DNA from: an uncultured Candidatus Binatia bacterium
Lineage (GTDB): Bacteria; Desulfobacterota; Binatia; Bin18
Reading direction: 5' to 3'
Assembly (NCBI GenBank): GCA_965200965.1
Contig: OZ241744.1
Coordinates: 2,528,001 to 2,592,000 of the forward strand
Length of the DNA: 64,000 bases
Shown here: positions 1 to 64,000 of the stretch, in pieces
Layout of the letters: every line of letters begins with the position of its first letter
Position numbering within the stretch: the first letter of the stretch is position 1
Program-made: the position numbers and the translations under genes
The notes under the pieces: model-generated
Databases searched by the model: none
Seen by the model: only the letters and a program-made list of their open reading frames with translations
What the model was told of the DNA's origin: nothing

Positions 1-938
1 GCAAGCCCGACGGCTCGTTTGAGGGACTGGACCTCGATCGGGGCAAACGGACGATAGGCACCTGGGACGAGATCGCTGAGCACGATTGGACCAAAGCGGA
101 CCCGGATCAGCTTTTCGACCGGATAGCCGATGGCCTCACACATCTGTCGGACTTCGTGGTGGCGGCCTTGGTGTAAGGTCAACTCAATCCAGGTTTTTCG
201 CTCGGTGCGGCGGATGGTGCGGAGTTCGACCGGTCCGCTCAGTCGCCCGTCGGCCAGCGGTACGCCGTTTTTGAGCCTGGCGAGTGCGCGTGGCAAGCAC
301 CTCCCGGTCAGCTTGACGTGGTAGGTCCGGGGAATCTGATAGCGCGGATGAAGCAGGCGGGCGGTCAGCTCGCCGTCATTGGTCAGCAGGAGCAGACCGG
401 CCGAGTAATAATCGAGCCGACCGACCGGAAAGATGCGCTCACGGACCTCAGCGAGCAGTTCACGAACCGTTGGCCGCCCTTCCGGGTCGGCCAGCGTACT
501 GACCACGCCGGTCGGTTTGTTGAGCAGAAAATACAGCCGGGCCGGATCGAATGACACCGGCTGGGCGTCAACAACGATGGTGTCACGTCTCGGATCCGCG
601 CTTGTCCCCAGCCGGGTGATCGTCTGGCCGTTGACCTGGACCTTGCCGGCCTGGATCAGCGTCTCCGCTTTCCGGCGTGAACTTACCCCCGCCTGACTCA
701 ACAGCTTGTGCAGGCGCTGGGCGCGCGTAGGGAGTGCTGGCTTGGGCGGCTGGTCCGCTTGAGATCGAAGACGAATTGTGCGGTCGGTCCGGTGTGGTTT
801 CCGGACCGTTTGCCTGGCGGCTTGGCGCGGCTTGGGCTTCGTTCTCAGGGTTCGGTATAGCTTGGGCATGTGGCTCTCCGCGGTTGGTGATACTGCTCGT
901 GGCGTCTCTTCCCGGCGGGCTGTCGGGCGTGTCGTCAA
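1..938 (-). CDS. rluB: 23S rRNA pseudouridine synthase (RluB/RsuA family), 3' end outside window
   Basis: Not in ORF track because it runs off the window. Manual translation gives S4 motif QRLHKLLSQAGVSSRRKAETLIQAGKVQVNG and C-terminal LHQGRHHEVRQMCEAIG; follows scpB. Start is TTG 938 or ATG 869. Confidence 0.9.
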   Translation of the reverse strand, partial: MTTRPTARREETPRAVSPTAESHMPKLYRTLRTKPKPRQAARQTVRKPHRTDRTIRLRSQADQPPKPALPTRAQRLHKLLSQAGVSSRRKAETLIQAGKVQVNGQTITRLGTSADPRRDTIVVDAQPVSFDPARLYFLLNKPTGVVSTLADPEGRPTVRELLAEVRERIFPVGRLDYYSAGLLLLTNDGELTARLLHPRYQIPRTYHVKLTGRCLPRALARLKNGVPLADGRLSGPVELRTIRRTERKTWIELTLHQGRHHEVRQMCEAIGYPVEKLIRVRFGPIVLSDLVPGAYRPFAPIEVQSLKRAVGL

Positions 939-1486
939 GGGCTTGGTCGGCCAGGGGGTTGAGGCTCGGTTCGTGGATGTCGGTCGGGCAGCCGCGGTAA
1001 ATCGCTCAGGTCGTTCAGACCAAAGAGTTCCAGAAACTGGGGGGTTGTGCCGTACACCCAGGGCCGCCCGGGCACATCTTTGCGGCCCATTTCACGGATC
1101 AGTTTTTTGGTCAGCAGCGAGTGCAGAACGCCGTCGACTGTCACCCCGCGAACTGCCTCAATATCCAGCTTGGTGATGGGCTGACGGTAGGCAACAATGG
1201 CCAGGGTCTCCAGGGCTGCCCGGCTGAGTCGGCCAGGTCTTTCTTGCAGCAGCACCTTGACGTACTCGGCGTTACCCGGCGCGGTGCGAAACTGGTAGCC
1301 GCCGGCGACCTCGGCAAAAATAATACCCCGGCCCGGGGCGCGATATTCCTGGCGCAAGAGCGACAGGGCCGGTTTGACTTCTGCCGGTGCCAGCCCGATG
1401 ACTTCTGACAGTCGACGGAGAGAGACCGGGTTGCCAGCGGCAAAGATCAGGCTTTCGACAATGATTTTGAGGGCGGTGAGCTCCAT
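935..1486 (-). CDS. scpB: SMC-Scp complex subunit ScpB
   Basis: LSRAALETLAIVAYRQPIT and GRP..YGTT..FLELFGL..LSDLP motifs. Confidence 0.95.
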   Translation of the reverse strand: MELTALKIIVESLIFAAGNPVSLRRLSEVIGLAPAEVKPALSLLRQEYRAPGRGIIFAEVAGGYQFRTAPGNAEYVKVLLQERPGRLSRAALETLAIVAYRQPITKLDIEAVRGVTVDGVLHSLLTKKLIREMGRKDVPGRPWVYGTTPQFLELFGLNDLSDLPRLPDRHPRTEPQPPGRPSP

Positions 1487-1492
1487 ACAGGC

Positions 1493-2233
1493 TTAGCGCT
1501 GCTCCAGGCTGGGCGGCAGCGGGGTGTCCGGGCTGACGGCCAGGCTCAGCAGAATGGGACCAAAAGGGACTGCTTGTTGCATATCGATCATCCGGCTCCT
1601 GACCAGTTCCAAACTGGCCAGGAAGGTGACGAGAATCTGCAATCGGGTTGTATCGGCTGAGAATAATTCGATGAAAGTGATACGGCCGCGTTCCCGCAGC
1701 AGGTCAAGGACGACACCCACGCGCTCGCGCAAAGAGACCTGCTCAAGAACAATCTCATGCACCAGCTCGGGCTCGGCCTTTTTCAGCATGTCCCGCAGGG
1801 CGTCAAGCAGGTCTCCCAGACCGACGGCGTGGATATGCTCGGGCTGGGCTGGGCTGGGCAGCGGCGGGCGGGTGAAGACATCCCGGCCCAGGAGGAGCTT
1901 GCGGTCAAGCGTTGCCGCGGCTTCCTTGAAGCGTTGATATTCGAGCAGCTGCCGGGCCAGCTCGGCCCGAGGGTCAGGGCCGCCGTCCTCCTCAACCGCC
2001 TCCTGTGTGGGCAGCAGCAGACGTGATTTGAGGTGTAACAGAGTGGCAGCCATGACCAGATATTCTCCGGCCAGACCAAGGTCAAGCTGTTGGAGCAGGT
2101 CCAGGTAGCCGAGGTATTGATCGGTGATGCTGGCGACCGGAATGTCCGAGAGCTTGAGCTCGTTCTTTTTGACCAAGTGCAGGAGGAGGTCAAGCGGCCC
2201 CTCAAAGACCTCGAGTCTGACACGGTAGGACAT
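1493..2233 (-). CDS. scpA: Segregation/condensation protein ScpA
   Basis: FEGPLDLLLHL, EYLVMAATLLHLKSRLLLP. Confidence 0.95.
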   Translation of the reverse strand: MSYRVRLEVFEGPLDLLLHLVKKNELKLSDIPVASITDQYLGYLDLLQQLDLGLAGEYLVMAATLLHLKSRLLLPTQEAVEEDGGPDPRAELARQLLEYQRFKEAAATLDRKLLLGRDVFTRPPLPSPAQPEHIHAVGLGDLLDALRDMLKKAEPELVHEIVLEQVSLRERVGVVLDLLRERGRITFIELFSADTTRLQILVTFLASLELVRSRMIDMQQAVPFGPILLSLAVSPDTPLPPSLEQR

Positions 2234-2244
2234 GTGCCGGCCTC

Positions 2245-2895
2245 CTACAGCAGGGCGTGGAGGATGAAGGCAATGACCGGGCGAATAATATCGCCCAGCA
2301 CCCCGGTCAGCAGCAGCCCGATAATGATGAACATGCCATACGGCTCAAGCCGCGCGAGGGGCAGAGCCAAGCCGTGCGGCAGCAGGCCGACGGCCACCCG
2401 TCCGCCATCCAGGGGAGGCAGGGGGAAGAGGTTGAACACCGCCAGAGCCACATTGATGACGATGCTGGCTGTCAGCATGGCCGCCACCAGACTCGTGGTC
2501 GCCGCTTGGGTCAGTGGAAGGTCGGTCGGCAACTGACCGGTCTGGAGGGAGTGAAGAAGAAAGGCTGAAATCAAGGCTAAGCCCAGATTCATAGCCGGGC
2601 CGGCGGCCGCAACATAGACCATATCCCGGCGGGGATTGCGGAGATTGGCAAAGTTGACCGGGACGGGTTTAGCGTAGCCGAACAGCAAGGGCGAGCCTGT
2701 TACAATCAGCACCAGCGGGAGCAAGACGGTACCGAACAGATCGACATGGGCGAGCGGATTCAGCCTCAGTCGTCCGAGCCGGGCTGCGGTTGAATCACCC
2801 AGCCGGCGGGCCGTGTAGCCGTGGGCCAACTCGTGCAGGACGACTGCCACCAGGACCGGAACCGACCAGAAGGCGATTTGTATCGCAAGCTCCAC
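2245..2895 (-). CDS. Site-2 (M50) membrane zinc metalloprotease
   Basis: HELAH, AAGPAMN and FNLFPLPPLDGG motifs. Confidence 0.92.
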   Translation of the reverse strand: MELAIQIAFWSVPVLVAVVLHELAHGYTARRLGDSTAARLGRLRLNPLAHVDLFGTVLLPLVLIVTGSPLLFGYAKPVPVNFANLRNPRRDMVYVAAAGPAMNLGLALISAFLLHSLQTGQLPTDLPLTQAATTSLVAAMLTASIVINVALAVFNLFPLPPLDGGRVAVGLLPHGLALPLARLEPYGMFIIIGLLLTGVLGDIIRPVIAFILHALL

Positions 2896-3052
2896 GGCAC
2901 ACAGTGTATAGCCTCACGGCTGGAGAGACAAGAGACTAGGTGTGATATGGATCAGGGGGCCGGCTGAGTGGTGCGGGAGGGTAGCGCAACCACATCAGCC
3001 GGCCCGGGGGGTGCAGGCAGGTCCTATCCAGTCTGAGCCGTGTCACACCCGA

Positions 3053-3081
3053 ATGACAGTCGCATGACAATTTCGTGAAAG
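3053..3081 (-). promoter_or_regulatory. Putative Pho box (three half-sites at 11-bp period)
   Basis: Minus strand CTTTCAC-gaaa-TTGTCAT-gcga-CTGTCAT resembles PhoB consensus CTGTCAT-N4-CTGT(C/A)A(C/T). Confidence 0.55.
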
Positions 3082-3109
3082 TCGCCGTGGGCAATCGTTG
3101 CTGTCTTCC

Positions 3110-5266
3110 TCATCGGTTGGCAACGATATCGCTCAGGTTGGCTCGGCTGCGGTTCTGGGAGTTCAGGATATCGGGGAGCATCTCGCCGGTTCGGGTAAAC
3201 TCGTACAGCCGTTCCTGGGAGCGAATGAAGGGGGCGGCCTCTCTGGGCAGGTAGCGCGAGCGGCCGTCGGCCAGGACTTCCCGGGCCTTGCGTGTGTCGG
3301 CCAACTGAATGTCCAGCATATGCCCAAGTTGGGCTTGGAGCGTGGGGTCAAGCACGGGAAAGGCAACCTCGACCCGGTAGTCGAGATTGCGCGGCATCCA
3401 GTCGGCAGAGGATAAAAAATACTCCGGCTCGTCGGCGTTCTGAAAATAGAAAATCCGGGCGTGTTCCAGAAAGCGGTCAATAATAGAAATCACGCGGATA
3501 TTGTCTGACACGCCGGCGAGTCCGGGCCGGAGGCAGCAAATACCGCGGACAATCAGGTCAGTCTGCACCCCGGCCTGGCTGGCGGCGTAGAGTTCTTCGA
3601 TGAGGGTTCGGTCAACCAGACTGTTGAGCTTGGCAATGAGGCGAGCCGGCCGGCCGGCCTGGGCGTGCTCAATTTCACGCCGGATGCGGGCAATCATGCT
3701 GTCTCGGAGTTGGGTCGGGGCAACCAGGAGGTGATGGAAGTGCTGGGACTCGGTATAGCCGGTCAGCATATTGAACAGCTGGGTCAGGTCTTCGCCAAAC
3801 GATTCTCGACAGGTGAACAGCCCGAGGTCGCCGTAGATCGTGCTGGTTTTGACGTTGTAGTTGCCGGTCGCCAAGTGGCAGTAGCGACGAATCCCGTCCG
3901 CTTCTTGACGGACGACTAAGCAGGCTTTGCAGTGGGTCTTGTAGCCGACAAGGCCGTAGACCACATGCGCGCCGACCTCTTCCAAGGCCCGCGCCCAGGA
4001 GATATTGGCCTCTTCGTCAAAGCGGGCGCGCAGCTCGACAAGGACCGCGACTTCTTTGCCGGCTTCGGCGGCCTTGGTCAGCGCCCGCGCAATCGGCGAG
4101 CTGGGGCTTACCCGGTAGAGGGTCATCTTAATGGCCAGGACTTTGGGATCGCGGGTGGCTTCTTCAACAAAATTGGTGACCGCGTCAAAGGACTGATAGG
4201 GGTGATGGACAAGAATGTCGCTGTCGCGGATCGCCTGCCAGATGCTCGTCGTGCGTTCAAAGGCCGGTACCGGCAGCGGCGGCATGGGCCGGTCTTTGAG
4301 CTGCGGCAGGTCAACCGCGGCGTAGAGTTGGAACAGATCGGTAAAGGCGGTAAAGCCCTTGCTGGCGTACAAGTCGGGCTGTTGGAGGTCAAGCTCGTCC
4401 ACCAGTAGCGACAAGATGTTGGCCGGCAGGTCGGTGTCATACTGGAGCCGCACCGCGGTACCCATGCGTCGCTCGCGCATGGCTTCCTCAATGCTGGTCA
4501 GCATATCTTCCAGGTGGTCCTCGGGCAACTCAAAGTCGGCGTCGCGGGTCACGCGCACCGCGTGACTGGAAAGAATCTCATAGCCCTGGTACAGACGGGG
4601 CAGGCAGTGCTGTAACACGTCTTCGAGCAAAATAAAGGCGTACTGACCGGACCCGGTGGGCAGAGAAATAAAACGTGGCACCACATGACCTGGAATGTGG
4701 ACCATAGCCAGCGGGGTACGCGGCAGATGCGACCGGCTCAGCGGCCGCAGCCCGGCTACCAGGTACAGCGAGCGGTTGGCCAGATGCGGGAACGGGTGGC
4801 CGGGATCGATGGCCAGCGGCGTGAGGATCGGAAAGAGGGTTTTGCGAAAAAAGTCTTCAAGAAAGCGCTCCTGCTCGGCGTCTAAGGCCGACGGAGTGAC
4901 AAACTGAACGCCGGCCTCGGCGAGGTGCGGGTGGATGGTGTCCAGAAAACACCGGTGTTGCTCGTCAACGAGTTCGTGAACCCGGGCCGAGATGGCCACT
5001 AGTACCTGGCTCGGCGTCAGCCCGTCCGGGCTGACCTGAAAGTTGCCCTCGCGGATCTGTCGCTTGACGCCGGCGACGCGGACCATGAAGAATTCGTCCA
5101 GATTTGAGCTGAAGATGGACAGGAACTTGATCCGTTCCAGCAGCGGTACGCTCTCGTCCTGGGCTTCTTCCAGGACCCGTTTATTGAACTCCAGCCAGGA
5201 CAGTTCCCGGTTGATAAGGGGCGGCTCGGTCGGGGGGGTCAAAGGTTTCTCGCATGAGGATGCCAT
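3110..5266 (-). CDS. ppk1: Polyphosphate kinase 1
   Basis: INRELSWLEFNKRVL, DILVHHPYQSF, KTHCK, SSADWMPRNL; ATG at 5266 with GGAG RBS. Confidence 0.97.
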   Translation of the reverse strand: MASSCEKPLTPPTEPPLINRELSWLEFNKRVLEEAQDESVPLLERIKFLSIFSSNLDEFFMVRVAGVKRQIREGNFQVSPDGLTPSQVLVAISARVHELVDEQHRCFLDTIHPHLAEAGVQFVTPSALDAEQERFLEDFFRKTLFPILTPLAIDPGHPFPHLANRSLYLVAGLRPLSRSHLPRTPLAMVHIPGHVVPRFISLPTGSGQYAFILLEDVLQHCLPRLYQGYEILSSHAVRVTRDADFELPEDHLEDMLTSIEEAMRERRMGTAVRLQYDTDLPANILSLLVDELDLQQPDLYASKGFTAFTDLFQLYAAVDLPQLKDRPMPPLPVPAFERTTSIWQAIRDSDILVHHPYQSFDAVTNFVEEATRDPKVLAIKMTLYRVSPSSPIARALTKAAEAGKEVAVLVELRARFDEEANISWARALEEVGAHVVYGLVGYKTHCKACLVVRQEADGIRRYCHLATGNYNVKTSTIYGDLGLFTCRESFGEDLTQLFNMLTGYTESQHFHHLLVAPTQLRDSMIARIRREIEHAQAGRPARLIAKLNSLVDRTLIEELYAASQAGVQTDLIVRGICCLRPGLAGVSDNIRVISIIDRFLEHARIFYFQNADEPEYFLSSADWMPRNLDYRVEVAFPVLDPTLQAQLGHMLDIQLADTRKAREVLADGRSRYLPREAAPFIRSQERLYEFTRTGEMLPDILNSQNRSRANLSDIVANR

Positions 5267-6197
5267 GTCGGACTCCTCCCTGGGGAAGAACGGTGAGGCG
5301 GTCAAGCCCGCTGCGCAGCATGACCTCCTCAACTGTCACCATACCGGCGACAATGATATCAGCCCGCTCGGCCTTGATCCCGGGGTACGCGCGTTCTTCA
5401 GCAGGAATTTCTCCCAGGCGTTCAAGGAACATGGTAATCACAGACCGCTGTAGCGGGAAAAATTTGTTTTGACAAGCTGGCCGTTTGCGGCCTTGCAAGG
5501 TAGACGATGATCGCTTCTTTGACCGGGGGCTGTCATCGGCCACCTCGTTGGCCTTCTTCATGCGCCACAGGGTGCGGACTGTGCCTCCGAGCCCGATCAA
5601 TGCTTCATGCTCCTGGGCTGGGGTCAGGACATCTTCCAGTTGAGCGGTGATTTCCTGGCGCAGACTGGTGATCTCGCTCGGGCGGGGCGGGTCGTGGCGT
5701 AAGAAGCGGGCGGTTGTCCGGACCACCCCGAGTGGCAGGCTGACGGCCGACAGGATATGGCCGTTGTTGACGCGGGTGAGTTGGAGGCTGCCGCCACCCA
5801 GGTCAAGGATCAAGCCGCTCCACTCGGGCCAGCGGTGGAGTACGGTCCGGGCCCCAAGATACGCCTCTTCTTCGCCGCTCAGGATATGAACGCTGATACC
5901 AGCGTCCCGGTGCAGGGGTTCAAGCAGGCTCATCTTATTGGTCGCGTCTCGGACCGCGGCGGTGGCTACCGCAATCACGCGCGTCTCTGTATCACGGATA
6001 TCGTTCAGGAAATTCCCCACCGCTCTGAGCGTCTTGCGAACGGCCGACGGCTTGAGCAGATCGGGGCTCCCGCTGCCCAAGCGGGTAGACACCCGCTGCT
6101 GAGACAAGACCTCAAAAGCGTGTCCTGGTGTGATACGGGCGGTCAGCAAACGGACGGCGTTTGATCCGAGATCAACAAGAGCAATACGTTCAGGCAT
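5181..6197 (-). CDS. ppx: Ppx/GppA exopolyphosphatase (short form, no HD domain)
   Basis: VDLGSNAVRL, ATAAVRDA, ILSGEEEA, DLGGGS; overlaps ppk1 start. Confidence 0.9.
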   Translation of the reverse strand: MPERIALVDLGSNAVRLLTARITPGHAFEVLSQQRVSTRLGSGSPDLLKPSAVRKTLRAVGNFLNDIRDTETRVIAVATAAVRDATNKMSLLEPLHRDAGISVHILSGEEEAYLGARTVLHRWPEWSGLILDLGGGSLQLTRVNNGHILSAVSLPLGVVRTTARFLRHDPPRPSEITSLRQEITAQLEDVLTPAQEHEALIGLGGTVRTLWRMKKANEVADDSPRSKKRSSSTLQGRKRPACQNKFFPLQRSVITMFLERLGEIPAEERAYPGIKAERADIIVAGMVTVEEVMLRSGLDRLTVLPQGGVRHGILMRETFDPPDRAAPYQPGTVLAGVQ

Positions 6198-6271
6198 GGT
6201 CGTATAAGCAGGCGATCTGCGGCTTTCTATCGCTCTCCTCAGGCAAAACAGGAACTTAGCATACGCAGCCT

Positions 6272-6289
6272 CTGTTACAAGGGTGTTAC
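6272..6289 (+). promoter_or_regulatory. Pho-box-like direct repeat between divergent ppx and mgtE
   Basis: CTGTTAC-aagg-GTGTTAC, 11-bp period. Confidence 0.4.
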
Positions 6290-6353
6290 CCCCTGATGAA
6301 ATATGGACTATTCATATTGCCTGGAAGGTCATCATCATTCACTGTCCTACCGA

Positions 6354-6404
6354 AAGGACGGAGCGTGTCGCCTTCCTCTCGCTCTGATGACACGCTCCGT
6401 CCTT
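6354..6404. repeat. Palindromic element family A (45-bp core 6357-6401), upstream of or in the N-terminus of mgtE
   Basis: Perfect 16-bp inverted repeat AAGGACGGAGCGTGTC/GACACGCTCCGTCCTT with 19-nt loop. Confidence 0.9.
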
Positions 6405-6413
6405 GCATACACC

Positions 6414-7793
6414 ATGACCTCGACTTCGGTCCCTCAAGCGAGTTCTCCTGACCGTGACGCCGCCCTCGCTGACTTGGTGATTGCGGCAGCATCAGGCCAG
6501 GATGAGCGGGTGCGGGCGGGCATTACCAGTCTGCACACAGCCGACATCGCCGAACTGCTCAACCTGCTTGAAGAAGCCGAGACCAAACAGCGGATCTTCG
6601 GTTTTCTGCCGCCTCAGTTGGCCTCTGAGGTGTTGAGCTTTGTTGCCCCGCCCACCCAGGAAATCCTGACCCGGCAGTTGTCCAACGCCGTCCTGGGTAC
6701 GGTGGTTGAACACATCGAATCGGACGATGCGGTCGATCTGCTGGCAACGCTGTCTCCCCAGCGGACCAACGCTGTGCTGGAGCATGTTTCCGAAGACCTG
6801 GCCGCCGATATCAGCCAGCTGATGCGCCATCCCGATGATGTGGCCGGCGGCATTATGCAGACCGAGTACATCGCGGTCGGGGAGGGTGCCCGGGTTGAGC
6901 GGGCAATCGAAACCATCCGCAGCCATGTCAATGAGGTGAGCGATCTGCACAGCGTTTTTATTGTCAATCCGATCGGCAATCTGGTTGGCGTCCTGCCGCT
7001 CAGAAAGTTGATCCTGGCCCGTCCAACCGAGTTGGTTGAACACCTCATGGATCGTCAAGTGATTTCGGTCCGGGTCGATCTTGACCAGGAGGCCGTCGCC
7101 CAGGTGTGTCAGAAATACGATCTGGTGTCCCTGCCGGTGGTGGACGCCGAGGGCAAGTTAGTCGGGTTGATCACGGTCGATGACGTGGTTGACGTGCTGG
7201 AAGAAGAAGCCACCGAAGACATCTATAAGCTGGCCAACCTGAGTCAGGAAGAAGAGGTGTTTGAACCGCCGTGGCAGTCAATTCGGCACCGTCTGCCGTG
7301 GTTGGGGCTCAACCTAATCACCACCAGCCTGAGTGCGGCGGTCATTGCCTTTTTTGAAGACACGATTCGGGCCTTGGCCGTGGCCGCGGCGTTCATGACT
7401 ATCGTCGCCGCCCAAGGCGGCAATGCCGGCATTCAGACTTTGACCCTCACGGTGCGCGGCTTGGCACTGGGCGAGGTGAGCCTGAACCACGCCAGGCGGG
7501 TGTTGTTCAAAGAGTTGAGTGTGGCGCTGGGCAACGGGCTGATCCTGGGCCTCGTGGCCGGGGCGGTGGCGTATCTGTGGGAGGGGAGTCCCCTGCTGGG
7601 CGGGGTGTTAGCCCTGGCGCTGGTCGTCAACTTGGTGGTGGCGGCTGTCGTGGGCAGTATGGTACCATTTTTGTTGGAGCGCTGTGGGGTTGATCCGGCG
7701 GTGGCGTCCAACGTCTTTGTCACCGCCTGCACCGATATTTTTGGCTTCTTTTCCTTTTTGGGAATTCTCGCCCTTTTGTGGGGCTCGGGGTGA
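6414..7793 (+). CDS. mgtE: Magnesium transporter MgtE
   Basis: N domain, CBS pair (AGGIMQTEY; KYDLVSLPVVD), TM domain RLPWL, GGNAGIQT, DPAVAS; frame also open from 6303. Confidence 0.95.
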   Translation: MTSTSVPQASSPDRDAALADLVIAAASGQDERVRAGITSLHTADIAELLNLLEEAETKQRIFGFLPPQLASEVLSFVAPPTQEILTRQLSNAVLGTVVEHIESDDAVDLLATLSPQRTNAVLEHVSEDLAADISQLMRHPDDVAGGIMQTEYIAVGEGARVERAIETIRSHVNEVSDLHSVFIVNPIGNLVGVLPLRKLILARPTELVEHLMDRQVISVRVDLDQEAVAQVCQKYDLVSLPVVDAEGKLVGLITVDDVVDVLEEEATEDIYKLANLSQEEEVFEPPWQSIRHRLPWLGLNLITTSLSAAVIAFFEDTIRALAVAAAFMTIVAAQGGNAGIQTLTLTVRGLALGEVSLNHARRVLFKELSVALGNGLILGLVAGAVAYLWEGSPLLGGVLALALVVNLVVAAVVGSMVPFLLERCGVDPAVASNVFVTACTDIFGFFSFLGILALLWGSG

Positions 7794-7825
7794 GAAACGT
7801 GATAGCCTTTTGTATGAGGAAGACA

Positions 7826-9130
7826 TCACGTTTCGCTTCTACGCTGTCCGGCTCCTGCCGGATGTGTCCCGTTCAGCGCATACTCCACAATGTCAAAGTT
7901 CCGTATACGCGCCCGACTCGCATAGGCATAGGCAACCGGCTCGGAGACAATAAACGGGACGTGCTGCTCGCTGAGCCCGCCGTGTGAGCGGAGGGGGACA
8001 TTGCCGAGCTGGGAGAGATCGTGCTCTGCCGGGCTGGAGCCAAGAACCGTGTTGCGATCTCCGATCACCACCAGGTCGCCCTCGCGGTCGGGCGGCAGGC
8101 CAAACTGCGTACACGCCTGTTCGCGTTCATAGACCGCGGCAACACCGGTCAGGTCTTGCACGACGCTGCCGACTGTGTGAACCGCCAGAGACGGGCAGTA
8201 AACCCGGACAAATGAACCTAGGGCACCGTGATGGACGACATAGGGATCGGTGATGGGGCAGATGACACGGGCCGTGCCAGGTTCAAAATGTTTGTCCAGG
8301 GCCTCTTGCAGAAAAATCACCCGAGGCTTGAAGTTCATGCCATGATCGGCGGTCAGCGCGACCAGGGCTCCTTTTGCGGCAAACTCGCCCAGCCGGGTAT
8401 CCAGGCTGCGATAAAAGGCGTCGGCCCGCGGATGACCTGGGGCGTGTTTATGCTGCACATAGTCGCTCAGGGACAGATACATGAAATCCGGCCGGTCGCG
8501 TTCGAGCAGGCGCAGGCCGGCGTCAAGGACAAACAGCGATACATCCGCCGAGTAGACCTCGGGTTGCTTTCGTCCAACCATGTCAGGGACATGGCTGATA
8601 CCGTTGTCCTCCATAGTACACTTGGCCGCCCGTTCAGCAGAGAAACATACCCCGCCCCTGAGCCGGTGTCCGAGCAGCCGGCGCAGCTTGTCTTTGGCGG
8701 TGATGATCACCACCTTGCAGCCGGCGTGGGACAGGACGGCCGGCAGCGTGTCACACCGTATGTAGGCCGGGTCGTTGAGCATGACCGCCCGGTTCTTGAG
8801 GGGGTCGAAAAAATAATTGCCCGAGATCCCATGCACGGACTGAGGCGTGCCAGTGACAATCGACAGGTTGTTGGGGTTGGTAAAGGTTGGCACTACGGCT
8901 TCGGCAATGGTAGCAAAACCGGTGTCGCAGAAGCCGTGCAGGGTGGGCAGAATCCCGTCGTTCAGTCCCCGCTCAATATAGGCCGGGTCACAGCCGTCAA
9001 CGCACACCACAACCACCGGCCGGCGCGGAACAGCGTAGGTCCGATCCTGCAAACGAACCGTTGGGGTTGAAGCAGTGAACGATTTGCCCGGAAGGTCATC
9101 CTCGTTCACTTTTGCGGGCATGAGCGACAT
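7826..9130 (-). CDS. phnA: Phosphonoacetate hydrolase (alkaline phosphatase superfamily)
   Basis: VVVCVDGC, PTFTNPNNLSIVTG, YLSLSDYVQHKHAPG, TADHGM, LRSHGG. Confidence 0.92.
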   Translation of the reverse strand: MSLMPAKVNEDDLPGKSFTASTPTVRLQDRTYAVPRRPVVVVCVDGCDPAYIERGLNDGILPTLHGFCDTGFATIAEAVVPTFTNPNNLSIVTGTPQSVHGISGNYFFDPLKNRAVMLNDPAYIRCDTLPAVLSHAGCKVVIITAKDKLRRLLGHRLRGGVCFSAERAAKCTMEDNGISHVPDMVGRKQPEVYSADVSLFVLDAGLRLLERDRPDFMYLSLSDYVQHKHAPGHPRADAFYRSLDTRLGEFAAKGALVALTADHGMNFKPRVIFLQEALDKHFEPGTARVICPITDPYVVHHGALGSFVRVYCPSLAVHTVGSVVQDLTGVAAVYEREQACTQFGLPPDREGDLVVIGDRNTVLGSSPAEHDLSQLGNVPLRSHGGLSEQHVPFIVSEPVAYAYASRARIRNFDIVEYALNGTHPAGAGQRRSET

Positions 9131-9216
9131 ATGCTCGGCGAGAAGATCTGGGAGTCTCCCGGCAGGCGACCTGGCCGCAGCACGCTGCGTTGAGCCTCAG
9201 TCTGTCCGGCGCAGGG

Positions 9217-9411
9217 TCAGTCGTCTGTCGGAGGTGTGTGTTCGATTTGGGTCAGGGCGTTTTGAAAAGCTTGAACCGAAACCTGATAGTCGCGCATCAG
9301 GCGACGCACATCAACAAGGTCTTCGGGGCGGGTCCGTAAGTGTTGAACGAGACGGGAAGTTGGCTCCTGTTGTCCAATATCGGAGGAGGCGGAGTTTGCA
9401 TCCGAGTCCAT
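9217..9411 (-). CDS. Small hypothetical protein (64 aa)
   Basis: ATG preceded by AAAGGAG RBS; same strand as and upstream of phnA. Confidence 0.6.
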   Translation of the reverse strand: MDSDANSASSDIGQQEPTSRLVQHLRTRPEDLVDVRRLMRDYQVSVQAFQNALTQIEHTPPTDD

Positions 9412-9834
9412 AAATACTCCTTTCTGGCCGATGAATTTGTGTCGAGGCGTACCTTAGCAGATACGCCGCCACGCCGCAAAGAGGAGACGGTGAACCGCGG
9501 GGTATTCGGCCGATTTTGTGACGACAGACGCAGGGCGAGCACACTGCCGCAAGCACTGATATATCAGAAGCCTGGGGGGCGGATGAGCTGTTTGTTACAA
9601 ACATATGACAATTCAGTGAAAACACAAGTGTGTTTGTCATCATTCCGGGTGCTGAGTCTGGCCGGGTGCAACACACATTCTGAGGAACAGCAGGCTGCGC
9701 GATCCGCGAGAAGGTGGGGGCGTCAGGTACTGCTGGCTGAGTAAGGTTCACATAATAAGAAAGACTAATGTTTTATTAAATTTTAATTCTTTTCAACTTA
9801 TATTCCAATTTCTTCCGTGTCTGCTATATTCGGG

Positions 9835-9929
9835 AAAGTCGGTTCCCGACATGCATCGTTGAGAGCTCCCCAACTCGACGACAGCATAAGCCCGCAGGTT
9901 TCCCCTCCTTTTTCCTGCGGGCTTTTTTT
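9835..9929 (+). ncRNA. Candidate small RNA (hairpins with C-rich loops, ending in an intrinsic terminator)
   Basis: AT-rich upstream region and TATATT at 9825-9830; stems 9851-9887 and 9888-9924, then a T run. Confidence 0.5.
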
Positions 9930-9992
9930 GCCTGGACCGTTACTGGCATGTCAGATGGAAATTGGTGACTTCGCTGATGGAGGGAAAAGTGT

Positions 9993-11678
9993 ATGACGCT
10001 GCCACGCCGACAGTTTTTGCGCTATCTGGGGATAGGAAGCTACGCGGCGCTGTGCCATCCGCTGCGCCTCGCCGCGGCTGCGCCAAGAACAGGCGGCTCG
10101 GTCTGGAAGCCGGATTTTTTTGATCCCATCTCTCCCAGCACTGCCGACCGGCTCAGGCTGCCGACCGGCTATCGCTCTGACCTGCTCGGCGTGTGGGGCG
10201 ACAAGTTGGGCCTTCCCGACCCGGCCCACGCACTGACCTTCGGTCATAACAACGACTTTCTGGCCTATTTCCCGCTTGCCTCCCGGCAGGACGACCTCCT
10301 GGCCGAGCAGGGATTGCTGTGGGTCAACCACGAGTATCCCAACCCGCTGTTTGTCAGCGGCTACAGCCGTGCGGACGCCGAGGCCGACACGCCTAAAACC
10401 GCGGAGCAGATACAGGCCGAAAAGCGCAGTGTGGGCGGCAGCGTGCTACACCTCAGACGGCAGGCGAACGGACGCTGGAAGCGCGAGTATCATCCCCGCT
10501 TTACCCGCCGCTTCACTGCCTGCGGCCCCCGTATTGGTTTTGATGGGCCGGCAGCCGAAGCTGTCGCCAGCCTGAGTGGCAGCCAGGACTGCCCCGGTAC
10601 GCTGGCCAACTGCTCGGGCGGTGTCACGCCTTGGGACAGCGTGCTGTCGTGCGAAGAAAACTACCAGTTCTACAATTCCAGATTGCGGTGGCGGGATCAG
10701 CCCGACGAAGCCATTATTGCAAAGCAGTTCGGCTGGGTGGTTGAGGTAGACCCCTTTGGCGAACTGCCGCCGGTCAAGCACACCAGCCTGGGCCGCTTCA
10801 GCCATGAGAATGTCGCCCTGCGCTGGGCCGGGCCGGCCGGCCGGTTGGTGGTCTATATGGGTGACGACCGGGCCGGTGAATTTGTGTACAAGTTTGTCAG
10901 CGCCCAGCCGTTTTCCGCCTCGGTCCCACGGCTTGAGCAGCGGGCGGCGCTGAGCCAGGGGACCTTGTACGCTGCCGACTTTCAGCGTGGCAGGTGGCTG
11001 GCGCTGGACTGGGAGAAGAACCGCGACAAGTGGCAGCAGTACAACACAGGGCGGAGAGAAAACGAACCGGCCATCACCTCGCAGGCCGATATTCTCATCC
11101 ATACCCGGGTTGCGGCGCGTGTCCTGGGAGCAACGCCCCTGGACCGGCCCGAGGACTGTGAAATCCATCCGGCCGACGGTTCAGTGTATATTGCGCTGAC
11201 CAATAATACCGGGCGGGGCAACTTCTACGGCCAGATTGTGCGGCTGATGGAAGACAACGATAATCCTGAGGGAGAGCGCTTTCGGTTTGAGCTGTTCCTG
11301 CTCGGCGGACGCGAGAGCGGCTTGGCCTGCCCCGATAATCTGGCCTTTGACAGGCGGGGAAACTTATGGGTGGCGTGCGATATCGGAAGCTCCCAGCTAG
11401 GGCAAGACCCGTATCAGGCGTTTGGCAACAACGGGCTGTTTGTCGTGCCCACCACCGGCCCCGGAGCCGGCCAAGCCTGGCAGTTCGCATCCGGTCCCAT
11501 CGGCTGTGAACTCACCGGCCCGTGGTTCAACCCCAACGACCGGACGCTGTTCCTGTCCGTTCAGCATCCGGGAGAAAACAGCCCCAGCCTCGACCGGCTG
11601 TCGAGCCACTGGCCACACGGCGGTCAGGACCTCCCCCGCCCGGCTGTGGTGGCCATCACCGGCTTTGAGCGGTCTTGA
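9993..11678 (+). CDS. phoX: PhoX-family alkaline phosphatase, Tat-exported
   Basis: PRRQFL twin-arginine signal; NHEY, NCSGG.TPW, SCEEN, DRPED, CELTGP, SVQHPGE. Confidence 0.93.
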   Translation: MTLPRRQFLRYLGIGSYAALCHPLRLAAAAPRTGGSVWKPDFFDPISPSTADRLRLPTGYRSDLLGVWGDKLGLPDPAHALTFGHNNDFLAYFPLASRQDDLLAEQGLLWVNHEYPNPLFVSGYSRADAEADTPKTAEQIQAEKRSVGGSVLHLRRQANGRWKREYHPRFTRRFTACGPRIGFDGPAAEAVASLSGSQDCPGTLANCSGGVTPWDSVLSCEENYQFYNSRLRWRDQPDEAIIAKQFGWVVEVDPFGELPPVKHTSLGRFSHENVALRWAGPAGRLVVYMGDDRAGEFVYKFVSAQPFSASVPRLEQRAALSQGTLYAADFQRGRWLALDWEKNRDKWQQYNTGRRENEPAITSQADILIHTRVAARVLGATPLDRPEDCEIHPADGSVYIALTNNTGRGNFYGQIVRLMEDNDNPEGERFRFELFLLGGRESGLACPDNLAFDRRGNLWVACDIGSSQLGQDPYQAFGNNGLFVVPTTGPGAGQAWQFASGPIGCELTGPWFNPNDRTLFLSVQHPGENSPSLDRLSSHWPHGGQDLPRPAVVAITGFERS

Positions 11679-11689
11679 ACGGGCCGCCT

Positions 11690-12043
11690 TCAGGGCCGTG
11701 TGTCGGCTTTCGGTATGACCCGGGGATGCTCATACCCTTTGGGCGGTTTCCGGCAGCCCCACTGCCAGGACGGCGTATCCTGCAAGGCTCGCTCAAGCTC
11801 GTCCATGTCGTCATCCCCGAGCTGGGTGGGAAAATAGTCGGATAAAATTCGGCGTGCTCTCGACAGTTTGTGCCAGATGTTCCACTGGTCAAGAAACTCG
11901 ACGGTCGTCTTGTCGCAGCCCTCTTGCCCGAGTTCTGCATAACAAGAGCCAATACGGTCCAACGACACCACGACAGTCTCCAGGGTGCTCAGCACCTCAA
12001 TCAGGTCCGCCTTTTTTATGCTCAAGCGTTCTTCCGTTTGCAT
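11690..12043 (-). CDS. Hypothetical protein, probable immunity protein
   Basis: Small acidic ORF directly downstream of the toxin-like gene, GAGGG RBS; function inferred from position. Confidence 0.55.
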   Translation of the reverse strand: MQTEERLSIKKADLIEVLSTLETVVVSLDRIGSCYAELGQEGCDKTTVEFLDQWNIWHKLSRARRILSDYFPTQLGDDDMDELERALQDTPSWQWGCRKPPKGYEHPRVIPKADTRP

Positions 12044-12053
12044 GTCACCCTCG

Positions 12054-13541
12054 TCAGTCTCTCTGCACGACCTCTGCGCGCTTTGGGTCAAGGCGAATAT
12101 CACCGGATATCTTCCACTCCTTCCTCCGAGTCACCGGATTATATACCTCTTTAACCTGTGTGCCTTTTGGGGCTTCGAATACGACATAATCGCGGCCGCG
12201 GCCCGGCCTCAGACCAAGTGCATCTTCTGCGTCAGCTCGTGACAATACCCGCTCTCTCGCTGGCACAACGAAGACCGTGTTCCGTTTATCGGCCTTGATA
12301 ACCCCCTCCTTTGCAATGGCATTTGACCCTTTCCTGTTCGTGTAGTGTCTGAGGGCACGGGGACCTTTGATATGTTTGCCGCCGCGCGTGACAATTTTGA
12401 TCAAAGGTTTCCCGCCCGGAATTACGCTGCCAGCGAGCCCTACCAGGGCCATTGGTTTACTCACCAGTTCATCCGTTACCGGGTCCTTGCCGCTGACCAA
12501 TTCGACGACAGACTTCCCAAAGCCCAACCCGGGTGTAAGGTCCGCGAGAAGACTGAATACCTGTTTCTCCAGCGGTGGAGTTGTGGACGGTGGCGGCAGT
12601 GCAGGCCGGCCCGGAGGAGGTACAACAGAGGGAGGAATTGTGGTCAAAGTATCTGTTCGCCCCCGCTTGGGCGGCAGTGCAGGCCGGCCCGGAGGAGGTA
12701 CAACAGGGCTGAGATCGGCAGGAACGATTGCTGTAACGCTCCCGGTATCCAGCGGCCGGCAGCGGTCTCCTCCCAAGTCACAGCGGAGTGGAGGCAATCC
12801 GGCTGCGATTTGGCGAAGTTGACTTCTCATCTGGGCCGCCTCTTTGACATCGGCCAACGGCTCAGTGGCTTCGCGGATAACCTGCTGCATCTCAATGAGC
12901 CGGCACGTTCCGTCTTTGCAGACTTCAATGGTGCCCTGATACTGCTCCCGCATATGCCAGCCGTCTTGGGGCGGTGTGGAGTCGGTCGGGGTTTGGTTGG
13001 CAGGCGCGGTCTCGGGTGGCGTTTGGCCGGTGGCCGTGGTCTCAGGCGGTGGCGACTCAGGGACGAATTCTTGAGCCAGGGCGAGAGTCAAGGAGACAAC
13101 TTGCAGGAATTTGGCCCAGGCGTGTAGCGGCTCGTCCTGTTTGGCCAAGTCAATGACGCGGGCCAATTCCTCATCGAGTTCTGCGCGTCTCTCAGCGAAT
13201 TCTTTGTGTATCTCAGCGGATTCTGCATACAGTTCACGCCACCTTTGGCGGTCGGCTTCCAGGGGAGCCACCACTTCTTGCGTCTCGGCGCGGAGCTTGG
13301 CGTCTCGGAGCCTTTGCCTGGCCTCTCTGGCTTGCCCGGCTTCCCTTTCAGCCGTACCCAGCGGATCCTCGCGGTATGACGGTGGAAGATTTTCCTTGAG
13401 GGCCTTGTCGGCAGCATCGATATTTAATGTAAATCGCGGTGTGGCGACGCCGGGACTGCCAGCCAACACGATGCCGATCAGCATCACGCCGGCGATGCCA
13501 CGGCAGGGCAGAGGGTGCAGGGGTGAGATGATTGAGGTCAT
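12054..13541 (-). CDS. Putative secreted polymorphic toxin (signal-like N-terminus, coiled coil, pre-toxin TG-like segment, C-terminal HYD1-type ADP-ribosyltransferase-like domain)
   Basis: LADLTPGLGFGKSVVELVSGKDPVTDE resembles PT-TG; LRHYTNRKGSNAIAKEGVI resembles the Tox-ART-HYD1 N-terminus. Confidence 0.65.
   Translation of the reverse strand: MTSIISPLHPLPCRGIAGVMLIGIVLAGSPGVATPRFTLNIDAADKALKENLPPSYREDPLGTAEREAGQAREARQRLRDAKLRAETQEVVAPLEADRQRWRELYAESAEIHKEFAERRAELDEELARVIDLAKQDEPLHAWAKFLQVVSLTLALAQEFVPESPPPETTATGQTPPETAPANQTPTDSTPPQDGWHMREQYQGTIEVCKDGTCRLIEMQQVIREATEPLADVKEAAQMRSQLRQIAAGLPPLRCDLGGDRCRPLDTGSVTAIVPADLSPVVPPPGRPALPPKRGRTDTLTTIPPSVVPPPGRPALPPPSTTPPLEKQVFSLLADLTPGLGFGKSVVELVSGKDPVTDELVSKPMALVGLAGSVIPGGKPLIKIVTRGGKHIKGPRALRHYTNRKGSNAIAKEGVIKADKRNTVFVVPARERVLSRADAEDALGLRPGRGRDYVVFEAPKGTQVKEVYNPVTRRKEWKISGDIRLDPKRAEVVQRD
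12592..12706. repeat. 37-bp perfect direct repeat (12592-12628, 12670-12706) encoding VVPPPGRPALPP
   Basis: GGCGGCAGTGCAGGCCGGCCCGGAGGAGGTACAACAG occurs twice. Confidence 0.95.
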
Positions 13542-13572
13542 ACGTTTTCCTCTTTACTCCTGGTGAGGAGTG

Positions 13573-14763
13573 TCAGTAACAAGGGGGGCAGCACCAAGAA
13601 TTGTACTTAGTGTGGGGGCGCAAATACGAGGGAGGCCGTTTGTAGACGTATCGCCGGATATCAGTTTCAAGATCTTTCCAGTACGGATCGAAAGGAGAGT
13701 TCCTCCCATTCATCTTTGCCATTGCTAGAAGGTCCGGGGCCGGATGCTGACCCAGCACCTTGAGGATGCCTTCAGCGATGGAGAACAAGACTATCGCGAT
13801 TTCCTCCCTGTGCTCACGAACGCGGGTGTTCTTTCGAAATGAGTTCAGCAGTGTATGTAGTTCATCCTTGATATCGGACCAGACCACGCGCGTGCAAACA
13901 GTGAACCAAGTCGAGATGCCCACATGACAGTTGGAACCTTCTCTCCCGGAGTCAATGCCCTGTCCTTCTACTGCACAGGTGCTGCGGGGGGGGGGGGTAT
14001 GATAGCTTAGCTGCAGATCCCGGAAACGGCGTTGCCATGAGGAGAGCTCATCTTGATCAGCATACCAGAGAGCCTTAAATTGAGAATAAATCGATCCCTG
14101 TCTTGTCTCGCTGATGGCTTGTCGGAAGTACACCTGGTATGCTTTAGTGCGCTGTTCTATCTCGATTTCTTCAGCTTCCAGGCCCTTACCCAGGCCCTTA
14201 AGAAGAGCGATCTCGTAGGCCATCCCAACCAGGATAAGGGGGGCGTTCAAATACCCACGCTTCATCAGCGTCCTGGTCTCGGTCTGCAATTCCCTGAGGC
14301 GATCTCTGGGGTCAGTAGAAAGCTCTCCGCCCTCCCGTATAACAGTAAAGTCCTCGACGATCAGGTCTACTATTCCAAGGACCCGAGCCTGCTGAAATTC
14401 GTCAAGAGCATCTCTGAGCTCCTTCCGCATAATCTCGGGCAATGCATCAAGTTTGTGCAGGGCCTCCTCCATCGCCTTGCCAAAATTATCAAACCGCTCA
14501 TGCAGTTGACCGATCAATTTGTGGTTCTGCAAGATCGCTTGGTAATTCTGCTGGTTCAACTCTCGGATCTGCCTAATCCTTTCCGCGGTTGGGTCTGCGC
14601 CGGATGTGAAGAGAGACAGTACGGTACTCATAAGCGACACCCCAATCACCGCTATTGTGAGTGGCTCAGCGCCGTTCAGCCGGGGCGGGTGCAGCAATGA
14701 CGTACCATAGATGAGGCAAACTGCTGCGAAAACAAGGCGATAGCGGCGTGCAACCTGTGTCAT
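13573..14763 (-). CDS. Hypothetical exported or membrane protein (signal peptide, hydrophobic helix, coiled coil, Cys-rich C-terminus)
   Basis: Long ORF, visibly more AT-rich than flanks; likely start MTQVARR. Confidence 0.7.
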   Translation of the reverse strand: MTQVARRYRLVFAAVCLIYGTSLLHPPRLNGAEPLTIAVIGVSLMSTVLSLFTSGADPTAERIRQIRELNQQNYQAILQNHKLIGQLHERFDNFGKAMEEALHKLDALPEIMRKELRDALDEFQQARVLGIVDLIVEDFTVIREGGELSTDPRDRLRELQTETRTLMKRGYLNAPLILVGMAYEIALLKGLGKGLEAEEIEIEQRTKAYQVYFRQAISETRQGSIYSQFKALWYADQDELSSWQRRFRDLQLSYHTPPPRSTCAVEGQGIDSGREGSNCHVGISTWFTVCTRVVWSDIKDELHTLLNSFRKNTRVREHREEIAIVLFSIAEGILKVLGQHPAPDLLAMAKMNGRNSPFDPYWKDLETDIRRYVYKRPPSYLRPHTKYNSWCCPPCY

Positions 14764-14907
14764 GGTTGGGAATCCTGTTCGTGGTCGGCCCATCCAAGCA
14801 CAGGTCAGGCTTCCCGTCAAGTAATTTTTCTGGACGCACGGCGGAGGTCCTGGCCGTCGAATTTCGGCCCTGGATCGTGCGATGGGCATCACGCACAAAT
14901 AACCGGC

Positions 14908-14941
14908 CTGTCATTCTCCAGTAATAGTGCGTTCTTACCCT
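14908..14941 (+). promoter_or_regulatory. Pho box plus -10 element of the porin-pst operon
   Basis: CTGTCAT-tctc-CAGTAAT, 10-bp spacer, then TACCCT; matches the known PhoB promoter geometry. Confidence 0.7.
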
Positions 14942-14985
14942 CCTGCTGAAGTCTGACCACAGAAGAGGGAAGGAGAAGAACGGAT

Positions 14986-16362
14986 ATGGAGAGACGAGGC
15001 AGCCTGCTGGGCAGTGTTGTTGCCGGAGGACTCTTGCTGGCAAGCCCCGCTTTTGCGCAGGAGAAAAGCGTGGCGGTCGAGATTCTCGACATCCTCAAGG
15101 CCAACGGCCAGATCAGCGACGATCAGTACCGCACCCTGATGAAGAAGGCCGAGGCCGAAGGCGAAAAGGGTGAGGACGCGGTCGCCCAGAGTGCAGCACA
15201 AAAGCCCGACCCCAAGACGATGCGTGTCTACTGGTCATCCGGTCTGCGGATGAAGTCCAAGGACGGCAATTTTTCGCTCAAGGTCGGCGGCCGGATCATG
15301 AACGACTGGGCCATCTACAGCACGGACAGCGACACGCCGGACACGTTTCGGAAAATCGGCGATGGCACAGAGTTCCGCCGGGCGCGGCTGTACATGGAAG
15401 GCGAGGTGTATACAAACATCAAGTACAAAGCCCAGTACGACTTTGGCGGTCAAGACGCCGACTTCAAAGATGTGTACATTGAGTTGAAAAAAATCCCCAC
15501 CCTGGGCAATCTCAGGATCGGGCATTTCAAGGAGCCGATGTCGATCGAAGAGCTGACCAGCAGCAAGTACATCACCTTTATGGAACGCTCGCTGCCCAAC
15601 GTATTTGCTCAGGGTCGGAACACCGGCTTCCAGATTGCGAACAGTTTTGCCGACAAGCGGGCGACCGCAGCGGTCGGCGTGTTCCGGGATGTGGGCGACT
15701 CGGGCAATGGGTTCAGCAAGAGCTTCGACTATAATGTCACCGCCCGGATCACCGCCCTGCCGTGGTATGAGGACAAGGGCAAGCGGCTGCTGCATGTCGG
15801 CTTTGGTTACACCCACGAATTCCGCCATGATGAAGACAGCATGATCCGTTTTCGGGCGCGGCCGGAAGCCCATCTGGGGCCACGCTTTGTTGACACCAGG
15901 GCGTTCAAAGCCAAGAGCGTCAATTATTTCAACCCTGAGTTTGCCGCGGTCTACGGGCCGTTCTCGCTCCAGGGCGAATACATCTTCACCGAGGTGAACT
16001 CAAAAGAGTATGACGACCCGAGTTTTGACGGGTCCTACATCTACGGCAGTGTATTCCTGACCCCGGGCGACTATCGTCGCTACAAGACCTCCAGCGGGGC
16101 CTTTGACCGGGTCAAGCCGGCTGACGATTTGAGTTGGAGCGGCGGCGGTATCGGGGCGATTGAGGCCGCGGTCCGCTATTCCCAACTGGACCTGACTGAC
16201 GGCATGATCAGGGGCGGGACGCTCAGCAACATCACCGCGGGGCTCAACTGGTACCTGAACCCGAATGTCCGCTTCATGCTGAACTACGTCTACGCCGACC
16301 AGCAGCACCCCTACGACTTTGAGGCCGACATCATCCAGATGCGCGCCCAGATTGATTTCTAA
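14986..16362 (+). CDS. Phosphate-selective porin OprO/OprP family
   Basis: Signal peptide; GTEFRRARL, GHFKEPMSIEELTSS, TAGLNWYLNPN, terminal F. Confidence 0.92.
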   Translation: MERRGSLLGSVVAGGLLLASPAFAQEKSVAVEILDILKANGQISDDQYRTLMKKAEAEGEKGEDAVAQSAAQKPDPKTMRVYWSSGLRMKSKDGNFSLKVGGRIMNDWAIYSTDSDTPDTFRKIGDGTEFRRARLYMEGEVYTNIKYKAQYDFGGQDADFKDVYIELKKIPTLGNLRIGHFKEPMSIEELTSSKYITFMERSLPNVFAQGRNTGFQIANSFADKRATAAVGVFRDVGDSGNGFSKSFDYNVTARITALPWYEDKGKRLLHVGFGYTHEFRHDEDSMIRFRARPEAHLGPRFVDTRAFKAKSVNYFNPEFAAVYGPFSLQGEYIFTEVNSKEYDDPSFDGSYIYGSVFLTPGDYRRYKTSSGAFDRVKPADDLSWSGGGIGAIEAAVRYSQLDLTDGMIRGGTLSNITAGLNWYLNPNVRFMLNYVYADQQHPYDFEADIIQMRAQIDF

Positions 16363-16432
16363 ACGCCTATCGCCGGCGGCCAGGGCTGGCCGCCATAGTG
16401 CATCACCATCCCAACGGAAGGGAGTCGTTGTT

Positions 16433-17407
16433 ATGAAAGTGAAGAAGTTTTCAGCCCATATCAGTGGACTCGCGTTGAGTCTGGCCGTCAGCAGTCCGGC
16501 TGTCGGACAGGTTGAAGTGGACCCCAATCTACCGGCCTATGAGAAGGTCAGCGGCATCTCGGGCAGCCTGAACAGTGTGGGTTCGGATACCCTCAACAAC
16601 CTGATGACCCTGTGGGCCGAGGGGTTCAAAAAGGTCTATCCGAACATAAACATCCAGATTGAAGGCAAGGGGTCAAGTACCGCGCCGCCGGCCCTGATTG
16701 AGGCCACCGCCCAGCTCGGCCCGATGTCGCGGGCGATGAAGAGCAGCGAGATGGACAAGTTTGAAAAGAAGTTCGGCTATAAGGCCACCCCGCTGCGGAC
16801 CTCGCTCGACTCTCTGGCTGTGTTTGTCAACAAAGACAACCCGCTGGAGGGGCTGTCGCTGGAGCAGGTTGACGCCATGTTCTCCAAGACCCTGCGCTGC
16901 GGGGCGGCCAAAGAAGTCACGATCTGGGGCGACCTCGGTCTGGGTGACGGCTGGGCCCCTGCACCGCTCAGCTTGTACGGTCGGAACTCGGCCTCCGGCA
17001 CCTACGGGTTCTTCAAAAAGCAAGCCCTGTGCAAAGGCGACTACAAAGACACGGTCAAAGAACAGCCGGGTTCAGCCTCCGTAGTGCAAGGGGTGAGCGA
17101 GGACAAAAACGCCGCTGGCTACAGCGGCATCGGCTACACCACCTCTGGTGTGCGGGCCCTGCCCCTGGCCAAGACCGGCACCGACTATGTTGTCCCCAAC
17201 CAGGAGAATGTAGCCTCCGGCAAGTATCCGCTGTCGCGCTTCCTGTACATCTACATCAACAAGGCCCCCGGCCAGCCGGCCGATCCGCTGGTCCGGGAAT
17301 TTGCCAAATACATCTTCAGCAAAGAGGGGCAGGAAGTTGTGGTGAAGGACGGCTACTATCCTGTCTCGACCCAGATCGCCAACCAGGAGCGGGCCAAGCT
17401 CAACTAG
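16433..17407 (+). CDS. pstS: Phosphate ABC transporter substrate-binding protein
   Basis: SVGSDTL, EGKGSSTAPPAL, YGRNSASGTY, YPLSRFLYIY. Confidence 0.95.
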   Translation: MKVKKFSAHISGLALSLAVSSPAVGQVEVDPNLPAYEKVSGISGSLNSVGSDTLNNLMTLWAEGFKKVYPNINIQIEGKGSSTAPPALIEATAQLGPMSRAMKSSEMDKFEKKFGYKATPLRTSLDSLAVFVNKDNPLEGLSLEQVDAMFSKTLRCGAAKEVTIWGDLGLGDGWAPAPLSLYGRNSASGTYGFFKKQALCKGDYKDTVKEQPGSASVVQGVSEDKNAAGYSGIGYTTSGVRALPLAKTGTDYVVPNQENVASGKYPLSRFLYIYINKAPGQPADPLVREFAKYIFSKEGQEVVVKDGYYPVSTQIANQERAKLN

Positions 17408-17577
17408 GCAAGCGCCATCCACCTCAAGCCGCTTCTCAGGTGTCCAGGCTCGGAGCCCAGACGAGCCGGGGGGAGCCTGCCCTCCTCCCCCTTTTCTGCT
17501 CCACCACGAGGGTGGTAGCGTCAAGGACGAGAGGTGAACACCTCCGTCCTTATCCGTAAGGCCGGTGTTGGAGTCTT

Positions 17578-19911
17578 ATGCCAGAACCACAACACGCTGC
17601 GATGCAGCCGTATTCCGACAATCGGGCCGAGGTTGACAGGGTTGATGTCCGGCTGTCGGCGACCGAAGACAAAGGCCGGCTCCGCCGCAAGAAGTTCTAC
17701 GATCAGGCCGCCGGCCTGATCATTACCTTTGGCGGTGTTGCGATTATTCTGAGCATTACCGCCATCCTGTTTGTGATTGTGGCCGAGACCCTGCCCCTGT
17801 GGTCAGCACCCAAGACTGAATTCGGCGGCGTGGTCGTGCTCTCCAAGGTGCTTGAGCGGCAGGACGCTCGGCCGATCGCGTTTGGCGTTGAAGAATACCA
17901 GGAGATCGCCTATGTCGTGACCGAACGCGGCTCGCTGTACTTTGTCTCGCTCGAAGACCACACCGTCCTCCACCGCTACACAATACGCCAACTCCAGGGA
18001 CAACGCCCGACCGCGGTGTATCAGAGCGGTTTTGGGCACAACTTGGCGATCGCGACGGCAAACGGAGTCGTCGTGCCGGTGTATATCAGCTTTGTGATCA
18101 GCTACGACGAGCAGAGCAGACGTATCATTACGCCTCGTGCCGGCGAGGAGGACGCGATTCGTGTCGATCCCCAGGGACGGGCTGTTCAGCAGTTGGTGTA
18201 CCGGACCGGAGAAGACGACGAGGGCATACGCATTGCAGCACTGCTCGGGCCGCGCTCGCTGCTGTTCTACTCCCGGACTGAGCGGGAGTCGTTCTTCGGC
18301 CAGACCGAGACCCAGGAAAATCGGCTTGAGCTTTCCTCCGAGTTGTCAGCCGATGTCAGCGCCCTGGCTCTGGACTTCTTTCTCACCAACCTTCTGGTCA
18401 GCACCACCGACGGACAACTCTTGCACTGGCAGGTCCAGGACCCGACCGCACCCCGTTTGATCCACAGCTTTGCGGTCAGCGACATCGACGGCGTGTTCGC
18501 CACAACCCTGGGCTGGATTCTGGGCGAACGCTCGGTGGTGGTTGGCGATAGCAGTGGTGGAGTAAGCGTCTGGTTTCAGGTGCGTGACCAAGGGGCACCA
18601 CGCGACAGCCCGTACCGTAAAATGCACATCCTCCAGTCCCATCCCGCGGCGCTGACAGCGGTGAAACCGTCGGCTCGCAATAAAGGCTTTCTCACCGCGG
18701 ATTCCGCGGGAAACATCCTGCTCCACCACGCCACCTCACAGCAAACCCTGGTCGAACTGAACACCGACCGGGGGGCGGGGATCGAGCTGCTGTCCTTTGC
18801 GCCGCGCGCCAACGGCATCTTTGCCATTGACAGCCAGGGAAGCCTGTTTGACTGGTCGCTCGATAACCCGCACCCCGAGATCAACTTCACCACCCTGTTT
18901 GGCAAGGTGTGGTACGAGGGCTATCAAACGCCCGATTATACCTGGCAGTCAAGCAGCGGGACCGACGATTTTGAGCCCAAGTTCAGCCTCTCGCCGCTGG
19001 CCTACGGCACGCTGAAAGGGACGTTTTACGCCCTCCTGCTAGCGATTCCGCTCAGCCTGTGCGGGGCGCTGTACACCTCGCAGTTCATGCACCCCAGCCT
19101 GCGCAACCTGGTCAAGCCGTCGGTCGAGGTAATGGCCGCCCTGCCCAGCGTCGTCTTGGGCTTCTTTGCCGGGCTGTGGCTGGCCCCACTGGTTGCCGAT
19201 ATGGTGCCGGCCATTTTTCTGATGCTGTTTGTCCTGCCGGCCGTGACCCTGGTCGCCGCCTTTGTGTGGCGTCTGCTCCCGCTGCCGGTGCGTAACCGCC
19301 TCAAACCGGGGGTTGAACTGGCCTTTCTGGCCCCGTTGCTGTTGCTGGCGGTGTATGCTTGTGTCGCTCTCAACGATCCGATAGAGGCCACCTTCTTTGC
19401 CAGGAATTTCCCCCAGTGGCTGTACGACACCACCGGCTCACGCTACGACCCGCGCAACTCGCTGATCGTCGGTTTTGCGATGGGCTTTGCCGTGATCCCG
19501 ATCATCTACACCATTTGCGAAGACGCCTTCTCCAATGTCCCGCAGCATCTGGTGTCCGGTTCGCTGGCGCTCGGGGCCAACCGCTGGCAGACCGCGGTCC
19601 GGGTTGTCCTGCCGACGGCTAGTCCAGGCGTCTTCTCAGCGGTGATGATCGGCTTTGGCCGGGCGGTCGGCGAAACCATGATTGTGCTGATGGCCACCGG
19701 CAACACGCCCGTCATGGATTTCAATCCGTTCAGCGGCTTCCGCGCTCTGTCGGCCAATATCGCGGTTGAGATTCCTGAAGCGCCCCACGGCGGCACCCTG
19801 TACCGCACCCTGTTTCTGGCCGCCCTGCTGCTGTTTATGTTGACCTTTGCGGTGAATACAGCGGCTGAACTGGTGCGCCAGAACCTGCGCGAGCGCTACA
19901 GTAAGATATGA
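17578..19911 (+). CDS. pstC: Phosphate ABC permease PstC with large periplasmic beta-propeller-like insert
   Basis: PSVEVMAALPSVVLG, GRAVGETMIVLMATGN. Confidence 0.92.
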   Translation: MPEPQHAAMQPYSDNRAEVDRVDVRLSATEDKGRLRRKKFYDQAAGLIITFGGVAIILSITAILFVIVAETLPLWSAPKTEFGGVVVLSKVLERQDARPIAFGVEEYQEIAYVVTERGSLYFVSLEDHTVLHRYTIRQLQGQRPTAVYQSGFGHNLAIATANGVVVPVYISFVISYDEQSRRIITPRAGEEDAIRVDPQGRAVQQLVYRTGEDDEGIRIAALLGPRSLLFYSRTERESFFGQTETQENRLELSSELSADVSALALDFFLTNLLVSTTDGQLLHWQVQDPTAPRLIHSFAVSDIDGVFATTLGWILGERSVVVGDSSGGVSVWFQVRDQGAPRDSPYRKMHILQSHPAALTAVKPSARNKGFLTADSAGNILLHHATSQQTLVELNTDRGAGIELLSFAPRANGIFAIDSQGSLFDWSLDNPHPEINFTTLFGKVWYEGYQTPDYTWQSSSGTDDFEPKFSLSPLAYGTLKGTFYALLLAIPLSLCGALYTSQFMHPSLRNLVKPSVEVMAALPSVVLGFFAGLWLAPLVADMVPAIFLMLFVLPAVTLVAAFVWRLLPLPVRNRLKPGVELAFLAPLLLLAVYACVALNDPIEATFFARNFPQWLYDTTGSRYDPRNSLIVGFAMGFAVIPIIYTICEDAFSNVPQHLVSGSLALGANRWQTAVRVVLPTASPGVFSAVMIGFGRAVGETMIVLMATGNTPVMDFNPFSGFRALSANIAVEIPEAPHGGTLYRTLFLAALLLFMLTFAVNTAAELVRQNLRERYSKI

Positions 19912-19936
19912 CCGCTGGTCAGACCGAGGAGGGACA

Positions 19937-21565
19937 GTGCAGACGCACTTCTGGAAGAGCGGTGACCCGTTTATCTGGCTGACCGGCGGAGCGCTGGGTT
20001 TCAGCCTGCTCATGATCATCGCCCTGCTCTGGATTGTGGCGGTCAACGCTCTCGGCTTCTTCTGGCCCGACCGTCTGTTGATGGCCAGCCTCAGCGACGG
20101 GACCGAACTGATGGGCCAAGTCCGCGACCGCGAACACATCCCCCAGACCGGGGATGCTCAAGATGTCAGGTATCGGACCCAGTTTCAGGTCGCCAACCGC
20201 GACCTGTACGGGGCGGATTTTCGCTGGGTGAACGACGCGCTGATCCGTGACCGCATCTATCCCGCCGAGGCGGTCTACTTTGAGCGCCTGGAGTGGGGAC
20301 CGCTGTTCGGTTTTCTCCGTTCGGTCAGTCTTGACGGCCAAGTGGTGGCCGAAGGCTTCGCCCAGAGCTGGCAGACTTTTCAGGAACTCCACCCCCAGAC
20401 AGAAGCCGCCCGCCACCAGATCGAGCGTATCGAACGTCAGGAAGTCGGTGATATCAACTACGAAATAGAAAAGCTGCGGCTGCGCATTCGGGGTATTCAG
20501 TTGCGCGAAGCCGACCCCCAGCGGGCGGCCCAGTTGATCCGTCCGCTCGAACACGAGATGGCCGGCTGGCAGCAACGCTACGAGGAGGTCGTCGAGCGGC
20601 TGACTGCCCTGTATCAGGAAAACGCCCGCTATGAGATCAGCGTGCAGGTCGCCGGCGGCAAACACAAAAGCATGCCGCTGGCCCAGGTCGTTCGGGCCTT
20701 TCTGCCCAACCAGATGAGTTGGGACGAGAAACTGGGGCTGTACGCGAGCAGATTCTGGGAGTTCTTCTGGGAAGACCCCCGCGAGTCCAATACCGAGGGC
20801 GGCGTCTTCCCGGCCATCTTCGGCACGGTGATGATGGTCATCATCATGAGCCTCGTCGTCGTCCCCTTCGGGGTGGTGGCGGCCCTGTACCTGGGCGAAT
20901 ACGCCAGACAAGGCCCGCTGGTCCGCGCCGTGCGGATTGCGGTCAATAACCTGGCCGGCGTGCCCTCCATCGTGTTCGGGGTGTTCGGCCTGGGCTTTTT
21001 CATCTATCTGCTCGGCGGGTCTATTGACGCCCTGTTCTACGAAGAAGCCCTGCCGACGCCGACCTATGGCACGGGCGGGATTCTGTGGGCCTCGCTGACC
21101 CTGGCCCTGCTGACCGTGCCGGTCGTCATCGTTGCCACCGAAGAGTCCCTCTCGGCCATCCCGCGCGAATGGCGCGAAGGCTCGCTGGCCCTGGGCGCGA
21201 CCAAGTGGGAAACCCTGCGCAAGATCGTTATTCCCGGTGCCTTGCCCGGCATCCTGACCGGGGCTATCCTGGCTATGGCGCGCGGGGCCGGAGAAGTCGC
21301 CCCGCTGATGATCACCGGGGTGGTCAAGCTGGCCCCCAATCTGCCCCTTGACGGCCACTGGCCGTTTTTTCATCTGGACAGAAAGTTCATGCATCTCGGC
21401 TTTCACATCTACGATGTCGGTTTTCAGTCGCCCAACGTCGAGGCCGCCAAACCGATGGTCTTTATGACAACGCTGTTGCTGATCGGCATTGTGATTGCCC
21501 TCAATCTGGTCGCCATCATGGTCCGCAACCGGCTGCGCAGCAAGCTCCGCTTTGGCACCTTCTGA
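19937..21565 (+). CDS. pstA: Phosphate ABC permease PstA
   Basis: [36 protein letters not shown]. Confidence 0.94.
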
Positions 21566-21582
21566 AAGAGAGGCACACGCGT

Positions 21583-22437
21583 ATGGACAAAGACCTCCTG
21601 AGCACGACCCACGCCGTCCACCCTGTCCCGCGTCCGGCTGAGCGCGGCAACGGGAAAGCGCCGACCACGCTGACCGAAGACGCGCTCGTGGAAATCCATA
21701 TCCGGGACCTCTGCCTGCACTACGGCAACAAGCCGGCCCTGTACAATATCGACATGGATATCGAACGGGAGAAAGTGACCGCCTACATCGGTCCGTCGGG
21801 GTGTGGCAAATCGACCCTGCTGCGCTGCCTCAACCGGCTGAACGACCTGGTTGATGGGGTCAGGATCAGCGGCAGCATCACGATTGGCGGAACCGAAATA
21901 CTCGGCCCCGGCCTTGATGTCACCGCACTGCGCAAAAAGGTCGGCATGGTGTTTCAAAAGCCCAACCCCTTCCCCAAAACGATCTACGAAAATGTCGCCT
22001 ACGGGCCGCGCATCCTGGGGATCAGACAGAAATCGCGCCTGGACGACATTGTAGAGAAAAGCCTCAAGGACGCCGCCCTGTGGGAGGAGGTCAAAGACCG
22101 CCTGTCCGACAACGCCCTCGCCCTGTCGGGCGGCCAGCACCAACGCCTGTGCATCGCCCGGACTATTGCGGTTGAGCCTGAGGTGGTACTGATGGACGAA
22201 CCCTGCTCGGCCCTCGACCCGATCGCCACCACAAAAATCGAAGAACTCATCCACCAGCTCAAACAAGACTACACGATTGTCATCGTCACCCATAATATGC
22301 AGCAGGCGGCCCGCGTGTCCGACTACACCGCCTTCATGTATCTGGGCCGGCTGATTGAGTTCGGCCCGACCGATAAACTTTTCACCACCCCGGAGAAAAA
22401 AGAGACCGAGGACTATGTGACTGGCCGGTTCGGCTAG
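21583..22437 (+). CDS. pstB: Phosphate ABC ATP-binding protein
   Basis: [42 protein letters not shown]. Confidence 0.97.
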
Positions 22438-22471
22438 ACGAAGGTGCTCACGATGTCCTCTTTGATGTGAG

Positions 22472-23167
22472 GTGTCTATGCCATTACACACCGACCGACA
22501 GTACGAGGAAGAGTTGCAACAGCTGCGGGCCAAGGTGTTGGAGATGGGCGGGCTGGTCGAAAAACAGATCGGTGACGCAATGATCTCACTCACCGAGCGC
22601 AATTCCGAGTTAGCCAAACAGACGATTACGCGGGACCACATGGTCAACTATCTGGACGTGACGATTGATGAGGCGTGTACCCGCCTGCTGGCACTCCATC
22701 AGCCGGCGGCGCGCGATCTGCGCTTCATCATGACCAGCATGAAAATTGCGACCGACCTGGAACGGATCGGCGATATCGCCCAAAACGTCTGCGAACGGAC
22801 CCTGGAACTGAACAAAGAGCCGCCCCTGCGCCCCTATGTGGACCTGCCGCGTATGGCCGAGTGGGCGCGGTCCATGTTGCGCGACAGCCTCGACGCCTTT
22901 GTCCGCGAGGATACCGAGCTGGCCCTCGATGTGTGTCAACGCGACGATTTCATCGATCAGCAAACGGCCGAGGTATTTACCCGTCTGTTGAGCCGTATGG
23001 CGGAAGAGCCTGGAACCGTCATCCGTTCCGCCCGTATCCTGTTCCTGGCAAAGTACCTGGAACGGATCGCCGACCACGCCACCAACATCGGAGAGATGGT
23101 CGTCTACATGGCCAAGGGCAAGAATATTCGGCATATCTCGCCGGTGCCAAGCTCGGTCTCGCTGTAG
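22472..23167 (+). CDS. phoU: Phosphate signalling protein PhoU
   Basis: QPAARDLR, DLERIGD, YLERIADHATNIGE. Confidence 0.96.
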   Translation: MSMPLHTDRQYEEELQQLRAKVLEMGGLVEKQIGDAMISLTERNSELAKQTITRDHMVNYLDVTIDEACTRLLALHQPAARDLRFIMTSMKIATDLERIGDIAQNVCERTLELNKEPPLRPYVDLPRMAEWARSMLRDSLDAFVREDTELALDVCQRDDFIDQQTAEVFTRLLSRMAEEPGTVIRSARILFLAKYLERIADHATNIGEMVVYMAKGKNIRHISPVPSSVSL

Positions 23168-23186
23168 TGCTCCGCCTGAGTGGGAC

Positions 23187-23909
23187 ATGTCAGACGCTCC
23201 ACGCAAAATCCTGATCGTTGAAGACGAAGAAGATATCCGCAGCCTGGTCCGCTACAATCTGGAGGCCGAGGGCTTTAGAGTTGTAGACGCCAGCGATGGC
23301 GAGCACGGCCTGCGTCTAGCGGACACCGAGCGGCCGGCGCTCATCATTCTTGACCTGATGTTGCCGGGCTTATCCGGGCTGGAGGTGTGCCGTCTGCTGC
23401 GCGCCCAAGAGGACACCGCCCCGGTGCCGATCCTGATTCTGACCGCCCGCGCCGCCGAGCTTGATAGGGTCCTGGGTCTGGAGATGGGTGCCGACGACTA
23501 TGTCACCAAGCCGTTCAGCCCGCGCGAGTTGGTCGCCCGGGTCAAAGCGATTATCCGCCGCTCATACGGCCAGCCGAACGAGCAGCCCCACGAATCGTAT
23601 GAAAAAGGCTGGCTGCGGATCGATTTTGACACCCACGAGGTCAGCCGCGATGACGAGCCGGTGGAACTGGGCCTGCGTGAGTTTGATCTGTTGAAGTTCT
23701 TTGTGCGCAACCCGCGCCGCGTCTTTGGTCGCAGCCAGATTCTCGACCGGGTGTGGGGCCATGACGTGTATGTCGAGCCCCGCACGGTCGATGTCCACAT
23801 CCGGCGGCTGCGTCAACGCATTGAACGCGATGACACCAAGCCGACCTTACTCCTGACCGTGCGCGGGGTCGGCTACAAGTTTAATCCCGATGCCCTGGAA
23901 AACGACTAA
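23187..23909 (+). CDS. phoB: OmpR/PhoB family response regulator
   Basis: Receiver plus winged helix (RTVDVHIRRLR, TVRGVGY) inside the pst operon. Confidence 0.9.
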   Translation: MSDAPRKILIVEDEEDIRSLVRYNLEAEGFRVVDASDGEHGLRLADTERPALIILDLMLPGLSGLEVCRLLRAQEDTAPVPILILTARAAELDRVLGLEMGADDYVTKPFSPRELVARVKAIIRRSYGQPNEQPHESYEKGWLRIDFDTHEVSRDDEPVELGLREFDLLKFFVRNPRRVFGRSQILDRVWGHDVYVEPRTVDVHIRRLRQRIERDDTKPTLLLTVRGVGYKFNPDALEND

Positions 23910-25542
23910 GACCGATCCGCCGATCGCGCATTTCTCCCCCAGCTTTTCCCGACTGAGTGCCGCCATTATCGCTTGGCCGATCCTCGCCTGCCTGGGTCTG
24001 CTGGGCCTGACGGGTTTCTTTGCCCTGCCCGCCCAGAGCCGCCCGGCCTGGCTGTGGTATGTTGGGCTGGGGCTGGGACTGGCCGCACCGCTGGGCGCAG
24101 TCCGCCTGAGCCGACGCCTAGCCAGACGCCTAGCCGACTTCCAGGCTCTCATTACACTCGCCCCAGAACATAGCCCGCCGCCCGCCGCCACGCAAGACGG
24201 AACATATCATCGGATCGAACGGAAGGCGACACATTCCGTCCTTGATGAACTCGGCGCGGTCGAAGACAGCCTGTGCCAGTTTCTCCACGCCCAGCACGAG
24301 CGGTTGCGATGTGTACACGATGCGCGCCACGATCTCGAAGTAGTGCTCCAGAGCATGACCGAAGGCGTCATCGTGTTGGACGCCAACAGCCGCATCCGCT
24401 TCTCCAACCGTGCCGCCCACGCTCTCTTGGGCCTGTCTGAAGAAGCCGACTTCCAGGCCAGACCCCTGTTGGAACTTTCCCGGCATCCCGTTCTCCACGA
24501 CATGGCCCGGGCCGTGCTTGACAGCCCGGCCGGGGCCGAGGCCCTGACCCAGGAGATCGAGATAGAGGGAGAGCAGCCCCGCTTGCTGGCGGTCAGCACC
24601 ATTCAGATGAAGGTCTCAGGTATGGCTTTGAAACCGGGGGTCATTCTGGCTCTGCACGATCTGACCGAACTCAAACAGCTCGAAGCCGTGCGGGCCGACT
24701 TTGTGGCCAATGTCTCGCACGAGCTGCGCACGCCGCTGACCGCCATCAAGGGCTATGCCGAGACCCTGCTGAACGGCGTACTCAACGACCCCCCTGTTGC
24801 AACACGCTTTCTGGCCATTATCGACCGTCACTCCGAGCGTCTCAGCCGGCTGATTGACGACCTCTTAACCCTGTCCGATCTTGAGCGGGGCAAAACCGAA
24901 CTGCGCCGCGACACCATCGTGTTCAGCCACCTGCTTGACGAGGTGTTCGAGCTGGTCAAAGACAAGGCCGCCAGCGGTCAGGTGCGGCTGAACGCTGCGC
25001 TGCCGGCCTCCCTCCCCTTGCTGTGTGGCGACGCCGACCGGCTCCACCAAGTCTTGCTGAACCTAGTTGACAACGCCGTCAAATATACCCCCTCGGGCGG
25101 GCGGGTGACGGTCTCCGCGCGTGCGTCCTGTCTTCCTCCTGGCGACCGGCCCGTCCTGGCGGAAACCCCAGACCCGACCGCGGATGCTGAGCATCATCTG
25201 AATCCACAAGAACTCAGCGAGGACGGAACGTGTCGCCGTCATGTCAATCTGATGACACGTTCCGTCCTCGCCCACTTTGACAGCACGGGCTGGCTGGAGG
25301 TGGCGGTTGTCGATACCGGCTGCGGCATTCGCGCAGCCGATATTCCACGCCTCACCCAGCGCTTTTACCGGGTTGATAAGGCTCGCTCACGCGAACTGGG
25401 CGGGACCGGCCTCGGCCTGTCGATTGTCAAACATATTGTGCAGGCCCACGGCGGATTTTTTCATATCGAGAGCCAGCTCGACCAAGGAACGACGATGCGG
25501 GTCTTTTTGCCGCTCGGCAACAAACCCAACTCAGGACGCTGA
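23890..25542 (+). CDS. phoR: Phosphate sensor histidine kinase with repeat-derived inserts
   Basis: PAS domain, DFVANVSHELRTPL, NLVDNAVKY, RFYRVDKARSR, GGTGLGL. Confidence 0.92.
   Translation: MPWKTTKTDPPIAHFSPSFSRLSAAIIAWPILACLGLLGLTGFFALPAQSRPAWLWYVGLGLGLAAPLGAVRLSRRLARRLADFQALITLAPEHSPPPAATQDGTYHRIERKATHSVLDELGAVEDSLCQFLHAQHERLRCVHDARHDLEVVLQSMTEGVIVLDANSRIRFSNRAAHALLGLSEEADFQARPLLELSRHPVLHDMARAVLDSPAGAEALTQEIEIEGEQPRLLAVSTIQMKVSGMALKPGVILALHDLTELKQLEAVRADFVANVSHELRTPLTAIKGYAETLLNGVLNDPPVATRFLAIIDRHSERLSRLIDDLLTLSDLERGKTELRRDTIVFSHLLDEVFELVKDKAASGQVRLNAALPASLPLLCGDADRLHQVLLNLVDNAVKYTPSGGRVTVSARASCLPPGDRPVLAETPDPTADAEHHLNPQELSEDGTCRRHVNLMTRSVLAHFDSTGWLEVAVVDTGCGIRAADIPRLTQRFYRVDKARSRELGGTGLGLSIVKHIVQAHGGFFHIESQLDQGTTMRVFLPLGNKPNSGR
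24196..24240. repeat. Palindromic element family A, in frame in phoR
   Basis: GACGGAACATATC...GACACATTCCGTC, 45 bp, encodes DGTYHRIERKATHSV. Confidence 0.9.
25217..25271. repeat. Palindromic element family A (core 25222-25266), in frame in the phoR ATPase domain
   Basis: Perfect 18-bp inverted repeat; encodes DGTCRRHVNLMTRSV. Confidence 0.92.
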
Positions 25543-26334
25543 GCGCTCGAGCGCTTGCAAAATTAAACCCGCCGCCCCCGATTCCCCCCACACGCTCGCA
25601 TCGATCAGCAGGTGATAGCGGCTCGGGTCACGCCAGTCCCCGTGGTAGAAGGTGTGAACATAGTCGCCGCGCAGCCGGTCCATGCCGGCGATCCGTTGCG
25701 CGGCTTCGTCACCCGACAGGCTCTCAATTTCCATCACCCGCTCAATACGCGCCTGGAGCGGGGCGGTGAGAAAGATGTGCAGGGCGGCGGGCTGCCCGGC
25801 CAGCACATAATTGCCGCCCCGGCCAACAATAATCGCCTGTCCGCCCTCGGCCACCTCTTCAATCAGCGACCGGGTCATGCGGACGAGCTGAGCGTCGTTG
25901 AGCCACAGCGGCGGTGGAATGTCGTAGGCCGATTCAAAGCCACCCATGCCGAACAGCCCGACCATGCGCTCAATAAAGGAATCGACCCGTTCGTCCTTGG
26001 CGTCCACATACTCTTCCGACACCTTGTACTGGCTGGCGATTTTACGAACGATTTCTTTTTCCCACACGGTCCAGCCCAAACGCTGGCCGAGGGCACGGGC
26101 GATACGGTTCCCGCCGCTGCCGTACATATGAGAAATGGTCAGGACCGACTTAGTGCCGCAAAGACACCGAGGAGTGAACGTGTCATCAGAGCGACATGAC
26201 GGCGACACGTTCACTCCTTTCGGCCTGTCTTCCTCTTGGCGAGCGGGTGGTGCGATTGGTCTTTGAGCCATAGCGGCCTCCTTCACAGCGGGGATGTTCT
26301 CAGCCAGAGAGCGGTCATCGGTCTCTTGAGACAT
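25531..26334 (-). CDS. Cytidylate kinase-like family protein
   Basis: LTISHMYGSGG, IIVGRGG, R...Y...Y..DW.DP..YHL.ID; N-terminal extension is repeat-derived and the start is uncertain. Confidence 0.85.
   Translation of the reverse strand: MSQETDDRSLAENIPAVKEAAMAQRPIAPPARQEEDRPKGVNVSPSCRSDDTFTPRCLCGTKSVLTISHMYGSGGNRIARALGQRLGWTVWEKEIVRKIASQYKVSEEYVDAKDERVDSFIERMVGLFGMGGFESAYDIPPPLWLNDAQLVRMTRSLIEEVAEGGQAIIVGRGGNYVLAGQPAALHIFLTAPLQARIERVMEIESLSGDEAAQRIAGMDRLRGDYVHTFYHGDWRDPSRYHLLIDASVWGESGAAGLILQALERSAS
26170..26246. repeat. Family A element (core 26172-26216) next to a family B core (26224-26246)
   Basis: 15-bp perfect inverted repeat AGGAGTGAACGTGTC/GACACGTTCACTCCT, then CCTGTCTTCCTCTTGGCGAGCGG. 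Confidence 0.85.
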
Positions 26335-26401
26335 GTCTTAGCACGACACGCCGGCAAGGCGAACGCTGCTCTCTTTCTGATCAGGGCGTCCACCTTGGGC
26401 A

Positions 26402-26992
26402 TCAGCAGCGCAGTCCCCTTGCGATAAGATAGGTTTCTGCCGAGCTTTTGCGCGTGGCCTGGGGTTTCGTCGTCCTGACCGTGGCAAAGCGGGTACGCAG
26501 GTCTGCCAGCAAAGCCCTATGGTTGCTGTCCATAAACGCTTTGAGCAGCAGGGCACCGCCCGGTCTGAGCAGGCCGGTGGCGCAGGCGAGGGCGGCCCGG
26601 CTGAGTTCCTGGACACGCGCCTCGTCACGCTCACGGACGCCGCTCAGCTTTGGGGCCATATCAGACAGCAGCATATCGGCCGGTCGGCCAAGCAGGACGA
26701 GTAACCGGCGTTGTTGGTCCGGGTCGGTGGCGTCGCCCTGGACCACAATCACATTGTCTACTTTGAGGGGGTCAATGGGTACCAGGTCAATGCCGATGAC
26801 CTTGCCCCGGGGGCCGACTCGCTCAGCCGCCACCTGGAGCCAGCCGCCGGGCCAGGCACCGAGATCAATGACCCGCTGGCCAGGCCGCAGCAGACCAAAG
26901 TCGTGGCTGAGTTCGCGCAGCTTATAGGCGGCCCGTGAGCGATAGCCGGCCTGCTTGGCCTTGTGATAGAGGGCGTCTTTGCGCTTGTACAC
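26402..26992 (-). CDS. rlmE: 23S rRNA Um2552 methyltransferase
   Basis: GYRSRAAYKL, DLGAWPGGW, SDMAP, KP.ATRKSSAETY. Confidence 0.95.
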   Translation of the reverse strand: MYKRKDALYHKAKQAGYRSRAAYKLRELSHDFGLLRPGQRVIDLGAWPGGWLQVAAERVGPRGKVIGIDLVPIDPLKVDNVIVVQGDATDPDQQRRLLVLLGRPADMLLSDMAPKLSGVRERDEARVQELSRAALACATGLLRPGGALLLKAFMDSNHRALLADLRTRFATVRTTKPQATRKSSAETYLIARGLRC

Positions 26993-27001
26993 GCGGTGCT
27001 G

Positions 27002-27820
27002 TTACTGTGGTGCCATCCGAATCGCGCCGTCGAGACGGATGGTCTCTCCGTTCAACATCACGTTTTCCACGATATGACAGGCCAGCGCGGCGTATTCGGC
27101 CGGCGTGCCTAGGCGCTGGGGAAACGGAATACTGGCACCGAGGGACTGGCGGGCCACTTCGGGCAAATCCATCAGCATCGGGGTTTCAAAGATCCCCGGC
27201 GCAATTGTACAGCAGCGGATGCCGTCCCGGGCCAAGTCACGGGCAATCGGCAAGGTCATGCCCACCACCCCGCCTTTTGAGGCCGAGTAGGCCGCCTGTC
27301 CGATCTGGCCGTCGAAGGCGGCAACCGAGGCGGTGTTGATGATCACGCCCCGTTCGCCGTCCGCGGTCGGCTCGTTTTTGGCCATCTGGGCGGCGGCCAG
27401 CCGGATGGTATTGAAGGTTCCGATCAGGTTGACCTCGATTGTGCGTCTGAACGGCCCGAGAGCCAGGGGCGTGCCTTGAGGACGGAACGTGTCACCTTCC
27501 GTTCGATCTGGTGACACGTTCCGTCTTTTGCCCAGGGTCCGGCCGGCGGTCGCAATACCTGCGCAGTTGATGAGCGCGTGGATGGTGCCAAAGGCGGCGA
27601 CCGTCTTGTCAATGGCCGCTGCGGTCTGGTCTTCGTCGGTCACGTCGGCCTCAAGAAACCTCGCGCTCTCGCCCAACTCATGGGCGAGCTCTGCCCCGCG
27701 TGAACGGCCAAGGTCAAGGATGGCGACCTTGGACCCTCTGGCCGTCAGGGCGCGGCTCGTGCCCTCGCCGAGTCCGGAGCCGCCCCCGGTCACAACAGCA
27801 ACGGTGTTCTGTATATCCAT
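27002..27820 (-). CDS. SDR family 3-hydroxyacyl-CoA dehydrogenase (HSD17B10-like)
   Basis: [32 protein letters not shown]. Confidence 0.93.
27481..27525. repeat. Palindromic element family A, in frame in the SDR gene
   Basis: Perfect 16-bp inverted repeat; encodes [15 protein letters not shown]. Confidence 0.93.
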
Positions 27821-27847
27821 ACGTCTCTCCTCTCAGTGTCCTGCGCG

Positions 27848-30800
27848 CTATCCAGGCTGCTTTCTCAATCCCACCCGCTGATAGACTTTGGGCAGCTCGG
27901 TCGGCAGCGAGGCCACATCGTCAAGCACCAGGTAGCGCGACGGTTCACACATTTCGCGCAGATAATCGTGGCCGGCTTTATCAACCGTCAGACAGAAGGT
28001 CAGCACGCCGGCCTTTTCGGCTTCGCGCAGGGCCACCATTGTATCCCGAATGCCATAGGTCGTAGAGCGCCGGTCCGGGCCGTAGTCCATGTCTTGGGGA
28101 AAGCCGTCGCTCAGCAGGATCAGCAGCTTGACCCGGCAGGCCATATTTTTGAGCTTTTCCAAGGCATGTCGCACCGCGGGTCCCATCCGGGTTGAGCGCT
28201 TGGGTTCGATGGCCCCGATGCGCCCTTTGACGGTCGGCGACAGGGCCTCGACAAACGACTTGACGTGGTAGAACTCGATGTTGTCCCGGCCCTGGCCTGA
28301 GAAACCATAGATGGCGTAGGAATCGCCGATCTCTTCAAGCGCCTCAGCCATCAGTACCAGGGTCTCTTTGGTGACATCAATAATGCGGCGCGGTTTGGGC
28401 TGGGCCGGGGGCGGGTCGTGCCTCGGCCAGTCATCAGCTTCTTCGTCGCTGTAGTCGCGCGCAGGCGGGACGAGCGGCTCGTCGGTTGAGGCGCTCATGT
28501 CGAGCAGAAAGAGGGCGGCCACGTCGCGTTCGGTCTGCCGGCGTTCGGTGTACAGCTTGGCCGAGGGGGGGCAGCCGGCGCGCCTGTCAACGGCCGCGGT
28601 GACTGCGGCGTTGAGGTCAAACTCGTGGCCGTCTTCAAGGCCGCGCACCAGCCGGTACTGTTCCGGTCGGATGCGTTGGAACTCGTGTTTGATGGCCGGG
28701 GTCAGGGCCGTGTAGTCGCTGAGCGTCCGAGAAAAAAACTCGCCGGCGTCGCCGGCCAGCACGATCTCTCGCAGCCGACACCAGCGGGTCCGGTAGTCGG
28801 CGATCTGATAGTCCCACTCGTCATAGTAAAAGCTCAGGTCTTCCTGGTGCCCGACGCGGCGCTGACCGCCGGCACGCGCCGCGTCATTTCCCACGGCGGT
28901 GTGCTTCATTTCGCTCTGGCCCGGCAGTTTTCCGTTCAAATCGCTGGCGTACAGCCCTTGGGGGGTGAGCCTGTCCTGTTTGCCCTGACGAATCTGGAGC
29001 TCAAGGCCGGCCTCGATCAAGGCTTTGAGTTCTTCGGCTGACAGGGGGCTGCCGCCCGTGTCCTCCTCCATTTCGTCTTCTAGCTGTAACTCGGGTATCT
29101 CGGGCGGCGCTTGGGCCGGCGGCGGACTGTCGTTATTATCCATGTCCGGGTCAATCAGAGCGTCACCGCTCAGTTTGTCAAAGACGAGGGGGCCAAAGTC
29201 CGCAGCCTCGTCCGGGTTGGGGCGGGCGGTGGCCAGTGAGGACAGAAGCCGCAGGTAGAGCGTGGCCGCGGTCAGGGCCGAGTCGTACACCGACTGCTGC
29301 AGGTCTGCCGCGGCCGGCAGATCTGACCACAACGATTTCAGGGAGACCAGGGTTTCTGGCAGCAGCGAGGGCAGAGACAAGGCGTTCAGCCACGCCACAT
29401 CTGCGCTCAGACCCCGATACGCCGCGGCCAAGCGGGCTTGAATACGTTGGGTCTCGGTCAGCACAAACAGCGCTTCAACAATGTCGGGATGGACAAAGCA
29501 GCGAAAATACTCGGCCAAGCCGCCCAGAGGACGGAACGTCTCGCCTTCCGTTCGATCTGATGACACATTCCGTCCTTCCGGAGCCGCGTCGTCGCGCATG
29601 ATGCGGCGGACCGCGGCCGGCAGGTCTGACCACAGCCGGCTGAGTGAGAACTGGTAGGTGCCGAACTCGCGGCGGCCGGCCTGCTGAGCGGCCAGGGCGC
29701 GAAACAGCCGAAAGTTTTCGTCCCAGGTCTCAAACATCTCAACCCGGCCCGGCAGGGTCAGCTCTTCGCTCGGGGCTTCTTCAAGCACGGGCGGGTAGGA
29801 GAAAAACTCCTGGCGTCGAATGCCGACCGGGGTGCCGGTCAGCATCTGGATGTATTTGCGCAGCAGTTCCTGGACCTCTTCAAGATCAATGCCCGCCGAT
29901 GCTTGGCGCAGGACCTGAAAGCTGGTGCGTGACTCCAGGGCAAAATAGGCCACCCCGGCCTCGGGGTTGTCGGCGGCAATGCGTGCGCCTGTTGCCAGCC
30001 ACTCCTGGAGACCGGCGTCACTGGTTTCTTCACAGACCCGGGGCAAGGTCCGAATCAGCCGCGGGATGGCGGCCGGAAAGGTATTGGCCAAGCCGAGCAG
30101 GCTGTGTTGCAGGGCTGGCTGCCCGGCCAAGTCAATGGTCTTGGCCACCGGTCCCAGCAGAGGCAGCAGGCCGGGGACCGTATGCGGGTCTGAACAAATC
30201 ACCGGGGCCAGGGCGAACAGATAAAAAGACCGCAGGGCTGGACTGAGACTCGCCAGGGTCGGCGGCAGGCCAAAAAAAATCTCTGTCGCCGCCGGGGCAG
30301 ACCGGTCGGCGGCCTGTTGGACGGAGAGCAGAAACGCCAGGCGTTGGGACTGACTCAAGGCTATGAAACCGTCGGGCAGACGGGTATAGAACATCTTTGA
30401 CCCAGATTCTTGGACCAGGACGCCGAGTTTTGCCCAAGCCGCTATTTCCTCGGGACTCAGAACTGGCAGAGCGGCCGCGGCCGACGAGAAGTAGGACACG
30501 GCCAGAAACTCGCCCTTCCAGCCGTTGCAGCCCAACAACAGCCGGCCCTGCTCGGCCCAGGCGCGCAGGCGTAGCCCAAAGGGGACCGGCAGCTGGTCAA
30601 AAAGCGGGGCCGAGGCTTGAAAGAACTGCGTCCCAAGGCGACGCGAGACCCGGAGAACGTCGCGCCCAACAGCGACCCATTCTTCGGCCCGTTCGAGACC
30701 GCGCCGCCGGACCGAGTCGGGTGGAATCGCAAAATAGGCGAGCGCACCGTCGCGTGAGGCCGGCTCGTGCCCGGCCAGGTCTTCGCCAATTGCCGCCCAG

Positions 30801-31000
30801 CGTCCGAAGTTCTCCGCGCCAAACACCAGCCAGGCGATCGGAGCTTGCCGACAAAAGGCTTGGGCCAGGGCCAGCGACACTTCGGCCAGCCGGTCTCCGG
30901 TGCTCAGAATCGTCTCGCGCGCCTCGAACGGCAGCGCTTCGAGTTCGGCCAAGCCAGACAGATGGCGGCTATCAAACCACAGGTGACGGAGGGAAGACAT
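27848..31000 (-). CDS. Large NorD/CbbO-like von Willebrand A domain protein
   Basis: YYDEWDY, LLDMSAST (MIDAS), STRMGPAVRHA, LSDGFPQD. Confidence 0.85.
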   Translation of the reverse strand: MSSLRHLWFDSRHLSGLAELEALPFEARETILSTGDRLAEVSLALAQAFCRQAPIAWLVFGAENFGRWAAIGEDLAGHEPASRDGALAYFAIPPDSVRRRGLERAEEWVAVGRDVLRVSRRLGTQFFQASAPLFDQLPVPFGLRLRAWAEQGRLLLGCNGWKGEFLAVSYFSSAAAALPVLSPEEIAAWAKLGVLVQESGSKMFYTRLPDGFIALSQSQRLAFLLSVQQAADRSAPAATEIFFGLPPTLASLSPALRSFYLFALAPVICSDPHTVPGLLPLLGPVAKTIDLAGQPALQHSLLGLANTFPAAIPRLIRTLPRVCEETSDAGLQEWLATGARIAADNPEAGVAYFALESRTSFQVLRQASAGIDLEEVQELLRKYIQMLTGTPVGIRRQEFFSYPPVLEEAPSEELTLPGRVEMFETWDENFRLFRALAAQQAGRREFGTYQFSLSRLWSDLPAAVRRIMRDDAAPEGRNVSSDRTEGETFRPLGGLAEYFRCFVHPDIVEALFVLTETQRIQARLAAAYRGLSADVAWLNALSLPSLLPETLVSLKSLWSDLPAAADLQQSVYDSALTAATLYLRLLSSLATARPNPDEAADFGPLVFDKLSGDALIDPDMDNNDSPPPAQAPPEIPELQLEDEMEEDTGGSPLSAEELKALIEAGLELQIRQGKQDRLTPQGLYASDLNGKLPGQSEMKHTAVGNDAARAGGQRRVGHQEDLSFYYDEWDYQIADYRTRWCRLREIVLAGDAGEFFSRTLSDYTALTPAIKHEFQRIRPEQYRLVRGLEDGHEFDLNAAVTAAVDRRAGCPPSAKLYTERRQTERDVAALFLLDMSASTDEPLVPPARDYSDEEADDWPRHDPPPAQPKPRRIIDVTKETLVLMAEALEEIGDSYAIYGFSGQGRDNIEFYHVKSFVEALSPTVKGRIGAIEPKRSTRMGPAVRHALEKLKNMACRVKLLILLSDGFPQDMDYGPDRRSTTYGIRDTMVALREAEKAGVLTFCLTVDKAGHDYLREMCEPSRYLVLDDVASLPTELPKVYQRVGLRKQPG
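29530..29574. repeat. Palindromic element family A, in frame in the VWA gene
   Basis: 45 bp; encodes RNVSSDRTEGETFRP. Confidence 0.92.
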
Positions 31001-31032
31001 CAGGGATCACACCGCAGAAGAACCCGACCCGC

Positions 31033-31947
31033 CTACACATGGGTCAGCCAGTGCGTATAGCTGCTGTCCGTTCCCCTGGTCAGGGCAAAGAAGCGTTGTT
31101 GGAGAAAACGGGTCACTGCTCCGGGGGTCTCGCCGCGGATGGGCCGGTCGTCGAGTTCACGGATGGGCGTCACCTCTGCGGCCGTGCCGGTGAAGAATGC
31201 TTCGTCGGCCAGATAGATAGCGTCCCGGGTCAGCGGTTCTTCGGACAGATCATAGCCGCCGTCACGCAGCAGGGTGATCACGGTATCGCGGGTAATGCCG
31301 GGCAGCAGCGAGGTCGAGAGGGGCGGGGTGCTGATTTTTCCCTTGCGCACCACAAAGATATTCTCGCCCGCCCCTTCGGCTACATGACCGTCGGTATCGA
31401 GCAGCAGGGCTTCGTCATAGCCCAAGGCCCAGACTTCCTGGCCGGCCAGGATGGCGTTCAGATAGGTCCCGACTGCTTTGGCCTTGGTCATCAGGGTATT
31501 GACGTGAAAGCGCTGAAAGGACGATGTTTTGACCCGAATCCCATTTTTCAGACCCTCTTCGCCCAGGTAGGCACCCCACGCCCAGGCGGCAATCGCCACC
31601 CGAATGGGGTTGCTTCGGGCGTGCAGCCCACGGTCGCCCTCACCGACAAACACCAGCGGTCGGATATAACACTCTTTGAGGCCATTGACCCGGACGGTTT
31701 CGACACAGGCTTGGGTGATCTGCTCAGGCGTAAACGGAATGGTGAGAGCCAGAATATGGGCTGAGTCAAAGAGTCGCTCAATATGCTCGGCAAGACGGAA
31801 GACTGCTGAACGGCCGTCCTCACCGGCGTAGCACCGGATGCCCTCAAACACGCCGACGCCGTAGTGGAGGGTATGGGTGAGCACATGCACATTGGCCTCG
31901 TGCCAGGCGACAAACTCGCCGTCCATCCAGATTTTGCCGTTTTCCAC
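31033..31947 (-). CDS. ilvE: Branched-chain amino acid aminotransferase
   Basis: LHYGVGVFEGIRCY, AEGAGENIF, LPGITRD, FTGTAAEVTPI; probable GTG start. Confidence 0.96.
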   Translation of the reverse strand: MENGKIWMDGEFVAWHEANVHVLTHTLHYGVGVFEGIRCYAGEDGRSAVFRLAEHIERLFDSAHILALTIPFTPEQITQACVETVRVNGLKECYIRPLVFVGEGDRGLHARSNPIRVAIAAWAWGAYLGEEGLKNGIRVKTSSFQRFHVNTLMTKAKAVGTYLNAILAGQEVWALGYDEALLLDTDGHVAEGAGENIFVVRKGKISTPPLSTSLLPGITRDTVITLLRDGGYDLSEEPLTRDAIYLADEAFFTGTAAEVTPIRELDDRPIRGETPGAVTRFLQQRFFALTRGTDSSYTHWLTHV

Positions 31948-31988
31948 GCCGTCCTCCTTCGCCGGAAACCCCTTGCACATCAGAACAC

Positions 31989-32954
31989 TTAGCGAAAGTC
32001 AATGGAGGAAGCGGTGTTCCTCTGGCCGGCGTCGTGCAAGACCCGCCCGGTCTTCCCGTCGTGTGCTTGGAGGTCGCGGCTGTGGGCCAGCCGGGCGAGG
32101 GGAATCCGACCGAGGAAGCAGCGCTCGACCTCGGCGAGGCGGCTGGAGAAGGCGGACTCGTCAAGCGCGAGATCACTGCCGACGATCACGACATTGCCGC
32201 CAAACACGCGAAACACGACCGTGTGCGGCCAGGCCGCAGCAAAGGTAGTTCGGGCCGCGGGATAGGCGGGGACGCCTGAGTGCAGGTTGGTGGCAAGCAC
32301 GCCGCCCGGGGCGAGGCAGGTTCGGCATTCGGCGTAAAACTTCCGGGTGCTCAGGTGGGCTGGAATGCCTTGGGCACGGTAGGCGTCAAGCAGGATCAGG
32401 TCATAGGATGGCCGGCCGGCAGTCCGGCGCAGATAGTCCCAGCCGTCCTGGACGATAATCCGCTGACGGCTGTCCTGGACAAGACCAAAGAAGCGTTCGG
32501 CTATCTCAACAACCAGCGGATCAAGCTCAACGGTGTGCAGGGTCGTCCGCTCCAGGTAGTGGTGGAGCGTCATTTGCAGGCGTCCGCCGCCCAGACCGAT
32601 GAGCAGAATACGCCGGGGATGGGGCTGCCAGACCAGAGCCAGGAGCATGGCCTGGGTATAGGCCGAGGGCAGGGCCAGAGGGCTAGTAGGGTCAAGCCGT
32701 GACTGGACTTCTTCGAGCCGGCTGTGTGGGTGGCGATAGCACAGCAGGAGTTGGCGGCGGGTGCGGCGGACGACGATGTGGTTGTAGGCCGAGACCTGCT
32801 CATGCACGATGCCGGGCCGCATAGTGCGGACGCCGGCCAGCCGGTGGGCGAGAACGGCCACATTGCGCTCTTGCCAAGATGATTGGGGGGCAGGATGTGG
32901 TGCGCGTCGCCGCCAGCCGGGCATTCTTCCCCATCGTTGTGGGCGTGGCGTCAT
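31989..32954 (-). CDS. Spermidine synthase-like SAM-dependent protein
   Basis: LIGLGGG, VELDP, YDLILLDAY, HLST..FY; start uncertain. Confidence 0.8.
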   Translation of the reverse strand: MTPRPQRWGRMPGWRRRAPHPAPQSSWQERNVAVLAHRLAGVRTMRPGIVHEQVSAYNHIVVRRTRRQLLLCYRHPHSRLEEVQSRLDPTSPLALPSAYTQAMLLALVWQPHPRRILLIGLGGGRLQMTLHHYLERTTLHTVELDPLVVEIAERFFGLVQDSRQRIIVQDGWDYLRRTAGRPSYDLILLDAYRAQGIPAHLSTRKFYAECRTCLAPGGVLATNLHSGVPAYPAARTTFAAAWPHTVVFRVFGGNVVIVGSDLALDESAFSSRLAEVERCFLGRIPLARLAHSRDLQAHDGKTGRVLHDAGQRNTASSIDFR

Positions 32955-33367
32955 TTGAGGGTGGCGATGGCCAGGCGGTGCAGACCCTCGGTCCGGGCCA
33001 GGTCCATCACGCTCACCACCCGCCCGTGCTGGACTTCCTGGTCGGCGCGGACTACCAGGGTAATCTTGCCGCCCTTTTCCCGCTCGGCCTGGAACACGTC
33101 CTGAAGCTGCTCAAGGCTGGTCTCTTGGTCGTTCAGAAACAGGCCACCACCTTTGGCCAAGCTCACGGTCAGGCGTTTCTGTTCCTGTTGAGAGGCGGCT
33201 GAGGACGCCTTGGGGAGGCTGACATCAACCCGGCCCTCTCTGCTCTGACTGAATGTGGCAAGAAAGCTGAAGGTGATGAAGAAGAAGATGAACATGTTCA
33301 TGATGATGTCGGTCAGGGCTATTGAGTCGAGGCTCAGCTTGGGCGGTGCGTGCTTGCTAAACTGCAT
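32951..33367 (-). CDS. exbD: ExbD/TolR family protein
   Basis: ALTDIIMNMFIFF, VSLPKA, VRAD..V.HG.VV.VMD. Confidence 0.9.
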   Translation of the reverse strand: MQFSKHAPPKLSLDSIALTDIIMNMFIFFFITFSFLATFSQSREGRVDVSLPKASSAASQQEQKRLTVSLAKGGGLFLNDQETSLEQLQDVFQAEREKGGKITLVVRADQEVQHGRVVSVMDLARTEGLHRLAIATLK

Positions 33368-34112
33368 GGCTCAGCGGCTCCTGGGACCGGGTGAGGATAT
33401 CGACCAGGGTCTCGGTGTACTCTTCGGTCAGCCGGGTCAGGTGTCGGACCCGGCTGGTGAGGTGATGATAGAGCAGATAGTATGGAATGGTCACACTCAG
33501 GCCGGCCGCGGTGGTGATCATGGCTTCGTAGATACCGCCGGCCAGGATGTTAATGGTAATCTGATCGCCCATGACCTCCCAACTCATAAAGGCGCGGATC
33601 AGACCGATGATTGTGCCCAGAAAGCCCAGCATCGGCGCGACCCCGACCACCGCCGCCAGGACGCTCAGATAGGACTCCAGACCGGCAACGACATCGCCAC
33701 CGAGACGTTCGAGACGCCGGGTCAACTCGCCGCGGCCGTGCTCACGGTACACAATGGCGGCTTCAAACAGCCGGCTGAGCGGGCTGGTGTATTCACGACA
33801 GACGCCAAGGGCGATTGAGATATTGCCCTCGGCCAACTGGGGTTCAATACGCTGGTTGAGGGCGTTGAGGTGCTTCCGAAACCGCCACAGGGACCAGAGT
33901 TTCGCCAGCACAATGGCAAGGGCTACGACTGACAGAGCGGCGATGATGAGCAGGACCACGCCGCCTTTGGCCAGAAAAAACCAGACTCCCTGGTCTGTTG
34001 GTAAAATCGTGATGGCCTTTCGCCCTTGCTGTACAGACGCCTCGCCTGTTTTCCGCTTGGCGAGCGGTGAGGACGGCTCGTCTTTGTCAGACTTCACAAT
34101 TCTTGGTGACAA
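33357..34112 (-). CDS. exbB: MotA/TolQ/ExbB proton channel protein
   Basis: APMLGFLGTIIGLI, GGIYEAMITTAAGL; start uncertain; N-terminus contains a family B element (34034-34086). Confidence 0.88.
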   Translation of the reverse strand: MSPRIVKSDKDEPSSPLAKRKTGEASVQQGRKAITILPTDQGVWFFLAKGGVVLLIIAALSVVALAIVLAKLWSLWRFRKHLNALNQRIEPQLAEGNISIALGVCREYTSPLSRLFEAAIVYREHGRGELTRRLERLGGDVVAGLESYLSVLAAVVGVAPMLGFLGTIIGLIRAFMSWEVMGDQITINILAGGIYEAMITTAAGLSVTIPYYLLYHHLTSRVRHLTRLTEEYTETLVDILTRSQEPLSHAV

Positions 34113-36549
34113 AGTCCTGGATCTGTTTTTTGAGCTGCGGGTCTCCCAGCCGGTTCAGCATGGCCCGGGTGCCGCGGGCGGTACGACAGCCGGCCTGGGC
34201 GTTGCCGAGTGAGGCGTTGAGGACGGCGACTTCATACGAGCCACGAAACCAGATCGGGTCTCCGACCTGTGAATCCTGGAGCATTTCTTCCCAGTAAGCC
34301 AGCGCTTGCTGTTTGTCGTCGTTGACCTCGGCGATGTGGGCGAGGCCGGCCAGCGAGACCAACGAATAGGCCCCGTCCTGGAGTTCGGTATACAGGGCCG
34401 CGGCCCGGTCGTAGTCTTTGACGTCCAGGTAGAGTTGGGCCAGTTCGTATTTGAACTTGTCCTGGGATTCGTCGGCGGCAAAGTCCTGGCGGGCAATTTT
34501 ATCGCTGTACAGGCGGACCAGGGTGCGCTTGGCGGCCTGGAGGTTTTCTCCAGGGGAATCGTCTGGTCTTCCGCTCGAAAGCTCAGGACGATTCATCTGC
34601 TTTGTCAGGGTCCGAATATCCCGGACTAAGACCTGGTCAAGGGCTTTGAGCAACTCAAGACGCTTGTCGCCGTTATAGTTGGCGAAGATGGCCTCTACGT
34701 TTTTTTCCAGTTCTTTGAACCGGCCGGCTTTCTCCAGGGTAATCAGCCGGACGCGGGCGACGGTTTCAAAGGCATCTTTGTGGACCGGATACTGCTGCTC
34801 GAAGTCGTGCAGCAGGTCGGCGATCTGGACGGCGTTGGCATCGATATCTTCGCTGAGCAGAACTGCATGCATGAACTTGACCCGGCCGCGGTAGTTCCTG
34901 AGATTTTCGCGTTTTTTGCCCTTGGGATTCTGCTGCTCAAACGCAGCGCTGCTCCGCTCAAAGGAGACGAGGGTATCGGCGATTCGCTGTTTGAGCTCGT
35001 CGAGACTGATGCCCGGGTCTTTGGCCGGTGCTTCTTGGCGCAACGCTGCATCGTCTTGTGACTGGTCAGGGCTATTCGTCTTGTGTTCGTAGATCGAAAA
35101 GTAGCTCTGGAGGGTGGCAAAATCGGCCCGGAAGCGAAATTCGATATTACCGCGCACCTGCCGATAGGCATTGACGGCTTCGAGATAGTTTTCCTGCCCG
35201 TGATGGTACTCACCGAGTCGAAAGTGTGCCTCGTGCAGAGCTTTTGAGCGGTTTTTGGTATCGCGCCTGATCAGGTCTCTGGCCGAATCCACATACAGGC
35301 GACCGTTGGCCTGATTCTGTGAGCGGGCAAACAAGGTCTCGGCGGCCTTGAAACGCAGGTAGGCAGCGTTGATCACATTTTTGGACGGCTTGCCACCCAG
35401 GTAGCTGTCGAGGGCGGTTATCGCTTGGCGCAGCCTGCCAGTCCTCACCAGGGCGTCGCCGAGATAATACTGGGCGTCCTGCTTGTAGCGCTGGGCGCGG
35501 GGGTCATCTGACTCCAGAACCGTCCGCAGCAGCGGAATGGCCTTGGCGTGCCGGCCTTGCCGAATAAAGGTCGCCGCGTTGTTCCACGGCAGGTAAGGGT
35601 TGAGGGTCAGCTTTTCGTCTTCGTTGAGTTCTTTGGCCAGCAGCGTATCGGCCCTGTTCTTCCACGAGTCGTCGGCGTCTTGGGATTCTTTGACCCCCAA
35701 TACCAGGCCGATTGCCCGCTCACGCGTCTTGTTGCGCTGCTTGCCCCGTTCTTGCTGGCTGCGCTCAAACAGGCCGGTGGCTTCGGCCAACTGTTGTTCG
35801 AGCAGGTCCTCAGCCGTGGGACCTTGGCGGGGCCGGCGGCCGCTCCTGGCCAGCCGGCGGGTCTCTTTCAGCGCGTTGCGGACCTTGGTACGCATGCTGG
35901 GGCTGGTTGCCCGATCTTGCAATAGCGCCTCAAAGTCTCTGATCGCCCAGTCATACTCGCCCAGTTCCCGCTCGCTCAGGGCGCGGCCGAACAGGGTTTC
36001 GCGTTTGACGTTGGACGCCGGCCCGGAGGCAAACTCGGAGAAGCCGTTAATCGCGTCTTTGAGCATTTGGGTTTGCCGCTTGCCCTCATGCACAAAGGAG
36101 CCGATATAGTTGAGCCAGTTCAGAAAATACAACGATCGGGCAGCCACATCCTGGGCGTCTCTCCAGCGGGCCTCTTCGTACAGCGCCTCAAGGTCGTCGT
36201 CAACGGCCATGATGTCTTGCATCCAGCGCTCCATAGCGTCGGTGTTGGCCTTGTAGATGGCGTGCAGAGGCGCGTTCAGGTCGGTATAAATCTGCCGCAC
36301 GGTTGAGCGCTTGGTCTTGACTGCGCTGGCCAGATCAGAGGCGGCCACAAACTCCATGACCAGCGGCCCGATGACGGCGATGGCGTCAAGCTGTCCGTCC
36401 TTGCCGGTGTTCTTCAACTCGTTGGCGCGATTTTTTGCCTGGACAGCACGCGACGACAAGTCTGAGATCGTCGCCGCACCGCTTGACCCGGGATCTGTCA
36501 GACCGGACGCCAGGGCCAAAAGACAAGTTATGACAATGATGCGTCGCAC
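34087..36549 (-). CDS. Exported TPR-like alpha-helical protein
   Basis: Signal peptide; TPR-like segments (AQYYLGDALV, AHFRLGEY, YELAQLY). Confidence 0.8.
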   Translation of the reverse strand: MRRIIVITCLLALASGLTDPGSSGAATISDLSSRAVQAKNRANELKNTGKDGQLDAIAVIGPLVMEFVAASDLASAVKTKRSTVRQIYTDLNAPLHAIYKANTDAMERWMQDIMAVDDDLEALYEEARWRDAQDVAARSLYFLNWLNYIGSFVHEGKRQTQMLKDAINGFSEFASGPASNVKRETLFGRALSERELGEYDWAIRDFEALLQDRATSPSMRTKVRNALKETRRLARSGRRPRQGPTAEDLLEQQLAEATGLFERSQQERGKQRNKTRERAIGLVLGVKESQDADDSWKNRADTLLAKELNEDEKLTLNPYLPWNNAATFIRQGRHAKAIPLLRTVLESDDPRAQRYKQDAQYYLGDALVRTGRLRQAITALDSYLGGKPSKNVINAAYLRFKAAETLFARSQNQANGRLYVDSARDLIRRDTKNRSKALHEAHFRLGEYHHGQENYLEAVNAYRQVRGNIEFRFRADFATLQSYFSIYEHKTNSPDQSQDDAALRQEAPAKDPGISLDELKQRIADTLVSFERSSAAFEQQNPKGKKRENLRNYRGRVKFMHAVLLSEDIDANAVQIADLLHDFEQQYPVHKDAFETVARVRLITLEKAGRFKELEKNVEAIFANYNGDKRLELLKALDQVLVRDIRTLTKQMNRPELSSGRPDDSPGENLQAAKRTLVRLYSDKIARQDFAADESQDKFKYELAQLYLDVKDYDRAAALYTELQDGAYSLVSLAGLAHIAEVNDDKQQALAYWEEMLQDSQVGDPIWFRGSYEVAVLNASLGNAQAGCRTARGTRAMLNRLGDPQLKKQIQDFVTKNCEV

Positions 36550-36577
36550 GCTCCCTCTCCTCTATGGTGTGCTTCTC

Positions 36578-36625
36578 CTCATCGTCCTCACATCTTGCTC
36601 AGTGAAGACAAGACGATGAGTCTTT
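36578..36625. repeat. Palindromic element family B, intergenic
   Basis: Minus strand AAAGACTCATCGTCTTGTCTTC...GTGAGGACGATGAG. Confidence 0.75.
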
Positions 36626-37842
36626 TAGCTCAGGTCTCGCAGGAAGCGTTCCATTTCCGTTTCCCACCGAGTGCCAAAAGTCAGCACGATGATCTGCTTG
36701 GTCAGCCGTTTCTCGTCGGTCAGCGGAATGAACTCCCCTCCGCCGGCTCTGGCGATGGAGGCCATGGTGTCACGAAACTCCTGGTAGAAACCGGGCAGCG
36801 GGGACGGTTTGAAAGCGATCCGGGTCAGATGTGCGTTCTGTTTCCACAGGGCCCGCTCAAAGTCTTCGTGCATCTTTTCGGCCAAGTCTATGACGCTCAC
36901 ATAGCCGCCCCCGGCCCGGAAGCTCTGGGCCAAGTTCAGGATATTGCTGACCGATTCGGGGTGCGGAGAAGAGCCCGACACGATGACCACAATCCGCCGC
37001 GATTTCTTGCGCCAACTGAAATCGTGAATCGCCACATCAACACCCTCGTACACGGCCTCGGGCCAGTCGCCCCCGCCACCGGCTTCGAGGTTGGCCAGAA
37101 AGCTCTGGAGCTTCGAGGTTGAGAAGCTGAAGTCAACCCAGCGGGTGACGAACTCCTCGCCCCGGTCCCGATAGGCAACAATGCCGACCCGTGTGGTATC
37201 GACCATAGTTTGCAGGGATCCGATCATATTGCTGAGTCGCTCTCGGACCGACTCAATCACAAACTGCATGCTGTCGGTCGCGTCAACGACGAGGGCGACA
37301 TCAATCCCGGTCCGACGGAGACCGCCGACGCGGTCGCCGAAGTCACCACCGAGCACACCGCTGACCGAGCCGCTCAGGTTGGTGATCTGGGTGGTCAGAC
37401 CCTTGAGATCGTCAGAGGTGCGGCTCATCTGAATCGTGACCGGACTGAATGCGTTACTCACAATCGGCATGGCGGTCGGCTTGATGGCTGCGACACGGCC
37501 GGCCAGAGGCGGCGGGCCCTCGGCCCATTTCCTGACCCTTTTATGCGGCAGCATATCCATGGACAAGGCCCCGGGCAGGTCTCGCAGAGACGGCTCGCCC
37601 TCCCAGTCGTCCGGGTCCTGTTCGTCTGCCTGCGCGGCCGGGTCTTGGGACGCCGGCAGGGCGGCTACTTTGATGAGCGCCTGGTTTTTCTGCATCACGG
37701 TCACGGCGGTCGTAGCAAACACCGACAGCAGCAGCAGGTGGGCGACGGTGGAGACGGCAAACCAGCGTGCGTTGCTGCCGAACCGGCTTCTGGAAAGCCA
37801 CAGGTCTTCAGGCGGTGTGTTGTTTTTTTCGATAGAAGCCAT
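36625..37842 (-). CDS. Membrane-anchored VWA domain protein
   Basis: TonB-like anchor S.VAHLLLL; VVDATDSM, GIVAYRD, GGGDWPEA. Confidence 0.85.
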   Translation of the reverse strand: MASIEKNNTPPEDLWLSRSRFGSNARWFAVSTVAHLLLLSVFATTAVTVMQKNQALIKVAALPASQDPAAQADEQDPDDWEGEPSLRDLPGALSMDMLPHKRVRKWAEGPPPLAGRVAAIKPTAMPIVSNAFSPVTIQMSRTSDDLKGLTTQITNLSGSVSGVLGGDFGDRVGGLRRTGIDVALVVDATDSMQFVIESVRERLSNMIGSLQTMVDTTRVGIVAYRDRGEEFVTRWVDFSFSTSKLQSFLANLEAGGGGDWPEAVYEGVDVAIHDFSWRKKSRRIVVIVSGSSPHPESVSNILNLAQSFRAGGGYVSVIDLAEKMHEDFERALWKQNAHLTRIAFKPSPLPGFYQEFRDTMASIARAGGGEFIPLTDEKRLTKQIIVLTFGTRWETEMERFLRDLS

Positions 37843-37886
37843 GCGATCGCTCCCTTTTCTTCTCGCTTCCCTCAGCGCGGGCGTCT

Positions 37887-38306
37887 CTAGCCCGCCCCCT
37901 GCTGGGCGGCGATGGCGATCTGGGTCGCACCGGCCCGCTGGGCCGCGGACAGAATTTTGACGGCTTCGCCCAGAATGACCGATTGGTCGCCCTCAAGGAC
38001 GACCGGGACATCCTGCATCGCCTCGATAATGGGCCGGAGATACAGCTCCAATTCCGCCAGAGCAACCGGCTGGTTATTGACAAAAATTTCTTTCTGGGGC
38101 GTCACCGTGACGATGATCTGGCGCGGCTCGGACTCGGTTTCCTGGACCCGTGGCAGATCAATTGTGGCCCCCGACTGAACCATCGCCACACTGGTCACCA
38201 TAAAGATAATCAGCAGGACGAGAAAGATATCGGTTAGCGGGGTGATGTTGATCTCGGACATAACCTCATCACGCCCGCCCCTCTTCTTTGGACCGCTCAT
38301 TGCCAT
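37887..38306 (-). CDS. exbD: ExbD/TolR family protein
   Basis: SEINITPLTDIFLVLLIIFMV; ATG 38306 with GGAG RBS. Confidence 0.92.
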   Translation of the reverse strand: MAMSGPKKRGGRDEVMSEINITPLTDIFLVLLIIFMVTSVAMVQSGATIDLPRVQETESEPRQIIVTVTPQKEIFVNNQPVALAELELYLRPIIEAMQDVPVVLEGDQSVILGEAVKILSAAQRAGATQIAIAAQQGAG

Positions 38307-38343
38307 GCGTGTGTCTCCTTCCCCCCAGAAAGACGAATCGTCT

Positions 38344-38991
38344 TTAGGAGGCCTGGGGCGCTTCTTTCCTGCCGGTGCGGATCGCGTCAATGATGCGATC
38401 GGAACCAATCGTCATGGCCGTATCAATACGTTCCAGCTTGGTATTGAAGTAATTATAGAAGATAACCGCAACAATCGCGACCGCCAAGCCCAACGCTGTA
38501 GCCACCAGGGCCTCAGAAATACCGCCGGCCACAACAGTAAACCCACCGCTGCCCTCGACCGCCATATTCTGGAAGGACTTGATAATCCCAATGACCGTAC
38601 CCAGCAGGCCGATAAACGGCGCGCTGACACCGGTGGTAGCGAGAATCCAGATTGCGCCCTTGAGCCCTTCGGCCTCTTCAAGACGCCGTTCTTCGGACAG
38701 GGCTGACAACTGCTCAGCAGACTCGTCCTGCTGGCGATCGATAATCTCGTGGAACACCCGCCCAGCAGGCCCTTTGTTCTGCTTCTGGCTGGTCTGTAAG
38801 GCGGCATTGAAATCACCCTGCTGCAGCGGGCTCACCAAGTCTCTGGCCAGATGCAGGGTTTTCGTCATGATCCCGCCCAGCGCCCACAGCCGTTCCAGGA
38901 TGATGGTAATACATACCACCGACATGACGATCAGCGGGTAGCTGACATACCACCCCTGGTGAATCATATCCATTACGCTTAGACCTTCCAT
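38344..38991 (-). CDS. exbB: MotA/TolQ/ExbB proton channel protein
   Basis: APFIGLLGTVIGII, GISEALVATALGL; ATG 38991 with AAGGAGG RBS. Confidence 0.92.
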   Translation of the reverse strand: MEGLSVMDMIHQGWYVSYPLIVMSVVCITIILERLWALGGIMTKTLHLARDLVSPLQQGDFNAALQTSQKQNKGPAGRVFHEIIDRQQDESAEQLSALSEERRLEEAEGLKGAIWILATTGVSAPFIGLLGTVIGIIKSFQNMAVEGSGGFTVVAGGISEALVATALGLAVAIVAVIFYNYFNTKLERIDTAMTIGSDRIIDAIRTGRKEAPQAS

Positions 38992-39010
38992 CTGCTGTCC
39001 TCCTTTTGTG

Positions 39011-39622
39011 TCACCGACCCAGGTCTTCCTCTTCGGCTGAGAAAGACGCATCGTCCTCCCTTCCTGGGTCAACGAAGCTGTTTTGCACGTCGATCTCGTG
39101 CAGAAATCGTTCAAGCCAGTCGATCTCGGCTTTATGGTGAACCAAGCCGTGTTCAATAATTTTGGCCTGGGTGGGGGTGACCTTCCTTTGGGTTGTCCAG
39201 TAGCTTCGCTGTTCGACAATCCAGGCCAGCCGTTTTTGGGCCCATTTGAGGTGGGTGTTCAGGGCTTCGCGCAGTTCGGTGGGCCTGATGAAATGCCCAA
39301 AGGCCAGGGCCGCGTTGAGGGGGTCAAACACCTTCTCTCGGCCCTCGGTATCAAACAGCAGGCGGCGCAACTCGGTCTGGAGATACTCGCAGCCGGCCGC
39401 TGTGATCTGGTAAATCTGCCGCGTCGGGTAACGCCCCTTCTGTTCGGCCCAGGCTTTCTCCACATATCCAGAACGTTCGAGTTGGCCGAGGTTGTAGTAC
39501 AGCGACCCTCCGCTCAGGTTGATATACGTCGCGTACAGCCGCCGTTCGACCTCTTGGCGCAGTTCATAGCCGTGGTACGGTTGCTCAGACAGAAGACCAA
39601 GAACGACGAGTTGAACGCTCAC
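39011..39622 (-). CDS. PadR family transcriptional regulator
   Basis: VLGLLSEQPYHGYEL, GSLYYNL, YQITAAG; probable GTG start. Confidence 0.92.
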   Translation of the reverse strand: MSVQLVVLGLLSEQPYHGYELRQEVERRLYATYINLSGGSLYYNLGQLERSGYVEKAWAEQKGRYPTRQIYQITAAGCEYLQTELRRLLFDTEGREKVFDPLNAALAFGHFIRPTELREALNTHLKWAQKRLAWIVEQRSYWTTQRKVTPTQAKIIEHGLVHHKAEIDWLERFLHEIDVQNSFVDPGREDDASFSAEEEDLGR

Positions 39623-39639
39623 AGTATACCCTTCCTGAA

Positions 39640-39789
39640 ATAGTTTGCGTAGACTATGGGGGAAGATCAAAAAGCAATAAAATGACCCTGGTGATAACCT
39701 GTATTGGTACTGAACCGTATCCAGTGGGGGGGCTTGACAGGGCTTTGTACTGAGGTGTTACCCTCCTCGAAATAGTTTGCGCAAACCAT
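39640..39789. promoter_or_regulatory. Two 18-bp palindromic operators (39640-39657, 39772-39789) upstream of padR
   Basis: ATAGTTTGCGTAGACTAT and ATAGTTTGCGCAAACCAT; minus-strand TTGACA at 39810-39815. Confidence 0.7.
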
Positions 39790-39867
39790 ATAGGCGAAGC
39801 TTGGGCTTTTGTCAAGAAAAATTTGAAGAAAAATACTCGGTGCTGTTTTCGTCACGGAGAATGGGGA

Positions 39868-40623
39868 TTATGTTAAACGGTCTTTCGCAACCATCCCCCG
39901 CTCGCGCAGTAAATTGAGGATGATATCGAGGCTGTGGTCCCACAGCTTGACCTTGAGTTGGTCGTACAGGGTGAAGTTGGCCAGCCTTAACATGGGCTGC
40001 TCAGCGACAAAGTCGATGATATTGATGCAGCCAAAGTCCTGATCAATGTTGAACACCCGCCCGTCGTTGATACCCAGAGCCGAAGCCAGCAGGGCGTTAT
40101 TGCTGCCGCCGTGGGCGACGACGAGCAACGTCCGCCAGTCGGCCTGGGCCAGGACTGTACGCAGAAACCGCTCCCCGCGTTCCCGGACTTGGCGGAAACT
40201 CTCGCCGCCCAGATACCGATCGTCCCAGCCGGTGGTCGGACTGGTGAAGAACCGATGCACGGACCGGAAAATATCGGTCAGGCTTTGTGCTGCGGTCAGT
40301 GCATCACTTGGCGTGATCTCTGTCAGGTCTGGATCGAGGCTGACTTCAAGGCCCGTCTCGTCGGCAATAATCTGGGCCGTTTCGTGGGCACGCGACAGCG
40401 GGCTGGAATAGATGCGATCGAGCCGGACGGCGCGAAACAGCAGGGCCGCGGTGGCGATCTGCTCCCGCCCGCGCTCGGTCAGTGCCCCGTTGCCGATCGC
40501 GCTCTCGTTGGTGGTCTGCGAAGACGCATCGTCCTGTCTTCCTCCTGGCGAACGGTGAGGACGATCCGTCTTTTGATAGAGGGTTTCCCCGTGGCGCATG
40601 AGATAGATCCGGCGGCGCGGCAT
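39868..40623 (-). CDS. Histidine phosphatase (phosphoglycerate mutase) family protein
   Basis: YLMRHGET, YSSPLSRA, GESF, VAHGG. Confidence 0.92.
   Translation of the reverse strand: MPRRRIYLMRHGETLYQKTDRPHRSPGGRQDDASSQTTNESAIGNGALTERGREQIATAALLFRAVRLDRIYSSPLSRAHETAQIIADETGLEVSLDPDLTEITPSDALTAAQSLTDIFRSVHRFFTSPTTGWDDRYLGGESFRQVRERGERFLRTVLAQADWRTLLVVAHGGSNNALLASALGINDGRVFNIDQDFGCINIIDFVAEQPMLRLANFTLYDQLKVKLWDHSLDIILNLLRERGMVAKDRLT
40521..40572. repeat. Palindromic element family B, in frame in the histidine phosphatase
   Basis: 15-bp arms with 1 mismatch; encodes KTDRPHRSPGGRQDDAS. Confidence 0.92.
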
Positions 40624-40699
40624 GGTATTCTCCCTCAATACTGATCGTCTTGTTTTCCTGATCAAGCTGTTAAGGCAATTCATCTTTTACGCTGAAGTG

Positions 40700-42274
40700 C
40701 TAATACGCCTTGGCAAAAATGACCCGCCGCCGGCTCGGCTGACCGCTCAGCACGCACACGCCCTCCTCTTCCGGGGCACCCAGCGGAAGACACCGGATGG
40801 TGACGTTCAGATCGTTTTTGAGCGTCTCTTCTACCTCGGGTTGCCCGTTCCAATGGCTGAGGGCAAAGCCAGCGTGAATCTCTGGTTTGTCCCGCCGCTG
40901 CGAAGACGCATCGTCCTGTCTTCCTCCTGACGAACGGCGAGGACGATCTGTCTTTGGAGTGAAGAAGTCGTACAGGTCGACCTTGGAGTCAATGCGGTGC
41001 GTATGCTGATCCCGAAAGCTGCGGGCTCGATCGAACAGCGTGTGCTGAATGTTGTCGAGTTGGGATATCAGCGTTGCCACAAACTCGACCCGCGACTGGC
41101 TGAAGCGCTCCGACTGCGGTCGGTCGCGGCGACCGACAAAAACCGCGTCATTTTCCAGTTCACGCTGGCCGACCTCAAGGCGGATGGGCACGCCTTTTTT
41201 AATCCACGACCAGACCTTTTCTCCACCCGGGGCGTCCCGCACATCAAGTTCGACCCCGAGGGGCTGGTCATCGTAGCGCAAGGTCCGCAGTTCCCAGGCC
41301 AGACCCTCGCAGTAGGCCAGAATCTCGGCCCGATTCTCCTTGCGCAGCAGGGGCAGAATAACGACATGGCGGGGGGCCAGTCTGGGCGGCAGGACCAAGC
41401 CGTTATCGTCACTATGGGTCATGATCAAGCCACCGATGAGGCGGGTTGATACTCCCCACGAGGTGGTCCAGGCGTAGGTTTCCTGGCCGCTGGTGTCGGA
41501 GAATCGAATTTCAGACGACCGGGCGAAATTCTGGCCTAAAAAATGTGAGGTGCCGGCCTGGAGTGCCTTGCGGTCCTGCATCATGGCCTCAATAGAATAG
41601 GTGGCCACTGCGCCGGGGAAGCGCTCGCTCTGCGTCTTCTCGCCCTTGATGACCGGCATCGCCATGTACCGCTCGGCAAAATCGGCGTACACGTCAAGCA
41701 TCCGGGCGGTCTCTTGTTGGGCTTCCTGCGCGGTGGCGTGGACGGTGTGGCCCTCCTGCCACAGGAATTCCGCGGTACGCAGAAAAATACGCGGCCGCAT
41801 CTCCCAGCGCACAACGTTGGCCCACTGATTGATCAGCAGCGGCAGATCACGGTAGGACTGGACCCACTTGGCAAATGTCGCCCCAATAATAGTTTCAGAG
41901 GTGGGGCGGACAACCAGAGGCTCAGTCAACTCCCCTGATGGGACGAGGTGGCCGTCCGGTCCGGCCTCCAGCCGATGGTGGGTCACCACCGCGCATTCTT
42001 TGGCAAAGCCTTCGACGTGCTCGGCTTCTTTTTGCAGAAAGCTGAGCGGAATAAAGAGCGGAAAGTAGGCGTTTTGATGGCCGGTAGCCTTGAACATACC
42101 GTCTAAGACCCGCTGGATGTTCTCCCACAGGCTATAGCCCCACGGCTTAATGACCATACAGCCCCGGACCGCTGAGGTTTCGGCCAGGTCGGCAGCCCGA
42201 ATGACCTGCTGATACCACTCGGTGTAGTCTTCCGCTCGGGTTGGAGAAATCGCCGTCTTCAAGGCTCGCTTCAT
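40700..42274 (-). CDS. proS: Proline--tRNA ligase (archaeal/eukaryotic type)
   Basis: VRPTSET, NQWANVVRWE, FLWQEGHT, QAGTSHFLGQNF, C-terminal FAKAY. Confidence 0.97.
   Translation of the reverse strand: MKRALKTAISPTRAEDYTEWYQQVIRAADLAETSAVRGCMVIKPWGYSLWENIQRVLDGMFKATGHQNAYFPLFIPLSFLQKEAEHVEGFAKECAVVTHHRLEAGPDGHLVPSGELTEPLVVRPTSETIIGATFAKWVQSYRDLPLLINQWANVVRWEMRPRIFLRTAEFLWQEGHTVHATAQEAQQETARMLDVYADFAERYMAMPVIKGEKTQSERFPGAVATYSIEAMMQDRKALQAGTSHFLGQNFARSSEIRFSDTSGQETYAWTTSWGVSTRLIGGLIMTHSDDNGLVLPPRLAPRHVVILPLLRKENRAEILAYCEGLAWELRTLRYDDQPLGVELDVRDAPGGEKVWSWIKKGVPIRLEVGQRELENDAVFVGRRDRPQSERFSQSRVEFVATLISQLDNIQHTLFDRARSFRDQHTHRIDSKVDLYDFFTPKTDRPRRSSGGRQDDASSQRRDKPEIHAGFALSHWNGQPEVEETLKNDLNVTIRCLPLGAPEEEGVCVLSGQPSRRRVIFAKAY
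40903..40954. repeat. Palindromic element family B, in frame in proS
   Basis: Near-identical to 40521-40572; encodes KTDRPRRSSGGRQDDAS. Confidence 0.92.
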
Positions 42275-42298
42275 GCCGCTCCTCCTCTCAGCAGAGGG

Positions 42299-42991
42299 TT
42301 ATCTCAAAAGCAATGTGGCCAGGCGCAGGTCGTCTGGAGTGGTAATTTTAAAATTCCGCCGCTCTCCGGGCACAATCTGGACTGTCCCACCAGTTTTTTC
42401 AACGAGCGAGGCGTCGTCGGTGGCGTGAATCGCTTCGGCCAAGGCACATTGGTGGGCGTCTCTTATCAGTTCAACGCGAAAGGTCTGCGGGGTCTGAGCC
42501 AGCCATACGTCTTGGCGTGGCAGCGTCTCCGCCACCCTCAGGTCAGAACGATTCATCTTTTCAGCCCGTTTGAGCGTGTCGGCCACTGGCTCCGCCACCA
42601 ATGCTGCCCCGACTTGGTCGGCAACCCGAATGCTGGTATGAATGACGGGCGGGCTGATAAATGGACGGGCGGCGTCGTGAATCACTACGATATCACACCC
42701 CGCATCAAGCGCGGCGAGGCCAAGACGGACCGAGTCTTGGCGTTGGGGGCCACCGTGTGCCAGGCGTATGTCACACCGAAACGGTCCGTGGACTTGGAGC
42801 AACTCACGACACAGTTGTTCGCACTCAGGTGCAATGACCACGACCAGGGTAGACAGCAGGTGGGCTTGGTCAAAGCTGCGCAGCGTATGCACCAGGAGAG
42901 GAACGCCACACACCGGCAGAAATGGCTTGGGGACGCGCGTCCCCAGGCGTTCGCCCTTCCCGGCCGCGACAATAACTGCGTTGACGTGCAT
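42299..42991 (-). CDS. ispD: 2-C-methyl-D-erythritol 4-phosphate cytidylyltransferase
   Basis: AAGKGERL..PK, RQDSV, HDAARP, QTPQTF, TDDAS, KITTPDD. Confidence 0.96.
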   Translation of the reverse strand: MHVNAVIVAAGKGERLGTRVPKPFLPVCGVPLLVHTLRSFDQAHLLSTLVVVIAPECEQLCRELLQVHGPFRCDIRLAHGGPQRQDSVRLGLAALDAGCDIVVIHDAARPFISPPVIHTSIRVADQVGAALVAEPVADTLKRAEKMNRSDLRVAETLPRQDVWLAQTPQTFRVELIRDAHQCALAEAIHATDDASLVEKTGGTVQIVPGERRNFKITTPDDLRLATLLLR

Positions 42992-43000
42992 CCGCCAGGA

Positions 43001-43726
43001 CTACTGTTGAAAATGTTTCTTCCCGTATTTGGAAAAATAGTAAAGGATTGATCGTTCAGCAATATCCTTCATAATCGTAGTCATTTCGGCGACTGTCCAT
43101 TGTCTCTCTCGGAAATAGAAACTTCCCCTGTTGAATTTTCCGTCCTCAAGATTGTGGAGATGTGTTTTATTCAGTTCGCCAAACATTGCCATTGTAGATA
43201 CGCGATCCAAGACTGACGATCCCTCTTCAAAATCGCACCCGTAGCCAAAACAAACGAATGGGAAGATGCTCTCCCGCATGAGAGCTGTTCGCAACCCTAT
43301 CAGGTTCTTGCCAAGACGCTCAATGGCGTTGCCACGCGCCTGTCTCCCTAATCCTTCCTTCGCGCGTAAATCATTCGTCCCTTGATTCTTCACTTCCGAA
43401 ATCAGAATTGGGAAGACCAGATTGTCGCCCTGTTTGCCCCGGATATAGAGGAAACCGCCATCCGGGCGTATAAAGCTGGTGTCGGAGTGATGGTGGAAAT
43501 TGACCCCGCCGCCACTGTGGCTATACTGAAGCTCACGAACGATGTCACGAAGATACCACGACTTATCGTGAACAAATTTGATGCTTTGGAACTTTTCATC
43601 AAGGTACTTGGCTACGTTAGAGAGCGCTACTATTAAGTCCGTTTCCTGACTCTTGGCAGTAGTATTAATTACGGTGCCAGTGCGTTGACTTCGCAATTGG
43701 GTTTTTCGTGCCATGCCCGTTGTCAC
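43001..43726 (-). CDS. Type II restriction endonuclease, EcoRI-like
   Basis: PDGG...ISEVKNQG catalytic motif and GNAIER segment as in EcoRI; AT-richer than flanks. Confidence 0.8.
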   Translation of the reverse strand: MTTGMARKTQLRSQRTGTVINTTAKSQETDLIVALSNVAKYLDEKFQSIKFVHDKSWYLRDIVRELQYSHSGGGVNFHHHSDTSFIRPDGGFLYIRGKQGDNLVFPILISEVKNQGTNDLRAKEGLGRQARGNAIERLGKNLIGLRTALMRESIFPFVCFGYGCDFEEGSSVLDRVSTMAMFGELNKTHLHNLEDGKFNRGSFYFRERQWTVAEMTTIMKDIAERSILYYFSKYGKKHFQQ

Positions 43727-44916
43727 CTCTTCTCGACGAGAAAGAGCTGCTCAGTCACATGTACTGACCGCTGGCGTAGATTACGGCTTCCTCGAAACGT
43801 GTTATAGGGGATTTCAAAAATTTCTACCGTGCCGATATTCTTCAGCATCGTCCGCATTTCATCGGGTTTGATGAATCCTTCGTTGTTGAAGGAGACGAGG
43901 AGAAAGCGAGTGTCAAGCGTCTCCAGAAGCTGCTTCAATAGAGGCAAGGACTTTGCGCGGACATTATACCCGGAACGCCGCCAGTCTGTCGGGATGCCAG
44001 ATACATGACTCAGGTGTAACGGGCGTTGATAGCGAACCAGCAGATTGAGCATGAAATAGTTTGAGCCATACGGATGCTGATTATACGGCGGATCAATATA
44101 CACCAAATCCAGCCCTGTCAGGTGCTTGGCGACCGTGTTGGCGTCGCTCCGATGAACAGCGTACTCGCACTCAAAACTGCTCAGAACGGGCATTTCAAGT
44201 TCTATCTTCCCCCTGATGCGCTTCAGCGCATCCGCTGATGTCCCTCCATATTGCCCTATACCGCTGTGGCGATTTTTGTAAAAGCCTTTGAATATACCGG
44301 CAGTATTGGCATGGACCGACGCCTTGTTCAAAAGTGAGGCTAAAAGCATATCGTGGACATCGGGCGGGGTTGCGTCAATGAGCCGCCGGTAGTTATCCAG
44401 CCGCCGCGCATTGTCAATCGTATAAAACACCCGCTCTTCCCTTGAGATGTTCGTCTCGTCGCTCGGCGCATATAACTCCTGGATAAACCCCTGGGGAAAA
44501 TCCTGAGTGACTCGCGTGTTCAACTCCTCTACGAGCACGGCGAGGCGTGAAAAATTGACCGTACTCCGGTTGCGGAGATAACAGCGTCCAATGACGGCAG
44601 CATACTCTTCAAGATCGTTGCTGATGAGCAGAGACGTGTGCGCTTTCACAAAGCGGGATACTATCCCCGAGCCGCTGAAAGCGTCAAACACGCGCAGCCT
44701 GTCTTTGCCCAGCCGTTTCTTGACCCGTGTCAGTGCTCTGCCAATCTGACCAAGCAGTGCCCTCTTGTTCCCGATATAGGTGATAATCTGACGGGACAGG
44801 TAAGCAGGATTCTCTCCGATGGGGAGACCTTGCTCTACGGTTTTCAAGACCTCACAGGCATCGTCATGAGCGACCTGGGTTGCCCTTGCGCCATGTATCC
44901 CTTCGAGTTTATCCAC
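43723..44916 (-). CDS. N6-adenine DNA methyltransferase (D12/alpha class)
   Basis: YIGNK, FDAFSGSG, YIDPPYN; overlaps the endonuclease start by 4 bp. Confidence 0.9.
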   Translation of the reverse strand: MDKLEGIHGARATQVAHDDACEVLKTVEQGLPIGENPAYLSRQIITYIGNKRALLGQIGRALTRVKKRLGKDRLRVFDAFSGSGIVSRFVKAHTSLLISNDLEEYAAVIGRCYLRNRSTVNFSRLAVLVEELNTRVTQDFPQGFIQELYAPSDETNISREERVFYTIDNARRLDNYRRLIDATPPDVHDMLLASLLNKASVHANTAGIFKGFYKNRHSGIGQYGGTSADALKRIRGKIELEMPVLSSFECEYAVHRSDANTVAKHLTGLDLVYIDPPYNQHPYGSNYFMLNLLVRYQRPLHLSHVSGIPTDWRRSGYNVRAKSLPLLKQLLETLDTRFLLVSFNNEGFIKPDEMRTMLKNIGTVEIFEIPYNTFRGSRNLRQRSVHVTEQLFLVEKR

Positions 44917-44978
44917 CGGAAAATTTCTTACTATCGCAGTTTTCCTTCTCCGTTCTCTTAAATTTCAGATTCTGCGCC

Positions 44979-45461
44979 TCAATGGGCGAAGATGGTTCTC
45001 AGATCATCCATAATTTTCTCTTCGGTGTGGGCACTGGCTATGGACAACTCTTTGACGAGCAGGCTCTGGGCCGTGTCGAGCATTTTCCGCTCCCCAAACG
45101 ACAGCTCTTTGTCGGCTTTGATCACAAACAGGTCGCGCAGCACCTTGGCAATTTCCAACACCGAGCCGGTTTTGATCATGTCGGTATACTCTCGATACCG
45201 ACGGTTCCAGGTCTGTTGATCGACCGCGACTTTTTTTGTGCGCAGGATGCGATAGACTTTCCCGACCATTTCTTTGCTGATGACCGGCCGGAGTCCTGCC
45301 GCTGCAACGTTGGTGGTCGGTATCATGATAGTCATGTCAGTCTCGAGAATCCGCAACACATAGAATTTCTGCTCATGGCCAGATATGCTCTTCGCCCGCA
45401 TCCCTTCAATCACCCCTACACCATGACTAGGATAGACGACCTTCTCCCCAATTTTGAACAT
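44979..45461 (-). CDS. carD: CarD/CdnL family transcription factor
   Basis: FKIGEKVVYPSHGVG, WNRRYR, LSFGERKML. Confidence 0.95.
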   Translation of the reverse strand: MFKIGEKVVYPSHGVGVIEGMRAKSISGHEQKFYVLRILETDMTIMIPTTNVAAAGLRPVISKEMVGKVYRILRTKKVAVDQQTWNRRYREYTDMIKTGSVLEIAKVLRDLFVIKADKELSFGERKMLDTAQSLLVKELSIASAHTEEKIMDDLRTIFAH

Positions 45462-45555
45462 CGGTTTCCCTCCTAGCAGCATTACAGGACCGGAGGATGG
45501 TAGCGGATTCGGCGGCCGTCGTCAAACCTGACTATCCGAAAACAGATAACTCTAT

Positions 45556-46023
45556 TTAGAATGGCAGTTCAATTTCGACCACACGGCCGTGCCCGACTTG
45601 GGACCCCACCCAAGCAGCAAGACGTGCTCTCAGGTACTTACCACGGAACATCTCATGGATTCGTTCCGTTTCTGCTGGATCGTCTATGAATCGGGCCTTG
45701 CCAGCAAAAGCAAGGTCTCCAATCTTCAAACCTATCTGATTATTTTTCTTCAGGTTTCGATACCAGGCGGTCTTGCCGTCGTTGCCGGCCTGGATGTGAA
45801 AGCGGCCGGCCTCATAAACAAACCAGATAGGGATAGTGCGCGGCTTGCCGCTTTTTCGGCCAATCGTCGTAATTTCGACAATCGACTCTGAGGCGCGCGC
45901 CTCGAGATCTGCCCGGCTGGGGCCGGACTCTTGGACCGAACTCACAGCCCAGCCGGCCAAGCCGAGTGTGAGGCTCACACTGCAAAGCAGCAAAACGTTG
46001 CGTCGCAGGTCAAGTCGTGTCAT
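45556..46023 (-). CDS. Deazaflavin-dependent nitroreductase-like (DDN/DUF385) protein with N-terminal signal
   Basis: TTIGRKSGKPR, WYRNL motifs; RRNVLL plus hydrophobic stretch. Confidence 0.75.
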   Translation of the reverse strand: MTRLDLRRNVLLLCSVSLTLGLAGWAVSSVQESGPSRADLEARASESIVEITTIGRKSGKPRTIPIWFVYEAGRFHIQAGNDGKTAWYRNLKKNNQIGLKIGDLAFAGKARFIDDPAETERIHEMFRGKYLRARLAAWVGSQVGHGRVVEIELPF

Positions 46024-46202
46024 TGCATCCTCCTGTCCTGTGCGTCTCCTCGGCCGGACTGTCACCCGACCCTTCCATATTGCCGTTCCTGTGCGCCGAC
46101 ACAATCCCACCAAGTCGGGACTTTGGCCAGAGCTCCTCTTTTCCAGGCAACACAGAGTGTGCTAGCCTTGGGCAACTTTATTGTTCCGAAGGAGGAGTCC
46201 GC

Positions 46203-46541
46203 ATGGCCACGCAATTTCACTTTCGTGTCGCCAATGAGGCCATTGAGGTGCAAACCGGTGCGCACGCTTCGCCCAATATCACAATTTCCATGAAGGAGAG
46301 CGATTACCTGGATATGATAAACGGGAAATTGAACGAGCAGATGGCCTTTATGAGCGGCAAGCTCAAAATCACAGGAGATATGGGCTTGGCCATGCGGCTG
46401 CAAGGGCTGTTTACACCCCGTGGCTCGGATGATCCAGAGATTGCCTCGGTCCGGCAGGCCATTGATGGCGCGGCTGATAAGTTCAACAAGTCGGCCGCAA
46501 AAGGTCTGGACGCGGTCTTTCAGTTTGATCTGAGCAACTGA
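46203..46541 (+). CDS. SCP2 sterol/lipid-binding domain protein, apparently circularly permuted
   Basis: AAGGAGG RBS; GKLNEQMAFMSGKLKITGDMGLAM motif; FNKSAAKGLDAVFQFDL at the C-terminus. Confidence 0.8.
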   Translation: MATQFHFRVANEAIEVQTGAHASPNITISMKESDYLDMINGKLNEQMAFMSGKLKITGDMGLAMRLQGLFTPRGSDDPEIASVRQAIDGAADKFNKSAAKGLDAVFQFDLSN

Positions 46542-46574
46542 CTCCGGCTTCGCGCGTCTTTCCCGAGCTTCCCC

Positions 46575-47822
46575 ATGACGACCCACACCCTCATTGGCCT
46601 GATGTCCGGCACCTCGCACGACGGGATTGACGCCGCGCTGGTTGATATCAACTCAAAGACGAACCGTCCTGACCGTTTTCAGGTTCGTCAGCGGGCCTTT
46701 CGCGCTTTTCCGTATACGCGCCCAGTGCGTGAGCGTTTATTGCGGCTCAGTCAGGGCGCTGCGGTTCAGGCCGGTGAGGTCGCCCAGGTCAATGTGCTGC
46801 TGGGCGAACTGTTTGCCAAAGCCGCGCTCAAGCTGTGTCAGGCAGCCCATATCGCCTGCGACCGCGTGATGGCGATCGGTTCACACGGGCATACGATCTA
46901 CCATCAGCCCCGTCAGCGCCCAAGCCCCGGCTCTACCCTCCAAATCGGTGAGCCGGCCGTCATTGCCGCCCGGACGGGTATCACCACGGTGGCCGATTTT
47001 CGGCCCGCCGATCTGGCAATGGGCGGAGAGGGCGCGCCCCTCGTCCCCTATGTCCACCACGCCTTGTTTCACCAGCCCCGGCGGTCGGTCGCCGTCCACA
47101 ATATCGGCGGCATCGCCAACCTAACCTATTTGCCCGCCCACCACGCGCTCGACGGCGTCCTGGCCTTTGATACCGGCCCCGGCAATATGGTCATTGATGG
47201 GGTGGTTCAGGCGGTCAGCGGGGGAAAAAAGCTGTACGACAAAGGGGGGCGTATGGCTCGCCGGGGCAGGGTCCACAAGGCCCTCTTGGCCGAACTCTTG
47301 CGCCACCCATATTTTCGACGCCGGCCGCCCAAATCCACCGGCCGCGAGGAGTTTGGTGAGCCGTATATCCGACACTTCCTCAGCCGGGCTTCAGGGCTGA
47401 CTGCCGAAGATCAGGTTGCGACAGCCACCGCGCTGACGGTCGAAAGCATGGCCCGCGCCTACCGCAACTTTGTGTGCCGAAAGACGACTCGTCCTGACCG
47501 TTCGCACAGAGAAAGAGCGGACGACTCGTCTTTGCCGGGCACGCTGGATGAGATTGTGCTGACCGGTGGCGGAAGCCTCAACCCGGTGCTGGGTGAGTGG
47601 CTGGCCGAGGCGCTACTGCACATCCGTGTGCGGCCCTCGGAAGAACTCGGATTTGACAGTCAGGCCCTTGAGGCGCTGGCATTCGCGGTGCTGGCGTATG
47701 CAACGCTCCACGGCATAGCGTCGAATGTGCGGGGCGCAACAGGCGCTCGGGCACCGGTCGTTCTGGGCAAAGTGGCCCCGGGGCGCAACTATCGCACCAT
47801 GCGACTCATCTTGTCTTCCTGA
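46575..47822 (+). CDS. anmK: Anhydro-N-acetylmuramic acid kinase
   Basis: GLMSGTS.DGID, GSHG.T, DFR..D.A.GGEGAPLVP, NIGGIAN, FDTGPGN, PKSTGRE. Confidence 0.96.
   Translation: MTTHTLIGLMSGTSHDGIDAALVDINSKTNRPDRFQVRQRAFRAFPYTRPVRERLLRLSQGAAVQAGEVAQVNVLLGELFAKAALKLCQAAHIACDRVMAIGSHGHTIYHQPRQRPSPGSTLQIGEPAVIAARTGITTVADFRPADLAMGGEGAPLVPYVHHALFHQPRRSVAVHNIGGIANLTYLPAHHALDGVLAFDTGPGNMVIDGVVQAVSGGKKLYDKGGRMARRGRVHKALLAELLRHPYFRRRPPKSTGREEFGEPYIRHFLSRASGLTAEDQVATATALTVESMARAYRNFVCRKTTRPDRSHRERADDSSLPGTLDEIVLTGGGSLNPVLGEWLAEALLHIRVRPSEELGFDSQALEALAFAVLAYATLHGIASNVRGATGARAPVVLGKVAPGRNYRTMRLILSS
47480..47533. repeat. Palindromic element family B, in frame in anmK
   Basis: 54 bp, AAAGACGACTCGTCC...GGACGACTCGTCTTT; encodes KTTRPDRSHRERADDSSL. 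Confidence 0.88.
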
Positions 47823-47863
47823 GCAAAAGCTTGGGACGATGGGTCTCGAAGGAGGGCAATCCG

Positions 47864-48949
47864 ATGCCGAAGCGCGTAGTCATTATTCCCGGCGATGACG
47901 CCGCCCCAGAGGCCATGGCACCAACGCTCGATATACTGAAAAGCCTGGCCCTCGATATGGAGTTCACCGAATTTCCAATCGGACAAGAAGGGGTCAGACA
48001 GTACGGTTCCCGACGAGATTTTCACCAGGCATTGTGCCGAGCGATTGATCAGTCTGACACGACCCTGTTCGGTTCGACAAACGGCACGACCGGTGGGATC
48101 AGCTATCTGCGCTGGGGCAAGCAGACCTATGCCAATGTGCGCCCAAGCCGTTGGCTGCCCGGTTTCCTCAGCCCGTTGAAACAGCCCGAGGGCATAGACT
48201 TGGTCATTGTGCGTGAAAACCTCGAAGACCTGTATATGGGGATTGAGGGCGACCTTGGCATGCTGTCAGCTCTGCCTGAGACGAGTGTGACTAGCTATTT
48301 GACAAGAAAACCCCTCGATACAACGCCCGCCGGTACATTCGCCATCAAGGTGATCACCGTCCACGCTACCCAACGGGTCGTCCACTTTGCCTGTGAGTTG
48401 GCCCGCAAGCGCAAAGCGCGTGGCGGCCGCGGCCTGGTCACCTGTACCAGCAAGTATAATATGCTGCGCACCAGCGACGGCTTGTTCCGACAGGTGGCTG
48501 AAGAAACGGCCAAAGCATATCCCGATATTGAGTATAACCAGTACCTTGTTGACGATTTTGCTCACCGTCTGGTGGCGAACCCGAGTCAATTTGACGTGGT
48601 GGTGATGCCAAATCTGTACGGTGACCTGCTCTCGGACGCGGCTGCCGGAACGATTGGCGGTCTTGGTTTAGCGCCCAGCGGCTGTTATGGACAGGACTAC
48701 GCCTATTTTGAGTCCGCCCACGGAACAGCCCCGGATATTGCCGGCCGCAATGTTATTAACCCGACCGCAACCCTGCTGTCGGCCGCACTGATGCTGGAAT
48801 ATCTTGGCTGGCAGGATGCCGCGGCTGGTCTTGAGGCGGCTATTGCCCGTGTGTATGCCGAGGGTAAGGTCCTCACCCCCGACCAGGGTGGCTCATCCTC
48901 AACCACCGACTTCTGTCAAGCGGTCAAAGACTGTGTTCTTGACGGCTAG
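47864..48949 (+). CDS. Isocitrate/isopropylmalate dehydrogenase family protein
   Basis: YANVRP, VRENLEDLY, PNLYGDLLSD, FESAHGTAPDIAG. Confidence 0.92.
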   Translation: MPKRVVIIPGDDAAPEAMAPTLDILKSLALDMEFTEFPIGQEGVRQYGSRRDFHQALCRAIDQSDTTLFGSTNGTTGGISYLRWGKQTYANVRPSRWLPGFLSPLKQPEGIDLVIVRENLEDLYMGIEGDLGMLSALPETSVTSYLTRKPLDTTPAGTFAIKVITVHATQRVVHFACELARKRKARGGRGLVTCTSKYNMLRTSDGLFRQVAEETAKAYPDIEYNQYLVDDFAHRLVANPSQFDVVVMPNLYGDLLSDAAAGTIGGLGLAPSGCYGQDYAYFESAHGTAPDIAGRNVINPTATLLSAALMLEYLGWQDAAAGLEAAIARVYAEGKVLTPDQGGSSSTTDFCQAVKDCVLDG

Positions 48950-49248
48950 AGACACCGCAGCGGGGTGTCTCAGCGAAAAGGTCTCACAGGTAGTCTCCCC
49001 GTCAGGACAGTCCGGGGTGGGAAAACACGAGCATCGTCCTGCTCAGGAAGAGGAGACGAGGCGTCTTTGGCCCCGTTTGATGACAATAACGTCTTGGCCG
49101 TTGACGCGCAGGGTACGGCGGTAGGCGGGGGCTTGTGGTGACGCTTTGCGGGCACGGTCTTCACGCCATTTTTTCAGCTGCTTTTCCAGATTTTTCTGAC
49201 TCACATATCCTCCTCTGAGCAGGATTGCTTGATTGCAGGATTCCCGCG

Positions 49249-50964
49249 CTAGCCGTTACTAAACGCTTCGATGCTTTTGGCCCGTTTCTCACTGCGTAAT
49301 TTCCGCAGCGCCTTGGCCTCAATCTGACGGATGCGCTCACGGGTGACGGCAAAGCGTTGGCCGACTTCTTCGAGCGTATAATCGGTTTTTTCGTCAATGC
49401 CGAAGCGCATACGCAGAATCTGCTCTTCACGAGGGGTGAGGGTGGCGAGCACCTTGCGGGTTTGCTCTTCGAGACTCAGCGCCATTGCGGCATCGGCCGG
49501 AGACAAGGTTTGGCGATCCTCAACAAAATCGCCCAGCGAGCTCTCTTCGTCATCGCCAATCGGGGTTTCCAGGGACACCGGCTCTTTCACAATTTTGAGG
49601 ACTTTACGCACCTTGTCGGCCGGGACCTCCATCTGGGCGGCGATTTCCTCAGGTGAGGGTTCGCGCCCGAGCTGTTGGACAAGATAGCGTGAGGTGCGGA
49701 GCACCTTGTTGATCGTTTCAATCATATGGACAGGAATACGGATCGTGCGGGCCTGGTCGGCAATCGCGCGACTGACCGACTGTCGAATCCACCAAGTGGC
49801 ATAGGTCGAGAATTTGTAGCCGCGTTGATACTCGAATTTTTCCACCGCCCGCATCAGACCGATATTCCCCTCTTGGACGAGGTCCAGGAAGCCCAGCCCG
49901 CGGTTGACATAGCGTTTGGCAATACTGACAACCAGACGCAGGTTGGCCTCAATTAAACGCCGTTTGCCCTCTTGGGCCTGGGCTTCGCCGCGAGCGATGC
50001 TGTAGAGCGAGCTGTGCAAGTCCTCGCTGCTGATGCTCAGCTCGGCTTCGATTTTCTGGATCTTTCGGCACGCAGTGTGGATGACCTGACTGGCGTTCTG
50101 GATTTTCTGGATCTGGGTTTTGCTCAGTTCCCCGGACCGTCTGCCCACCCGCTGCACTCCGGACTTCAGACCCCGAGCCAGAGACACGATCTCGGGGGAT
50201 TTGCGGTGGACAATTTCTTCTTGAAAACGGACCGCCCGCTGGGACTCTTCTATCAGTTCACCTACCTCTTTGAGCTTGGCTGCAATGACACCGATGTGGT
50301 GCCGCCCAAAGGGGATACTTTCCAGGGCGAGCTGTGTTTTTTCTCTCACCTCGCCCGCTTTTTTGATCGCCTTTTGCCGTTCTTTGGCTGGCAGCCGCCT
50401 GCGCTTGAGCGTCTCCAGCTTGTGCATCTCCCCGGCGATCCGTTTCAGCGAGGTCATTTTGCTGAGAAACAGCGCAATCCGCCGGTCTTCTTTGCCGGTC
50501 GCCTCAACCTCGTCGTCGCCAAAGATATAGCGGGGCTCGATGTCTTCTTGTCTGAGCTTTTCGCCCAGGGAGAGGACATAGCGCAGGGCCAGGGGCGATG
50601 AAAAGACTTCCTGCTTGATGCGTTTTTCGCCGGCCTCAATTTCTTTGGCAATCGCCACCTCTTCTTCACGACTCAGCAGCGGGATATTGCCCATCTCCTG
50701 GAGATACATGCGAACCGGGTCGGAGGTGTCTGCGATGTGCGGCTCTTCAACCGGAGCCGCCTCTTCCTCCCAGTCGTTCTCTTCCCGTTTGGGAATATCA
50801 ATGCTGATGCTATTCTCGTCGTCAAGCACATCGGCCGCTTCAACGTCTATTTCCCCAAGAATGGACATGACGCTGTCAATGTCTTCTGCTGGTGCGGCTT
50901 TCGGAACAGAAAGATTTGCCGCGGGAGTCGGCTTTTTCCTGTCGGCTTCTTTGCGTTTGTCCAT
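49249..50964 (-). CDS. rpoD: RNA polymerase sigma-70 factor, RpoD type
   Basis: [50 protein letters not shown]. Confidence 0.95.
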
Positions 50965-51150
50965 AGAATCCCTATCCCTGTGGGTGTGAGTGGGCGGCAC
51001 AGTACGGATGAACGGCTCCGGTGCGAGTCCGGGCGAAGACAGGGGGCACAGAGCGTGCCCGTGGAATATTTTTGCCTGAACCGTGCAAATTTGTCAGGGA
51101 GGCTCCCCAGCCAAGCTTTACATCCTGGTCTGGGATGTAAAGTTCCCCGC

Positions 51151-51179
51151 ATCTTAAAAATGCTTGACCGAGAAGTCAA
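51151..51179 (-). promoter_or_regulatory. Sigma70-type promoter for rpoD
   Basis: TTGACT-17 bp-TAAGAT on the minus strand. Confidence 0.7.
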
Positions 51180-51230
51180 GAGACACATCCTTCTCGATTT
51201 CTTGGTGGCGGCATGGGAGGAGCGATCGAC

Positions 51231-52098
51231 TTATGGACGCGAAGTCATGCCCACGGTTCGGGCCGCACCAATAGCGGTGGCATACTCAGAGGAGGGATGC
51301 TGAAGTCCACCCTACGCCGGGGCGTGAGAGCCGCAAGCCGTTTTCTGAAGGCCTCCAGTCGGGTCAGTTTCCCGGTAAACACGATGTGTTTGGGCTGACG
51401 GGTCTGAGCCGCAAACATACTCAGGGTAAAGGTAATCCAGGCGACCATGTTGACGAGGCCCGGCTTTGTCGGCTTGAGAGGGGTCGGTCTGGAGTTTTCC
51501 AAAGTGGCTGGCGACCGCTTTGGCTGGGACAATGCCAACCGGGCCACCCGCAATGTCGCCGACGGTCAGATCAACCTGTGCCAAATCTCCCTGGGCGGCC
51601 AGTTGTTCAAGCGTATCCAGCTGGGTAATCCCGAGAAAATGGCGGGCGAGGCCGCGCAGTGCACCCCCGCCTATGCCGGTGCCGCCCAGGTGCAGGAGCT
51701 GCTCTTTCCGAACAGAAACCAGAGGAGTGCCAGTGCCAAGGGAAACGGACCAGAGCGTCCGATTTTCTGGCCACGTTACTCCCGCCTGCCCCAATCGCGG
51801 TGATTTCTGGAATCTTCACTATCAGCACACCAAAGATCTCGTCGGCTAACTGGTGGCTGCCCCCGCCGCTGATGGCAATCGTCTGAATATCGGCCAGTTT
51901 CCGGCCGGCGTTCTTCAGCAGTTTGCCCAAAGCCCCGGCCGCGGCTGCCAGCGGGTCGCTGGTTTCCAGAGTTTCAACCGGGATCGTTTGTTCAGAGGGC
52001 AGGCATGATGTCCTTTGGGTCTCTTGTGTGATCACGCTTGCCTTTTCCAGCAGAACGGCGTCAGTTGTTGAACCGCCAATATCAATGCCAACAATCAT
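51231..52098 (-). pseudogene. Type II pantothenate kinase-like gene with three frameshifts
   Basis: GIDIGGST, VSLGTG, GGTGIGGG, VDLTVGDI, ASHFGK and EYATAIGA are spread over different frames; shifts near 51748, 51460 and 51290. Confidence 0.85.
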
Positions 52099-53306
52099 AT
52101 GTCTATCCGGTACACACCGATGGTCTTTTTCCTGGCCGGATCGTAGTGCCGCCATTTTTCGGCCGGGACCTGTTCGGCCGTAACCCGCCGGAAGCCACTG
52201 CGTTCGAACAAACGCCGAGCCCCGGCCTGAGAGGTACAGGCAAACACATAGCCCAAACCAGCCGCCCGGGCCTGTTCCAGCATCGTCCCGACCAAACGGC
52301 CACCGATTCCCTCGCCCTGAAAACGGGTAATCGTATACAGCCCCGCGATTTCTGCAGCATTCTTCCTGGGATAGGGCAGCAGGGCACAGACCCCGGCCAA
52401 CTCTCCGCCGGCCGCTCCGAGACGGGCACAGTGTCCGTGGAACAGCAATTGACTGGTCTCTGTGTGGCTGCGAGGTTTGAGGCCGCCATCGCGTTCGCCA
52501 CGCCGGATCAGCCGCTCGGCTTCATAAAAGTCGTCTAATCCCAGCGGCTCTAGCCGGCAGTAATCGGTCAGGGTAAAGAGTGTCCCCTGCCCTTCATAGG
52601 TAAACAGTTCTCCCGCCACATCGGCCGGCCGACACAGCGAAACCGAGGCAACCCCACCCTCCAGGGCCGCCCGGACCGACGCCAGGACGCCCAAGTCTTT
52701 CTCTTGAACGGTGCGGACAGGCGGTGTTCCTGCCGCCCGGGATTGGTCCAGGAGTTTATTCAGCGCGGCCCCATTCATAAAAGACACGCGATTTCCTCTG
52801 ATGCAGAGACCACCGTTCGGGTCAAGGATGACGAGTTTATGGACCTTGAGACGAACGGCTAAACGTTGGGCCGGGGATTGCTCACCGACGCCAGGACGCC
52901 CAAAAGATGCATCGTCCTGTCTTCCCCTGGGACGATGCGCCTTTACCGGCCCGACGGTCCGCCTCTGAGGAGCCGGCCACAGGCCGACAAAGATCGGTGT
53001 TGTTCTGAGAACTGTCCATATGTGTTCCAAGACACTGTTTTCCTCGGCCGGCAACGCGACGAACCGGGCGGCCAGAGCGATGCGCAACAGTTCCAGCCCG
53101 GGTTGGTCCGAGTCGTCCGTTTCGATCAGAACGATCAGTCGCGTTTCGTTACGCGTCAACTGCTGGCAGACCTCGGCCATCGCCTTGACCGCTGCCGTGT
53201 CTCTCAGGTCTTCGGCCCGCAGGCTGAAAAAGAGACTCTTGCCGCAAAACTCTTTAAGGTAAAAGTCTTGTTCGATAAACGAAGCGGGCGTGAAGGTCTG
53301 GCTCAT
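52095..53306 (-). CDS. argA: Amino-acid N-acetyltransferase (ArgA-like: degenerate kinase-like domain plus GNAT)
   Basis: ELFTYEGQGT, AEIAGLY..RFQGEGIG. Confidence 0.8.
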   Translation of the reverse strand: MSQTFTPASFIEQDFYLKEFCGKSLFFSLRAEDLRDTAAVKAMAEVCQQLTRNETRLIVLIETDDSDQPGLELLRIALAARFVALPAEENSVLEHIWTVLRTTPIFVGLWPAPQRRTVGPVKAHRPRGRQDDASFGRPGVGEQSPAQRLAVRLKVHKLVILDPNGGLCIRGNRVSFMNGAALNKLLDQSRAAGTPPVRTVQEKDLGVLASVRAALEGGVASVSLCRPADVAGELFTYEGQGTLFTLTDYCRLEPLGLDDFYEAERLIRRGERDGGLKPRSHTETSQLLFHGHCARLGAAGGELAGVCALLPYPRKNAAEIAGLYTITRFQGEGIGGRLVGTMLEQARAAGLGYVFACTSQAGARRLFERSGFRRVTAEQVPAEKWRHYDPARKKTIGVYRIDI

Positions 53307-53338
53307 ATCTCAAAAGGTGAAGGAAGCTCTCTTCTCGA

Positions 53339-56300
53339 TCAGGTGGACATTCGCCTTTGTGCAAGCAGGGCTTGGGCGTCAGCCCGGGCCCGCTCGTCCC
53401 AGGCAAAGTGTATACCTGTGGACGAACGGACAAACAGGACCGCCAAGTCCTTTACAGGATAGGCGGTCAGTTGCTCAAGGGCGAGGGCATAGGCGTATAG
53501 CCCAGAGCGGCAGCGGGCGGCCTGACTTTCAGCTTGGCCGTCCGCAACAGCATCCGTCTTCAGATCAAGAATGACCCAGGCCTTGTTTTCAACAAAAGCC
53601 AGGTCGATCACGCCGTTCAGGACTATGTCCGTGTGGGGTGGGGCTTGATAATGCAGGCTGAAGGGCAGGTCGGCAAAACAGTCCTGGGCGGCGCGGGCCC
53701 TGCTCAGGAGCGGGCCGGTCAGGACGTTGCGGACGAAGCGTTGCAGGGGGGTGCCGGCGCTGACAGCAAAGGGAAGCGTGATCTCCTGTGTGTTACCACG
53801 ATTCCCCGTGCCGTCATTTGGGCGGTGGCTCGTTTTGATGCTCTGTTTCAACGCCATGCGCACGGCGCGGCCGAACTGCGGCTCTGCCCCTGGCGAGATG
53901 AATCGTCTCGTCTTCCGCTCGAAAGGTGAAGACGATTCATCTCTATCCCGAGGGTGATCAGAATCTTGGGTATGCTGGACCAGAGACTCGACGCTTAAGG
54001 TAAGCGACGATCTCTTCTCGATGAGGTGGTCTGCATTATACACGGTCTGGGGCTGTCTGCCCTGTTCTCTGATCGCCTGTTGATCGGCCTGCCAGGACTG
54101 GTAGCGCTCAAACGCGGACTGATTGGGCGGGACGGGGGGCCGCGGTCCTCCTGCGGCTGGGCGGCCGGCGGCGTGGAGAGGTGGGGGGTCTGGGGAGATG
54201 ATCGGCTTGGGTTCGGCGGCATTGAAGACCTGCCACAGGCTCTGGCCGGTGGTGCTTTCCAACTCGGGCAGCAGGGGCAAAATGAGCCGGTCGCGCGCCC
54301 GTGTTGCGGCGACATACCACAGGCGTCGCTCCTCGGCCTCCTCGCGGGCTCCCTCACGCGCCTCCGCCTCCCGCCAGCCGAGCGTATGCCAGGCCAGGGT
54401 CTGCGGACCGAGCCGCAGTTCGAGGTGCCCCCGGGGCTGGACAAGTCGGTCCCCTTCCGCCTCCTGAGGCGACGGCGGTTTGTGGCTGCGTTCGATCAGA
54501 CCGGTCCGGCTTGAGCGACCCGGGGCGAGGATTGCATCGGCAAGAATCACGACCGGAAACTCAAGTCCTTTGGCCTTGTGAATCGTCAGGAAGCGAACGG
54601 CCGGTCCATGCTCTTCTGCGACCGCCGCCTCGCCTTCCTCAGTCGCCCGGTGGTGATGAGCAAGAAAGCGGTTGAAGGCGCTCAGGCTGCGAACGCCCTG
54701 GTCAGCCAAGCTCTGGGCAAGCTCAATCAGTTTGATCAAGTTTGCCGTTCGCTGGCTCCCCTGGGGGCGGAGGGCAAACAGGGGCACGAGATGGGTCTGA
54801 TAGATATCGTACAACACCGTTGATGGGCTGCACTGCCGGGAGCGGGCGTACAGCTCGCGCAGCAACGCAAAAGCCGCTCCAAAGCGGTCCGCGTCCGGCA
54901 GCCCGGCCGGCGGGGCGTGGGTGTAGTCAAAGACTCCCCCGGCAGCGGCGAAGTGCAAGAGCGCTTCGTCTGAAAAGCCGAACAGGCACGACCGTAAGCT
55001 CGCTACCAGGGCGTTGCTGTCAGCCGGACTGTCGATGACACGCAGCAGCACACGGAGTTCCTCAACCTCGTCCCGAGTCATATACTGACGCCCGCCGAGA
55101 ATCTGATATGCGATAGCGGCACTCTGGAAGGCTTCCTCGTAGGCATCCATGGCGCGATAGGTACGGAACAGCACGGCAATGTCACCATACGCCTGGTCTC
55201 CCTGCCCGAGGCGGTGTTTGAGGAAGCCGGCCACGGTTTGGGCCTCTGCCCGGCGCAGGTCGTCACGCCCCGGCTGGGACGGCAGCAGGTCCGGGGGAAC
55301 TGGAACGGAGATGACCGTCTGTCCTTGGGCGGTCTGGCCCGTGTCTGTGCTGTGTTCTTCCTGTTCTTCGTGGCGGGTTGGCAGCAGTGGACGATAGCTG
55401 GGGGCATCTTCAGCAGTGTTGGGCGCAAACACGCGAGAAAACGTTTCGTTAATCCAGCTCAGAATTGGCGCTCGGGTCCGGAAATTGCTTGACAGGCTCA
55501 GCAGCGTTCCCTGGCTTTCGATAGTGGCCCGGACGAGATGATAGACGGCGAGATCGGCACGTCGAAAACGGTAAATGGACTGGTGTGGATCGCCGACCAG
55601 AAAAAGCTTGCCGGGTTTCAGGATAACGTGGCTCCAGGCGTGAGCCCGAGGCGTGTGTTCGGCCAAAAAGAAGATAATTTCGGCCTGGAGGGGATCGGTA
55701 TCCTGGAATTCATCAACCAGAAGAAAGTCGAATTTCTGCTGAAAATACCGGCGCACCTCCATATTGTTGGCCAGCAGGTCTCGGGTGTACAGCAGCAGGT
55801 CGGTAAAATCGAGAGACATCTGCTGGCGTTTTGCGTCGTCATACACTGCCAGATAGCCGCTCAGCCACCGGACAAGCGCAAGCGTGTGGTTATGCACCCA
55901 GGCCGCACGCGCCTTGCTGTGGGCGTCACGCAACTCGGCAAAACAACGCCGCACCTCATCCAGACGGAGGGTCGGCTGCCAGTGGGTTTTGTTGCCGACC
56001 CGCTCCGGCAACTCCAGCCGGCTGTACAGCAGACGCTCCCAAAGCGGGTCAGCGTCGCGGTCCGGCATTTGCCGGATGAGGTCCATCATCCGTACAAAGG
56101 CCCGGTCGCTCGGCTCTGTACACGCCGACCGGAGCTGAGACAAACGCCCGATGGACTGCCGAAAGCTATGCCGGAATTGGGCCAGGGGGGAGGCCAGCGG
56201 CTTGGGCAGGAGGGCCAAGCAGTCTCGCTGCTCAACAACAAAGTCACGCAAGGCCCGCAGATGGCTCAGGCTCAGACCGGCCCGGAGGGCTGTTTTCAGG

Positions 56301-56866
56301 AAAGCCGCAACGTCCTCATGTGAAGACGATGCGTATGGTCTTGCTCTTGGCGAGCGGTGAGGACGCTGCGGCTTTCTGTCCTGGCTTGACCCCATCTCTT
56401 GGGCCAGCCAGTCGCGCCAGGTTTGATCCTGGACGACCCGCCTGCCAACCCCGTCCAGGACGCTGAAATTCGGGTCGACCAACGCCTCCAGGGGCCGCTC
56501 GCGGAGTAACAGGGCGCAAAAAGCATGCACGGTCAGAATCGAGGCCCGTTCGAGTTGAAGACGCGCGGTGAGCAGATTACGCTGCTCGTCCTGGCCGAGC
56601 GGTGTGTTCAGGGCGGTGTCAATCTCGGTCCGCAACCGAATACGGAGTTCGGTCGCCGCCTTTTCGGTAAAGGTGATGGCAGCGATCCGATCCAGGCGGC
56701 TCCGACCGGTCCGAATCACCGTGAGCAGGCGTTGGAGCAGGACGCTCGTCTTGCCCGTGCCCGCCCCGGCTTCTACCAGGAAGCTGGTGTCGAGCTCACT
56801 CGCCGCCCGATCGCGCGGCTGAGCGTCACAGGCACGCGTGGTGTCCTGGTTGTCTGGGTTGCTCAT
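53339..56866 (-). CDS. addA: UvrD-like helicase/nuclease AddA
   Basis: VEAGAGTGKT, ITFTEKAA, VDEFQDT, TIHKAKGLEF, YVAATRA, GVIDL..DLK. Confidence 0.92.
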   Translation of the reverse strand: MSNPDNQDTTRACDAQPRDRAASELDTSFLVEAGAGTGKTSVLLQRLLTVIRTGRSRLDRIAAITFTEKAATELRIRLRTEIDTALNTPLGQDEQRNLLTARLQLERASILTVHAFCALLLRERPLEALVDPNFSVLDGVGRRVVQDQTWRDWLAQEMGSSQDRKPQRPHRSPRARPYASSSHEDVAAFLKTALRAGLSLSHLRALRDFVVEQRDCLALLPKPLASPLAQFRHSFRQSIGRLSQLRSACTEPSDRAFVRMMDLIRQMPDRDADPLWERLLYSRLELPERVGNKTHWQPTLRLDEVRRCFAELRDAHSKARAAWVHNHTLALVRWLSGYLAVYDDAKRQQMSLDFTDLLLYTRDLLANNMEVRRYFQQKFDFLLVDEFQDTDPLQAEIIFFLAEHTPRAHAWSHVILKPGKLFLVGDPHQSIYRFRRADLAVYHLVRATIESQGTLLSLSSNFRTRAPILSWINETFSRVFAPNTAEDAPSYRPLLPTRHEEQEEHSTDTGQTAQGQTVISVPVPPDLLPSQPGRDDLRRAEAQTVAGFLKHRLGQGDQAYGDIAVLFRTYRAMDAYEEAFQSAAIAYQILGGRQYMTRDEVEELRVLLRVIDSPADSNALVASLRSCLFGFSDEALLHFAAAGGVFDYTHAPPAGLPDADRFGAAFALLRELYARSRQCSPSTVLYDIYQTHLVPLFALRPQGSQRTANLIKLIELAQSLADQGVRSLSAFNRFLAHHHRATEEGEAAVAEEHGPAVRFLTIHKAKGLEFPVVILADAILAPGRSSRTGLIERSHKPPSPQEAEGDRLVQPRGHLELRLGPQTLAWHTLGWREAEAREGAREEAEERRLWYVAATRARDRLILPLLPELESTTGQSLWQVFNAAEPKPIISPDPPPLHAAGRPAAGGPRPPVPPNQSAFERYQSWQADQQAIREQGRQPQTVYNADHLIEKRSSLTLSVESLVQHTQDSDHPRDRDESSSPFERKTRRFISPGAEPQFGRAVRMALKQSIKTSHRPNDGTGNRGNTQEITLPFAVSAGTPLQRFVRNVLTGPLLSRARAAQDCFADLPFSLHYQAPPHTDIVLNGVIDLAFVENKAWVILDLKTDAVADGQAESQAARCRSGLYAYALALEQLTAYPVKDLAVLFVRSSTGIHFAWDERARADAQALLAQRRMST
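53895..53943. repeat. Palindromic element family B variant, in frame in addA
   Basis: Perfect 14-bp inverted repeat GAGATGAATCGTCT/AGACGATTCATCTC; related copy at 34556-34594. Confidence 0.82.
56300..56376. repeat. Palindromic element family B (long form), in frame in addA
   Basis: 19-bp arms with 1 mismatch; 56347-56375 is identical (29 bp) to 57432-57460 in addB. Confidence 0.85.
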
Positions 56867-56880
56867 CACGAGTGCCGGTG

Positions 56881-59800
56881 TCAGCCGATTGTGTGGAGCT
56901 GGTGCAGGACGGCCCAACGCGGGTCATGGCGTTTGTGTCGCATCCGTTTGCCGACCTGGCTGCCGCAGATCTCGGGAAAAGGGCACGGATAACAGGTGTC
57001 GGGGTGTGGAAAAAAGCAGCCGGACCGGATTCCCTCCAGCAGAGTGGTGAGGAGAGACCGCAGGACGCGGACTGACTCCGGCCAAGTTTCTTCGCTAAAC
57101 ATGGGGGTGACGGTATGGACACGCTGGCCGAGCCCGACATAGCTGGCCGATTCCCACGCCAAGTCAGGCCGCAGGCTGCGGGCCGCAAACAGATACAGCG
57201 GAAGTTGCAGGGCGGTCCCTGCGGCAAACAAGCGTGATGTCCTTGTGGGCCTTGTCACGATTGCCTGTGACCGACCGCGTGGCAGGTGGCCGGTTTTATA
57301 GTCAATGATCCGGGCTTTTACCTCAGTGGAAGACACATCGATCCGATCAATCCTGCCCTGCAAGCAAATAGGCTCCCCGTCTTCGAGGCTGAAGCTGACC
57401 GGTCGGTCAGGGAAAAACTGCGAGTCGCGTATTGGCGAGCGGTGAGGACGCTGCGGCTTTGCTGAACCAAAGGCGACCTCAAAAGCGTGGGGCACAAACT
57501 CTGATTCGTCCGCCGCCTCCTGATGGACCAGGCGAATCAGGCCTTCCCGCAACTGTTCCTGTTCAAGCTCCCATAGCAGAGGCAGGCCGGTGGGCTGAAG
57601 TTCGGCAAAACGGGTAAAGTGTTGGTCAGCAATGGGTATCAGCCGCCGGACCAAAAGCTGAGGGTCCTGGCCGTGCATGGGCAGTTGACCGGCCGCCTTC
57701 AACTGGGAGAAAAAGTCGTACACAATAGCGTGCAGCAGAAGGCCCCGCTGGCGAGGGCTGAGGGCCACCATCTCCTCAGCATCGTCCGTCGGAGTCAGAC
57801 CCAGCACATGACTGAGGAAATAGAGAAAGGGACACCGGGCGTAGGTTTCGAGGGCACTTGGCGAGACACAAACCCCGGAGGGAAACAGATGTTGGTGCAG
57901 CCTGCGCTTGGCCTCAGGAGCTTTGAGCAGACCGTCAAAGGCGGTGAGATGTGGACTGTCCAGACGTTGGCCGATCGCCTGCTGGGCGTAGGAAAAGGCG
58001 GGTGAGGCGAGCGGGAGATAGCCCAGGACACTCACATCGCCGCTGGCCAGCGCCTGCTCAACCGTCGCCAAGTGGAATTCGAGGGCATCTTGGGCCTGCT
58101 GGACGGACCCGGCGTACACTGGTGTCAGCGGGACGCGCTGACACCAGGCTTCCAGATCGGCAAAGGTTTGCACTTGACCCCGCAGGGCCTCAAGGACGCG
58201 CAACAGATACCAGGAGGGCAGCTGGGGACGGCCGCTCGCCTGGTCGTGGCTGGGATAGCTCAGGATGAGGTGTTCAACCGCACTCTGGGTAGCCAGACAG
58301 AACAGCAGACGTTCTTCCTCGGTGTGCTGACTGCGTTGGGCAAGCTCACAGCCGAGCGTCTCGGCCAGGTGTTGGCGTTCAGCGTCGAGCAGCAGCGGGT
58401 CTTGTCGAACGCTGCGCGGGAAGCCCCCGTCAACCATGCCGGGAATGATGACGGCTCGAAAACGGACGCCCCGAGCCGCGGACAGCTCACCGATGAAAAC
58501 GCCGTTGGTCTGACCGGTGGGGGAAAGACGATCCGTCTGTGTGGCAAGGGCCTGGCTGACGGCCTTCGCCCAGTCTTCAAGGCGTGGGGTGGGCGCGTCC
58601 TGTCTTGCGCTTTGCGACCGGTGAGGATGCTGCGTCTGGTCGCTCAGGTCAAGCTGGGCCAAATCCAGCAGCAGTTCTTCAATGTGGTCGGTATACACCG
58701 TCGTGCCGCTATAGGTGCGGTACAGCCGCCAGCTGTAGTCTGCCCAGGCGTGCCAACTCGGCCGGCTCGGCCGCGGCTCGGCCGCGGCGAACAGCCCACG
58801 CATAAAGGCCATGCACGCTTGCAACATGGGCAGAACGGCCGTGGCCTGGTCTGCACCTTTCTCGGCCTCGTAGGCTTTTTCAAGCTGGGCCAGACCGCGT
58901 TGCCACTCCCGGCGGCCGCTGACAATGCCTGCCTGCTGGACCAAGGCGTGCCAGCGGTCGGGCTGGGCGTGCTGAACCATAGCGTCCGGCAGCAGGCTGG
59001 CGTAGGGCGGCTGGCTGACACGCAGAAACTCAAACACCCGGTCAGGCGCGTAGTCTTCAACCAGCATACGACACAGCAGGTGCAGGGCTCGGCCGGCCGA
59101 GGTATGGAGCAGCGGCAGACCGCCGGACAGCCAGCTTGGGATGCCCAGATTCTTGAAGGTCTCGGTCAACAACGGACCGTAGCGGGCCGGGTCGCGCAGC
59201 ACGATCCCAATTTCAGAAAAACGGAGCCTGTGGTCGCGGACAAGAGACAGCACCATCCGACTGATCTCACGCGCCTCGCGGCTGTAACTCGGCGCTGCCA
59301 GGCAACGAACGGGGACGGCGCTGGCCGAAGAGATATCTTCATGGGGTCGGTCATCAACCCTGTCTGGTGTGGTCTGGGGCACCTCTTCAAAAAGGGAACG
59401 GTGGAGCCGAGACAGCCCGGACTCTGCCGAGCGGGCGAGAGGGGTAGAGGTGAACCCCAAGCTCCGCAGCCAGCTCAGCGTCGGCGTCGCATGGGCATAC
59501 GCGTTGCCCGCCCGCCAGGGAAAGAAAACCAAGCCGTCGCGGTCTTGCAGGGCGGCCACAATCAGACGCCGCTGGAGTGGGCTGAAGTCAGAGAACCCGT
59601 ACACAAACAGAGCGCCCGAAAGACGCCTCGGCCCGTCTTCCTCTCGTCTTTGTGATGCTTCAAGCTCAAGGGCGGCCTGTTCCAGCATATCCTGATCATC
59701 GTACAGCCGCCGGTCGGTGAGAAACCGCTGGTACTGCCCGTACAGCATGGCAAGACTTTCGATCTTTTTCCGGTAGACACCGCTCAGTCCTGCCCGAGTC

Positions 59801-60228
59801 ACAAAGGTGTGCAGGCCGTCTGCAGTGACGCCGGCGTGTTTACAATCGGCCAGGGTTTCCAACACGCTGGTGGGAAAGCTGGGCTGGTCGGCCAAGCCAC
59901 CAAACAGGTGCTCAGGGCCGAGCTGGGCGAGCAGATTTTTGACGATCAACGGAGCGGCCAGACGCGGCAGGGGCCGCCAGCCCTGTCGATCCAAACGGTC
60001 TTCGGCACACGCACGGGCAAAATCAATCAGGCGAAAAAACCGCACCCCCACATGGCCACGTCCAGCCCGGGCAATGGCTTGGCGCAGGTGGTCGGCCAGG
60101 GAATCGTGCGGCACAAGGATAGTCAGGGGGATGAGGGGCTGGACCGTCTGGACAGCTTGGACTGCGGCGATACAGGCGTCTTGCAGAACGCCGAACGCAT
60201 CCGTCACAAACACACGCCGTTGGGGCAT
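56881..60228 (-). CDS. addB: AddB-like PD-(D/E)XK nuclease subunit
   Basis: SPSALETYARCP, GRIDRID, IIDYKTG, LQLPLY, CYPCPFPEIC Fe-S motif. Confidence 0.9.
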   Translation of the reverse strand: MPQRRVFVTDAFGVLQDACIAAVQAVQTVQPLIPLTILVPHDSLADHLRQAIARAGRGHVGVRFFRLIDFARACAEDRLDRQGWRPLPRLAAPLIVKNLLAQLGPEHLFGGLADQPSFPTSVLETLADCKHAGVTADGLHTFVTRAGLSGVYRKKIESLAMLYGQYQRFLTDRRLYDDQDMLEQAALELEASQRREEDGPRRLSGALFVYGFSDFSPLQRRLIVAALQDRDGLVFFPWRAGNAYAHATPTLSWLRSLGFTSTPLARSAESGLSRLHRSLFEEVPQTTPDRVDDRPHEDISSASAVPVRCLAAPSYSREAREISRMVLSLVRDHRLRFSEIGIVLRDPARYGPLLTETFKNLGIPSWLSGGLPLLHTSAGRALHLLCRMLVEDYAPDRVFEFLRVSQPPYASLLPDAMVQHAQPDRWHALVQQAGIVSGRREWQRGLAQLEKAYEAEKGADQATAVLPMLQACMAFMRGLFAAAEPRPSRPSWHAWADYSWRLYRTYSGTTVYTDHIEELLLDLAQLDLSDQTQHPHRSQSARQDAPTPRLEDWAKAVSQALATQTDRLSPTGQTNGVFIGELSAARGVRFRAVIIPGMVDGGFPRSVRQDPLLLDAERQHLAETLGCELAQRSQHTEEERLLFCLATQSAVEHLILSYPSHDQASGRPQLPSWYLLRVLEALRGQVQTFADLEAWCQRVPLTPVYAGSVQQAQDALEFHLATVEQALASGDVSVLGYLPLASPAFSYAQQAIGQRLDSPHLTAFDGLLKAPEAKRRLHQHLFPSGVCVSPSALETYARCPFLYFLSHVLGLTPTDDAEEMVALSPRQRGLLLHAIVYDFFSQLKAAGQLPMHGQDPQLLVRRLIPIADQHFTRFAELQPTGLPLLWELEQEQLREGLIRLVHQEAADESEFVPHAFEVAFGSAKPQRPHRSPIRDSQFFPDRPVSFSLEDGEPICLQGRIDRIDVSSTEVKARIIDYKTGHLPRGRSQAIVTRPTRTSRLFAAGTALQLPLYLFAARSLRPDLAWESASYVGLGQRVHTVTPMFSEETWPESVRVLRSLLTTLLEGIRSGCFFPHPDTCYPCPFPEICGSQVGKRMRHKRHDPRWAVLHQLHTIG

Positions 60229-60305
60229 GTTGTCCTGCTTACGCGGTTTGTCTTTCTTTTTCAACGATTGTGTGGCTGACAAAGGGGACGCTGCTCTCCT
60301 CGTGA

Positions 60306-60791
60306 TCAGATTTGATCGAGCGCACACACCATCAGCAGCCCGTCTTCGCCGTCGGCGTAATACTTGTGTCGCACGCTGACCGTCTCAAAGCCGAATTTCC
60401 GATAGACCCCAATCGCCGCCCGGTTGCTGCGGCGGACCTCGAGATTGGCCCTGTGGGCTCCCGTCTGCCGGGCTTGGGCCAGGGTCTGGCCCAGCAGTGC
60501 CCGGCCGATCCCGCGGCGGCGACAGTCGGACTGGACGGCAATGTTGAGGATATGAACCTCGTCGATAATCAGCCAGCTACACACATAGCCGACAATACGG
60601 CCCTGGTGTTCAGCCACCACAAAACGCCCGTGGTGGTTGTGGAGTTCGTGGACAAAAGCGGTACGCGTCCAGGCGGTCGGATAGCTGGCACGTTCGATAT
60701 TGAGGATAGCCGGCAGGTCTGCCTCAGTGCAGGGGCGGAGCGATACTGCCCCGCCCGCTTGGAGCGGAGCCGTATCCCTGACGGTCTTCAC
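60306..60791 (-). CDS. rimI: Ribosomal protein S18 alanine N-acetyltransferase
   Basis: EVHILNIAV..RRRGIG, LEVRRSN, YY.DGEDG. Confidence 0.93.
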   Translation of the reverse strand: MKTVRDTAPLQAGGAVSLRPCTEADLPAILNIERASYPTAWTRTAFVHELHNHHGRFVVAEHQGRIVGYVCSWLIIDEVHILNIAVQSDCRRRGIGRALLGQTLAQARQTGAHRANLEVRRSNRAAIGVYRKFGFETVSVRHKYYADGEDGLLMVCALDQI

Positions 60792-60802
60792 CCTGCGCTC
60801 CG

Positions 60803-62158
60803 CTAGCGTTGAAACAGAATCACTTCGAGGGTTTTGTCCCGATAGCGGTGTTTAAAACTTGCGATGGGACGATCAAACGCAATCCGCTTGGTAAAATCGG
60901 GCGGAAAAGCGGGTGAGACAGATGCCAATTTGCGGATATCGGGGTCGGGCATGGTGCCCTTGATCAGAAACTGATCTCCCTGTAACGACAGCTCGTACTC
61001 ATAGTCGGGCATTGCATCGCCAATACCCATCTCTCGCTTGAGGGCAGAGACCGGCACACGGCGCGGAAACTCCAGGCGCAACAGGTAGGCGTTGCTCTCT
61101 TCTTCAACGCTATACGCCTCGCCATAGCGGCGTGAGCGTTCTGTCTTTTCGTCAAACTCGCTGCTGTAATAGCCCTCGACCGGAATAGCGCCCTGCTCTT
61201 GCGAATGCCTGGACCGCATCCCAAGAAACGGAGCGGCCAGGGGAGCGAGGGCCAAGCCGTACGGCGCGCCGCGGAACCTGGCCTCATCGCTTGCCACGCC
61301 TTGGAACAAAGCCTCACGCAGGCGGACTGCGGTCTCGCCCGAGGCGAGCAGCAGGCCAACAAAAATACTCGCGTTGGCCTGCTGGCTGAACAACTCGCCG
61401 CCCGTCGCGGTATAGGCGGCCAGACACAGGGCGGGATACAGAATCATGTTGAGCAGAACATTCATGCCCGTAGATGAGGCAGCGCTAAAGTAGCGCGGGT
61501 CATCGAGCGCTTCTTCCAGGGAGCTTTTGGTCGAAGCGGGCAGCGCACCGAGCAGCGGTTGCAGAAGAGCCACTGCCGAGCCGACTCCAAGAGGGGCGCG
61601 GGCCGGGGCAATACGGGACAGGGCGGCTTCGTAGCTCTCGGCCAACTCGCCGGGAAAGAGTTTTTCGCGGACCTCTTTTTTCGGGACTGAGGCTTTGGGG
61701 GCCGCCGGCTTTGAGGCGACCGCGGCTGGGGCCGCAACAGGAGCGGGAGCCGCGGTCGGTTCGGCCGCGCCGTTGATCTGTGAGGCGGGGGTTTCGGCAG
61801 GAGCCGCGGCCGACACTTCGGCTCCGCCGACCTTGAAACGGGATGGAAAATCACCCTCAAAGCTCTGGTCCGGGTGCAGATCTTTGGCACGCGCAATGAG
61901 AACATCTTCGGTCTCTGGAATGTCCGGGTCGGGGACGCAGCAATCGACCGGGCAGACGGCCGCGCAGGCTTCCTGCTCGTAAAACCCGACACATTCGGTG
62001 CATTTCTGAGGAACGATATAGAAGATATCTTCAGAGATGGCTGGTGATGTCGTGTCCCCGAGTTCCCATTCCACCCCGCCCTGGTAGATGGCGGTGTTGG
62101 GACACTCAGGCTCGCAGGCTCCGCAGTTGATGCAGTCGCTTGTGATCAGTGTCGCCAT
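60803..62158 (-). CDS. YfhL-like 4Fe-4S dicluster ferredoxin fused to an Ala/Pro linker, membrane segments and a C-terminal beta domain
   Basis: CINCGACEPECP and CTECVG.....AC..VCPVDCC at the N-terminus. Confidence 0.85.
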   Translation of the reverse strand: MATLITSDCINCGACEPECPNTAIYQGGVEWELGDTTSPAISEDIFYIVPQKCTECVGFYEQEACAAVCPVDCCVPDPDIPETEDVLIARAKDLHPDQSFEGDFPSRFKVGGAEVSAAAPAETPASQINGAAEPTAAPAPVAAPAAVASKPAAPKASVPKKEVREKLFPGELAESYEAALSRIAPARAPLGVGSAVALLQPLLGALPASTKSSLEEALDDPRYFSAASSTGMNVLLNMILYPALCLAAYTATGGELFSQQANASIFVGLLLASGETAVRLREALFQGVASDEARFRGAPYGLALAPLAAPFLGMRSRHSQEQGAIPVEGYYSSEFDEKTERSRRYGEAYSVEEESNAYLLRLEFPRRVPVSALKREMGIGDAMPDYEYELSLQGDQFLIKGTMPDPDIRKLASVSPAFPPDFTKRIAFDRPIASFKHRYRDKTLEVILFQR

Positions 62159-62312
62159 ACGGTCTCCTTACTCAAGACGTGTGCCCATTTCGTATCGGTT
62201 TTGCCGGAAACGGTCAACTTTGACCAGGGGCGGAGGGAGGATCTGGGTTGACACTAAGATATACTTGACGTGGGCTGGACCGGACCACCAACACTGACAA
62301 GGAGGAAAAGCA

Positions 62313-62783
62313 ATGACCACCAAAATGATGACCACGGCCGGGGTGCTGACCACCCTGCTGGCTCTCGGTGCCCCAACTGTGTCCGCGCAGCCGGAGCAGC
62401 AGGTGAACGTCCTGTACAATTACGATCCGTCCTGTAAAGTGGACGGCCGCTGCTTCTGCGGCACGGTGCCTATTCATATTCTTATTCGTGATCTTATTCG
62501 TGAGCCAGACCCATTGCTGCCGCTGCCTCTTCCGCGGCTGCAATGGGAACAAATGCGGCCCCATCCCAAGGCCGACTGAGCCGCCCCAGCCGAGACGATA
62601 AACATCAATACGGCCTGTGCCGAAGAACTCCAGACGCTGCCCAATATCGGCGAGAAAAAGGCCCAGGCCATCATTGACTACCGCACCGAGAACGGCGCGT
62701 TCACATCTCTTGAGGATATCAGGAATGTCCCTGGGGTCGGGGAGAAGACCTGTGAGAGATTGAAGGCCTTCCTGACGCTGTAA
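62313..62783 (+). pseudogene. comEA: ComEA-like helix-hairpin-helix protein with in-frame TGA at 62577-62579
   Basis: Signal-peptide ORF continues in the same frame past TGA into ININTA..EELQTLPNIGEKKAQAIIDYR...VPGVGEKT. Confidence 0.8.
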
Positions 62784-62822
62784 GAACACGGGCGGGGCCT
62801 CACCCGCCCCACCGCATGGGGC

Positions 62823-63104
62823 TCATGTCCCTGCATGTTTGGCATCGCACTCGGCCCGGCACTGATTTGAATACTCGTCGGCCTCGGTGCCGCACTCACT
62901 CAGCCGATCAAACGCCTCCTGGGCGCGCAGTCTGTCAATACATTCCTGGTTGAGCTTCTCCGAAGCTGACCGACACTCGCTCCGACACGCCGCCAAGGGA
63001 CTCGGCGGCTTTGGCTTGGGTGGCTCTTTTTCTTCCTGACACGCCGTCAGGAACAGGAAGCCGAGGCCAAATAGAAGCCCTGCGACTGCTTTCCAGTGGT
63101 TCAT
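62823..63104 (-). CDS. Small Cys-rich lipoprotein
   Basis: Lipobox LTAC; six further Cys including two CxxxC; GGAGG RBS. Confidence 0.75.
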   Translation of the reverse strand: MNHWKAVAGLLFGLGFLFLTACQEEKEPPKPKPPSPLAACRSECRSASEKLNQECIDRLRAQEAFDRLSECGTEADEYSNQCRAECDAKHAGT

Positions 63105-63248
63105 GCCATGCCCTCCACCATCGCTTCCCTTGATATGCGCTCCCTGCTTTCATACCATTGATGTTGCGGCGCGAAAAGGGGAGAAGCAGGAGCCCCCAGT
63201 GCGCCGGATTGTGGATCAATTCTGACCCAACAGACAACAACACCAGGC

Positions 63249-64000
63249 ATGGGTACCAAGGCCACACCGTCATCGTCCAACTCCCAGCCGGCGACCGACT
63301 TTGCCACCAAGCTGGCCACCCTGCCGACGCGGCCCGGGGTGTATCTGTTCAAAGACAGGCGCGGCCGGGTCATCTATGTCGGCAAAGCGAAAAGCCTGCG
63401 TGCCCGCGTCCGGCAATACGCCCGGGGGGGGGACGGGCGACCCCAGATCCGTTTCCTGCTGGCCCAGCTGGCCGATGTAGAGGTCCTGGTCACCCAGAGC
63501 GAAAAAGAAGCCCTGCTGCTTGAAGACACGCTCATCAAGCAGTATACGCCCCGCTACAATATCCAGCTCAAGAACAATACCGGCTACTGGCATGTCAAAA
63601 TTACCAGCCAGGACGCCTGGCCGCGCATGCTGTTGACCCGCCAAGTGAGGAAAGACGGCAGCCGTTATCTAGGGCCTTTTCATTCCAGCCGGGCGGTGCA
63701 GGACACCCTGGAAATCATCCGCAAAGTGTTTCCCCTGCGGACTTGCTCAGACCCGGTGTTTCGCAACCGGACCCGCCCCTGCCTCGAATACCAGATCAAG
63801 CGCTGCTTAGGGCCGTGCGCGCTGCCGGTCGAGCCGGACGAATATCAGCGCCAGCTCAAGGGCGCGCTGCTGCTCCTTGAAGGCAAAAATACCCAGCTTA
63901 CAGCCCAACTGACGACCCGCATGAACGAGGCGGCCGCAGACCTGCGCTACGAAGCCGCGGCCCGCCTGCGGGATCAACTCCGGGCTGTTCAGCAGACCAC
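63249..64000 (+). CDS. uvrC: Excinuclease ABC subunit C, 3' end outside window
   Basis: Manual translation LPTRPGVYLFKD...IYVGKAKSLRARV, PRYNI, CLEYQIKRC.GPC, YEAAARLRD. Confidence 0.95.
   Translation, partial: MGTKATPSSSNSQPATDFATKLATLPTRPGVYLFKDRRGRVIYVGKAKSLRARVRQYARGGDGRPQIRFLLAQLADVEVLVTQSEKEALLLEDTLIKQYTPRYNIQLKNNTGYWHVKITSQDAWPRMLLTRQVRKDGSRYLGPFHSSRAVQDTLEIIRKVFPLRTCSDPVFRNRTRPCLEYQIKRCLGPCALPVEPDEYQRQLKGALLLLEGKNTQLTAQLTTRMNEAAADLRYEAAARLRDQLRAVQQT

Follow-up and report, generated by a model that had tools for sequence, protein, structure and literature searches.

The six palindromes of the 64,000-nucleotide stretch analysed here (the window) are very probably copies of a 51-bp mobile hairpin that inserts blunt and survives passively, in frame, inside genes. 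The best explanation of the whole, to which we give a probability of about 0.5, is a blunt-inserting 51-bp hairpin moved in trans as single-stranded DNA by an HUH enzyme and leaving neutral loops in proteins; for the HUH peel-and-paste chemistry taken by itself, we see nearly an even chance. In-frame behaviour of palindromes is already known from the Rickettsia palindromic elements (RPEs), and the main addition here is a one-sided target rule, a C four bases 5' of the cut, written C(-4) below.

A preliminary description of this DNA had recognised six copies of a 45-bp unit. All six were found in place, and the quoted peptides and reading frames, four of each, proved correct, but the unit had to be lengthened to 51 bp: the arms reach 3 bp further per side than the 45-bp core, so that 17 codons are added and not 15, and the gaps in orthologues are of 51 nt. 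Arms and gaps together define a subfamily A unit of 16-bp arms and a 19-nt loop. The window holds the following copies of A and of the sister subfamilies B and C, where G007 is the closest congener of the host genome (G000):

5496..5547 (limits approximate), + strand: C copy, 52 bp, outside called genes; common to G007 and G004
6354..6404, + strand: A copy, 51 bp, 5' leader of mgtE; probably not translated
24193..24243, - strand: A copy, 51 bp, in frame in phoR, antisense to the gene, about aa 101-118; arms partly decayed
25124..25160 (end approximate), + strand: decayed older B copy in phoR; common to G007
25219..25269, + strand: A copy, 51 bp, in frame in the HATPase region of phoR, aa 444-460; empty in G007
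26169..26219, - strand: A copy, 51 bp, in frame at the N-terminus of a cytidylate-kinase-like gene; nested in an older B remnant
26220..26267 (limits approximate), + strand: decayed B remnant in the cytidylate-kinase-like gene; target of the A insertion
27478..27528, + strand: A copy, 51 bp, in frame in an SDR/3-hydroxyacyl-CoA dehydrogenase gene, aa 99-115; predicted low-confidence loop after beta-4
29527..29577, + strand: A copy, 51 bp, in frame in a NorD-like VWA gene, aa 474-490; blunt, no duplication, empty in 7/7 relatives
34550..34600, + strand: B copy, in frame in a TPR protein gene
40520..40573, + strand: B copy, 54 bp, in frame in a histidine-phosphatase gene, 18 aa; common to G007, empty in 4/4 other congeners
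40902..40955, + strand: B copy, 54 bp, in frame in prolyl-tRNA synthetase, 18 aa; common to G007, empty in 4/4 other congeners
47480..47533, - strand: B copy, 54 bp, in frame in anmK, 18 aa; common to G007
53894..53944, + strand: B copy, 51 bp, in frame in an AddA-like helicase-nuclease gene

Four of the A copies lie in conserved coding regions, as had been described. The other two had been assigned to possible N-terminal extensions. The copy at 26169-26219 is counted as coding because it is downstream of the conserved start of the cytidylate-kinase-like gene (26271, with a Shine-Dalgarno-like site), making five of six copies in frame. An extension of mgtE is improbable. The copy there ends 9 nt upstream of the mgtE Met (6414), conserved in the 3/3 relatives that cover the N-terminus, and most likely sits in the 5' leader. 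The orthologue gap is 51 nt in 7/7 relatives for the NorD-like copy, and 51 nt in 6/7 and 48 in one for the SDR copy, where the predicted protein structure is confident except at residues 101-111, within the insert, and in the C-terminal tail. At the phoR copy at 24193 the net gap is 39 nt in 6/6 relatives, and we infer an adjoining 12-nt deletion.

The stem measures 15-16 bp and the loop 19-22 nt, the paired ends read R-A-R-G...C-Y-T-Y, and five of the six reading frames can be stop-free. Arm sequences are highly variable among copies yet covary (15/16 pairs, with 92% of cells pairing, reached by 0/500 shuffles). Folded as single-stranded DNA, four of the six window A copies gave z = -6.3 to -7.1 and two decayed copies -1.7 and -1.8. 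A strict 13-bp-arm pattern was exact in 2/6 copies and had 0 matches in 100 shuffles. An HMM built from the six window copies (E<=1e-3) detected 94 A copies in the genome, and none when the genome was reversed; with the older sister subfamilies (51/54-bp and 52-bp) the total is 176. Subfamily C (52 bp) is the oldest wave, followed by B (54 and 51 bp) and then A (51 bp), and the family was found only in two genera of one Binatia family. In contigs of strains at about 1.3-2.4% divergence, none of the 5 window copies is missing, nor any of the 9 in a second 20-kb region. We infer that the A wave came after this lineage and the closest congener had separated, and was over before the present strains diverged. 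Nearest genomic neighbours differ at 10.7/51 positions against 12.5 when permuted (p=2e-4), pointing to local hopping. The original reading, a non-autonomous mobile palindrome inserting in frame, is borne out by exact-length empty sites, the 94 copies, successive waves and intact host genes.

The insertion site can be read from orthologues. In 1.2 Mb of the closest congener, 40 A sites could be compared with an orthologue; 35 of them are empty, 17 by exactly 51 nt (17 aa), the kind of gap that had been anticipated. A cut offset of 0 scores best (weight 8.7 of 22 and 2.2 of 5), and a search for target-site duplications at orthologous filled and empty sites found none. C(-4) is present on at least one strand at 101/107 A and B sites of G000 and G007 (up to about 13 of them common to both genomes), against 55.7 expected (p=5e-22), and was the strongest of 40 offset/base pairs tested. 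Only 28 sites have it on both strands, with about 31 expected if the second side were random (odds ratio 0.13). The target rule is one-sided, not dyad, and is accompanied by a weak preference for Y at -1. At 27 sites of the second genus, which are top-scoring matches and in part at orthologous places, C(-4) is found at 23 (13.6 expected), on both strands in 3, and position -1 is C or T in 18/20. With the replication origin placed from GC skew only, neither strand is favoured (A 38/41, B 24/27, C-bearing strand 28/26).

This lack of replication-strand bias, the use of both loop orientations and the 16-bp terminal inverted repeats, which are almost perfect in the second genus, would suit a double-stranded cut-and-paste MITE that depended on a lost blunt-inserting IS transposase (IS110/IS1111, IS607 or a DDE family without duplication). 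We regard such an origin as distinctly unlikely, since conserved protein-binding sites do not vary and covary as these arms do, the rule is not dyad, and 51 bp would be very short for synapsis of double-stranded ends. Moreover, IS110 was found in none of G000, G007 and G047, no multicopy transposase was recognised among the self-matching proteins of G000, and no unpaired arms bracketing a gene were found there. Classical MITEs (RUP, ERIC, NEMIS), as characterised in excerpts of PMC10969869 and PMC3733652, resemble the element in their non-coding origin, terminal inverted repeats and need for a trans-acting enzyme; the element falls below their 70-300-bp range, makes no target-site duplication and has arms that covary rather than being fixed.

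The 3' end of the element reads C-C/T-T-T/C on either strand, and the C at position 48, -4 from that end, is conserved at 95%. The element's own end fits the C(-4) rule, and therefore single-strand peel-and-paste of the IS200/IS605 kind is indicated. One strand would fold into the 15-16-bp stem, and an enzyme would cut 3' of C-N-N-(Y), once in the left flank and once at the 3' end of the element; the cut strand would be circularised and then pasted 3' of another C-N-N-N, often nearby. Catalysis would be supplied in trans by a likely HUH (Y1-type) strand-transferase that was not found in this genome. Compensatory arm changes are seen among copies and not within resident ones (among those at shared sites, 45 pairs were broken by single changes and 3 were compensated), perhaps because a copy must be well paired to be propagated. 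Relative to the target C, the loop is found either way round (45 vs 28), so the model needs in-place loop inversion; the 29 shared-site comparisons gave one clear case, and another that had been flagged proved to be an artefact. A further point against peel-and-paste is that a one-base rule is weak specificity.

In the parts of the literature drawn on here, IS608 goes in 3' of a tetranucleotide that remains as part of the left flank, and its right cleavage site lies within the element (PMC5934647), and IS200/IS605 elements favour the lagging-strand template (10.1101/279083). By these accounts the likeness consists of insertion without duplication 3' of a short left-flank motif, a counterpart of that motif at the 3' terminus of the element, and hairpin dependence. 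The differences are one symmetric hairpin in place of two distinct end hairpins with guide tetranucleotides, a need for C(-4) and weak Y(-1) rather than a full tetranucleotide, the lack of lagging-strand preference in the counts above, and no TnpA with the element's ends in the loci examined.

The preliminary description had drawn a link to REP elements and RAYT transposases, which our results do not favour. No Y1_Tnp was found in G000 or G007, and no Y1 gene was flanked by the element in 30 Y1 loci and 23 further Y1 loci of relatives. As excerpted from PMC3733652, PMC8266576 and PMC11893778, REP/REPIN-TnpA-REP (RAYT) and CGTC/SRM systems share with it short hairpins, 100+ copies, spread near existing copies and some intragenic placement, with single-strand HUH or Ssn processing presumed. 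In our tests the element lacked their unpaired GTAG/CGTC tag, CGTC being confined to the stem interior of some variants, and its stem and loop are not the short ones given in Table 1 of PMC3733652 (GTAG/CGTC REP stems 5-13 bp; CGTC REPs, stem 8-9 bp and loop 4-5 nt). It also occurs as single units rather than doublets, with about 43% of copies intragenic, no REPtron found, and no cognate RAYT or Ssn gene flanked by it in the loci searched.

As a special case of the HUH model, the element could consist of two TIRYT-type terminal repeats (HuH subclass 2.1) joined tail to tail, with a TIRYT transposase as its mobiliser. TIRYT genes occur in 13/55 genomes of the bacterial family, and the 16-bp arms ending CTTT and dimer-like architecture recall TIRtrons as outlined in parts of PMC3733652, which describes TIR dimers, and PMC6006769. 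About 11 of 16-17 arm positions agree with TIRYT TIRs (GGGGTCAG.. and GGGGACGTT..CTTT types, whose outer flanks are rich in pyrimidines), a match selected visually from several TIR types in two orientations. This origin is unlikely: TIRYT matches are present in 0/8 genomes of the host genus, the conserved GGGGWSAS core of the TIRs falls where the element's arms vary, and no TIRYT gene was flanked by the element or its arms in 29 TIRYT loci. Patterns combining an arm with a TIRYT start gave 9 matches in 301 class genomes, without a TIRYT and with the one opened due to chance, and 3 in metagenome contigs, all chance.

Likewise improbable is a model in which the hairpin is released or targeted by a hairpin-specific nuclease without strand transfer (DUF559/Vsr-like or Ssn GIY-YIG) and is then joined in by host repair. 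Vsr recognises G:T mismatches, DUF559 is presumably Vsr-like, and the preference of the terminal pair for G..T or A..C (39/51 A copies, p=2e-4) counts for this model. Ssn nucleases, in the portion of PMC11893778 used here, cut close to their own hairpin repeats. In the second genus, REP-like repeats surround the DUF559 gene, and in five of the eight closest DUF559 loci, as well as in one more, these repeats contain 54-55-bp copies of the element. The copies occupy equivalent positions, differ in loop variant and lie in both orientations. They do not obey C(-4), a sign that they may have hitch-hiked on a repeat amplified afterwards. DUF559 was found in neither G000 nor G007, G000 has none of the main DUF559-type repeat motifs, and G049, with six DUF559 matches, lacks the element. 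The sole GIY-YIG protein of G000 is UvrC, none of 12 loci of small GIY-YIG genes had the element flanking the gene, and the element misfits the SRM consensus (4-5-nt loop, CGTC tag).

Single-strand movement in trans by an HUH enzyme remains our preferred reading, and it bears comparison with RPEs (Ogata 2000/2002, via excerpts of PMC10969869 and PMC3733652), of which RPE-1 is about 150 bp and RPE-4 and RPE-6 are CGTC-tagged. Both are lineage-restricted palindromic repeats, dispersed in many copies, that lie in frame in unrelated, conserved housekeeping genes and add peptide (predicted, for our element), and neither has an assigned mobiliser. The element differs in its 51-54 bp, one long stem, 19-22-nt loop, five frames and occurrence in Binatia, and in its measured blunt cut and one-sided target rule; the two are set apart by the excerpted descriptions of length and architecture. 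Many filled and empty orthologous sites in near-complete genomes make the cut, the lack of duplication and C(-4) directly readable. They bear on how protein-coding palindromic elements move, a question dating from the Rickettsia RPEs, and a candidate enzyme can be tested against the observed cut site and C(-4) rule. A bolder and rather unlikely proposal is that an undescribed single-strand transferase needing only C(-4) moves this minimal single-hairpin element without scars, that its length changed repeatedly (52, 54, 51 bp), and that waves with lengths in multiples of three seeded dozens of Binatia core proteins with 17-18-residue loops. Such an enzyme would amount to a new class of tool for scarless, nearly sequence-independent insertion in frame, and it might account for the movement of RPE-like elements as well.

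Inside called CDS, defined by a hexamer model made for this analysis, lie 75/176 copies, with orthologue gaps of 17-18 aa. Copies whose length is a multiple of three are in CDS more often (54/106) than those of other lengths (8/36; p=0.003), an effect that was weaker in a cruder ORF test (65/136 vs 24/80, p=0.015); the 51-, 52- and 54-bp sister subfamilies form a natural experiment in which length modulo 3 affects gene colonisation. Lengths of 51 and 54 and stop-free frames would let many gene insertions keep frame and persist at tolerant surface loops. All 42 host genes scored have dN/dS <0.66 (median 0.28 vs 0.21 for 642 others), and host genes remain under purifying selection. Shared inserts diverge by 18-21% against 11% in their flanks (median dS 0.22), and old inserts decay about neutrally, at roughly the synonymous rate.

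This decay argues against the copies being retained for a host function (RNA structure, a regulatory site or a protein-level role) and spreading via an RNA intermediate or recombination. Conservation of the loop motif Y-C-T-T-C-C across subfamilies and genera, clustering near the GC-skew minimum (37 copies per 200 kb) and the antisense orientation favoured within genes beyond the stop-codon effect (11/43 sense vs 18.6 expected) could be taken to support such retention. We consider it highly improbable, as no Rfam family reached the gathering score (6 weak matches in 20 loci, all far under threshold), and the only reverse transcriptase of G000, in an AT-rich island, has a premature stop and looks defence-type. 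There is also no orientation bias between co-directional genes for A (11/12) or B (10/9), and because of this the intragenic bias is better read as selection for hydrophilic peptides. The evidence points to in-frame copies, with peptides predicted from sequence, being tolerated passengers rather than useful additions, and a 17-residue loop added to core proteins is likely harmless. Dozens of core enzymes with dated, apparently neutral inserts of 17-18 residues provide a map of tolerant loops, and the inserts can mislead gene starts and alignments in these genomes. Core enzymes that carry them include ProRS, ThrRS, DnaX, AddAB, MurF, AroB/K and Cas3, named from sequence or Pfam.

The 51-bp hairpin (16-bp arms, 19-nt loop) is real and forms a new, well-supported family; the kind of element to which it belongs is already known. 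All six copies that the preliminary description had placed in the window were found as stated, and they are not alone. An HMM iterated from these six identified 94 copies at E<=1e-3 in the genome carrying the window (G000; a single contig of 3.62 Mb, GC 61.5%), and the same HMM gave no matches in the reversed genome. De novo hairpin scanning and two further seeds added the sister subfamilies B and C to subfamily A, so that at E<=0.05 the set comprises 176 copies without overlap (by best score, 79 A, 51 B and 46 C). All three subfamilies have arms of ~16 bp and a loop of 19-22 nt that begins with a Y-C-T-T-C-C motif. The closest carrier, G007 (labelled uncultured Candidatus Binatia), belongs to the same genus and is 86-87% identical in the phoR region; among the sequencing runs containing this region, several from one study are labelled sponge metagenome, and none of those listed is an RNA run.

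A covariance model matched 14 of 61 genomes: G000, all seven congeners and six of ten genomes from a second genus within this family. It matched none of the other 43, nor any in an additional sample of 150 from the phylum. Copies in the second genus are 54 bp long with near-perfect arms. A decayed copy of this type is present in G000 at ~3271105-3271160 (-) of contig C1, a hint of exchange, or of an older wave that both genera share. Rfam contained no matching family, and we found no paper describing the repeat among the main texts of open-access articles.

Orthologous empty sites define the unit. The palindrome reported earlier was borne out, but its 45-bp core is not the true unit, which orthologue gaps set at 51 bp. 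As the preliminary description had anticipated, congeners show gaps at the inserts: the gap at the SDR copy is exactly 51 nt in six of seven relatives (48 in one), and the NorD-like copy gives an exact 51-nt gap in all seven. Compared with G007, the second phoR copy leaves a gap of 51 nt; for the first, the net gap is 39 nt in six of six relatives. We scored 73 A copies against 1.2 Mb of G007, with 33 lacking an orthologue in the DNA compared; of the remaining 40, 35 sites are empty, 17 of them with a gap of exactly 51 nt, while 2 are shared and 3 unclear. The corresponding figures are 9 of 22 empty and 11 shared for B, and 1 of 11 empty and 9 shared for C. The best-fitting cut falls at the symmetric end of the 51-mer, and the target-site duplication proposed for inspection earlier is absent there. 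At the terminal pair, G..T and A..C, reverse complements of each other, are preferred; we rejected the idea that these ends stem from a YR target duplication of 2 bp, as neither flanks nor empty sites carry one.

The subfamilies differ in age. The older B copies in the genes for ProRS, AnmK and a histidine phosphatase measure 54 bp; they are common to G007 and missing from the other congeners. C copies are mostly 52 bp and are the sole type (32/32) in the 320 kb examined of congeners G004, G005 and G006. Taken together, these comparisons put wave C first, B second and A last. The A wave is later than the split from G007, to which the median dS is 0.22, and earlier than that of strains diverged by ~1.3-2.4%. 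Contigs of these strains span five window copies and nine copies elsewhere, and the differences listed for 7 runs in two regions include no 51-nt gap or other 51-nt presence/absence difference, in contigs that drop rare variants.

To what sequence does the element insert? A dyad target site (C at -4, G at +4), our first reading of the flanks, was rejected since C at the one position goes with a deficit of G at the other (odds ratio 0.13, p=2e-5). C is found four bases 5' of the cut on at least one strand in 101 of 107 sites (55.7 expected), and on both strands in only 28. The second genus repeats this C(-4) rule (23/27 sites), with C or T at -1 in 18/20. The right-end cut fits the same rule, since each strand of the element terminates in C-Y-T-Y. 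IS608 inserts 3' of a tetranucleotide and has its right cleavage site inside the element (PMC5934647), a logic that the C(-4) rule of the hairpin matches. IS200/IS605 derivatives likewise have this insertion logic in common with the element, whereas the two-hairpin anatomy is theirs alone. The lack of any replication-strand bias counts against an IS608-like reading, as does the loop, which occurs in both orientations with respect to the target C (45 vs 28).

Stem covariation across copies is strong, at 15 of 16 pairs, a figure inflated by related sequences. Resident copies behave differently: in inserts shared by two genomes, stems have diverged by 21% and loops by 18%, compared with 11% for the flanks, and 45 pairs have been broken while 3 have been compensated, a pattern that fits neutral decay. 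Since the stem covaries among copies but residents do not maintain pairing, pairing is likely selected at the step when the element is copied. Copies that lie close together tend to have variants in common (10.7 vs 12.5 mismatches, p=2e-4), suggesting local hopping. Copy density is highest, at 37 per 200 kb, where GC skew reaches its minimum; dnaA was not located. At one orthologous site the hairpin loop is inverted between G005 (L252:7932) and G006 (L267:5308), consistent with a likely, occasional in-place inversion between the arms. An apparent flip at G000:2804518 proved to be an artefact.

According to our own gene caller, 75 of the 176 copies lie wholly within coding sequence; 9 are at the edge of a gene, 29 occupy an upstream open frame and 63 are in intergenic DNA. 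Insertion in frame, reported earlier with four reading frames, was confirmed; the A family as a whole is read in five of six frames, and the consensus has a stop in the sixth. Five of the six window copies are in coding frames. Both the mgtE and the cytidylate-kinase-like copies had been assigned to possible N-terminal extensions. The kinase copy is indeed in coding frame, downstream of the conserved start and nested in a B remnant, but the mgtE copy ends 9 nt upstream of the conserved methionine. In the subset of 142 copies that form 11 or more of the 16 pairs, lengths of 3n are more often in coding sequence than other lengths (54/106 vs 8/36, p=0.003), and a cruder long-ORF test in five genomes gave 65/136 vs 24/80 (p=0.015; random background 255/400). 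Two genes carry several copies:

Window 53339-56917 (-): AddA-like gene that has taken up three or more inserts, from different subfamilies, at ~53894, 53995 and 56320-56375
G000:C1 2840128-2842941: Cas3-like gene with three copies inside

All 42 host genes scored have dN/dS below 0.66; the median of 0.28, inflated by shared insert residues, compared with 0.21 for 642 other genes, indicates somewhat relaxed selection. Among the best 120 SDR homologues, the 119 outside the window's own cluster are 245-270 aa long, the great majority 254-256 aa. An AlphaFold model of the SDR from 90 sequences (mean pLDDT 82.9), superseding one from 5 sequences (pLDDT 61), falls below 50 only at residues 101-111 and the C-terminal tail. 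Residues 101-111 lie within the insert, between beta-4 and the next helix by reference to solved homologues. Copies in genes favour the antisense orientation (11/43 sense vs 18.6 expected from stop codons), whereas no bias of this sort is seen in A and B copies flanked by co-directional genes; we infer that the in-gene bias reflects selection for hydrophilic peptides.

The element works like the Rickettsia palindromic elements, as these are described in PMC10969869 and PMC3733652; intragenic REPs are also present in other bacteria. Tests of its features place it outside the GTAG/CGTC REPs, the classical MITE families, SRM/Ssn (PMC11893778) and TIRtrons (PMC6006769). Integron attC sites were rejected by reasoning on their features, as the element has no bulges and its boundaries are not at GTT. 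Our analysis adds an exact cut, dated waves and a contrast between length and coding status, together with a one-sided target rule, replicated in the second genus, through which the mechanism becomes testable.

The search turned up no mobiliser. Y1_Tnp is absent from G000 and present in 11 of 21 relatives and 18 of 28 second-genus genomes. The element flanks Y1_Tnp genes in none of the loci examined, and the RAYT/TnpA(Y1) or IS gene bounded by the same arms that the preliminary description had proposed to look for was not encountered in them. The only GIY-YIG protein of G000 is UvrC, and small GIY-YIG loci of relatives are not flanked by the element. TIRYT proteins (HuH subclass 2.1) are missing from all eight genomes of the genus. 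TIRs of TIRYT genes in the same family resemble the element arms, the first of two leads, but patterns joining an arm to a TIRYT start led to no TIRYT: they gave 9 matches in 301 class genomes (the one inspected was chance) and 3 in metagenome contigs, all chance. In TIRYT genes of other Binatia genera (L172-L200), TIRs seem to overlap promoter-like and stop-codon positions. IS110 is missing in 4 of 5 genomes, no multicopy IS was recognised in G000, and a Y2_Tnp search returned no match, its controls likewise. A reverse transcriptase (G000:C1:2404925-2406298, L277), in an AT-rich island with a premature stop and open in G007, was rejected because it looks defence-type and is interrupted. Ordinary genes lie between element pairs <=2.2 kb apart, and the five CRISPR repeats of G000 show no relation to the element.

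The second lead is that DUF559 nuclease genes of the second genus are accompanied by arrays of REP-like hairpin repeats in a REPtron-like layout (L286, L287/L325, L326, L328, L329 and L331). Copies occur inside these repeats at five of the eight closest loci and one more, the 54-55-bp element sitting at the 3' foot of one hairpin. G000 lacks both a DUF559 gene (as does G007) and the main repeat motifs, and the DUF559-linked sites violate the C(-4) rule, making it more likely that the element hitch-hikes on these repeats. Published literature yielded nothing relevant on DUF559 and repeats.

Other features of the window and genome were as follows:

Window 12054-13541 (-): 495-aa ORF with Pre-toxin TG and Tox-ART-HYD1 domains, a polymorphic-toxin-like gene
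Window 12592 and 12670: 37-nt direct repeat
G000:C1 ~1.69, 2.07, 2.22, 2.82 and 3.37 Mb: five CRISPR arrays, each with a repeat of its own, some extending over 9-13 kb
G000:C1 0.27-0.31 and 1.13-1.17 Mb: tandem arrays of at least 26 paralogues (~90% identical) of a ~1,100-aa membrane protein

Follow-up and report, generated by a model that had tools for sequence, protein, structure and literature searches.

Short dispersed hairpin elements with covarying arms in a Candidatus Binatia genome, probably linked to mobility

The window analysed here is a 64,000-nucleotide stretch of the genome of an uncultured Candidatus Binatia bacterium (contig OZ241744.1, positions 2,528,001 to 2,592,000), and it carries the short hairpin-shaped inserts listed in Table 1. 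We compared this genome (G000) with that of a sister species (G007) and with further relatives (G004 and others). Many inserts sit within genes and leave the reading frame unbroken, a tolerance explained by their lengths of 51 and 54 nt, both multiples of three. In-frame hosts include proS, phoR, anmK, addA/addB, and an SDR gene, the orthologues of which are empty in G004 and others, and the ORFs of proS and similar essential genes remain open with the insert in place. Coding frames hold 31 of 92 family A copies, compared with 233 of 400 random positions, and are thus under-represented among the insertion sites. The arm sequences quoted in the first-pass annotation were all recovered at their coordinates. 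Of the arms that it described as having a matching opposite arm, those at 40521 and 56300 each contain one mismatch to their partner.

Table 1. Hairpin elements and remnants in the window, with their genic context and state in relatives.
Element	Positions	Strand	Description
Family C	5496..5547	+	Older 52-nt hairpin; exopolyphosphatase gene; slightly beyond the range of the first-pass annotation
Family A	6354..6404	+	51 nt, ends A...T, arm type ACGG, perfect 16-bp stem; directly 5' of probable mgtE start, within longer ORF 6303-7793
Family A	24193..24243	-	In frame, phoR
Family A	25219..25269	+	In frame, phoR; 18-bp stem at 25217-25271 counting flank pairs; terminal C is T in conspecific runs X11 and X12
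Family A	26169..26219	-	Arm type AGTG, ends A...C, 15-bp stem (26170-26218); nested in family B element, joint 105-nt insertion vs G004, ~26160-26264
Family A	27478..27528	+	Ends G...T; in frame, SDR dehydrogenase; 16-bp stem 27481-27525; blunt 51-nt insertion vs G004 and G007
Family A	29527..29577	+	Ends G...T; in frame, 1050-aa ORF; blunt 51-nt insertion
Family B	34035..34083	+	Profile match; 5' end of tolQ/exbB-like ORF
Family B	34552..34598	+	Profile match; in frame, TPR-type protein
Family B	40520..40573	+	54 nt, ends G...T; in frame, histidine-phosphatase gene; also in G007, G004 site empty
Degenerate family B	40635..40685	n/a	51-nt insertion vs G004; boundaries approximate
Family B	40902..40955	+	54 nt; in frame, prolyl-tRNA synthetase (proS); also in G007, empty in G001-G006 and G013
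Family B	47480..47533	-	54 nt; in frame, anmK; also in G007, G004 empty
Shortened family B	52902..52943	+	42 nt; in frame, argA-like gene
Family B	53894..53944	+	51 nt; in frame, addA; 14-bp stem 53895-53943
Family C remnant	53996..54043	+	addA
Family B with nested insert	56301..56375	+	In frame, addA; locus 75 nt longer than G004, G007 another 30 nt longer
Family D-like remnant	57228..57269	n/a	addB; 42-nt insertion vs G004
Family B remnant	58596..58637	+	In frame, addB; 45-nt insertion vs G004

Genome-wide, about 170 such inserts of 51-54 bases are dispersed, and four related families (A, B, C, and D) account for 173 non-redundant profile matches; the reversed genome, used as a decoy, gave no match for A, B, and C. 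Empty sites fix the element length at 51 nt for family A, and insertions measure 51 or 54 nt overall. The arms of 15-16 bp form inverted repeats at the element ends, and the element contains no transposase gene. Families C, B, and A represent successive bursts, and most family A copies are missing from the sister species. No two of the 74 family A 51-mers are identical, and near neighbours are more alike than distant copies: the 102 pairs less than 30 kb apart differ at 10.2 positions compared with 12.4 after permutation, a value that none of 10,000 permutations matched.

Empty orthologous sites of family A are best explained by blunt insertion, with offset 0 giving 43 mismatches at 18 G007 sites (52 and 50 at -1 and +1) and 32 mismatches at 11 G004 sites (36 and 40). 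Neither these 18 and 11 sites nor the family B sites revealed a target-site duplication, and target-derived end bases were rejected for family A from the empty sites. Alignment of the 74 copies oriented G...T revealed a loose quasi-palindromic target, K-C-N-N-Y^N-N-N-G-M, with C at -4 in 52 copies (p=5e-12), K at -5 in 55, and Y at -1 in 54, and with its mirror image present more weakly 3' of the site (G at +4 in 39 of 74 copies, p=1e-4). The C at -4 is present in 11 of 12 empty G007 sites. Copy-specific matching between target and arm was weak and not significant (best p=0.013 among 30 tests). The first-pass annotation had stated that pairing often reaches into copy-specific flanks, which was not borne out, as pairing over flank positions 1-15 equals chance or falls below it among 80 copies (16 pairs vs 22.7 expected at +/-1 and 23 vs 22.2 at +/-2, with the 51-nt boundary). 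In G007, where the orthologous site is empty (copy 2553220), both extra pairs cited for 25217-25271 are found already. The apparent extension into the flanks is mostly the element's own outer arm.

The end bases follow a rule of their own. Among 80 copies the termini are G and T in 28, A and C in 24, A and T in 14, and G and C in 4 (Fisher p=2e-5), i.e., the elements end in G...T on one strand with the loop lying either way round relative to these ends (28:24). Both loop polarities occur in each common arm type, and copy pairs with at most five core differences share polarity in 22 cases and oppose it in 23. Resident orthologues, by comparison, retained the loop orientation in all 27 scorable cases, with no flips. 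The G and T ends are likely to be reset at each insertion. Independent deamination of a G...C end pair was rejected as the source of the GT and AC termini, because the two ends are anti-correlated. Neither a gene-direction bias nor a replication-strand bias was found (G...T strand leading in 25 of 46 vs 21 of 46 copies outside the inverted segment, a comparison that later inversions could blur). Both strands fold equally well, so that no active strand can be named.

The central claim of the first-pass annotation, that copies differ from each other and yet stay self-complementary, is confirmed by the 74 family A 51-mers, in which 944 of 1110 arm cells are Watson-Crick. Shuffling the right arms among copies left 816 +/- 10 such cells, with a maximum of 866 in 5000 shuffles. 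Where both sides of an arm pair were altered, 105 of 117 pairs remained Watson-Crick (74 full-length family A copies). The covariation score was 0.396 compared with 0.140 for shuffled arms, and none of 500 shuffles reached it, in a sample of 17 copies (6 from the window and 11 from G007) whose kinship inflates the test; slid controls scored 0.114 or less. Among variants present in at least four copies, 198 of 242 cells were compensated at pairs 5-10 and 14, as opposed to 5 of 60 elsewhere, a tally based on 64 51-mers from G000 and G007 from which the boundary rule excludes A...T-ended copies. Compensated variants are thus limited to these mid-stem pairs, plus pair 3 between families, and sequence is kept at the stem foot (R-A-R-G), at pairs 11-13 and 15-16, and in much of the loop.

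These variants are common to lineages of copies. Haplotypes differ by adjacent multi-base jumps, e.g., from AGTG to ACGG, and the copies at 25219 and 26169 carry the same private loop variant on different arms. Mismatches can be inherited as well, with 0.30 shared per pair less than 5 kb apart compared with 0.11 for distant pairs; perfect pairing is therefore not required, nor does each move restore the arms. The annotation had named as its refutation separate subfamilies of many identical copies lacking per-copy compensation, and only the latter half of this description applies: private compensated variants do not exceed chance (4 vs 2.9 expected), but no copies are identical among the 74, and G000 holds 11 or more arm haplotypes with full self-complementarity, with further ones in G007. 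The covariation can consequently not be put down to two or three clonal subfamilies.

After insertion, pairing is not maintained. In 19 copies common to G000 and G007, a sample of mostly older B, C, and D copies with a single family A member, divergence amounts to 18% in arms, 18% in loops, and 12% in flanks. The same copies show 80 one-sided changes and 8 two-sided changes (8.5 expected if independent), and one of these eight is compensated. In a 1.25-kb stretch compared with conspecific contigs, all nine SNPs within elements are unpartnered. Mismatches on the mRNA strand are of the G.U type in 14 cases and of the A.C type in 28, so G.U is not enriched, and Rfam held no match for the element. 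With one-sided decay and arms that diverge as fast as loops, nothing indicates host selection on the hairpin or its repair once inserted. Of the origins proposed in the annotation, a hairpin selected in the host and template switching in resident copies thus find no support, whereas a link to mobility or insertion does, as the covariation sorts by copy lineage and loop-to-end orientation is random among close relatives. Among the joints listed for conspecific contigs from four runs (23800-42500), none removes a 51-nt element. A skip at 40511-40574 with eight other letters belongs to contigs of greater divergence and agrees with the empty site of the relatives.

We searched for the mobilising enzyme by protein profiles. 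The Y1/RAYT profile PF01797 had no match in G000, G007, or G004; its match in G006 is a RAYT flanked by a separate GTAG repeat that is also present in G000. PF02371 (IS110), PF13358 (IS630), and PF04754 (Rpn) did not match in G000 or G007, and PF04986 matched in none of the genomes searched and is therefore uninformative. PF00589 gave two matches in G000, the same pair as in all five genomes searched and presumed to be XerC/D, and PF00078 detected a single reverse transcriptase, which in G000 has an internal TAG. Of six Cas1 loci, five adjoin CRISPR arrays, whose repeats are unlike the element. No mobiliser, and no autonomous IS sharing the element's ends, turned up among the families covered. 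The element patterns had no match in JGI metagenomes or IMG/VR.

We think it fairly probable that these are non-autonomous mobile elements of 51 or 54 nt that insert bluntly, and that the covariation of their arms was fixed in donor lineages before insertion, likely because a copy must take the form of a single-stranded DNA hairpin for a putative enzyme to move it. Pairing is then likely to be needed for jumping and not for a task in the host; a requirement of a hairpin transposase for a paired stem has precedent (PMC8266576). Of this hairpin, the enzyme may recognise the stem foot as well as the inner stem or loop through their sequence, and the mid-stem through pairing only, in which case mid-stem variants would spread only after both arms match. 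With every move, the symmetric 49-nt core would be flipped, or would come from either of the two strands, and receive new G and T ends, and copies would tend to settle in the neighbourhood of the donor. The double changes may stem from template switching that occasionally happens in donors. Several results weigh against this reading: the profile searches for a mobiliser, the absence of a replication-strand bias, the equal folding of both strands, the inherited mismatches, the predominance of older families in the orthologue sample, and the gene conversion that could underlie part of the local likeness. More tentatively, we propose a DNA movement not previously described, in which the symmetric 49-bp core is set bluntly and in either orientation between fresh G/T ends at a quasi-palindromic target near the donor, by an enzyme that is no known transposase and may be host-encoded. 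If so, no smaller coding mobile palindrome would be as well mapped, and the element would illustrate how elements like the Rickettsia palindromic elements (RPE) insert 17-18 residues into proteins.

A rather doubtful alternative, which is compatible with donor-fixed covariation, is purely mutational homogenisation, in which polymerase template switching between the arms, while a donor or a transfer intermediate is copied, writes one arm onto the other and inverts the loop, so that selection for pairing need not be invoked. Template switching is reported to yield both arm homogenisation and spacer inversion (PMC8604942), both of which are seen in the elements, and the multi-base jumps between haplotypes fit. 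However, resident copies show neither effect, compensation is concentrated at pairs 5-10 and 14 instead of covering the whole arm, and the G...T ends are left unexplained. A 50:50 flip between near-identical copies would moreover require a switch in almost all moves, whereas such copies keep inner mismatches (2377119 vs 2391137). Less likely still are ordinary MITEs, whose arm types would serve as terminal inverted repeats of distinct but related transposases that act on double-stranded DNA; both ends would then fit one protein and give the look of compensation. Terminal inverted repeats, lack of coding capacity, successive bursts, and a target with the partial symmetry expected of a dimer (C at -4, G at +4) agree with this, but the absent target-site duplication and the private loop variant on different arms (25219 and 26169) do not, and the paired haplotypes of G000 and G007 would need many enzymes. 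Furthermore, none of 32 extra arm matches is a lone arm bounding a larger element (assessed by eye over 50 flanking nt), and the self-comparison matches listed include no multi-copy repeat of IS size. That the host selects the hairpin for its RNA or DNA structure (for mRNA stability, pausing, or protein binding), with compensation after insertion, is very improbable: this would account for the strong covariation score and has a parallel in compensatory changes of the transcribed bcr1 repeat of Bacillus (PMC3184786), but arms decay like loops and faster than flanks, A.C-type mismatches outnumber G.U, and double changes mostly lack compensation, while coding-frame copies are under-represented, most family A copies are missing in the sister species, and Rfam has no match.

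IS200/IS605 peel-and-paste elements likewise leave no target duplication, and, in IS200/IS605-like fashion, the target sequence preceding the G end (K-C-N-N-Y) is similar to the 3' end of the Binatia element itself (K-C-C-T-T). In IS608 and ISDra2, hairpins are recognised and the cleavage site is chosen via base pairing (PMC8266576). An IS200/IS605 derivative would use a fixed target of 4-5 nt directly 5' of its insertion point, where the Binatia elements have the loose K-C-N-N-Y. The Binatia elements differ in that a single hairpin makes up the element from end to end, their loose target extends in part to both sides, and the genome encodes no Y1 transposase; IS608 and ISDra2 target the lagging-strand template (PMC6006769), and the Binatia elements show no strand bias. 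REP/REPIN with RAYT (TnpA-REP; GTAG and CGTC superfamilies) are short hairpins, too, some of them in frame within genes such as recB, uvr genes, and tRNA synthetases (PMC3733652), and their stem pairing matters for cleavage (PMC8266576). Unlike these, the Binatia elements have no unpaired GTAG or CGTC tag in their flank base counts and no RAYT in G000 or G007. GACG/CGTC occurs solely inside the paired arm, in some subtypes. Prokaryotic MITEs (Correia/NEMIS, ERIC, RUP, bcr1) share non-autonomy, terminal inverted repeats, and a stem-loop, but the Binatia elements lack target-site duplication and TA ends, are GC-rich and shorter, and have no partner IS found.

The elements resemble RPE and work like them, although we do not file them as such. 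RPE of Rickettsia, and coding palindromes of Wolbachia and Methanocaldococcus jannaschii, are likewise dispersed, in frame in unrelated conserved genes, and without a transposase of their own (PMC10969869, PMC2229807). RPE are longer (105-146 nt; PMC2229807), and their hosts belong to another phylum than Ca. Binatia. Target duplication is entered as '?' for RPE in PMC2229807, as compared with none at the Binatia empty sites, and end resetting and loop flipping are not described for RPE in the excerpts of PMC10969869 and PMC2229807. The means by which coding palindromes such as RPE move is left open in these two reviews, and a transposase is without experimental support according to PMC2229807. 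Here, sister genomes provide filled and empty sites for dozens of copies, which fixes the ends, the absent target duplication, and the target motif. A further, unexpected rule is that the loop takes its orientation anew with respect to the G...T ends; all of these are concrete constraints for the hunt for the enzyme. The elements also carry a warning for RNA-motif screens, as strong genome-wide hairpin covariation can stem from mobility without any host-selected structure.

Regarding the local likeness of copies, gene conversion between neighbours was considered and is weak overall, with locus-sorted sites dominating in pairs less than 10 kb apart (53 vs 17 species-sorted vs 7 control sites). 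The weak excess of species-sorted over control sites (17 vs 7, 10 pairs) might account for part of the likeness, and the 40520/40902 pair alone looks converted.

The two arms of the family-A hairpins covary, and the arm sequences quoted in the first-pass annotation were all found in the window. From 92 family-A matches, 91 could be placed, 84 passed a loop filter, and 80 also passed an end filter; removal of five B-type copies and one misregistered copy left 74. In this set, 105 of 117 two-sided arm changes were compensated, i.e., both arms had changed and still formed Watson–Crick pairs, and 944 of 1110 arm cells were Watson–Crick, compared to 816 ± 10 after shuffling. A structure-pair test on 17 copies gave the same answer. 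With the pairs counted from stem foot (1) to loop (16), compensation is restricted to pairs 5–10 and 14: common variants were compensated in 198 of 242 cells there and in 5 of 60 elsewhere. The compensated variants are common to several copies, and only four private compensated types were found (2.9 expected from a per-site decay of 7.5%). No two of the 74 copies were identical, and 11 self-complementary haplotypes occurred over pairs 5–10. One private loop variant is found with two arm types (see table), so loop and arms can recombine. Pairing had also been thought to extend into copy-specific flanks, a claim that is refuted: at each of the 15 positions examined past the 51-nt boundary, pairing was at the chance level or lower, and the extra pairs at 25217–25271 were already present in the empty site, i.e., they are older than the insertion.

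Once inserted, the hairpin is neither maintained nor repaired by the host. Among 95 elements with an ortholog in the sister-species genome G007, 19 were filled in both genomes and passed the pairing and identity filters, which would bias, if at all, toward compensation; one of these 19 pairs belongs to family A. Divergence was 18% in arms, 18% in loops, and 12% in flanks, with 80 one-sided and eight two-sided changes (8.5 expected), one of the latter compensated. Conspecific contigs revealed nine SNPs inside elements over 1.25 kb, all unpartnered, and at least two more unpartnered SNPs in A copies. Mismatches in 27 in-frame copies, read on the mRNA strand, comprised 14 of the G·U type and 28 of the A·C type.

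Empty orthologous sites (18 in G007 and 11 in the relative G004) gave a length of 51 nt for family A, offset 0 having the fewest mismatches, and no target duplication was seen in this comparison. Most clean family-B insertions measured 54 nt (13 cases) or 51 nt (5 cases). When 74 A and B copies were oriented according to their terminal bases, flank position −5 was K in 55 of them, −4 was C in 52, −1 was Y in 54, +4 was G in 39, and +5 was M in 48. Family C, whose 52-nt hairpin often has C...G ends, usually shows a net insertion of 51 nt; at about 4–5 of some seven readable empty sites, one end base equals a base pre-existing in the target, which looks as if the extra end base pairs with the target base. 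The terminal bases of the 80 loop-aligned A copies were G...T in 28, A...C in 24, A...T in 14, and G...C in 4 (p = 2e-5). As A...C is G...T on the opposite strand, the loop sits either way round between a fixed G and T. Each common arm type contains both polarities, close relatives agreed in 22 cases and disagreed in 23, as in a coin toss, and copies 2377119 and 2391137, with two core differences between them, have opposite ends. Loop flips were absent from resident orthologs (0 vs. 27 unflipped; ten more gave no clear call, none being scored inverted). The simplest reading would be that polarity is fixed afresh at each insertion.

We favor a folded single-stranded intermediate recognized by a putative enzyme, which would read sequence at the stem foot and inner stem, and the mid-stem by pairing alone. 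This view draws on the positions where compensation is allowed, on blunt insertion, and on the resemblance between the target K-C-N-N-Y and the 3′ end of the element itself, reminiscent of the guide-based site choice of HUH transposases as outlined in PMC8266576. Against it count the lack of a Y1 enzyme in a profile search of G000 (the genome holding the window) and G007, the lack of a replication-strand bias of the elements, and the ability of mismatched copies to spread. The main rival is template switching, which, as outlined in PMC8604942, can homogenize arms and invert spacers alike; it may also contribute alongside a folded intermediate. The eight protein families searched, among them Y1/RAYT, IS110, IS630, and Rpn, yielded no mobilizer candidate, and no connection to the elements was found for the reverse-transcriptase gene at locus L161.

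Iterated profile searches of G000 (3.62 Mb, single contig) gave 92 matches for family A, 41 for B, 46 for C, and 4 for D, merging into 173 non-redundant elements; the A, B, and C profiles had zero matches in the reversed-genome decoy. There are further copies, more degenerate: the window alone has 20 extra weak matches (E up to 0.5), some of them likely chance. All families have R-A-R-G...C-Y-T-Y-like ends and a pyrimidine-rich loop. The family-A pattern matched 38 times in G000, five times in G007, and in none of the 29 other relatives searched. Among 151 genomes of the class, three carried the family-C pattern, each belonging to the genus of G000. A separate search placed this pattern at ten loci in five records, every one titled Candidatus Binatia or Binatota; the 1.2 Mb examined of G004 contained 18 family-C matches and none of A or B. 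G007 sites were empty for most A copies and filled for most B, C, and D copies, and the families are therefore successive bursts. Sponge metagenomes are the source of several sequencing runs containing the window. Copies less than 30 kb apart were more alike than expected by chance and shared mismatches more frequently, which suggests short-range hopping; gene conversion is a possible partial source of this likeness.

Within the window, 15 of the 19 main matches fall in ORFs, including proS, phoR, anmK, addA, and addB. Genome-wide, 31 of 92 family-A copies lie inside coding frames vs. 233 of 400 random positions (strict rule), and in-frame copies are therefore tolerated survivors, not a favored outcome. 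REP inserts are known from recB and uvr genes, according to PMC3733652. Nested elements also exist, e.g., at 26169 and 56301 of the window. Rickettsia palindromic elements, as summarized in PMC10969869 and PMC2229807, work in the same way; the Binatia elements are one third to half as long. They differ from GTAG/CGTC REPs in the defining tests given in PMC3733652, and from MITEs in lacking the target duplication. In the literature listings and abstract openings covered, this family was not reported from Binatia, nor was end resetting. G000 has a separate GTAG-type REP family despite the absence of a RAYT gene, and this repeat also flanks the RAYT of the relative G006.

Coordinates of elements and neighboring features in the window and in G000
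Feature	Position	Observation
Family-A copies with a common private loop variant	window 25219–25269; 26169–26219	different compensated arms (ACGG vs. AGTG)
Neighboring copies	window 40520–40573; 40902–40955	each nearer to the other than to its own G007 ortholog (three species-sorted sites, one locus-sorted), suggesting gene conversion across 382 bp
Family-C examples	window 5496–5547; L158:2000–2051	52-nt hairpin
Repair genes addA and addB	window 53339–60327	~10 element copies or remnants, every one in open frame
Two adjacent ORFs	window 43001–44916	putative type II restriction endonuclease and adenine methyltransferase, from their translations
Highest element density	G000 2.2–3.0 Mb, window included	20, 38, 22, and 17 matches per 200 kb vs. 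2–13 elsewhere
GC-skew minimum; dnaA	G000 2.48 Mb; 2.70 Mb	close to the element-dense region
Inversion	G000 2.483–2.675 Mb	relative to G007
Reverse-transcriptase gene (L161)	G000 2404925–2406298	broken by internal TAG; G007 ortholog open
GTAG-type REPs	G000 ~84031, 1548015, 1750693, 3576273	
Five CRISPR arrays	G000 1.69, 2.07, 2.22, 2.82–2.83, 3.37 Mb	each with its own cas1; up to ~224 repeats
Broken cas1	near G000 0.68 Mb	
Two very large arrays	G000 271–306 kb; 1131–1165 kb	~2.4-kb repeats, 85–95% identity, probably encoding giant repeat proteins

Follow-up and report, generated by a model that had tools for sequence, protein, structure and literature searches.

A putative polymorphic toxin-immunity locus with an unmatched conserved leader in an uncultured Candidatus Binatia bacterium

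Putative polymorphic toxin locus

In this work, we found a three-gene island that is probably an antibacterial polymorphic toxin-immunity locus, with a toxin (P0001) predicted to exit via a signal peptide behind a conserved leader that matched nothing in the libraries searched. The island lies in a window of 64,000 nucleotides, the whole stretch of DNA analyzed, from an uncultured Candidatus Binatia bacterium. Across the locus and its relatives, we observed the domain order, a leader that stays constant while the tips are exchanged, small downstream genes specific to the tip, and, in relatives, orphan cassettes of tip plus immunity gene.

An ORF check recovered the island as given in the preliminary description, with three ORFs between phoX and a porin gene, all on the minus strand and opposite to both flanking genes (Table 1). 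The GC3 of the inserted genes is 0.60-0.69 (tip 0.46) vs. 0.75-0.79 in the flanking genes. The position inside the Pho cluster is incidental, because the phoX-porin gap in seven other genomes of the genus is empty (4/7), filled with unrelated inserts (2/7), or rearranged (1/7); the gap of G007 holds an insert encoding an 865-aa exported repeat protein, and that of G006 a 10-kb island. On these grounds, and given the antisense orientation of the island and the location of the cassette elsewhere in both G228 and G268, we rejected a functional link with the Pho regulon. A promoter/terminator scan of the locus stayed at chance level, and Rfam gave no match. The source bacterium is known from sponge metagenomes, and sponge-associated runs contain the locus; none of the runs listed for it is an RNA dataset.

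Table 1. Features of the locus and its flanks (positions in the window).
Feature	Position	Strand	Remark
phoX alkaline phosphatase	9993..11678	+	left flank, outside the system
Likely immunity protein P0003, 117 aa	11690..12043	-	acidic, no known family
Toxin gene P0001, whole ORF, 495 aa	12054..13541	-	polymorphic toxin (putative)
Tox-ART-HYD1 tip, aa 397-495	12054..12353	-	H399, F424, E475 at predicted triad positions
PT-TG pre-toxin domain, aa 325-379	12405..12569	-	Pfam
Pro-rich linker	12570..12746	-	internal duplication; shorter in other strains
Leader part 2, predicted beta-hairpin/helix module	12747..12968	-	two Cys pairs; pLDDT about 45-50, low
Leader part 1, extended coiled coil over aa 62-138 ending in a hydrophobic helix (aa 139-160)	13062..13358	-	
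Predicted Sec signal peptide, aa 1-33	13443..13541	-	hydropathy/charge heuristic
Upstream exported protein P0002, 396 aa	13573..14763	-	predicted all-helical; candidate partner; no family match
Phosphate-selective porin O/P	14986..16362	+	right flank, outside the system

Constant leader and exchanged tips

The hydrophobic N-terminus, coiled coil, paired Cys, and Pro-rich linker attributed earlier to the 495-aa product are all present, and its PT-TG-like segment is a PT-TG domain above the Pfam cut-off (E 4.6e-7, 30.2 vs. 23.5 bits). A long helix is predicted at aa 62-158. The N-terminal leader (about 230-265 aa) had no match in any library searched, and the ESM Atlas gave no usable match with it as the query; in agreement with the view of this region as uncharacterized, it defines a family of its own. 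A leader search over 1.84 billion representatives returned 13 matches, of which 12 are true relatives and nine are full-length; P0015 was dropped as a repeat artifact. Five more relatives were added to these, of which four are full-length. Matches L004/L005 in the source genome (G000) and a match in G023 were left out of the family.

All 14 full-length proteins begin with a signal-like segment and contain a coiled coil and a hydrophobic helix; Cys pairs are also a family feature (208/213 kept in 13/14 and 254/261 in 11/14), and PT-TG is present in nine. Their tips fall into six to seven types, namely, HYD1 (four), an unnamed type (four), HicA (two), colicin E5 (one), CdiA-type (one), and unassigned (two). 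Five leaders that are 68-80% identical carry three different tips, with a tip identity of 14-27% in nine out of 10 pairs, and the unnamed tip type occurs on either side of a 100/100 branch. As in polymorphic toxins generally, a constant N-terminal region is thus joined to interchangeable predicted toxin domains, and homologs with the same N-terminus and different C-termini, which the preliminary description suggested looking for, do exist. Because these relatives keep an unrecognized leader and exchange the tip, the combination likely represents an undescribed route of bacterial toxin delivery. A whole-protein word search with P0001 retrieved itself alone, pattern scans of genome, metagenome, and viral contigs found no further loci, and G000 was the sole genome with a match in the phylum sample (1/401).

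Tip and putative immunity gene

The assignment of the C-terminus to HYD1 holds, with Tox-ART-HYD1 (PF15633) matching aa 397-484 of P0001 (E 3e-8, 34.6 bits vs. a Pfam cut-off of 25). H399 is invariant, and E475 was assigned to the triad by alignment alone. F424 occupies the position of Tyr33, which is described as essential in Tre23 (PMC8661411); Phe is found there in three of seven aligned tips and falls within the family motif H, [FY], [DE] as described by Zhang (2012; PMC3482391).

With the modeled tip, Foldseek ranks 1-15 are Tpt1/KptA, CC0527, and TreTu (E 0.005-0.04; none reaches E 0.001). VIA placed Tne2 first (Z 7.6, rmsd 3.0, 93 aligned), with KptA (Z 7.1, rmsd 2.7, 84 aligned), 6b, CC0527, and TreTu among the further matches; all Z values are <8, and those of Tne2, 6b, KptA, and TreTu differ by no more than 1. 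The best matches of the model in both searches are ART-fold proteins, each at a modest score, consistent with the ART fold expected of this region. PDB sequence searches with the tip and with P0014 gave nothing informative.

The small acidic ORF downstream (P0003, pI 5.0) likely represents a new immunity family for HYD1 tips, as predicted from its linkage, from the selection acting on it, and, with weak support, from complex modeling. Homologs of P0003 were found in 3/55 genomes of the family and in G268 (1/28 in the family of the latter with the P0003 profile), each directly behind a HYD1 tip, such that tip and P0003-family gene adjoin in 4/4 genomes. In G228, the gene behind a different (CdiA-type) tip encodes a CPCC protein; the small gene directly downstream is tip-specific. 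Orphan cassettes of tip and immunity gene, another hallmark of polymorphic toxins, are present in G007, G228, and G268 (none was found in G000 itself), and the orphan tips of G007 and G268 start close to the PT-TG end. Between G000 and G007, dN/dS is 0.26 for the immunity gene, 0.28 for phoX, 0.21 for the porin, and 0.84 for the orphan tip. The immunity gene is retained in strains with a truncated or broken toxin, and such purifying selection fits attack by neighboring bacteria. Complex prediction for the tip and P0003 scored 0.56 vs. 0.00 for the best control, with 97% agreement among predicted contacts and partner pLDDT of at least 84; this support is weak, since the mark used was reached by 116/157 solved pairs and 2/215 mismatched pairs, and 18 of the 157 solved pairs and both mismatched pairs reached it at 0.60 or below, where this score falls. 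These results favor the immunity role proposed earlier for this ORF.

Upstream protein and alternative explanations

P0002 fits its earlier description as an unknown exported helical protein, with a signal-like start (heuristic), a predicted all-helical fold, and no family match. It has a hydrophobic helix (aa 34-55), a coiled coil, a core conserved to aa ~195, and a variable, Cys-bearing C-terminal half. The start carries a twin Arg (4/4), and with TatC present, P0002 may be exported by Tat, although the motif is non-canonical. A consensus lipobox is absent, and a remnant in G228 lacks the Cys. The P0002 family consists of three clusters only, vs. 14 leaders, and genomic context is known for few of the other leaders. 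In a comparison with alpha-helical pore-forming domains (Cry domain I, cephalotoxin-like, or CC-HeLo type), a model built from three sequences (pLDDT 53) matched Cry11Aa (Z 8.6, rmsd 5.5, 165 aligned) at a rank below generic helical bundles. ESM Atlas features (CTXL_M 0.84, DUF684 0.86, and Endotoxin_N 0.81) are weak leads at low recognition; a match to the MLA10 coiled coil (E 0.037) is another weak lead.

Based on linkage, a partner role for P0002 is plausible, and we consider that it is probably, at about an even chance, a functional partner of the toxin; that it forms a translocating pore is less likely and rather doubtful. It is also possible, at somewhat less than an even chance, that the toxin-immunity pair is real and P0002 is an independent secreted protein inserted at the same site, e.g., an adhesin or a helical protein that forms pores by itself. 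The phoX-porin gap does gather unrelated inserts (as in G007 and G006), the weak leads listed above are to stand-alone pore-forming helical domains, and hhalign found P0002 and the toxin leader not to be homologous (0.9%). However, two haplotypes with divergent alleles have P0002 next to an intact toxin, one of them on a single X5 contig that covers both the divergent allele and the in-frame toxin, and P0002 is exactly absent where the toxin is frameshifted (X7, X9, and X11; one haplotype, with the loss counting as one event). Furthermore, a 27-aa P0002-like remnant (short; E 4e-4 within 20 kb) precedes a decayed toxin in G228, a genome of another genus in which the locus is a different one, no P0002 copy away from the toxin was found in 401 class genomes, and the longest contigs of P0020/P0006 (10,313) and P0004/P0033 (203,815) are equally long, a tentative hint of further co-location. 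Given that PT-TG is preceded by a long coiled coil and that the upstream gene product is helical, the leader could also be a hidden domain of the WXG/LXG type (T7SS), or of another known trafficking type, that escaped detection and has a partner resembling Lap; cryptic WXG variants before PT-TG have been documented (PMC13483458). We consider this highly improbable. By a hydropathy/charge heuristic rather than SignalP, signal-like starts were called in 14/14 full-length members (a hydrophobic 12-mer with KD 2.0-3.5 starting at aa 11-21), with an n-region charge of at least +1 in 12/14; the Cys pairs are conserved; and none of the members scanned matched LXG, WXG, or MafB (E up to 0.05). P0001 has no PAAR, VgrG, Rhs, or FHA leader, which agrees with the suggestion that a signal peptide takes the place of a T6SS/T7SS/Rhs leader. 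The host is a diderm with a porin; in G000 (99.3% complete), VipB (T6SS sheath), WXG100, and phage sheath were not found while the controls were detected, and a T2SS is indicated by GspD and GspM over the cut-off and GspF just under.

The activity and target of the tip are also subject to other readings. Tne2, an NAD+ glycohydrolase, is the best VIA match, and F424 stands where Tre23 has Tyr, such that the tip may be a Tne2-like glycohydrolase, or weak or inactive, rather than an RNA/protein ADP-ribosyltransferase. This is unlikely, as the VIA scores of the leading matches are tied, the top Foldseek rows are the RNA-acting Tpt1/KptA, and the tip belongs to the Pfam HYD1 family, for which the tested member Tre23 is described as modifying 23S rRNA (PMC8661411). 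The occurrence in sponge-associated runs and the weak resemblance of P0002 to animal and insecticidal pore-forming domains could suggest a toxin with a eukaryotic target, either the host or predators, and a downstream gene that merely protects the producer during synthesis. RNase and ART domains such as those of the tips are typical of antibacterial toxins, and immunity under purifying selection in strains with a truncated or broken toxin fits bacterial attackers; a eukaryotic target is therefore improbable.

Proposed mechanism and comparison with known systems

If the locus is an antibacterial toxin-immunity system, the toxin would reach the periplasm via Sec, its Cys pairs would form disulfides there, and it would cross the outer membrane through the T2SS or with the help of P0002. 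The Cys module and/or the variable half of P0002 may bind the target cell, and the coiled coil and hydrophobic helix of the leader may engage its membrane. The tip, released near the PT-TG end, would use NAD+ in the cytoplasm for the ADP-ribosylation of RNA or of a translation component, in the manner of Tre23, and P0003 would bind the tip and protect self and kin. A more elaborate version, which we regard as unlikely, is a two-protein, contact-independent antibacterial machine. In this version, the N-terminal hydrophobic helix of P0002 would insert in the target membrane, P0002 would oligomerize into a translocation pore with its variable C-terminal half selecting targets, and the coiled-coil/disulfide leader would dock on P0002 and thread interchangeable tips, nucleases or ADP-ribosyltransferases, into the cytoplasm of competing sponge symbionts. 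If true, this would be an AB-type toxin for conflict between bacteria, and both its delivery domain and its immunity family would be new.

Polymorphic toxins that are exported by Sec, carry a lineage-specific N-domain, and have a partner encoded upstream form an established class, described for MafA/MafB (PMC3482391; PMC7738311). By analogy drawn from sequence, the locus appears to work like Neisseria MafA-MafB-MafI, yet it is not a member. The two share an exported upstream protein, downstream immunity, and orphan tip-immunity cassettes (PMC3482391; PMC7738311), and MafB and P0001 share a signal peptide (predicted here), a lineage-specific constant N-domain, and variable tips. In contrast to MafB, there is no DUF1020/MafB-N match (E up to 1 for P0001 and 0.05 for homologs), and the leader is built from a coiled coil, a hydrophobic helix, and a module with Cys pairs; most members (9/14) also have PT-TG. 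MafA is described as a non-polymorphic lipoprotein, whereas P0002 is predicted to be all-helical, has no consensus lipobox, and has a variable C-half. Lineage-restricted constant N-domains with polymorphic C-termini are also described for the Sec-exported toxins of Microscilla-N and Amoebophilus APD1/APD2 (PMC3482391); by that description, these belong to other phyla, and the APD proteins carry a lipobox and effectors directed at the host. Tre23/Tri23 of Photorhabdus resembles the locus in the PF15633 tip, 25-residue His-aromatic spacing, and small downstream immunity gene, but Tre23 is Rhs/T6SS-borne with Tyr at the second position, whereas P0001 has F424 and no Rhs leader (PMC8661411). Finally, the "PT-TG toxin" architectures (Pandoomain 2026; PMC13483458) likewise combine PT-TG and a tip with an unannotated N-terminus in diderms; the part of that survey considered here resolves a T7SS-linked W10XG subset, leaves the diderm routes open, and describes no signal-peptide leader.

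Implications

The searches made here found no study of such systems in sponge-associated bacteria, and the 2026 survey presents the export and delivery of PT-TG toxins without a known trafficking domain in diderms as an open question (PMC13483458). The locus is a concrete and compact candidate for such delivery, and its leader, which occurs with six or more unrelated tips, thereby offers a delivery module that can be tested. The locus also adds two or three unnamed tip types. At the strain level, the retention of immunity where the toxin is lost provides evidence for warfare among sponge-associated bacteria.

A leader shared by toxins with exchangeable tips

In this work, we directly observed the toxin architecture, the exchange of C-terminal toxin domains (tips), and the pairing of toxin and candidate immunity genes. 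Residues 1-280 of the 495-aa toxin P0001, covering the leader that precedes PT-TG, were used to query 1.84 billion representatives. Of the 13 matches, 12 were genuine and nine full-length, and a family profile added five members (four full-length). The 14 full-length proteins (381-495 aa) all begin with a signal-like hydrophobic segment (assigned heuristically) and continue through a coiled coil and a conserved hydrophobic helix to a Cys-pair module. One Cys pair is present in 13 members and the other in 11, and PT-TG is found in nine. The leader has no match in Pfam, NCBIfam, or Atlas. The family is rare: the profile matched four of 401 genomes of the class, with the leader itself only in G000 (the genome studied) and the more distant G228, and one of 401 genomes in a phylum sample.

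As the preliminary description anticipated, homologs with the same N-terminus differ in their C-termini. The 14 full-length proteins carry tips of the Tox-ART-HYD1 (HYD1; four), unnamed (four), HicA (two), colicin E5 (one), and CdiA (one) types, plus two unassigned singletons, one weakly resembling the unnamed type. Among five leaders with 68-80% identity, the tips are just 14-27% identical in nine of ten pairs. In the leader tree, where eight of 11 inner branches are open, the unnamed type occurs on either side of a 100/100 branch, and the sister leaders P0011 and P0017 carry HYD1 and E5 tips. This leader thus defines a polymorphic toxin family. The C-termini of P0007, P0008, P0023, P0024, P0014, and P0021 comprise two or three tip types without a library match and are candidate new toxin domains.

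The HYD1 tip

Both domains proposed earlier for P0001 exceed the Pfam cut-offs (PT-TG, aa 325-379; Tox-ART-HYD1, aa 397-484). The AlphaFold model (mean pLDDT 51) is confident only in the tip and coiled coil. Foldseek ranks 1-15 for the tip were Tpt1/KptA, CC0527, and TreTu, with E values of 0.005-0.04, none reaching 0.001. VIA aligned it with Tne2 (Z 7.6, rmsd 3.0, 93 residues), Agrobacterium 6b (7.5, 4.2, 109), KptA (7.1, 2.7, 84), CC0527 (7.1, 3.6, 93), and TreTu (6.7, 3.1, 86), all of which we take to be ART-fold proteins. These best matches, modest in score, agree with the ART fold expected for this domain. Phe at the F424 position is allowed by the HYD1 family motif and seen in three of seven aligned tips. 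According to the available part of the source, the tested HYD1 member Tre23 ADP-ribosylates 23S rRNA (PMC8661411), and its H8/Y33 spacing equals that of H399/F424 in P0001, but with Tyr in place of Phe. This Phe makes the activity and target of the P0001 tip uncertain.

The candidate immunity protein

Homologs of P0003 (49-87% identity) occur in three of 55 family genomes and in the more distant G268, and every one found sits directly behind a HYD1 tip. Between G000 and its congener G007, dN/dS is 0.26 for the immunity gene versus 0.84 for the orphan tip, and the gene is retained in strains with a frameshifted toxin. The predicted tip-P0003 complex scored 0.56 (best control 0.00; 97% contact agreement; partner pLDDT ≥84), which weakly supports binding. 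In calibration, passes at ≤0.60 comprised 18 of the 157 solved complexes and both of the mismatches that passed among 215. Neither P0003 nor the upstream protein P0002 had a significant match in Pfam or NCBIfam. The immunity family listed for HYD1 in the available text of Zhang 2012 is Imm-My6CBD (PMC3482391); P0003 matched none of the library families.

In G228, a second orphan tip of a different type, 60% identical to the family's CdiA-type tip and matching PDB 8EY4 (E 4e-28), is followed by a CPCC protein (L020:11815-12470). The HYD1 tip and its immunity gene lie ~500 bp upstream of this unit, the two together forming a small cassette array. In G268 (L021:8336-9855), the orphan HYD1 tip is encoded in a frame that overlaps a thiolase-like gene at its stop; downstream lie the P0003 homolog and a pair of genes resembling a PIN-domain toxin-antitoxin module. 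A ~45-bp inverted repeat found after the G007 immunity gene is absent in G000 (window 11690-11745), so the P0003 ORF extends into the region just behind phoX. Sequencing runs X7, X9, and X11 have 408 other bases there, probably a 92-aa ORF (P0032).

Locus layout and insertion site

Three-gene insert between phoX and the phosphate porin
Protein	Position	Strand	Description
P0002	13573-14763	-	396 aa; upstream protein, predicted exported and all-helical
P0001	12054-13541	-	495 aa; PT-TG + Tox-ART-HYD1
P0003	11690-12043	-	117 aa; pI 5.0; candidate immunity protein

Both flanking genes lie on the plus strand, opposite to the insert, whose GC3 is below theirs. The locus is present in runs labelled sponge metagenome. 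Each of the three genes occurs once in the 3.62-Mb G000 genome. Elsewhere in this genome, three or more almost identical genes for CCDC90-like coiled-coil proteins stand in tandem and differ in repeat number (L004:280-1809; G000:C1 ~2,995,000-2,996,500).

Among seven other genomes of the genus, phoX directly adjoins the porin in four and the gap is rearranged in one. In G006, it is filled by a 10-kb island that carries IS elements along with a gene of the GmrSD type. In G007, it contains an exported, unrelated protein of 865 aa and a diverged copy of the 3' end of phoX, and then a HYD1 tip that is truncated at its N-terminus and accompanied by an immunity gene 83-87% identical to P0003. The tip and immunity gene have the same dS (0.21) as the flanks (0.19-0.22), so the cassette is probably older than the G000-G007 split; from these sequences, G007 probably lost its front part by recombination. 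The gap is an insertion hotspot. No Pho function is indicated, and the position in the Pho cluster is incidental: in relatives the gap is empty or holds other inserts.

The G007 exported protein (L006:7101-9698) is Cys-rich in its N-terminal part, has two C-terminal repeats of ~130 aa, and finds no Pfam or NCBIfam match; a 14-codon ORF follows, interrupted by the phoX copy. The G006 island (L009:2860-12850), possibly a defence system, comprises a GmrSD_N gene, several ORFs of no known family, and one ORF, presumably PAPS-reductase-like, split by IS elements. A Pho-box-like sequence upstream of the porin (window 14890-14935) is kept in empty-site genomes and undisturbed by the insert.

The upstream protein P0002

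P0002 has two further clusters (57 and 41% identity), with aa 83-195 conserved (77 and 53%) and the part past aa 196 divergent (24-35%). Among the eight runs compared, X1 and X4 resemble the window. The P0002 allele of X3, X5, and X6 is divergent, and a single X5 contig spans both this allele and a toxin whose listed indels preserve the frame. In X7, X9, and X11, position 13575 is joined to 14878, removing the P0002 gene, and the toxin is frameshifted; these runs share one haplotype, so this is one event. G228 retains a 27-aa remnant of the P0002 signal region 60 bp ahead of a decayed toxin, and no copy apart from the toxin was found among 401 class genomes. An obligate role is disfavoured by three clusters versus 14 leaders, most of the latter known without genomic context. 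For P0002, whose model reached a pLDDT of 53, there are weak leads to helical pore-forming domains, and the protein has no homology to the toxin leader.

Export and proposed mechanism

G000 encodes a T2SS and TatC; searches for VipB, WXG100, and phage sheath found none of them. The genome has a second secretin, of atypical form (876 aa), in an operon whose genes lack NCBIfam matches (L028:8531-15394). We consider the following mechanism quite probable as a whole, inferring all its biochemical steps. P0001 would leave the cytoplasm by Sec, after which disulfides would form, and pass the outer membrane via T2SS or with P0002 as its partner. The leader would bind the target and mediate membrane entry, and the tip, released near the end of PT-TG, would modify RNA or the translation machinery in an NAD+-dependent manner. 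P0003 would neutralise the tip through direct binding.

In their available parts, published sources list HYD1 with T2SS export (PMC3482391), report that MafB secretion requires MafA (PMC7738311), and leave PT-TG trafficking in diderms open (2026 survey; PMC13483458). The accessible literature searched held no description of the P0001 leader; the supplementary tables of PMC13483458 may list some family proteins. The Candidatus Binatia locus resembles MafA-MafB in its way of working, yet falls outside it by tests of membership. PMC3482391 describes Sec-exported polymorphic toxins whose N-domains are particular to a lineage, and this locus is a variation on that known class.

What the first reader, a model, noticed from the sequence alone, without database searches (positions are those of the whole stretch)
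25124..59651. Family B: second, more numerous 52-54 bp palindromic element in housekeeping proteins including ProS
Seen: consensus AAAGACGCATCGTCCT-GTCTTCCTCCTGGCGAACGGTG-AGGACGATNCGTCTTT. Full or near-full copies at 40521 (histidine phosphatase), 40903 (proS), 47480 (anmK), 34034 (exbB N-terminus), 36578 (intergenic), 52902 (argA), 53895 and 56300 (addA), 58591 (addB), 34556 and 35048 (TPR gene). Fragments at 25124, 26224, 38329, 39043, 40643, 42541 (ispD), 46655, 47803, about 49030, 57432 and 59619. Most coding copies give a recognisable peptide K-T-x-R-P-x-R-S...R-Q-D-D-A-S. The range from near-identical to heavily decayed copies suggests long activity with erosion that keeps the frame (inference). 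Like family A, the arms contain GACG/CGTC, which may point to a shared mobilising enzyme (speculative).
Basis: partly seen in the sequence, partly recalled or inferred. Interest (0 to 1): 0.88.

Follow-up and report, generated by a model that had tools for sequence, protein, structure and literature searches.

The report
Gene-invading hairpins crowding the replication origin
A 51-54-base hairpin repeat sits, without shifting the reading frame, inside dozens of core genes of an uncultured bacterial lineage, and its copies crowd the part of the chromosome near the replication origin and resemble their neighbours, so it likely spreads by short local hops driven by an enzyme that was not found.

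Summary
Confirmed. Family B is a real insertion element. ProS, the histidine phosphatase and AnmK carry exact 54-bp inserts (16-bp arms, 22-nt loop, no target duplication) that three same-genus relatives lack. B is not separate from A: both belong to one 51/54-bp hairpin superfamily, with 187 copies in this genome and none in a reversed control. It was found in two genera of one family only. All 30 coding sites with a length difference keep the frame, and hydrophilic frames are favoured. The scan had already reported the 51-bp form elsewhere in this genome (e1-7191693). New here: 20 of 26 copies of the 54-bp form lie in one 90-kb stretch around parAB; copies resemble their neighbours; and density in shared DNA is about ten-fold higher within 300 kb of oriC, with a similar gradient in most of ten relatives, while a REP family in the same genome shows none. 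No linked Y1/RAYT, IS110, serine recombinase, reverse transcriptase or Cas1 was found. It works like Rickettsia RPEs and fails the CGTC-REP test. Verdict: new variant of a known kind; mobiliser open.

The parts
40902..40955 (+). B2 copy, 54 bp, in proS (gene on -); adds 18 aa after Pro440
   Evidence: empty in G002, G004, G005; shared with G007
40520..40573 (+). B2 copy, 54 bp, in histidine phosphatase gene
47480..47533 (-). B2 copy, 54 bp, in anmK
34033..34086 (+). B2 copy at the exbB/tolQ-like N-terminus; collapsed by 36 bp in G007
34552..34600 (+). B1 copy in TPR gene
35042..35083 (+). eroded B copy, 42-bp insert, in TPR gene
36575..36626 (-). eroded B2 copy overlapping the stop codon of the vWA gene
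38329..38345 (.). 17-bp collapsed B remnant at the tolQ stop
39042..39066 (+). B2 fragment near the C-terminus of the PadR-family gene
40640..40690 (+). eroded B copy between proS and the phosphatase start
42535..42562 (+). B remnant in ispD; G005 has an independent family C insert at the same loop
46654..46680 (-). B2 half copy in the anmK N-terminus
47800..47845 (+). eroded copy supplying the anmK stop codon
49030..49068 (-). eroded B2 copy, intergenic
52902..52945 (+). loop-deleted B2 copy in argA
53894..53944 (+). B1 copy, 51 bp, in addA
56301..56375 (+). nested double B2 insert, 75 bp (105 bp in G007), in addA
57432..57460 (+). B2 remnant in addB
58591..58640 (+). eroded B2 copy in addB
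59619..59651 (+). B2 copy collapsed to 33 bp in addB
25124..25150 (+). B2 remnant in phoR (54 bp in G007)
26220..26267 (+). eroded B2 copy next to a younger A1 copy
26169..26219 (-). family A1 copy, 51 bp, absent from G007
25219..25269 (+). family A2 copy, 51 bp, in phoR, absent from G007
24196..24246 (-). family A2 copy in phoR, absent from G007
27478..27528 (+). family A2 copy, 51 bp, in an SDR gene, absent from G007
29527..29577 (+). family A2 copy, 51 bp, in a 1050-aa gene, absent from G007
6354..6404 (+). family A2 copy, intergenic
5496..5545 (+). family C copy in the ppx gene

Best explanation
Family B is one subfamily of a non-coding 51/54-bp hairpin element that inserts without target duplication and survives in genes because its length is 17 or 18 codons; it is likely copied as a folded single strand by a trans-acting cut-and-join enzyme (HUH-like, not identified), mostly to sites close to the donor. 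Shown: exact-length inserts, no duplication, a weak one-sided target, free orientation, paired changes in both arms, frame-keeping erosion, local resemblance and the origin-proximal gradient. Inferred: the single-stranded intermediate and the enzyme class; selection for hydrophilic, loop-tolerated peptides; and that the gradient comes from local hopping compounded over generations in the origin region (founder copies there, with or without a dosage advantage). B2 would be one such local burst around parAB before the G000/G007 split.
For: Clean empty sites give 51 bp (A, B1) or 54 bp (B2). No 4-5-bp duplication in 85 copies. A one-sided target with C at -4 (81%) scores LLR 97 against a null maximum of 48, and loop orientation is free relative to it, 29:27. 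Arms covary: 105 cells with changes on both sides against 35 shuffled; 32 compensated positions in 56 A copies against about 3 by double hits. Frame: 30 of 30 coding sites against 17 of 34 others. Orientation is 70:16 in genes but 19:18 between co-directional genes; the most hydrophilic open frame is used 27 of 51 times (14 expected), the most hydrophobic twice. Local copying: nearest sequence neighbour within 20 kb for 23 of 134 copies (3.6 expected); adjacent copies share a family in 71 of 186 cases (37 expected, maximum 59 in 5000 shuffles). B2: 20 of 26 in 2.499-2.589 Mb against 21 of 161 other copies. Gradient.
Against: No Y1 transposase in G000, G003, G004, G005 or G007. The 21 Y1 loci of relatives carry no copy; several are flanked by GTAG-type repeats instead. 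No leading/lagging bias of the target strand (26:30), which IS200/IS605 elements show (search listing of PMC6006769). No lone arm pairs flank a gene. Overall similarity does not fall steadily with distance (Spearman 0.016); only very near neighbours are alike. A shows a small excess of 1-bp flank identity (25 of 64 against 15). No presence/absence polymorphism was listed among near-identical strains (tables cut). With A clusters collapsed at 20 kb the origin bias is weak (21 of 33 in the origin half, p 0.08).
Confidence: 0.5

Rival explanations
1. No dedicated enzyme: host replication or repair copies the hairpin by template switching or captures it at nearby breaks, and origin-region processes (ParB/SMC loading, fork activity) set the gradient.
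For: No mobiliser tracks the element. A parS-like site (2,510,759), parAB and scpAB lie inside the B2 stretch. The gradient is fitted better by flat-plus-peak than by 2x or 4x dosage. Two neighbours 950 bp apart share a rare loop but have different arms.
Against: Exact ends in many independent events and a one-sided target argue for an enzyme. No Ku in 8 of 8 genus genomes. Same-genus G002 has one site and four genus-g8 genomes have none. Nearest neighbours are not mirrored about parS or oriC (p 0.26, 0.97).
Confidence: 0.25
2. The origin enrichment is only retention: copies land anywhere and persist in the stable core genome, which lies near the origin.
For: This is the reading given for Pseudomonas REPs and core genes (PMC3390384 passages). 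B1 copies far from the origin score slightly higher (rho 0.42).
Against: Within DNA shared with G007, density is 20.0 and 19.1 per 100 kb inside 300 kb and 1.3-2.9 beyond 1 Mb; G007 gives 13.1 against 1.6-2.2. Shared DNA far from the origin is no more diverged (91.2% against 90.4%), and 21 GTAG-type REP sites in G000 are not origin-biased (5, 1, 5, 3, 7 by fifth).
Confidence: 0.08
3. RNA-mediated copying: the hairpin is cut from transcripts and reverse-transcribed back in cis.
For: About 46% of copies lie in genes and so are transcribed if the genes are; an RT gene lies at 2.405 Mb near an A cluster.
Against: That RT is interrupted by a stop in G000, has no copy beside it, and element-rich G005 has no RT match. 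Intergenic orientation is neutral. G-T and A-C mismatches are about equal on the loop strand.
Confidence: 0.07
4. The copies are kept as binding sites that organise the origin domain, in the manner of parS or matS (recalled).
For: The gradient recurs in two genera.
Against: Arms differ between subfamilies and turn over between species; copies erode freely; close relatives lack them.
Confidence: 0.05

Closest known systems
Rickettsia palindromic elements (RPE-1 to RPE-8) and similar coding palindromes of Wolbachia and Methanocaldococcus
   Same: Palindromic, lineage-restricted, found between genes and in frame inside conserved genes, with no known mobiliser (PMC2229807 passages; PMC3733652 passages). 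Both hit tRNA synthetase and DNA-repair genes.
   Different: RPEs are 105-146 bp in that review; this unit is 51/54 bp with a fixed 16-bp stem. No sequence link was tested. No origin gradient or local burst appears in the passages seen; the primary Ogata and Suyama papers were not available.
Intragenic multicopy sequences of Geobacter bemidjiensis and G. metallireducens
   Same: [quoted passage not shown]
   Different: The G. metallireducens family is built of four heptamer repeats. A motif search of 12 of 15 G. bemidjiensis supplements gave two isolated short matches and no loop match.
CGTC and GTAG REPs, REPINs and RAYT transposases
   Same: Short hairpins, compensatory stem variants, some intragenic copies in recBCD-type and tRNA synthetase genes, sometimes supplying stop codons.
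   Different: No terminal tag or tail, longer stem and loop, single units rather than dimers, no RAYT link, 46% of copies inside genes, and enrichment near the origin where Pseudomonas REPs are said to be typically absent.
Local hopping of insertion sequences
   Same: Short-range spread inferred from clustering (PMC4369082 abstract).
   Different: Those are autonomous elements of about 1 kb; this one encodes nothing.

Membership tests
RPE-like coding palindromes (a kind, not a sequence family) | multicopy palindrome | tested here: met
   187 copies, 0 in control; stem covariation
RPE-like coding palindromes (a kind, not a sequence family) | in-frame insertion in conserved genes, empty in orthologs | tested here: met
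RPE-like coding palindromes (a kind, not a sequence family) | insert lies in a tolerated surface loop | tested here: inconclusive
   ProS model: coil 441-469 between helix 431-438 and strand 470-474 of the C-terminal part, but mean pLDDT 48.8; alignment to 1H4Q breaks at 431-462
RPE-like coding palindromes (a kind, not a sequence family) | host genes are translated and active | not testable with these tools
   no RNA holder listed
Rickettsia RPE families proper | 105-146 bp length and Rickettsia range | tested here: not met
   51/54 bp; found in two genera of one family only
CGTC REPs | terminal unpaired CGTC tag and CCA tail | tested here: not met
   CGTC lies inside the paired arm; ends are RAAG/RAGG and CTTY/CCTY
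CGTC REPs | stem 8-9 bp, loop 4-5 nt, mostly head-head dimers | tested here: not met
   stem 15-16 bp, loop 19-22 nt, single units
GTAG REP / REPIN | GTAG end and a cognate RAYT flanked by the repeat | tested here: not met
   no Y1 in G000; 21 Y1 loci of relatives carry no copy
MITE (IS630-type) | TA or other target-site duplication | tested here: not met
MITE (IS630-type) | ends shared with an autonomous IS | tested here: inconclusive
   4 lone arms in G000, none paired round a gene; IS110 loci of relatives show no copy at their ends
Rfam RNA families | match at gathering score | tested here: not met
   0 matches in the window

The most novel reading that the evidence does not exclude
A transposase-free mobile hairpin whose copying is coupled to the host's origin domain (ParB/SMC loading or replication initiation), so that it writes 17-18-residue peptides preferentially into origin-linked housekeeping genes: a chromosome-position-targeted source of new protein sequence.
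Probability: 0.2. Interest if true: 0.87.

Novelty: new variant of a known kind. Interest (0 to 1): 0.62.

Why it matters
How tiny coding palindromes such as RPEs move has been open since they were described. This lineage offers unusually good material: more than a dozen near-complete genomes that are rich, poor or empty, dated waves (old B2, young A, E in the sister genus), dozens of clean empty sites, a target preference and a positional gradient. Any proposed mobiliser must explain exact 51/54-bp inserts, no duplication, local hops and the origin bias, and can be sought by gene-content contrast. It also shows selection on de novo peptides directly: orientation is free between genes but filtered toward hydrophilic frames inside them.

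Tried and rejected
Mobiliser searches. Y1/RAYT: 3 of 8 genus genomes and 8 of 14 genus-g8 genomes have matches, none flanked by the element; tblastn with those proteins finds no transposase in G000. IS110: 4 of 8, absent from G000, G003, G007. RT: 6 of 8, not tied to copies. Resolvase: 8 of 22, absent from G000, G007 and seven element-rich g8 genomes. Cas1: 17 of 22, in rich and empty genomes alike. Ku: 0 of 8. Y2: 0 of 8, but its control rang nowhere, so uninformative. Pfam scans of 88 and 83 proteins in and around clusters showed no transposase or recombinase (171 scanned out of 260 listed; several have no family). Patterns in metagenome contigs: 0 and 0. Viral contigs: 0, 2 and 0; the two hits lack the stem. 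Plasmids: none. No RNA holder listed. Mirror symmetry about parS or oriC: not supported. Strand bias with replication: not seen. An apparent avoidance of convergent intergenic regions (1 of 55) weakens to 9 convergent against 19 divergent once stop-overlapping copies are included, so it is not claimed. The 55-bp gap in runs X11/X12 at 44933-44987 is not an element. A joint that skips the 40520 copy in four runs comes from short, less similar contigs and was read as other organisms. Single-copy folding z-scores are modest (-1.2 to -4.1).
Full report
Setting. The window is G000:C1:2,528,001-2,592,000 of a 3.62-Mb single-contig genome. The closest named ProS relative, L120 (87%), is titled Candidatus Binatia, and several runs holding the stretch are labelled sponge metagenome. 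Gene calls outside the window come from my own hexamer caller (3,481 genes, 90% coding); gene names come from NCBIfam and Pfam.

Observation. All 22 positions hold the element or a remnant. ProS carries 18 extra residues after Pro440 that ten of the eleven aligned homologs lack; the eleventh is the 99%-identical P0001. At DNA level the inserts in proS, the histidine phosphatase gene and anmK are exactly 54 bp, a 16-bp arm, a 22-nt loop and a 16-bp arm, absent from G002, G004 and G005 and present in G007. Other sites are eroded or nested by multiples of three (33, 42, 75 bp). Four other runs cover the region without a listed element-sized gap in their long near-identical contigs, so this is not an assembly artefact.

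One superfamily. A genome-wide hairpin scan and six profiles give 187 copies at E<0.1 (A1 52, A2 31, B1 28, B2 26, C 44, D 6) and none in the reversed genome; five more (one E, four F-like, one of them the 47803 copy) were found later and are not in the counts. A and B1 share the 19-nt loop starting GCCTTCCTC/GTCTTCCTC and differ in the arms; B2 has a loop three bases longer. On a 30-copy alignment 88% of stem cells pair and 15 of 16 pairs show changes on both sides (related copies inflate this). A covariance model from that alignment hits 8 of 8 genus genomes and 0 of 23 others in one sample; a class-wide sample of 151 adds 10 of 14 genomes of a second genus of the same family and nothing elsewhere. 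That genus carries a 54-bp family E. G002 has one site and G004 about eleven. The model scores at most 150 candidates per genome, so counts are lower bounds.

Selection on the peptides. Of 187 copies 86 lie inside genes, 46 overlap gene ends (36 of them contain the stop codon) and 55 are intergenic, against 90% coding DNA. All 30 coding sites with a length difference to a relative differ by a multiple of three, against 17 of 34 other sites (only sites with both flanks anchored in fetched DNA were counted). Orientation is 70:16 in genes and 19:18 between co-directional genes. Open frames are about as common in both orientations for B (32 and 35), so stops do not explain this; the most hydrophilic open frame is used in 27 of 51 full-length coding copies (14 expected) and the most hydrophobic in 2. 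The ProS model is poor overall (pLDDT 48.8) but places the insert in a coil between a helix and a strand of the C-terminal part, where the alignment to Thermus ProRS 1H4Q also breaks.

Insertion chemistry. Clean empty sites give the element length with no duplication. No 4- or 5-bp duplication was seen in 85 A and B copies; A shows a small excess of one-base flank identity (25 of 64 against 15) that the empty sites do not turn into a longer insert. A two-orientation motif fit finds a one-sided target with C four bases 5' of the cut (81%; LLR 97 against a null mean of 32 and maximum of 48 in 40 sets), and the loop points either way relative to it (29:27); there is no replication-strand (26:30) or coding-strand bias. 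The outermost pair is usually A..C or G..T, the same mismatch read from either strand (42 of 64 A copies). Compensated arm changes number 32 in 56 A copies, 12 of 18 variants private, against about 3 expected from double hits.

Local spread. The nearest sequence neighbour lies within 20 kb for 23 of 134 long copies (3.6 expected); neighbouring copies share a family in 71 of 186 cases (37 expected); 79 gaps are under 3 kb (27 expected). Overall similarity does not fall with distance (Spearman 0.016), so short hops are mixed with long jumps. B2, the subject of the finding, is the extreme: 20 of 26 copies lie in 2.499-2.589 Mb against 21 of 161 other copies; G007 has 23 in its 540-kb syntenic piece and none in 800 kb sampled elsewhere. 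Fifteen of 18 testable B2 sites are shared with G007, while 16 of 23 A sites are only in G000.

Origin bias. dnaA is at 2,701,343-2,702,710 with 13 DnaA boxes just downstream (motif recalled). An inversion relative to G007 explains why the GC-skew minimum lies at 2.48 Mb. In G000, 85 of 187 copies lie within 300 kb of oriC (31 expected; 35 of 105 against 17 with 5-kb clusters collapsed). In DNA shared with G007 the density is 20.0, 19.1, 9.3, 6.5, 1.3 and 2.9 per 100 kb outwards, and G007 gives 13.1 against 1.6-2.2. With dnaA as proxy, G005 has 35 of 98 (11 expected) and G006 29 of 101 (11 expected). In the second genus five of seven genomes are strongly enriched (23 of 50, 27 of 52, 19 of 26, 24 of 44, 19 of 41), two weakly (5 of 17, p 0.06; 12 of 58, p 0.04), and the fifth nearest the origin is the fullest in all seven (rounded genome sizes). 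These genomes are kin: 12 orthologous pairs were found among 56 loci checked, so there are perhaps three independent lineages. A pure exponential needs an origin/terminus ratio of 9-35; flat-plus-peak fits better, and 2x or 4x dosage fits worse. Controls: 21 GTAG-type REP sites in G000 show no bias, and shared DNA is no more diverged far from the origin. Against: the 20-kb bin holding oriC is empty and the excess within 50 kb is not significant in G000; the young A family is only weakly biased once clusters are collapsed at 20 kb (12 of 33 within 400 kb, 7.3 expected, p 0.04). A parS-like site (motif recalled), parAB and scpAB lie inside the B2 stretch, but copies are not mirrored about it.

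Mobiliser. None was found; see Tried and rejected. I commit to a hairpin-recognising single-strand cut-and-join enzyme acting in trans because exact ends, no duplication and a one-sided target match that chemistry as known from IS200/IS605 (recalled; PMC3116915 passages). The missing Y1 gene and the missing strand bias keep this at about even odds.

Literature seen. PMC3733652: passages. PMC2996986: passages, section 21, and a search of 12 of 15 supplements (the three unseen files hold alignments that could bear on sequence kinship). PMC2700814, PMC3116915, PMC3390384, PMC2229807: passages. PMC4369082: abstract. Ogata 2002 and Elhai 2008 are not held; Ogata 2000 and Suyama 2005 are known only from citations and recall. 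Ten searches showed no description of this element in Binatia and no report of an origin-crowded small repeat; most subscription papers are outside that library.

Verdict. The confined B2 burst, local descent and conserved origin gradient make it a new variant and a tractable case for finding how such elements move. Interest 0.62.

Noticed in passing
window 12054-13541 (-) and 13573-14697 (-): A 495-aa ORF with PT-TG and Tox-ART-HYD1 domains, a bacterial polymorphic-toxin-like gene, with a tandem duplication near 12590-12706; the stretch has no match in the G002, G004, G005 or G007 pieces.
   Followed up: no
window 43001-44916 (-): EcoRI-like endonuclease and D12-class methyltransferase pair, present in G000 and G007 only; runs X11 and X12 lack 55 bp just upstream at 44933-44987.
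   Followed up: partly
window 40700-42274 (-): ProS is the archaeal/eukaryotic type (TIGR00408) with next-best relatives in PVC-group and Fibrobacterota records; among 31 genomes only the genus, G013 and G026 have it, suggesting transfer into the lineage.
   Followed up: no
L211:14777-14987 region (G000:C1:2,702,777-2,702,979): Thirteen perfect DnaA boxes between dnaA and dnaN, nine of them at exact 11-bp spacing.
   Followed up: partly
G000:C1 about 2.486-2.67 Mb, including the whole window: Inverted relative to G007, which shifts the GC-skew minimum about 220 kb away from oriC and moves parAB further from it.
   Followed up: partly
L261 (G000:C1:2,404,925-2,406,298): Reverse transcriptase gene interrupted by a stop in G000 and open in G007.
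   Followed up: partly
G000, 21 sites; L055, L056: A separate GTAG-type REP family persists in G000 without its RAYT, which survives in G006 and G001.
   Followed up: partly
window 42535-42562, 34085, 47800, 52902 against L025-L028 and L023: Relatives carry independent family C inserts at or beside the same sites, pointing to a limited set of tolerant loops.
   Followed up: partly
window 25219-25269 and 26169-26219: Two copies 950 bp apart share a rare loop variant but have different arm types (A2 and A1), hinting that loop and arms can be inherited separately.
   Followed up: no
window 27848-31000 (-) and 60803-62158 (-): Long ORFs (1050 and 451 aa) conserved in relatives with no Pfam family at E 1e-6.
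   Followed up: no
G000:C1 about 272-277 kb: A long sequence repeated some 20-26 times turned up in a 24-mer count, beside several CRISPR-like arrays elsewhere.
   Followed up: no
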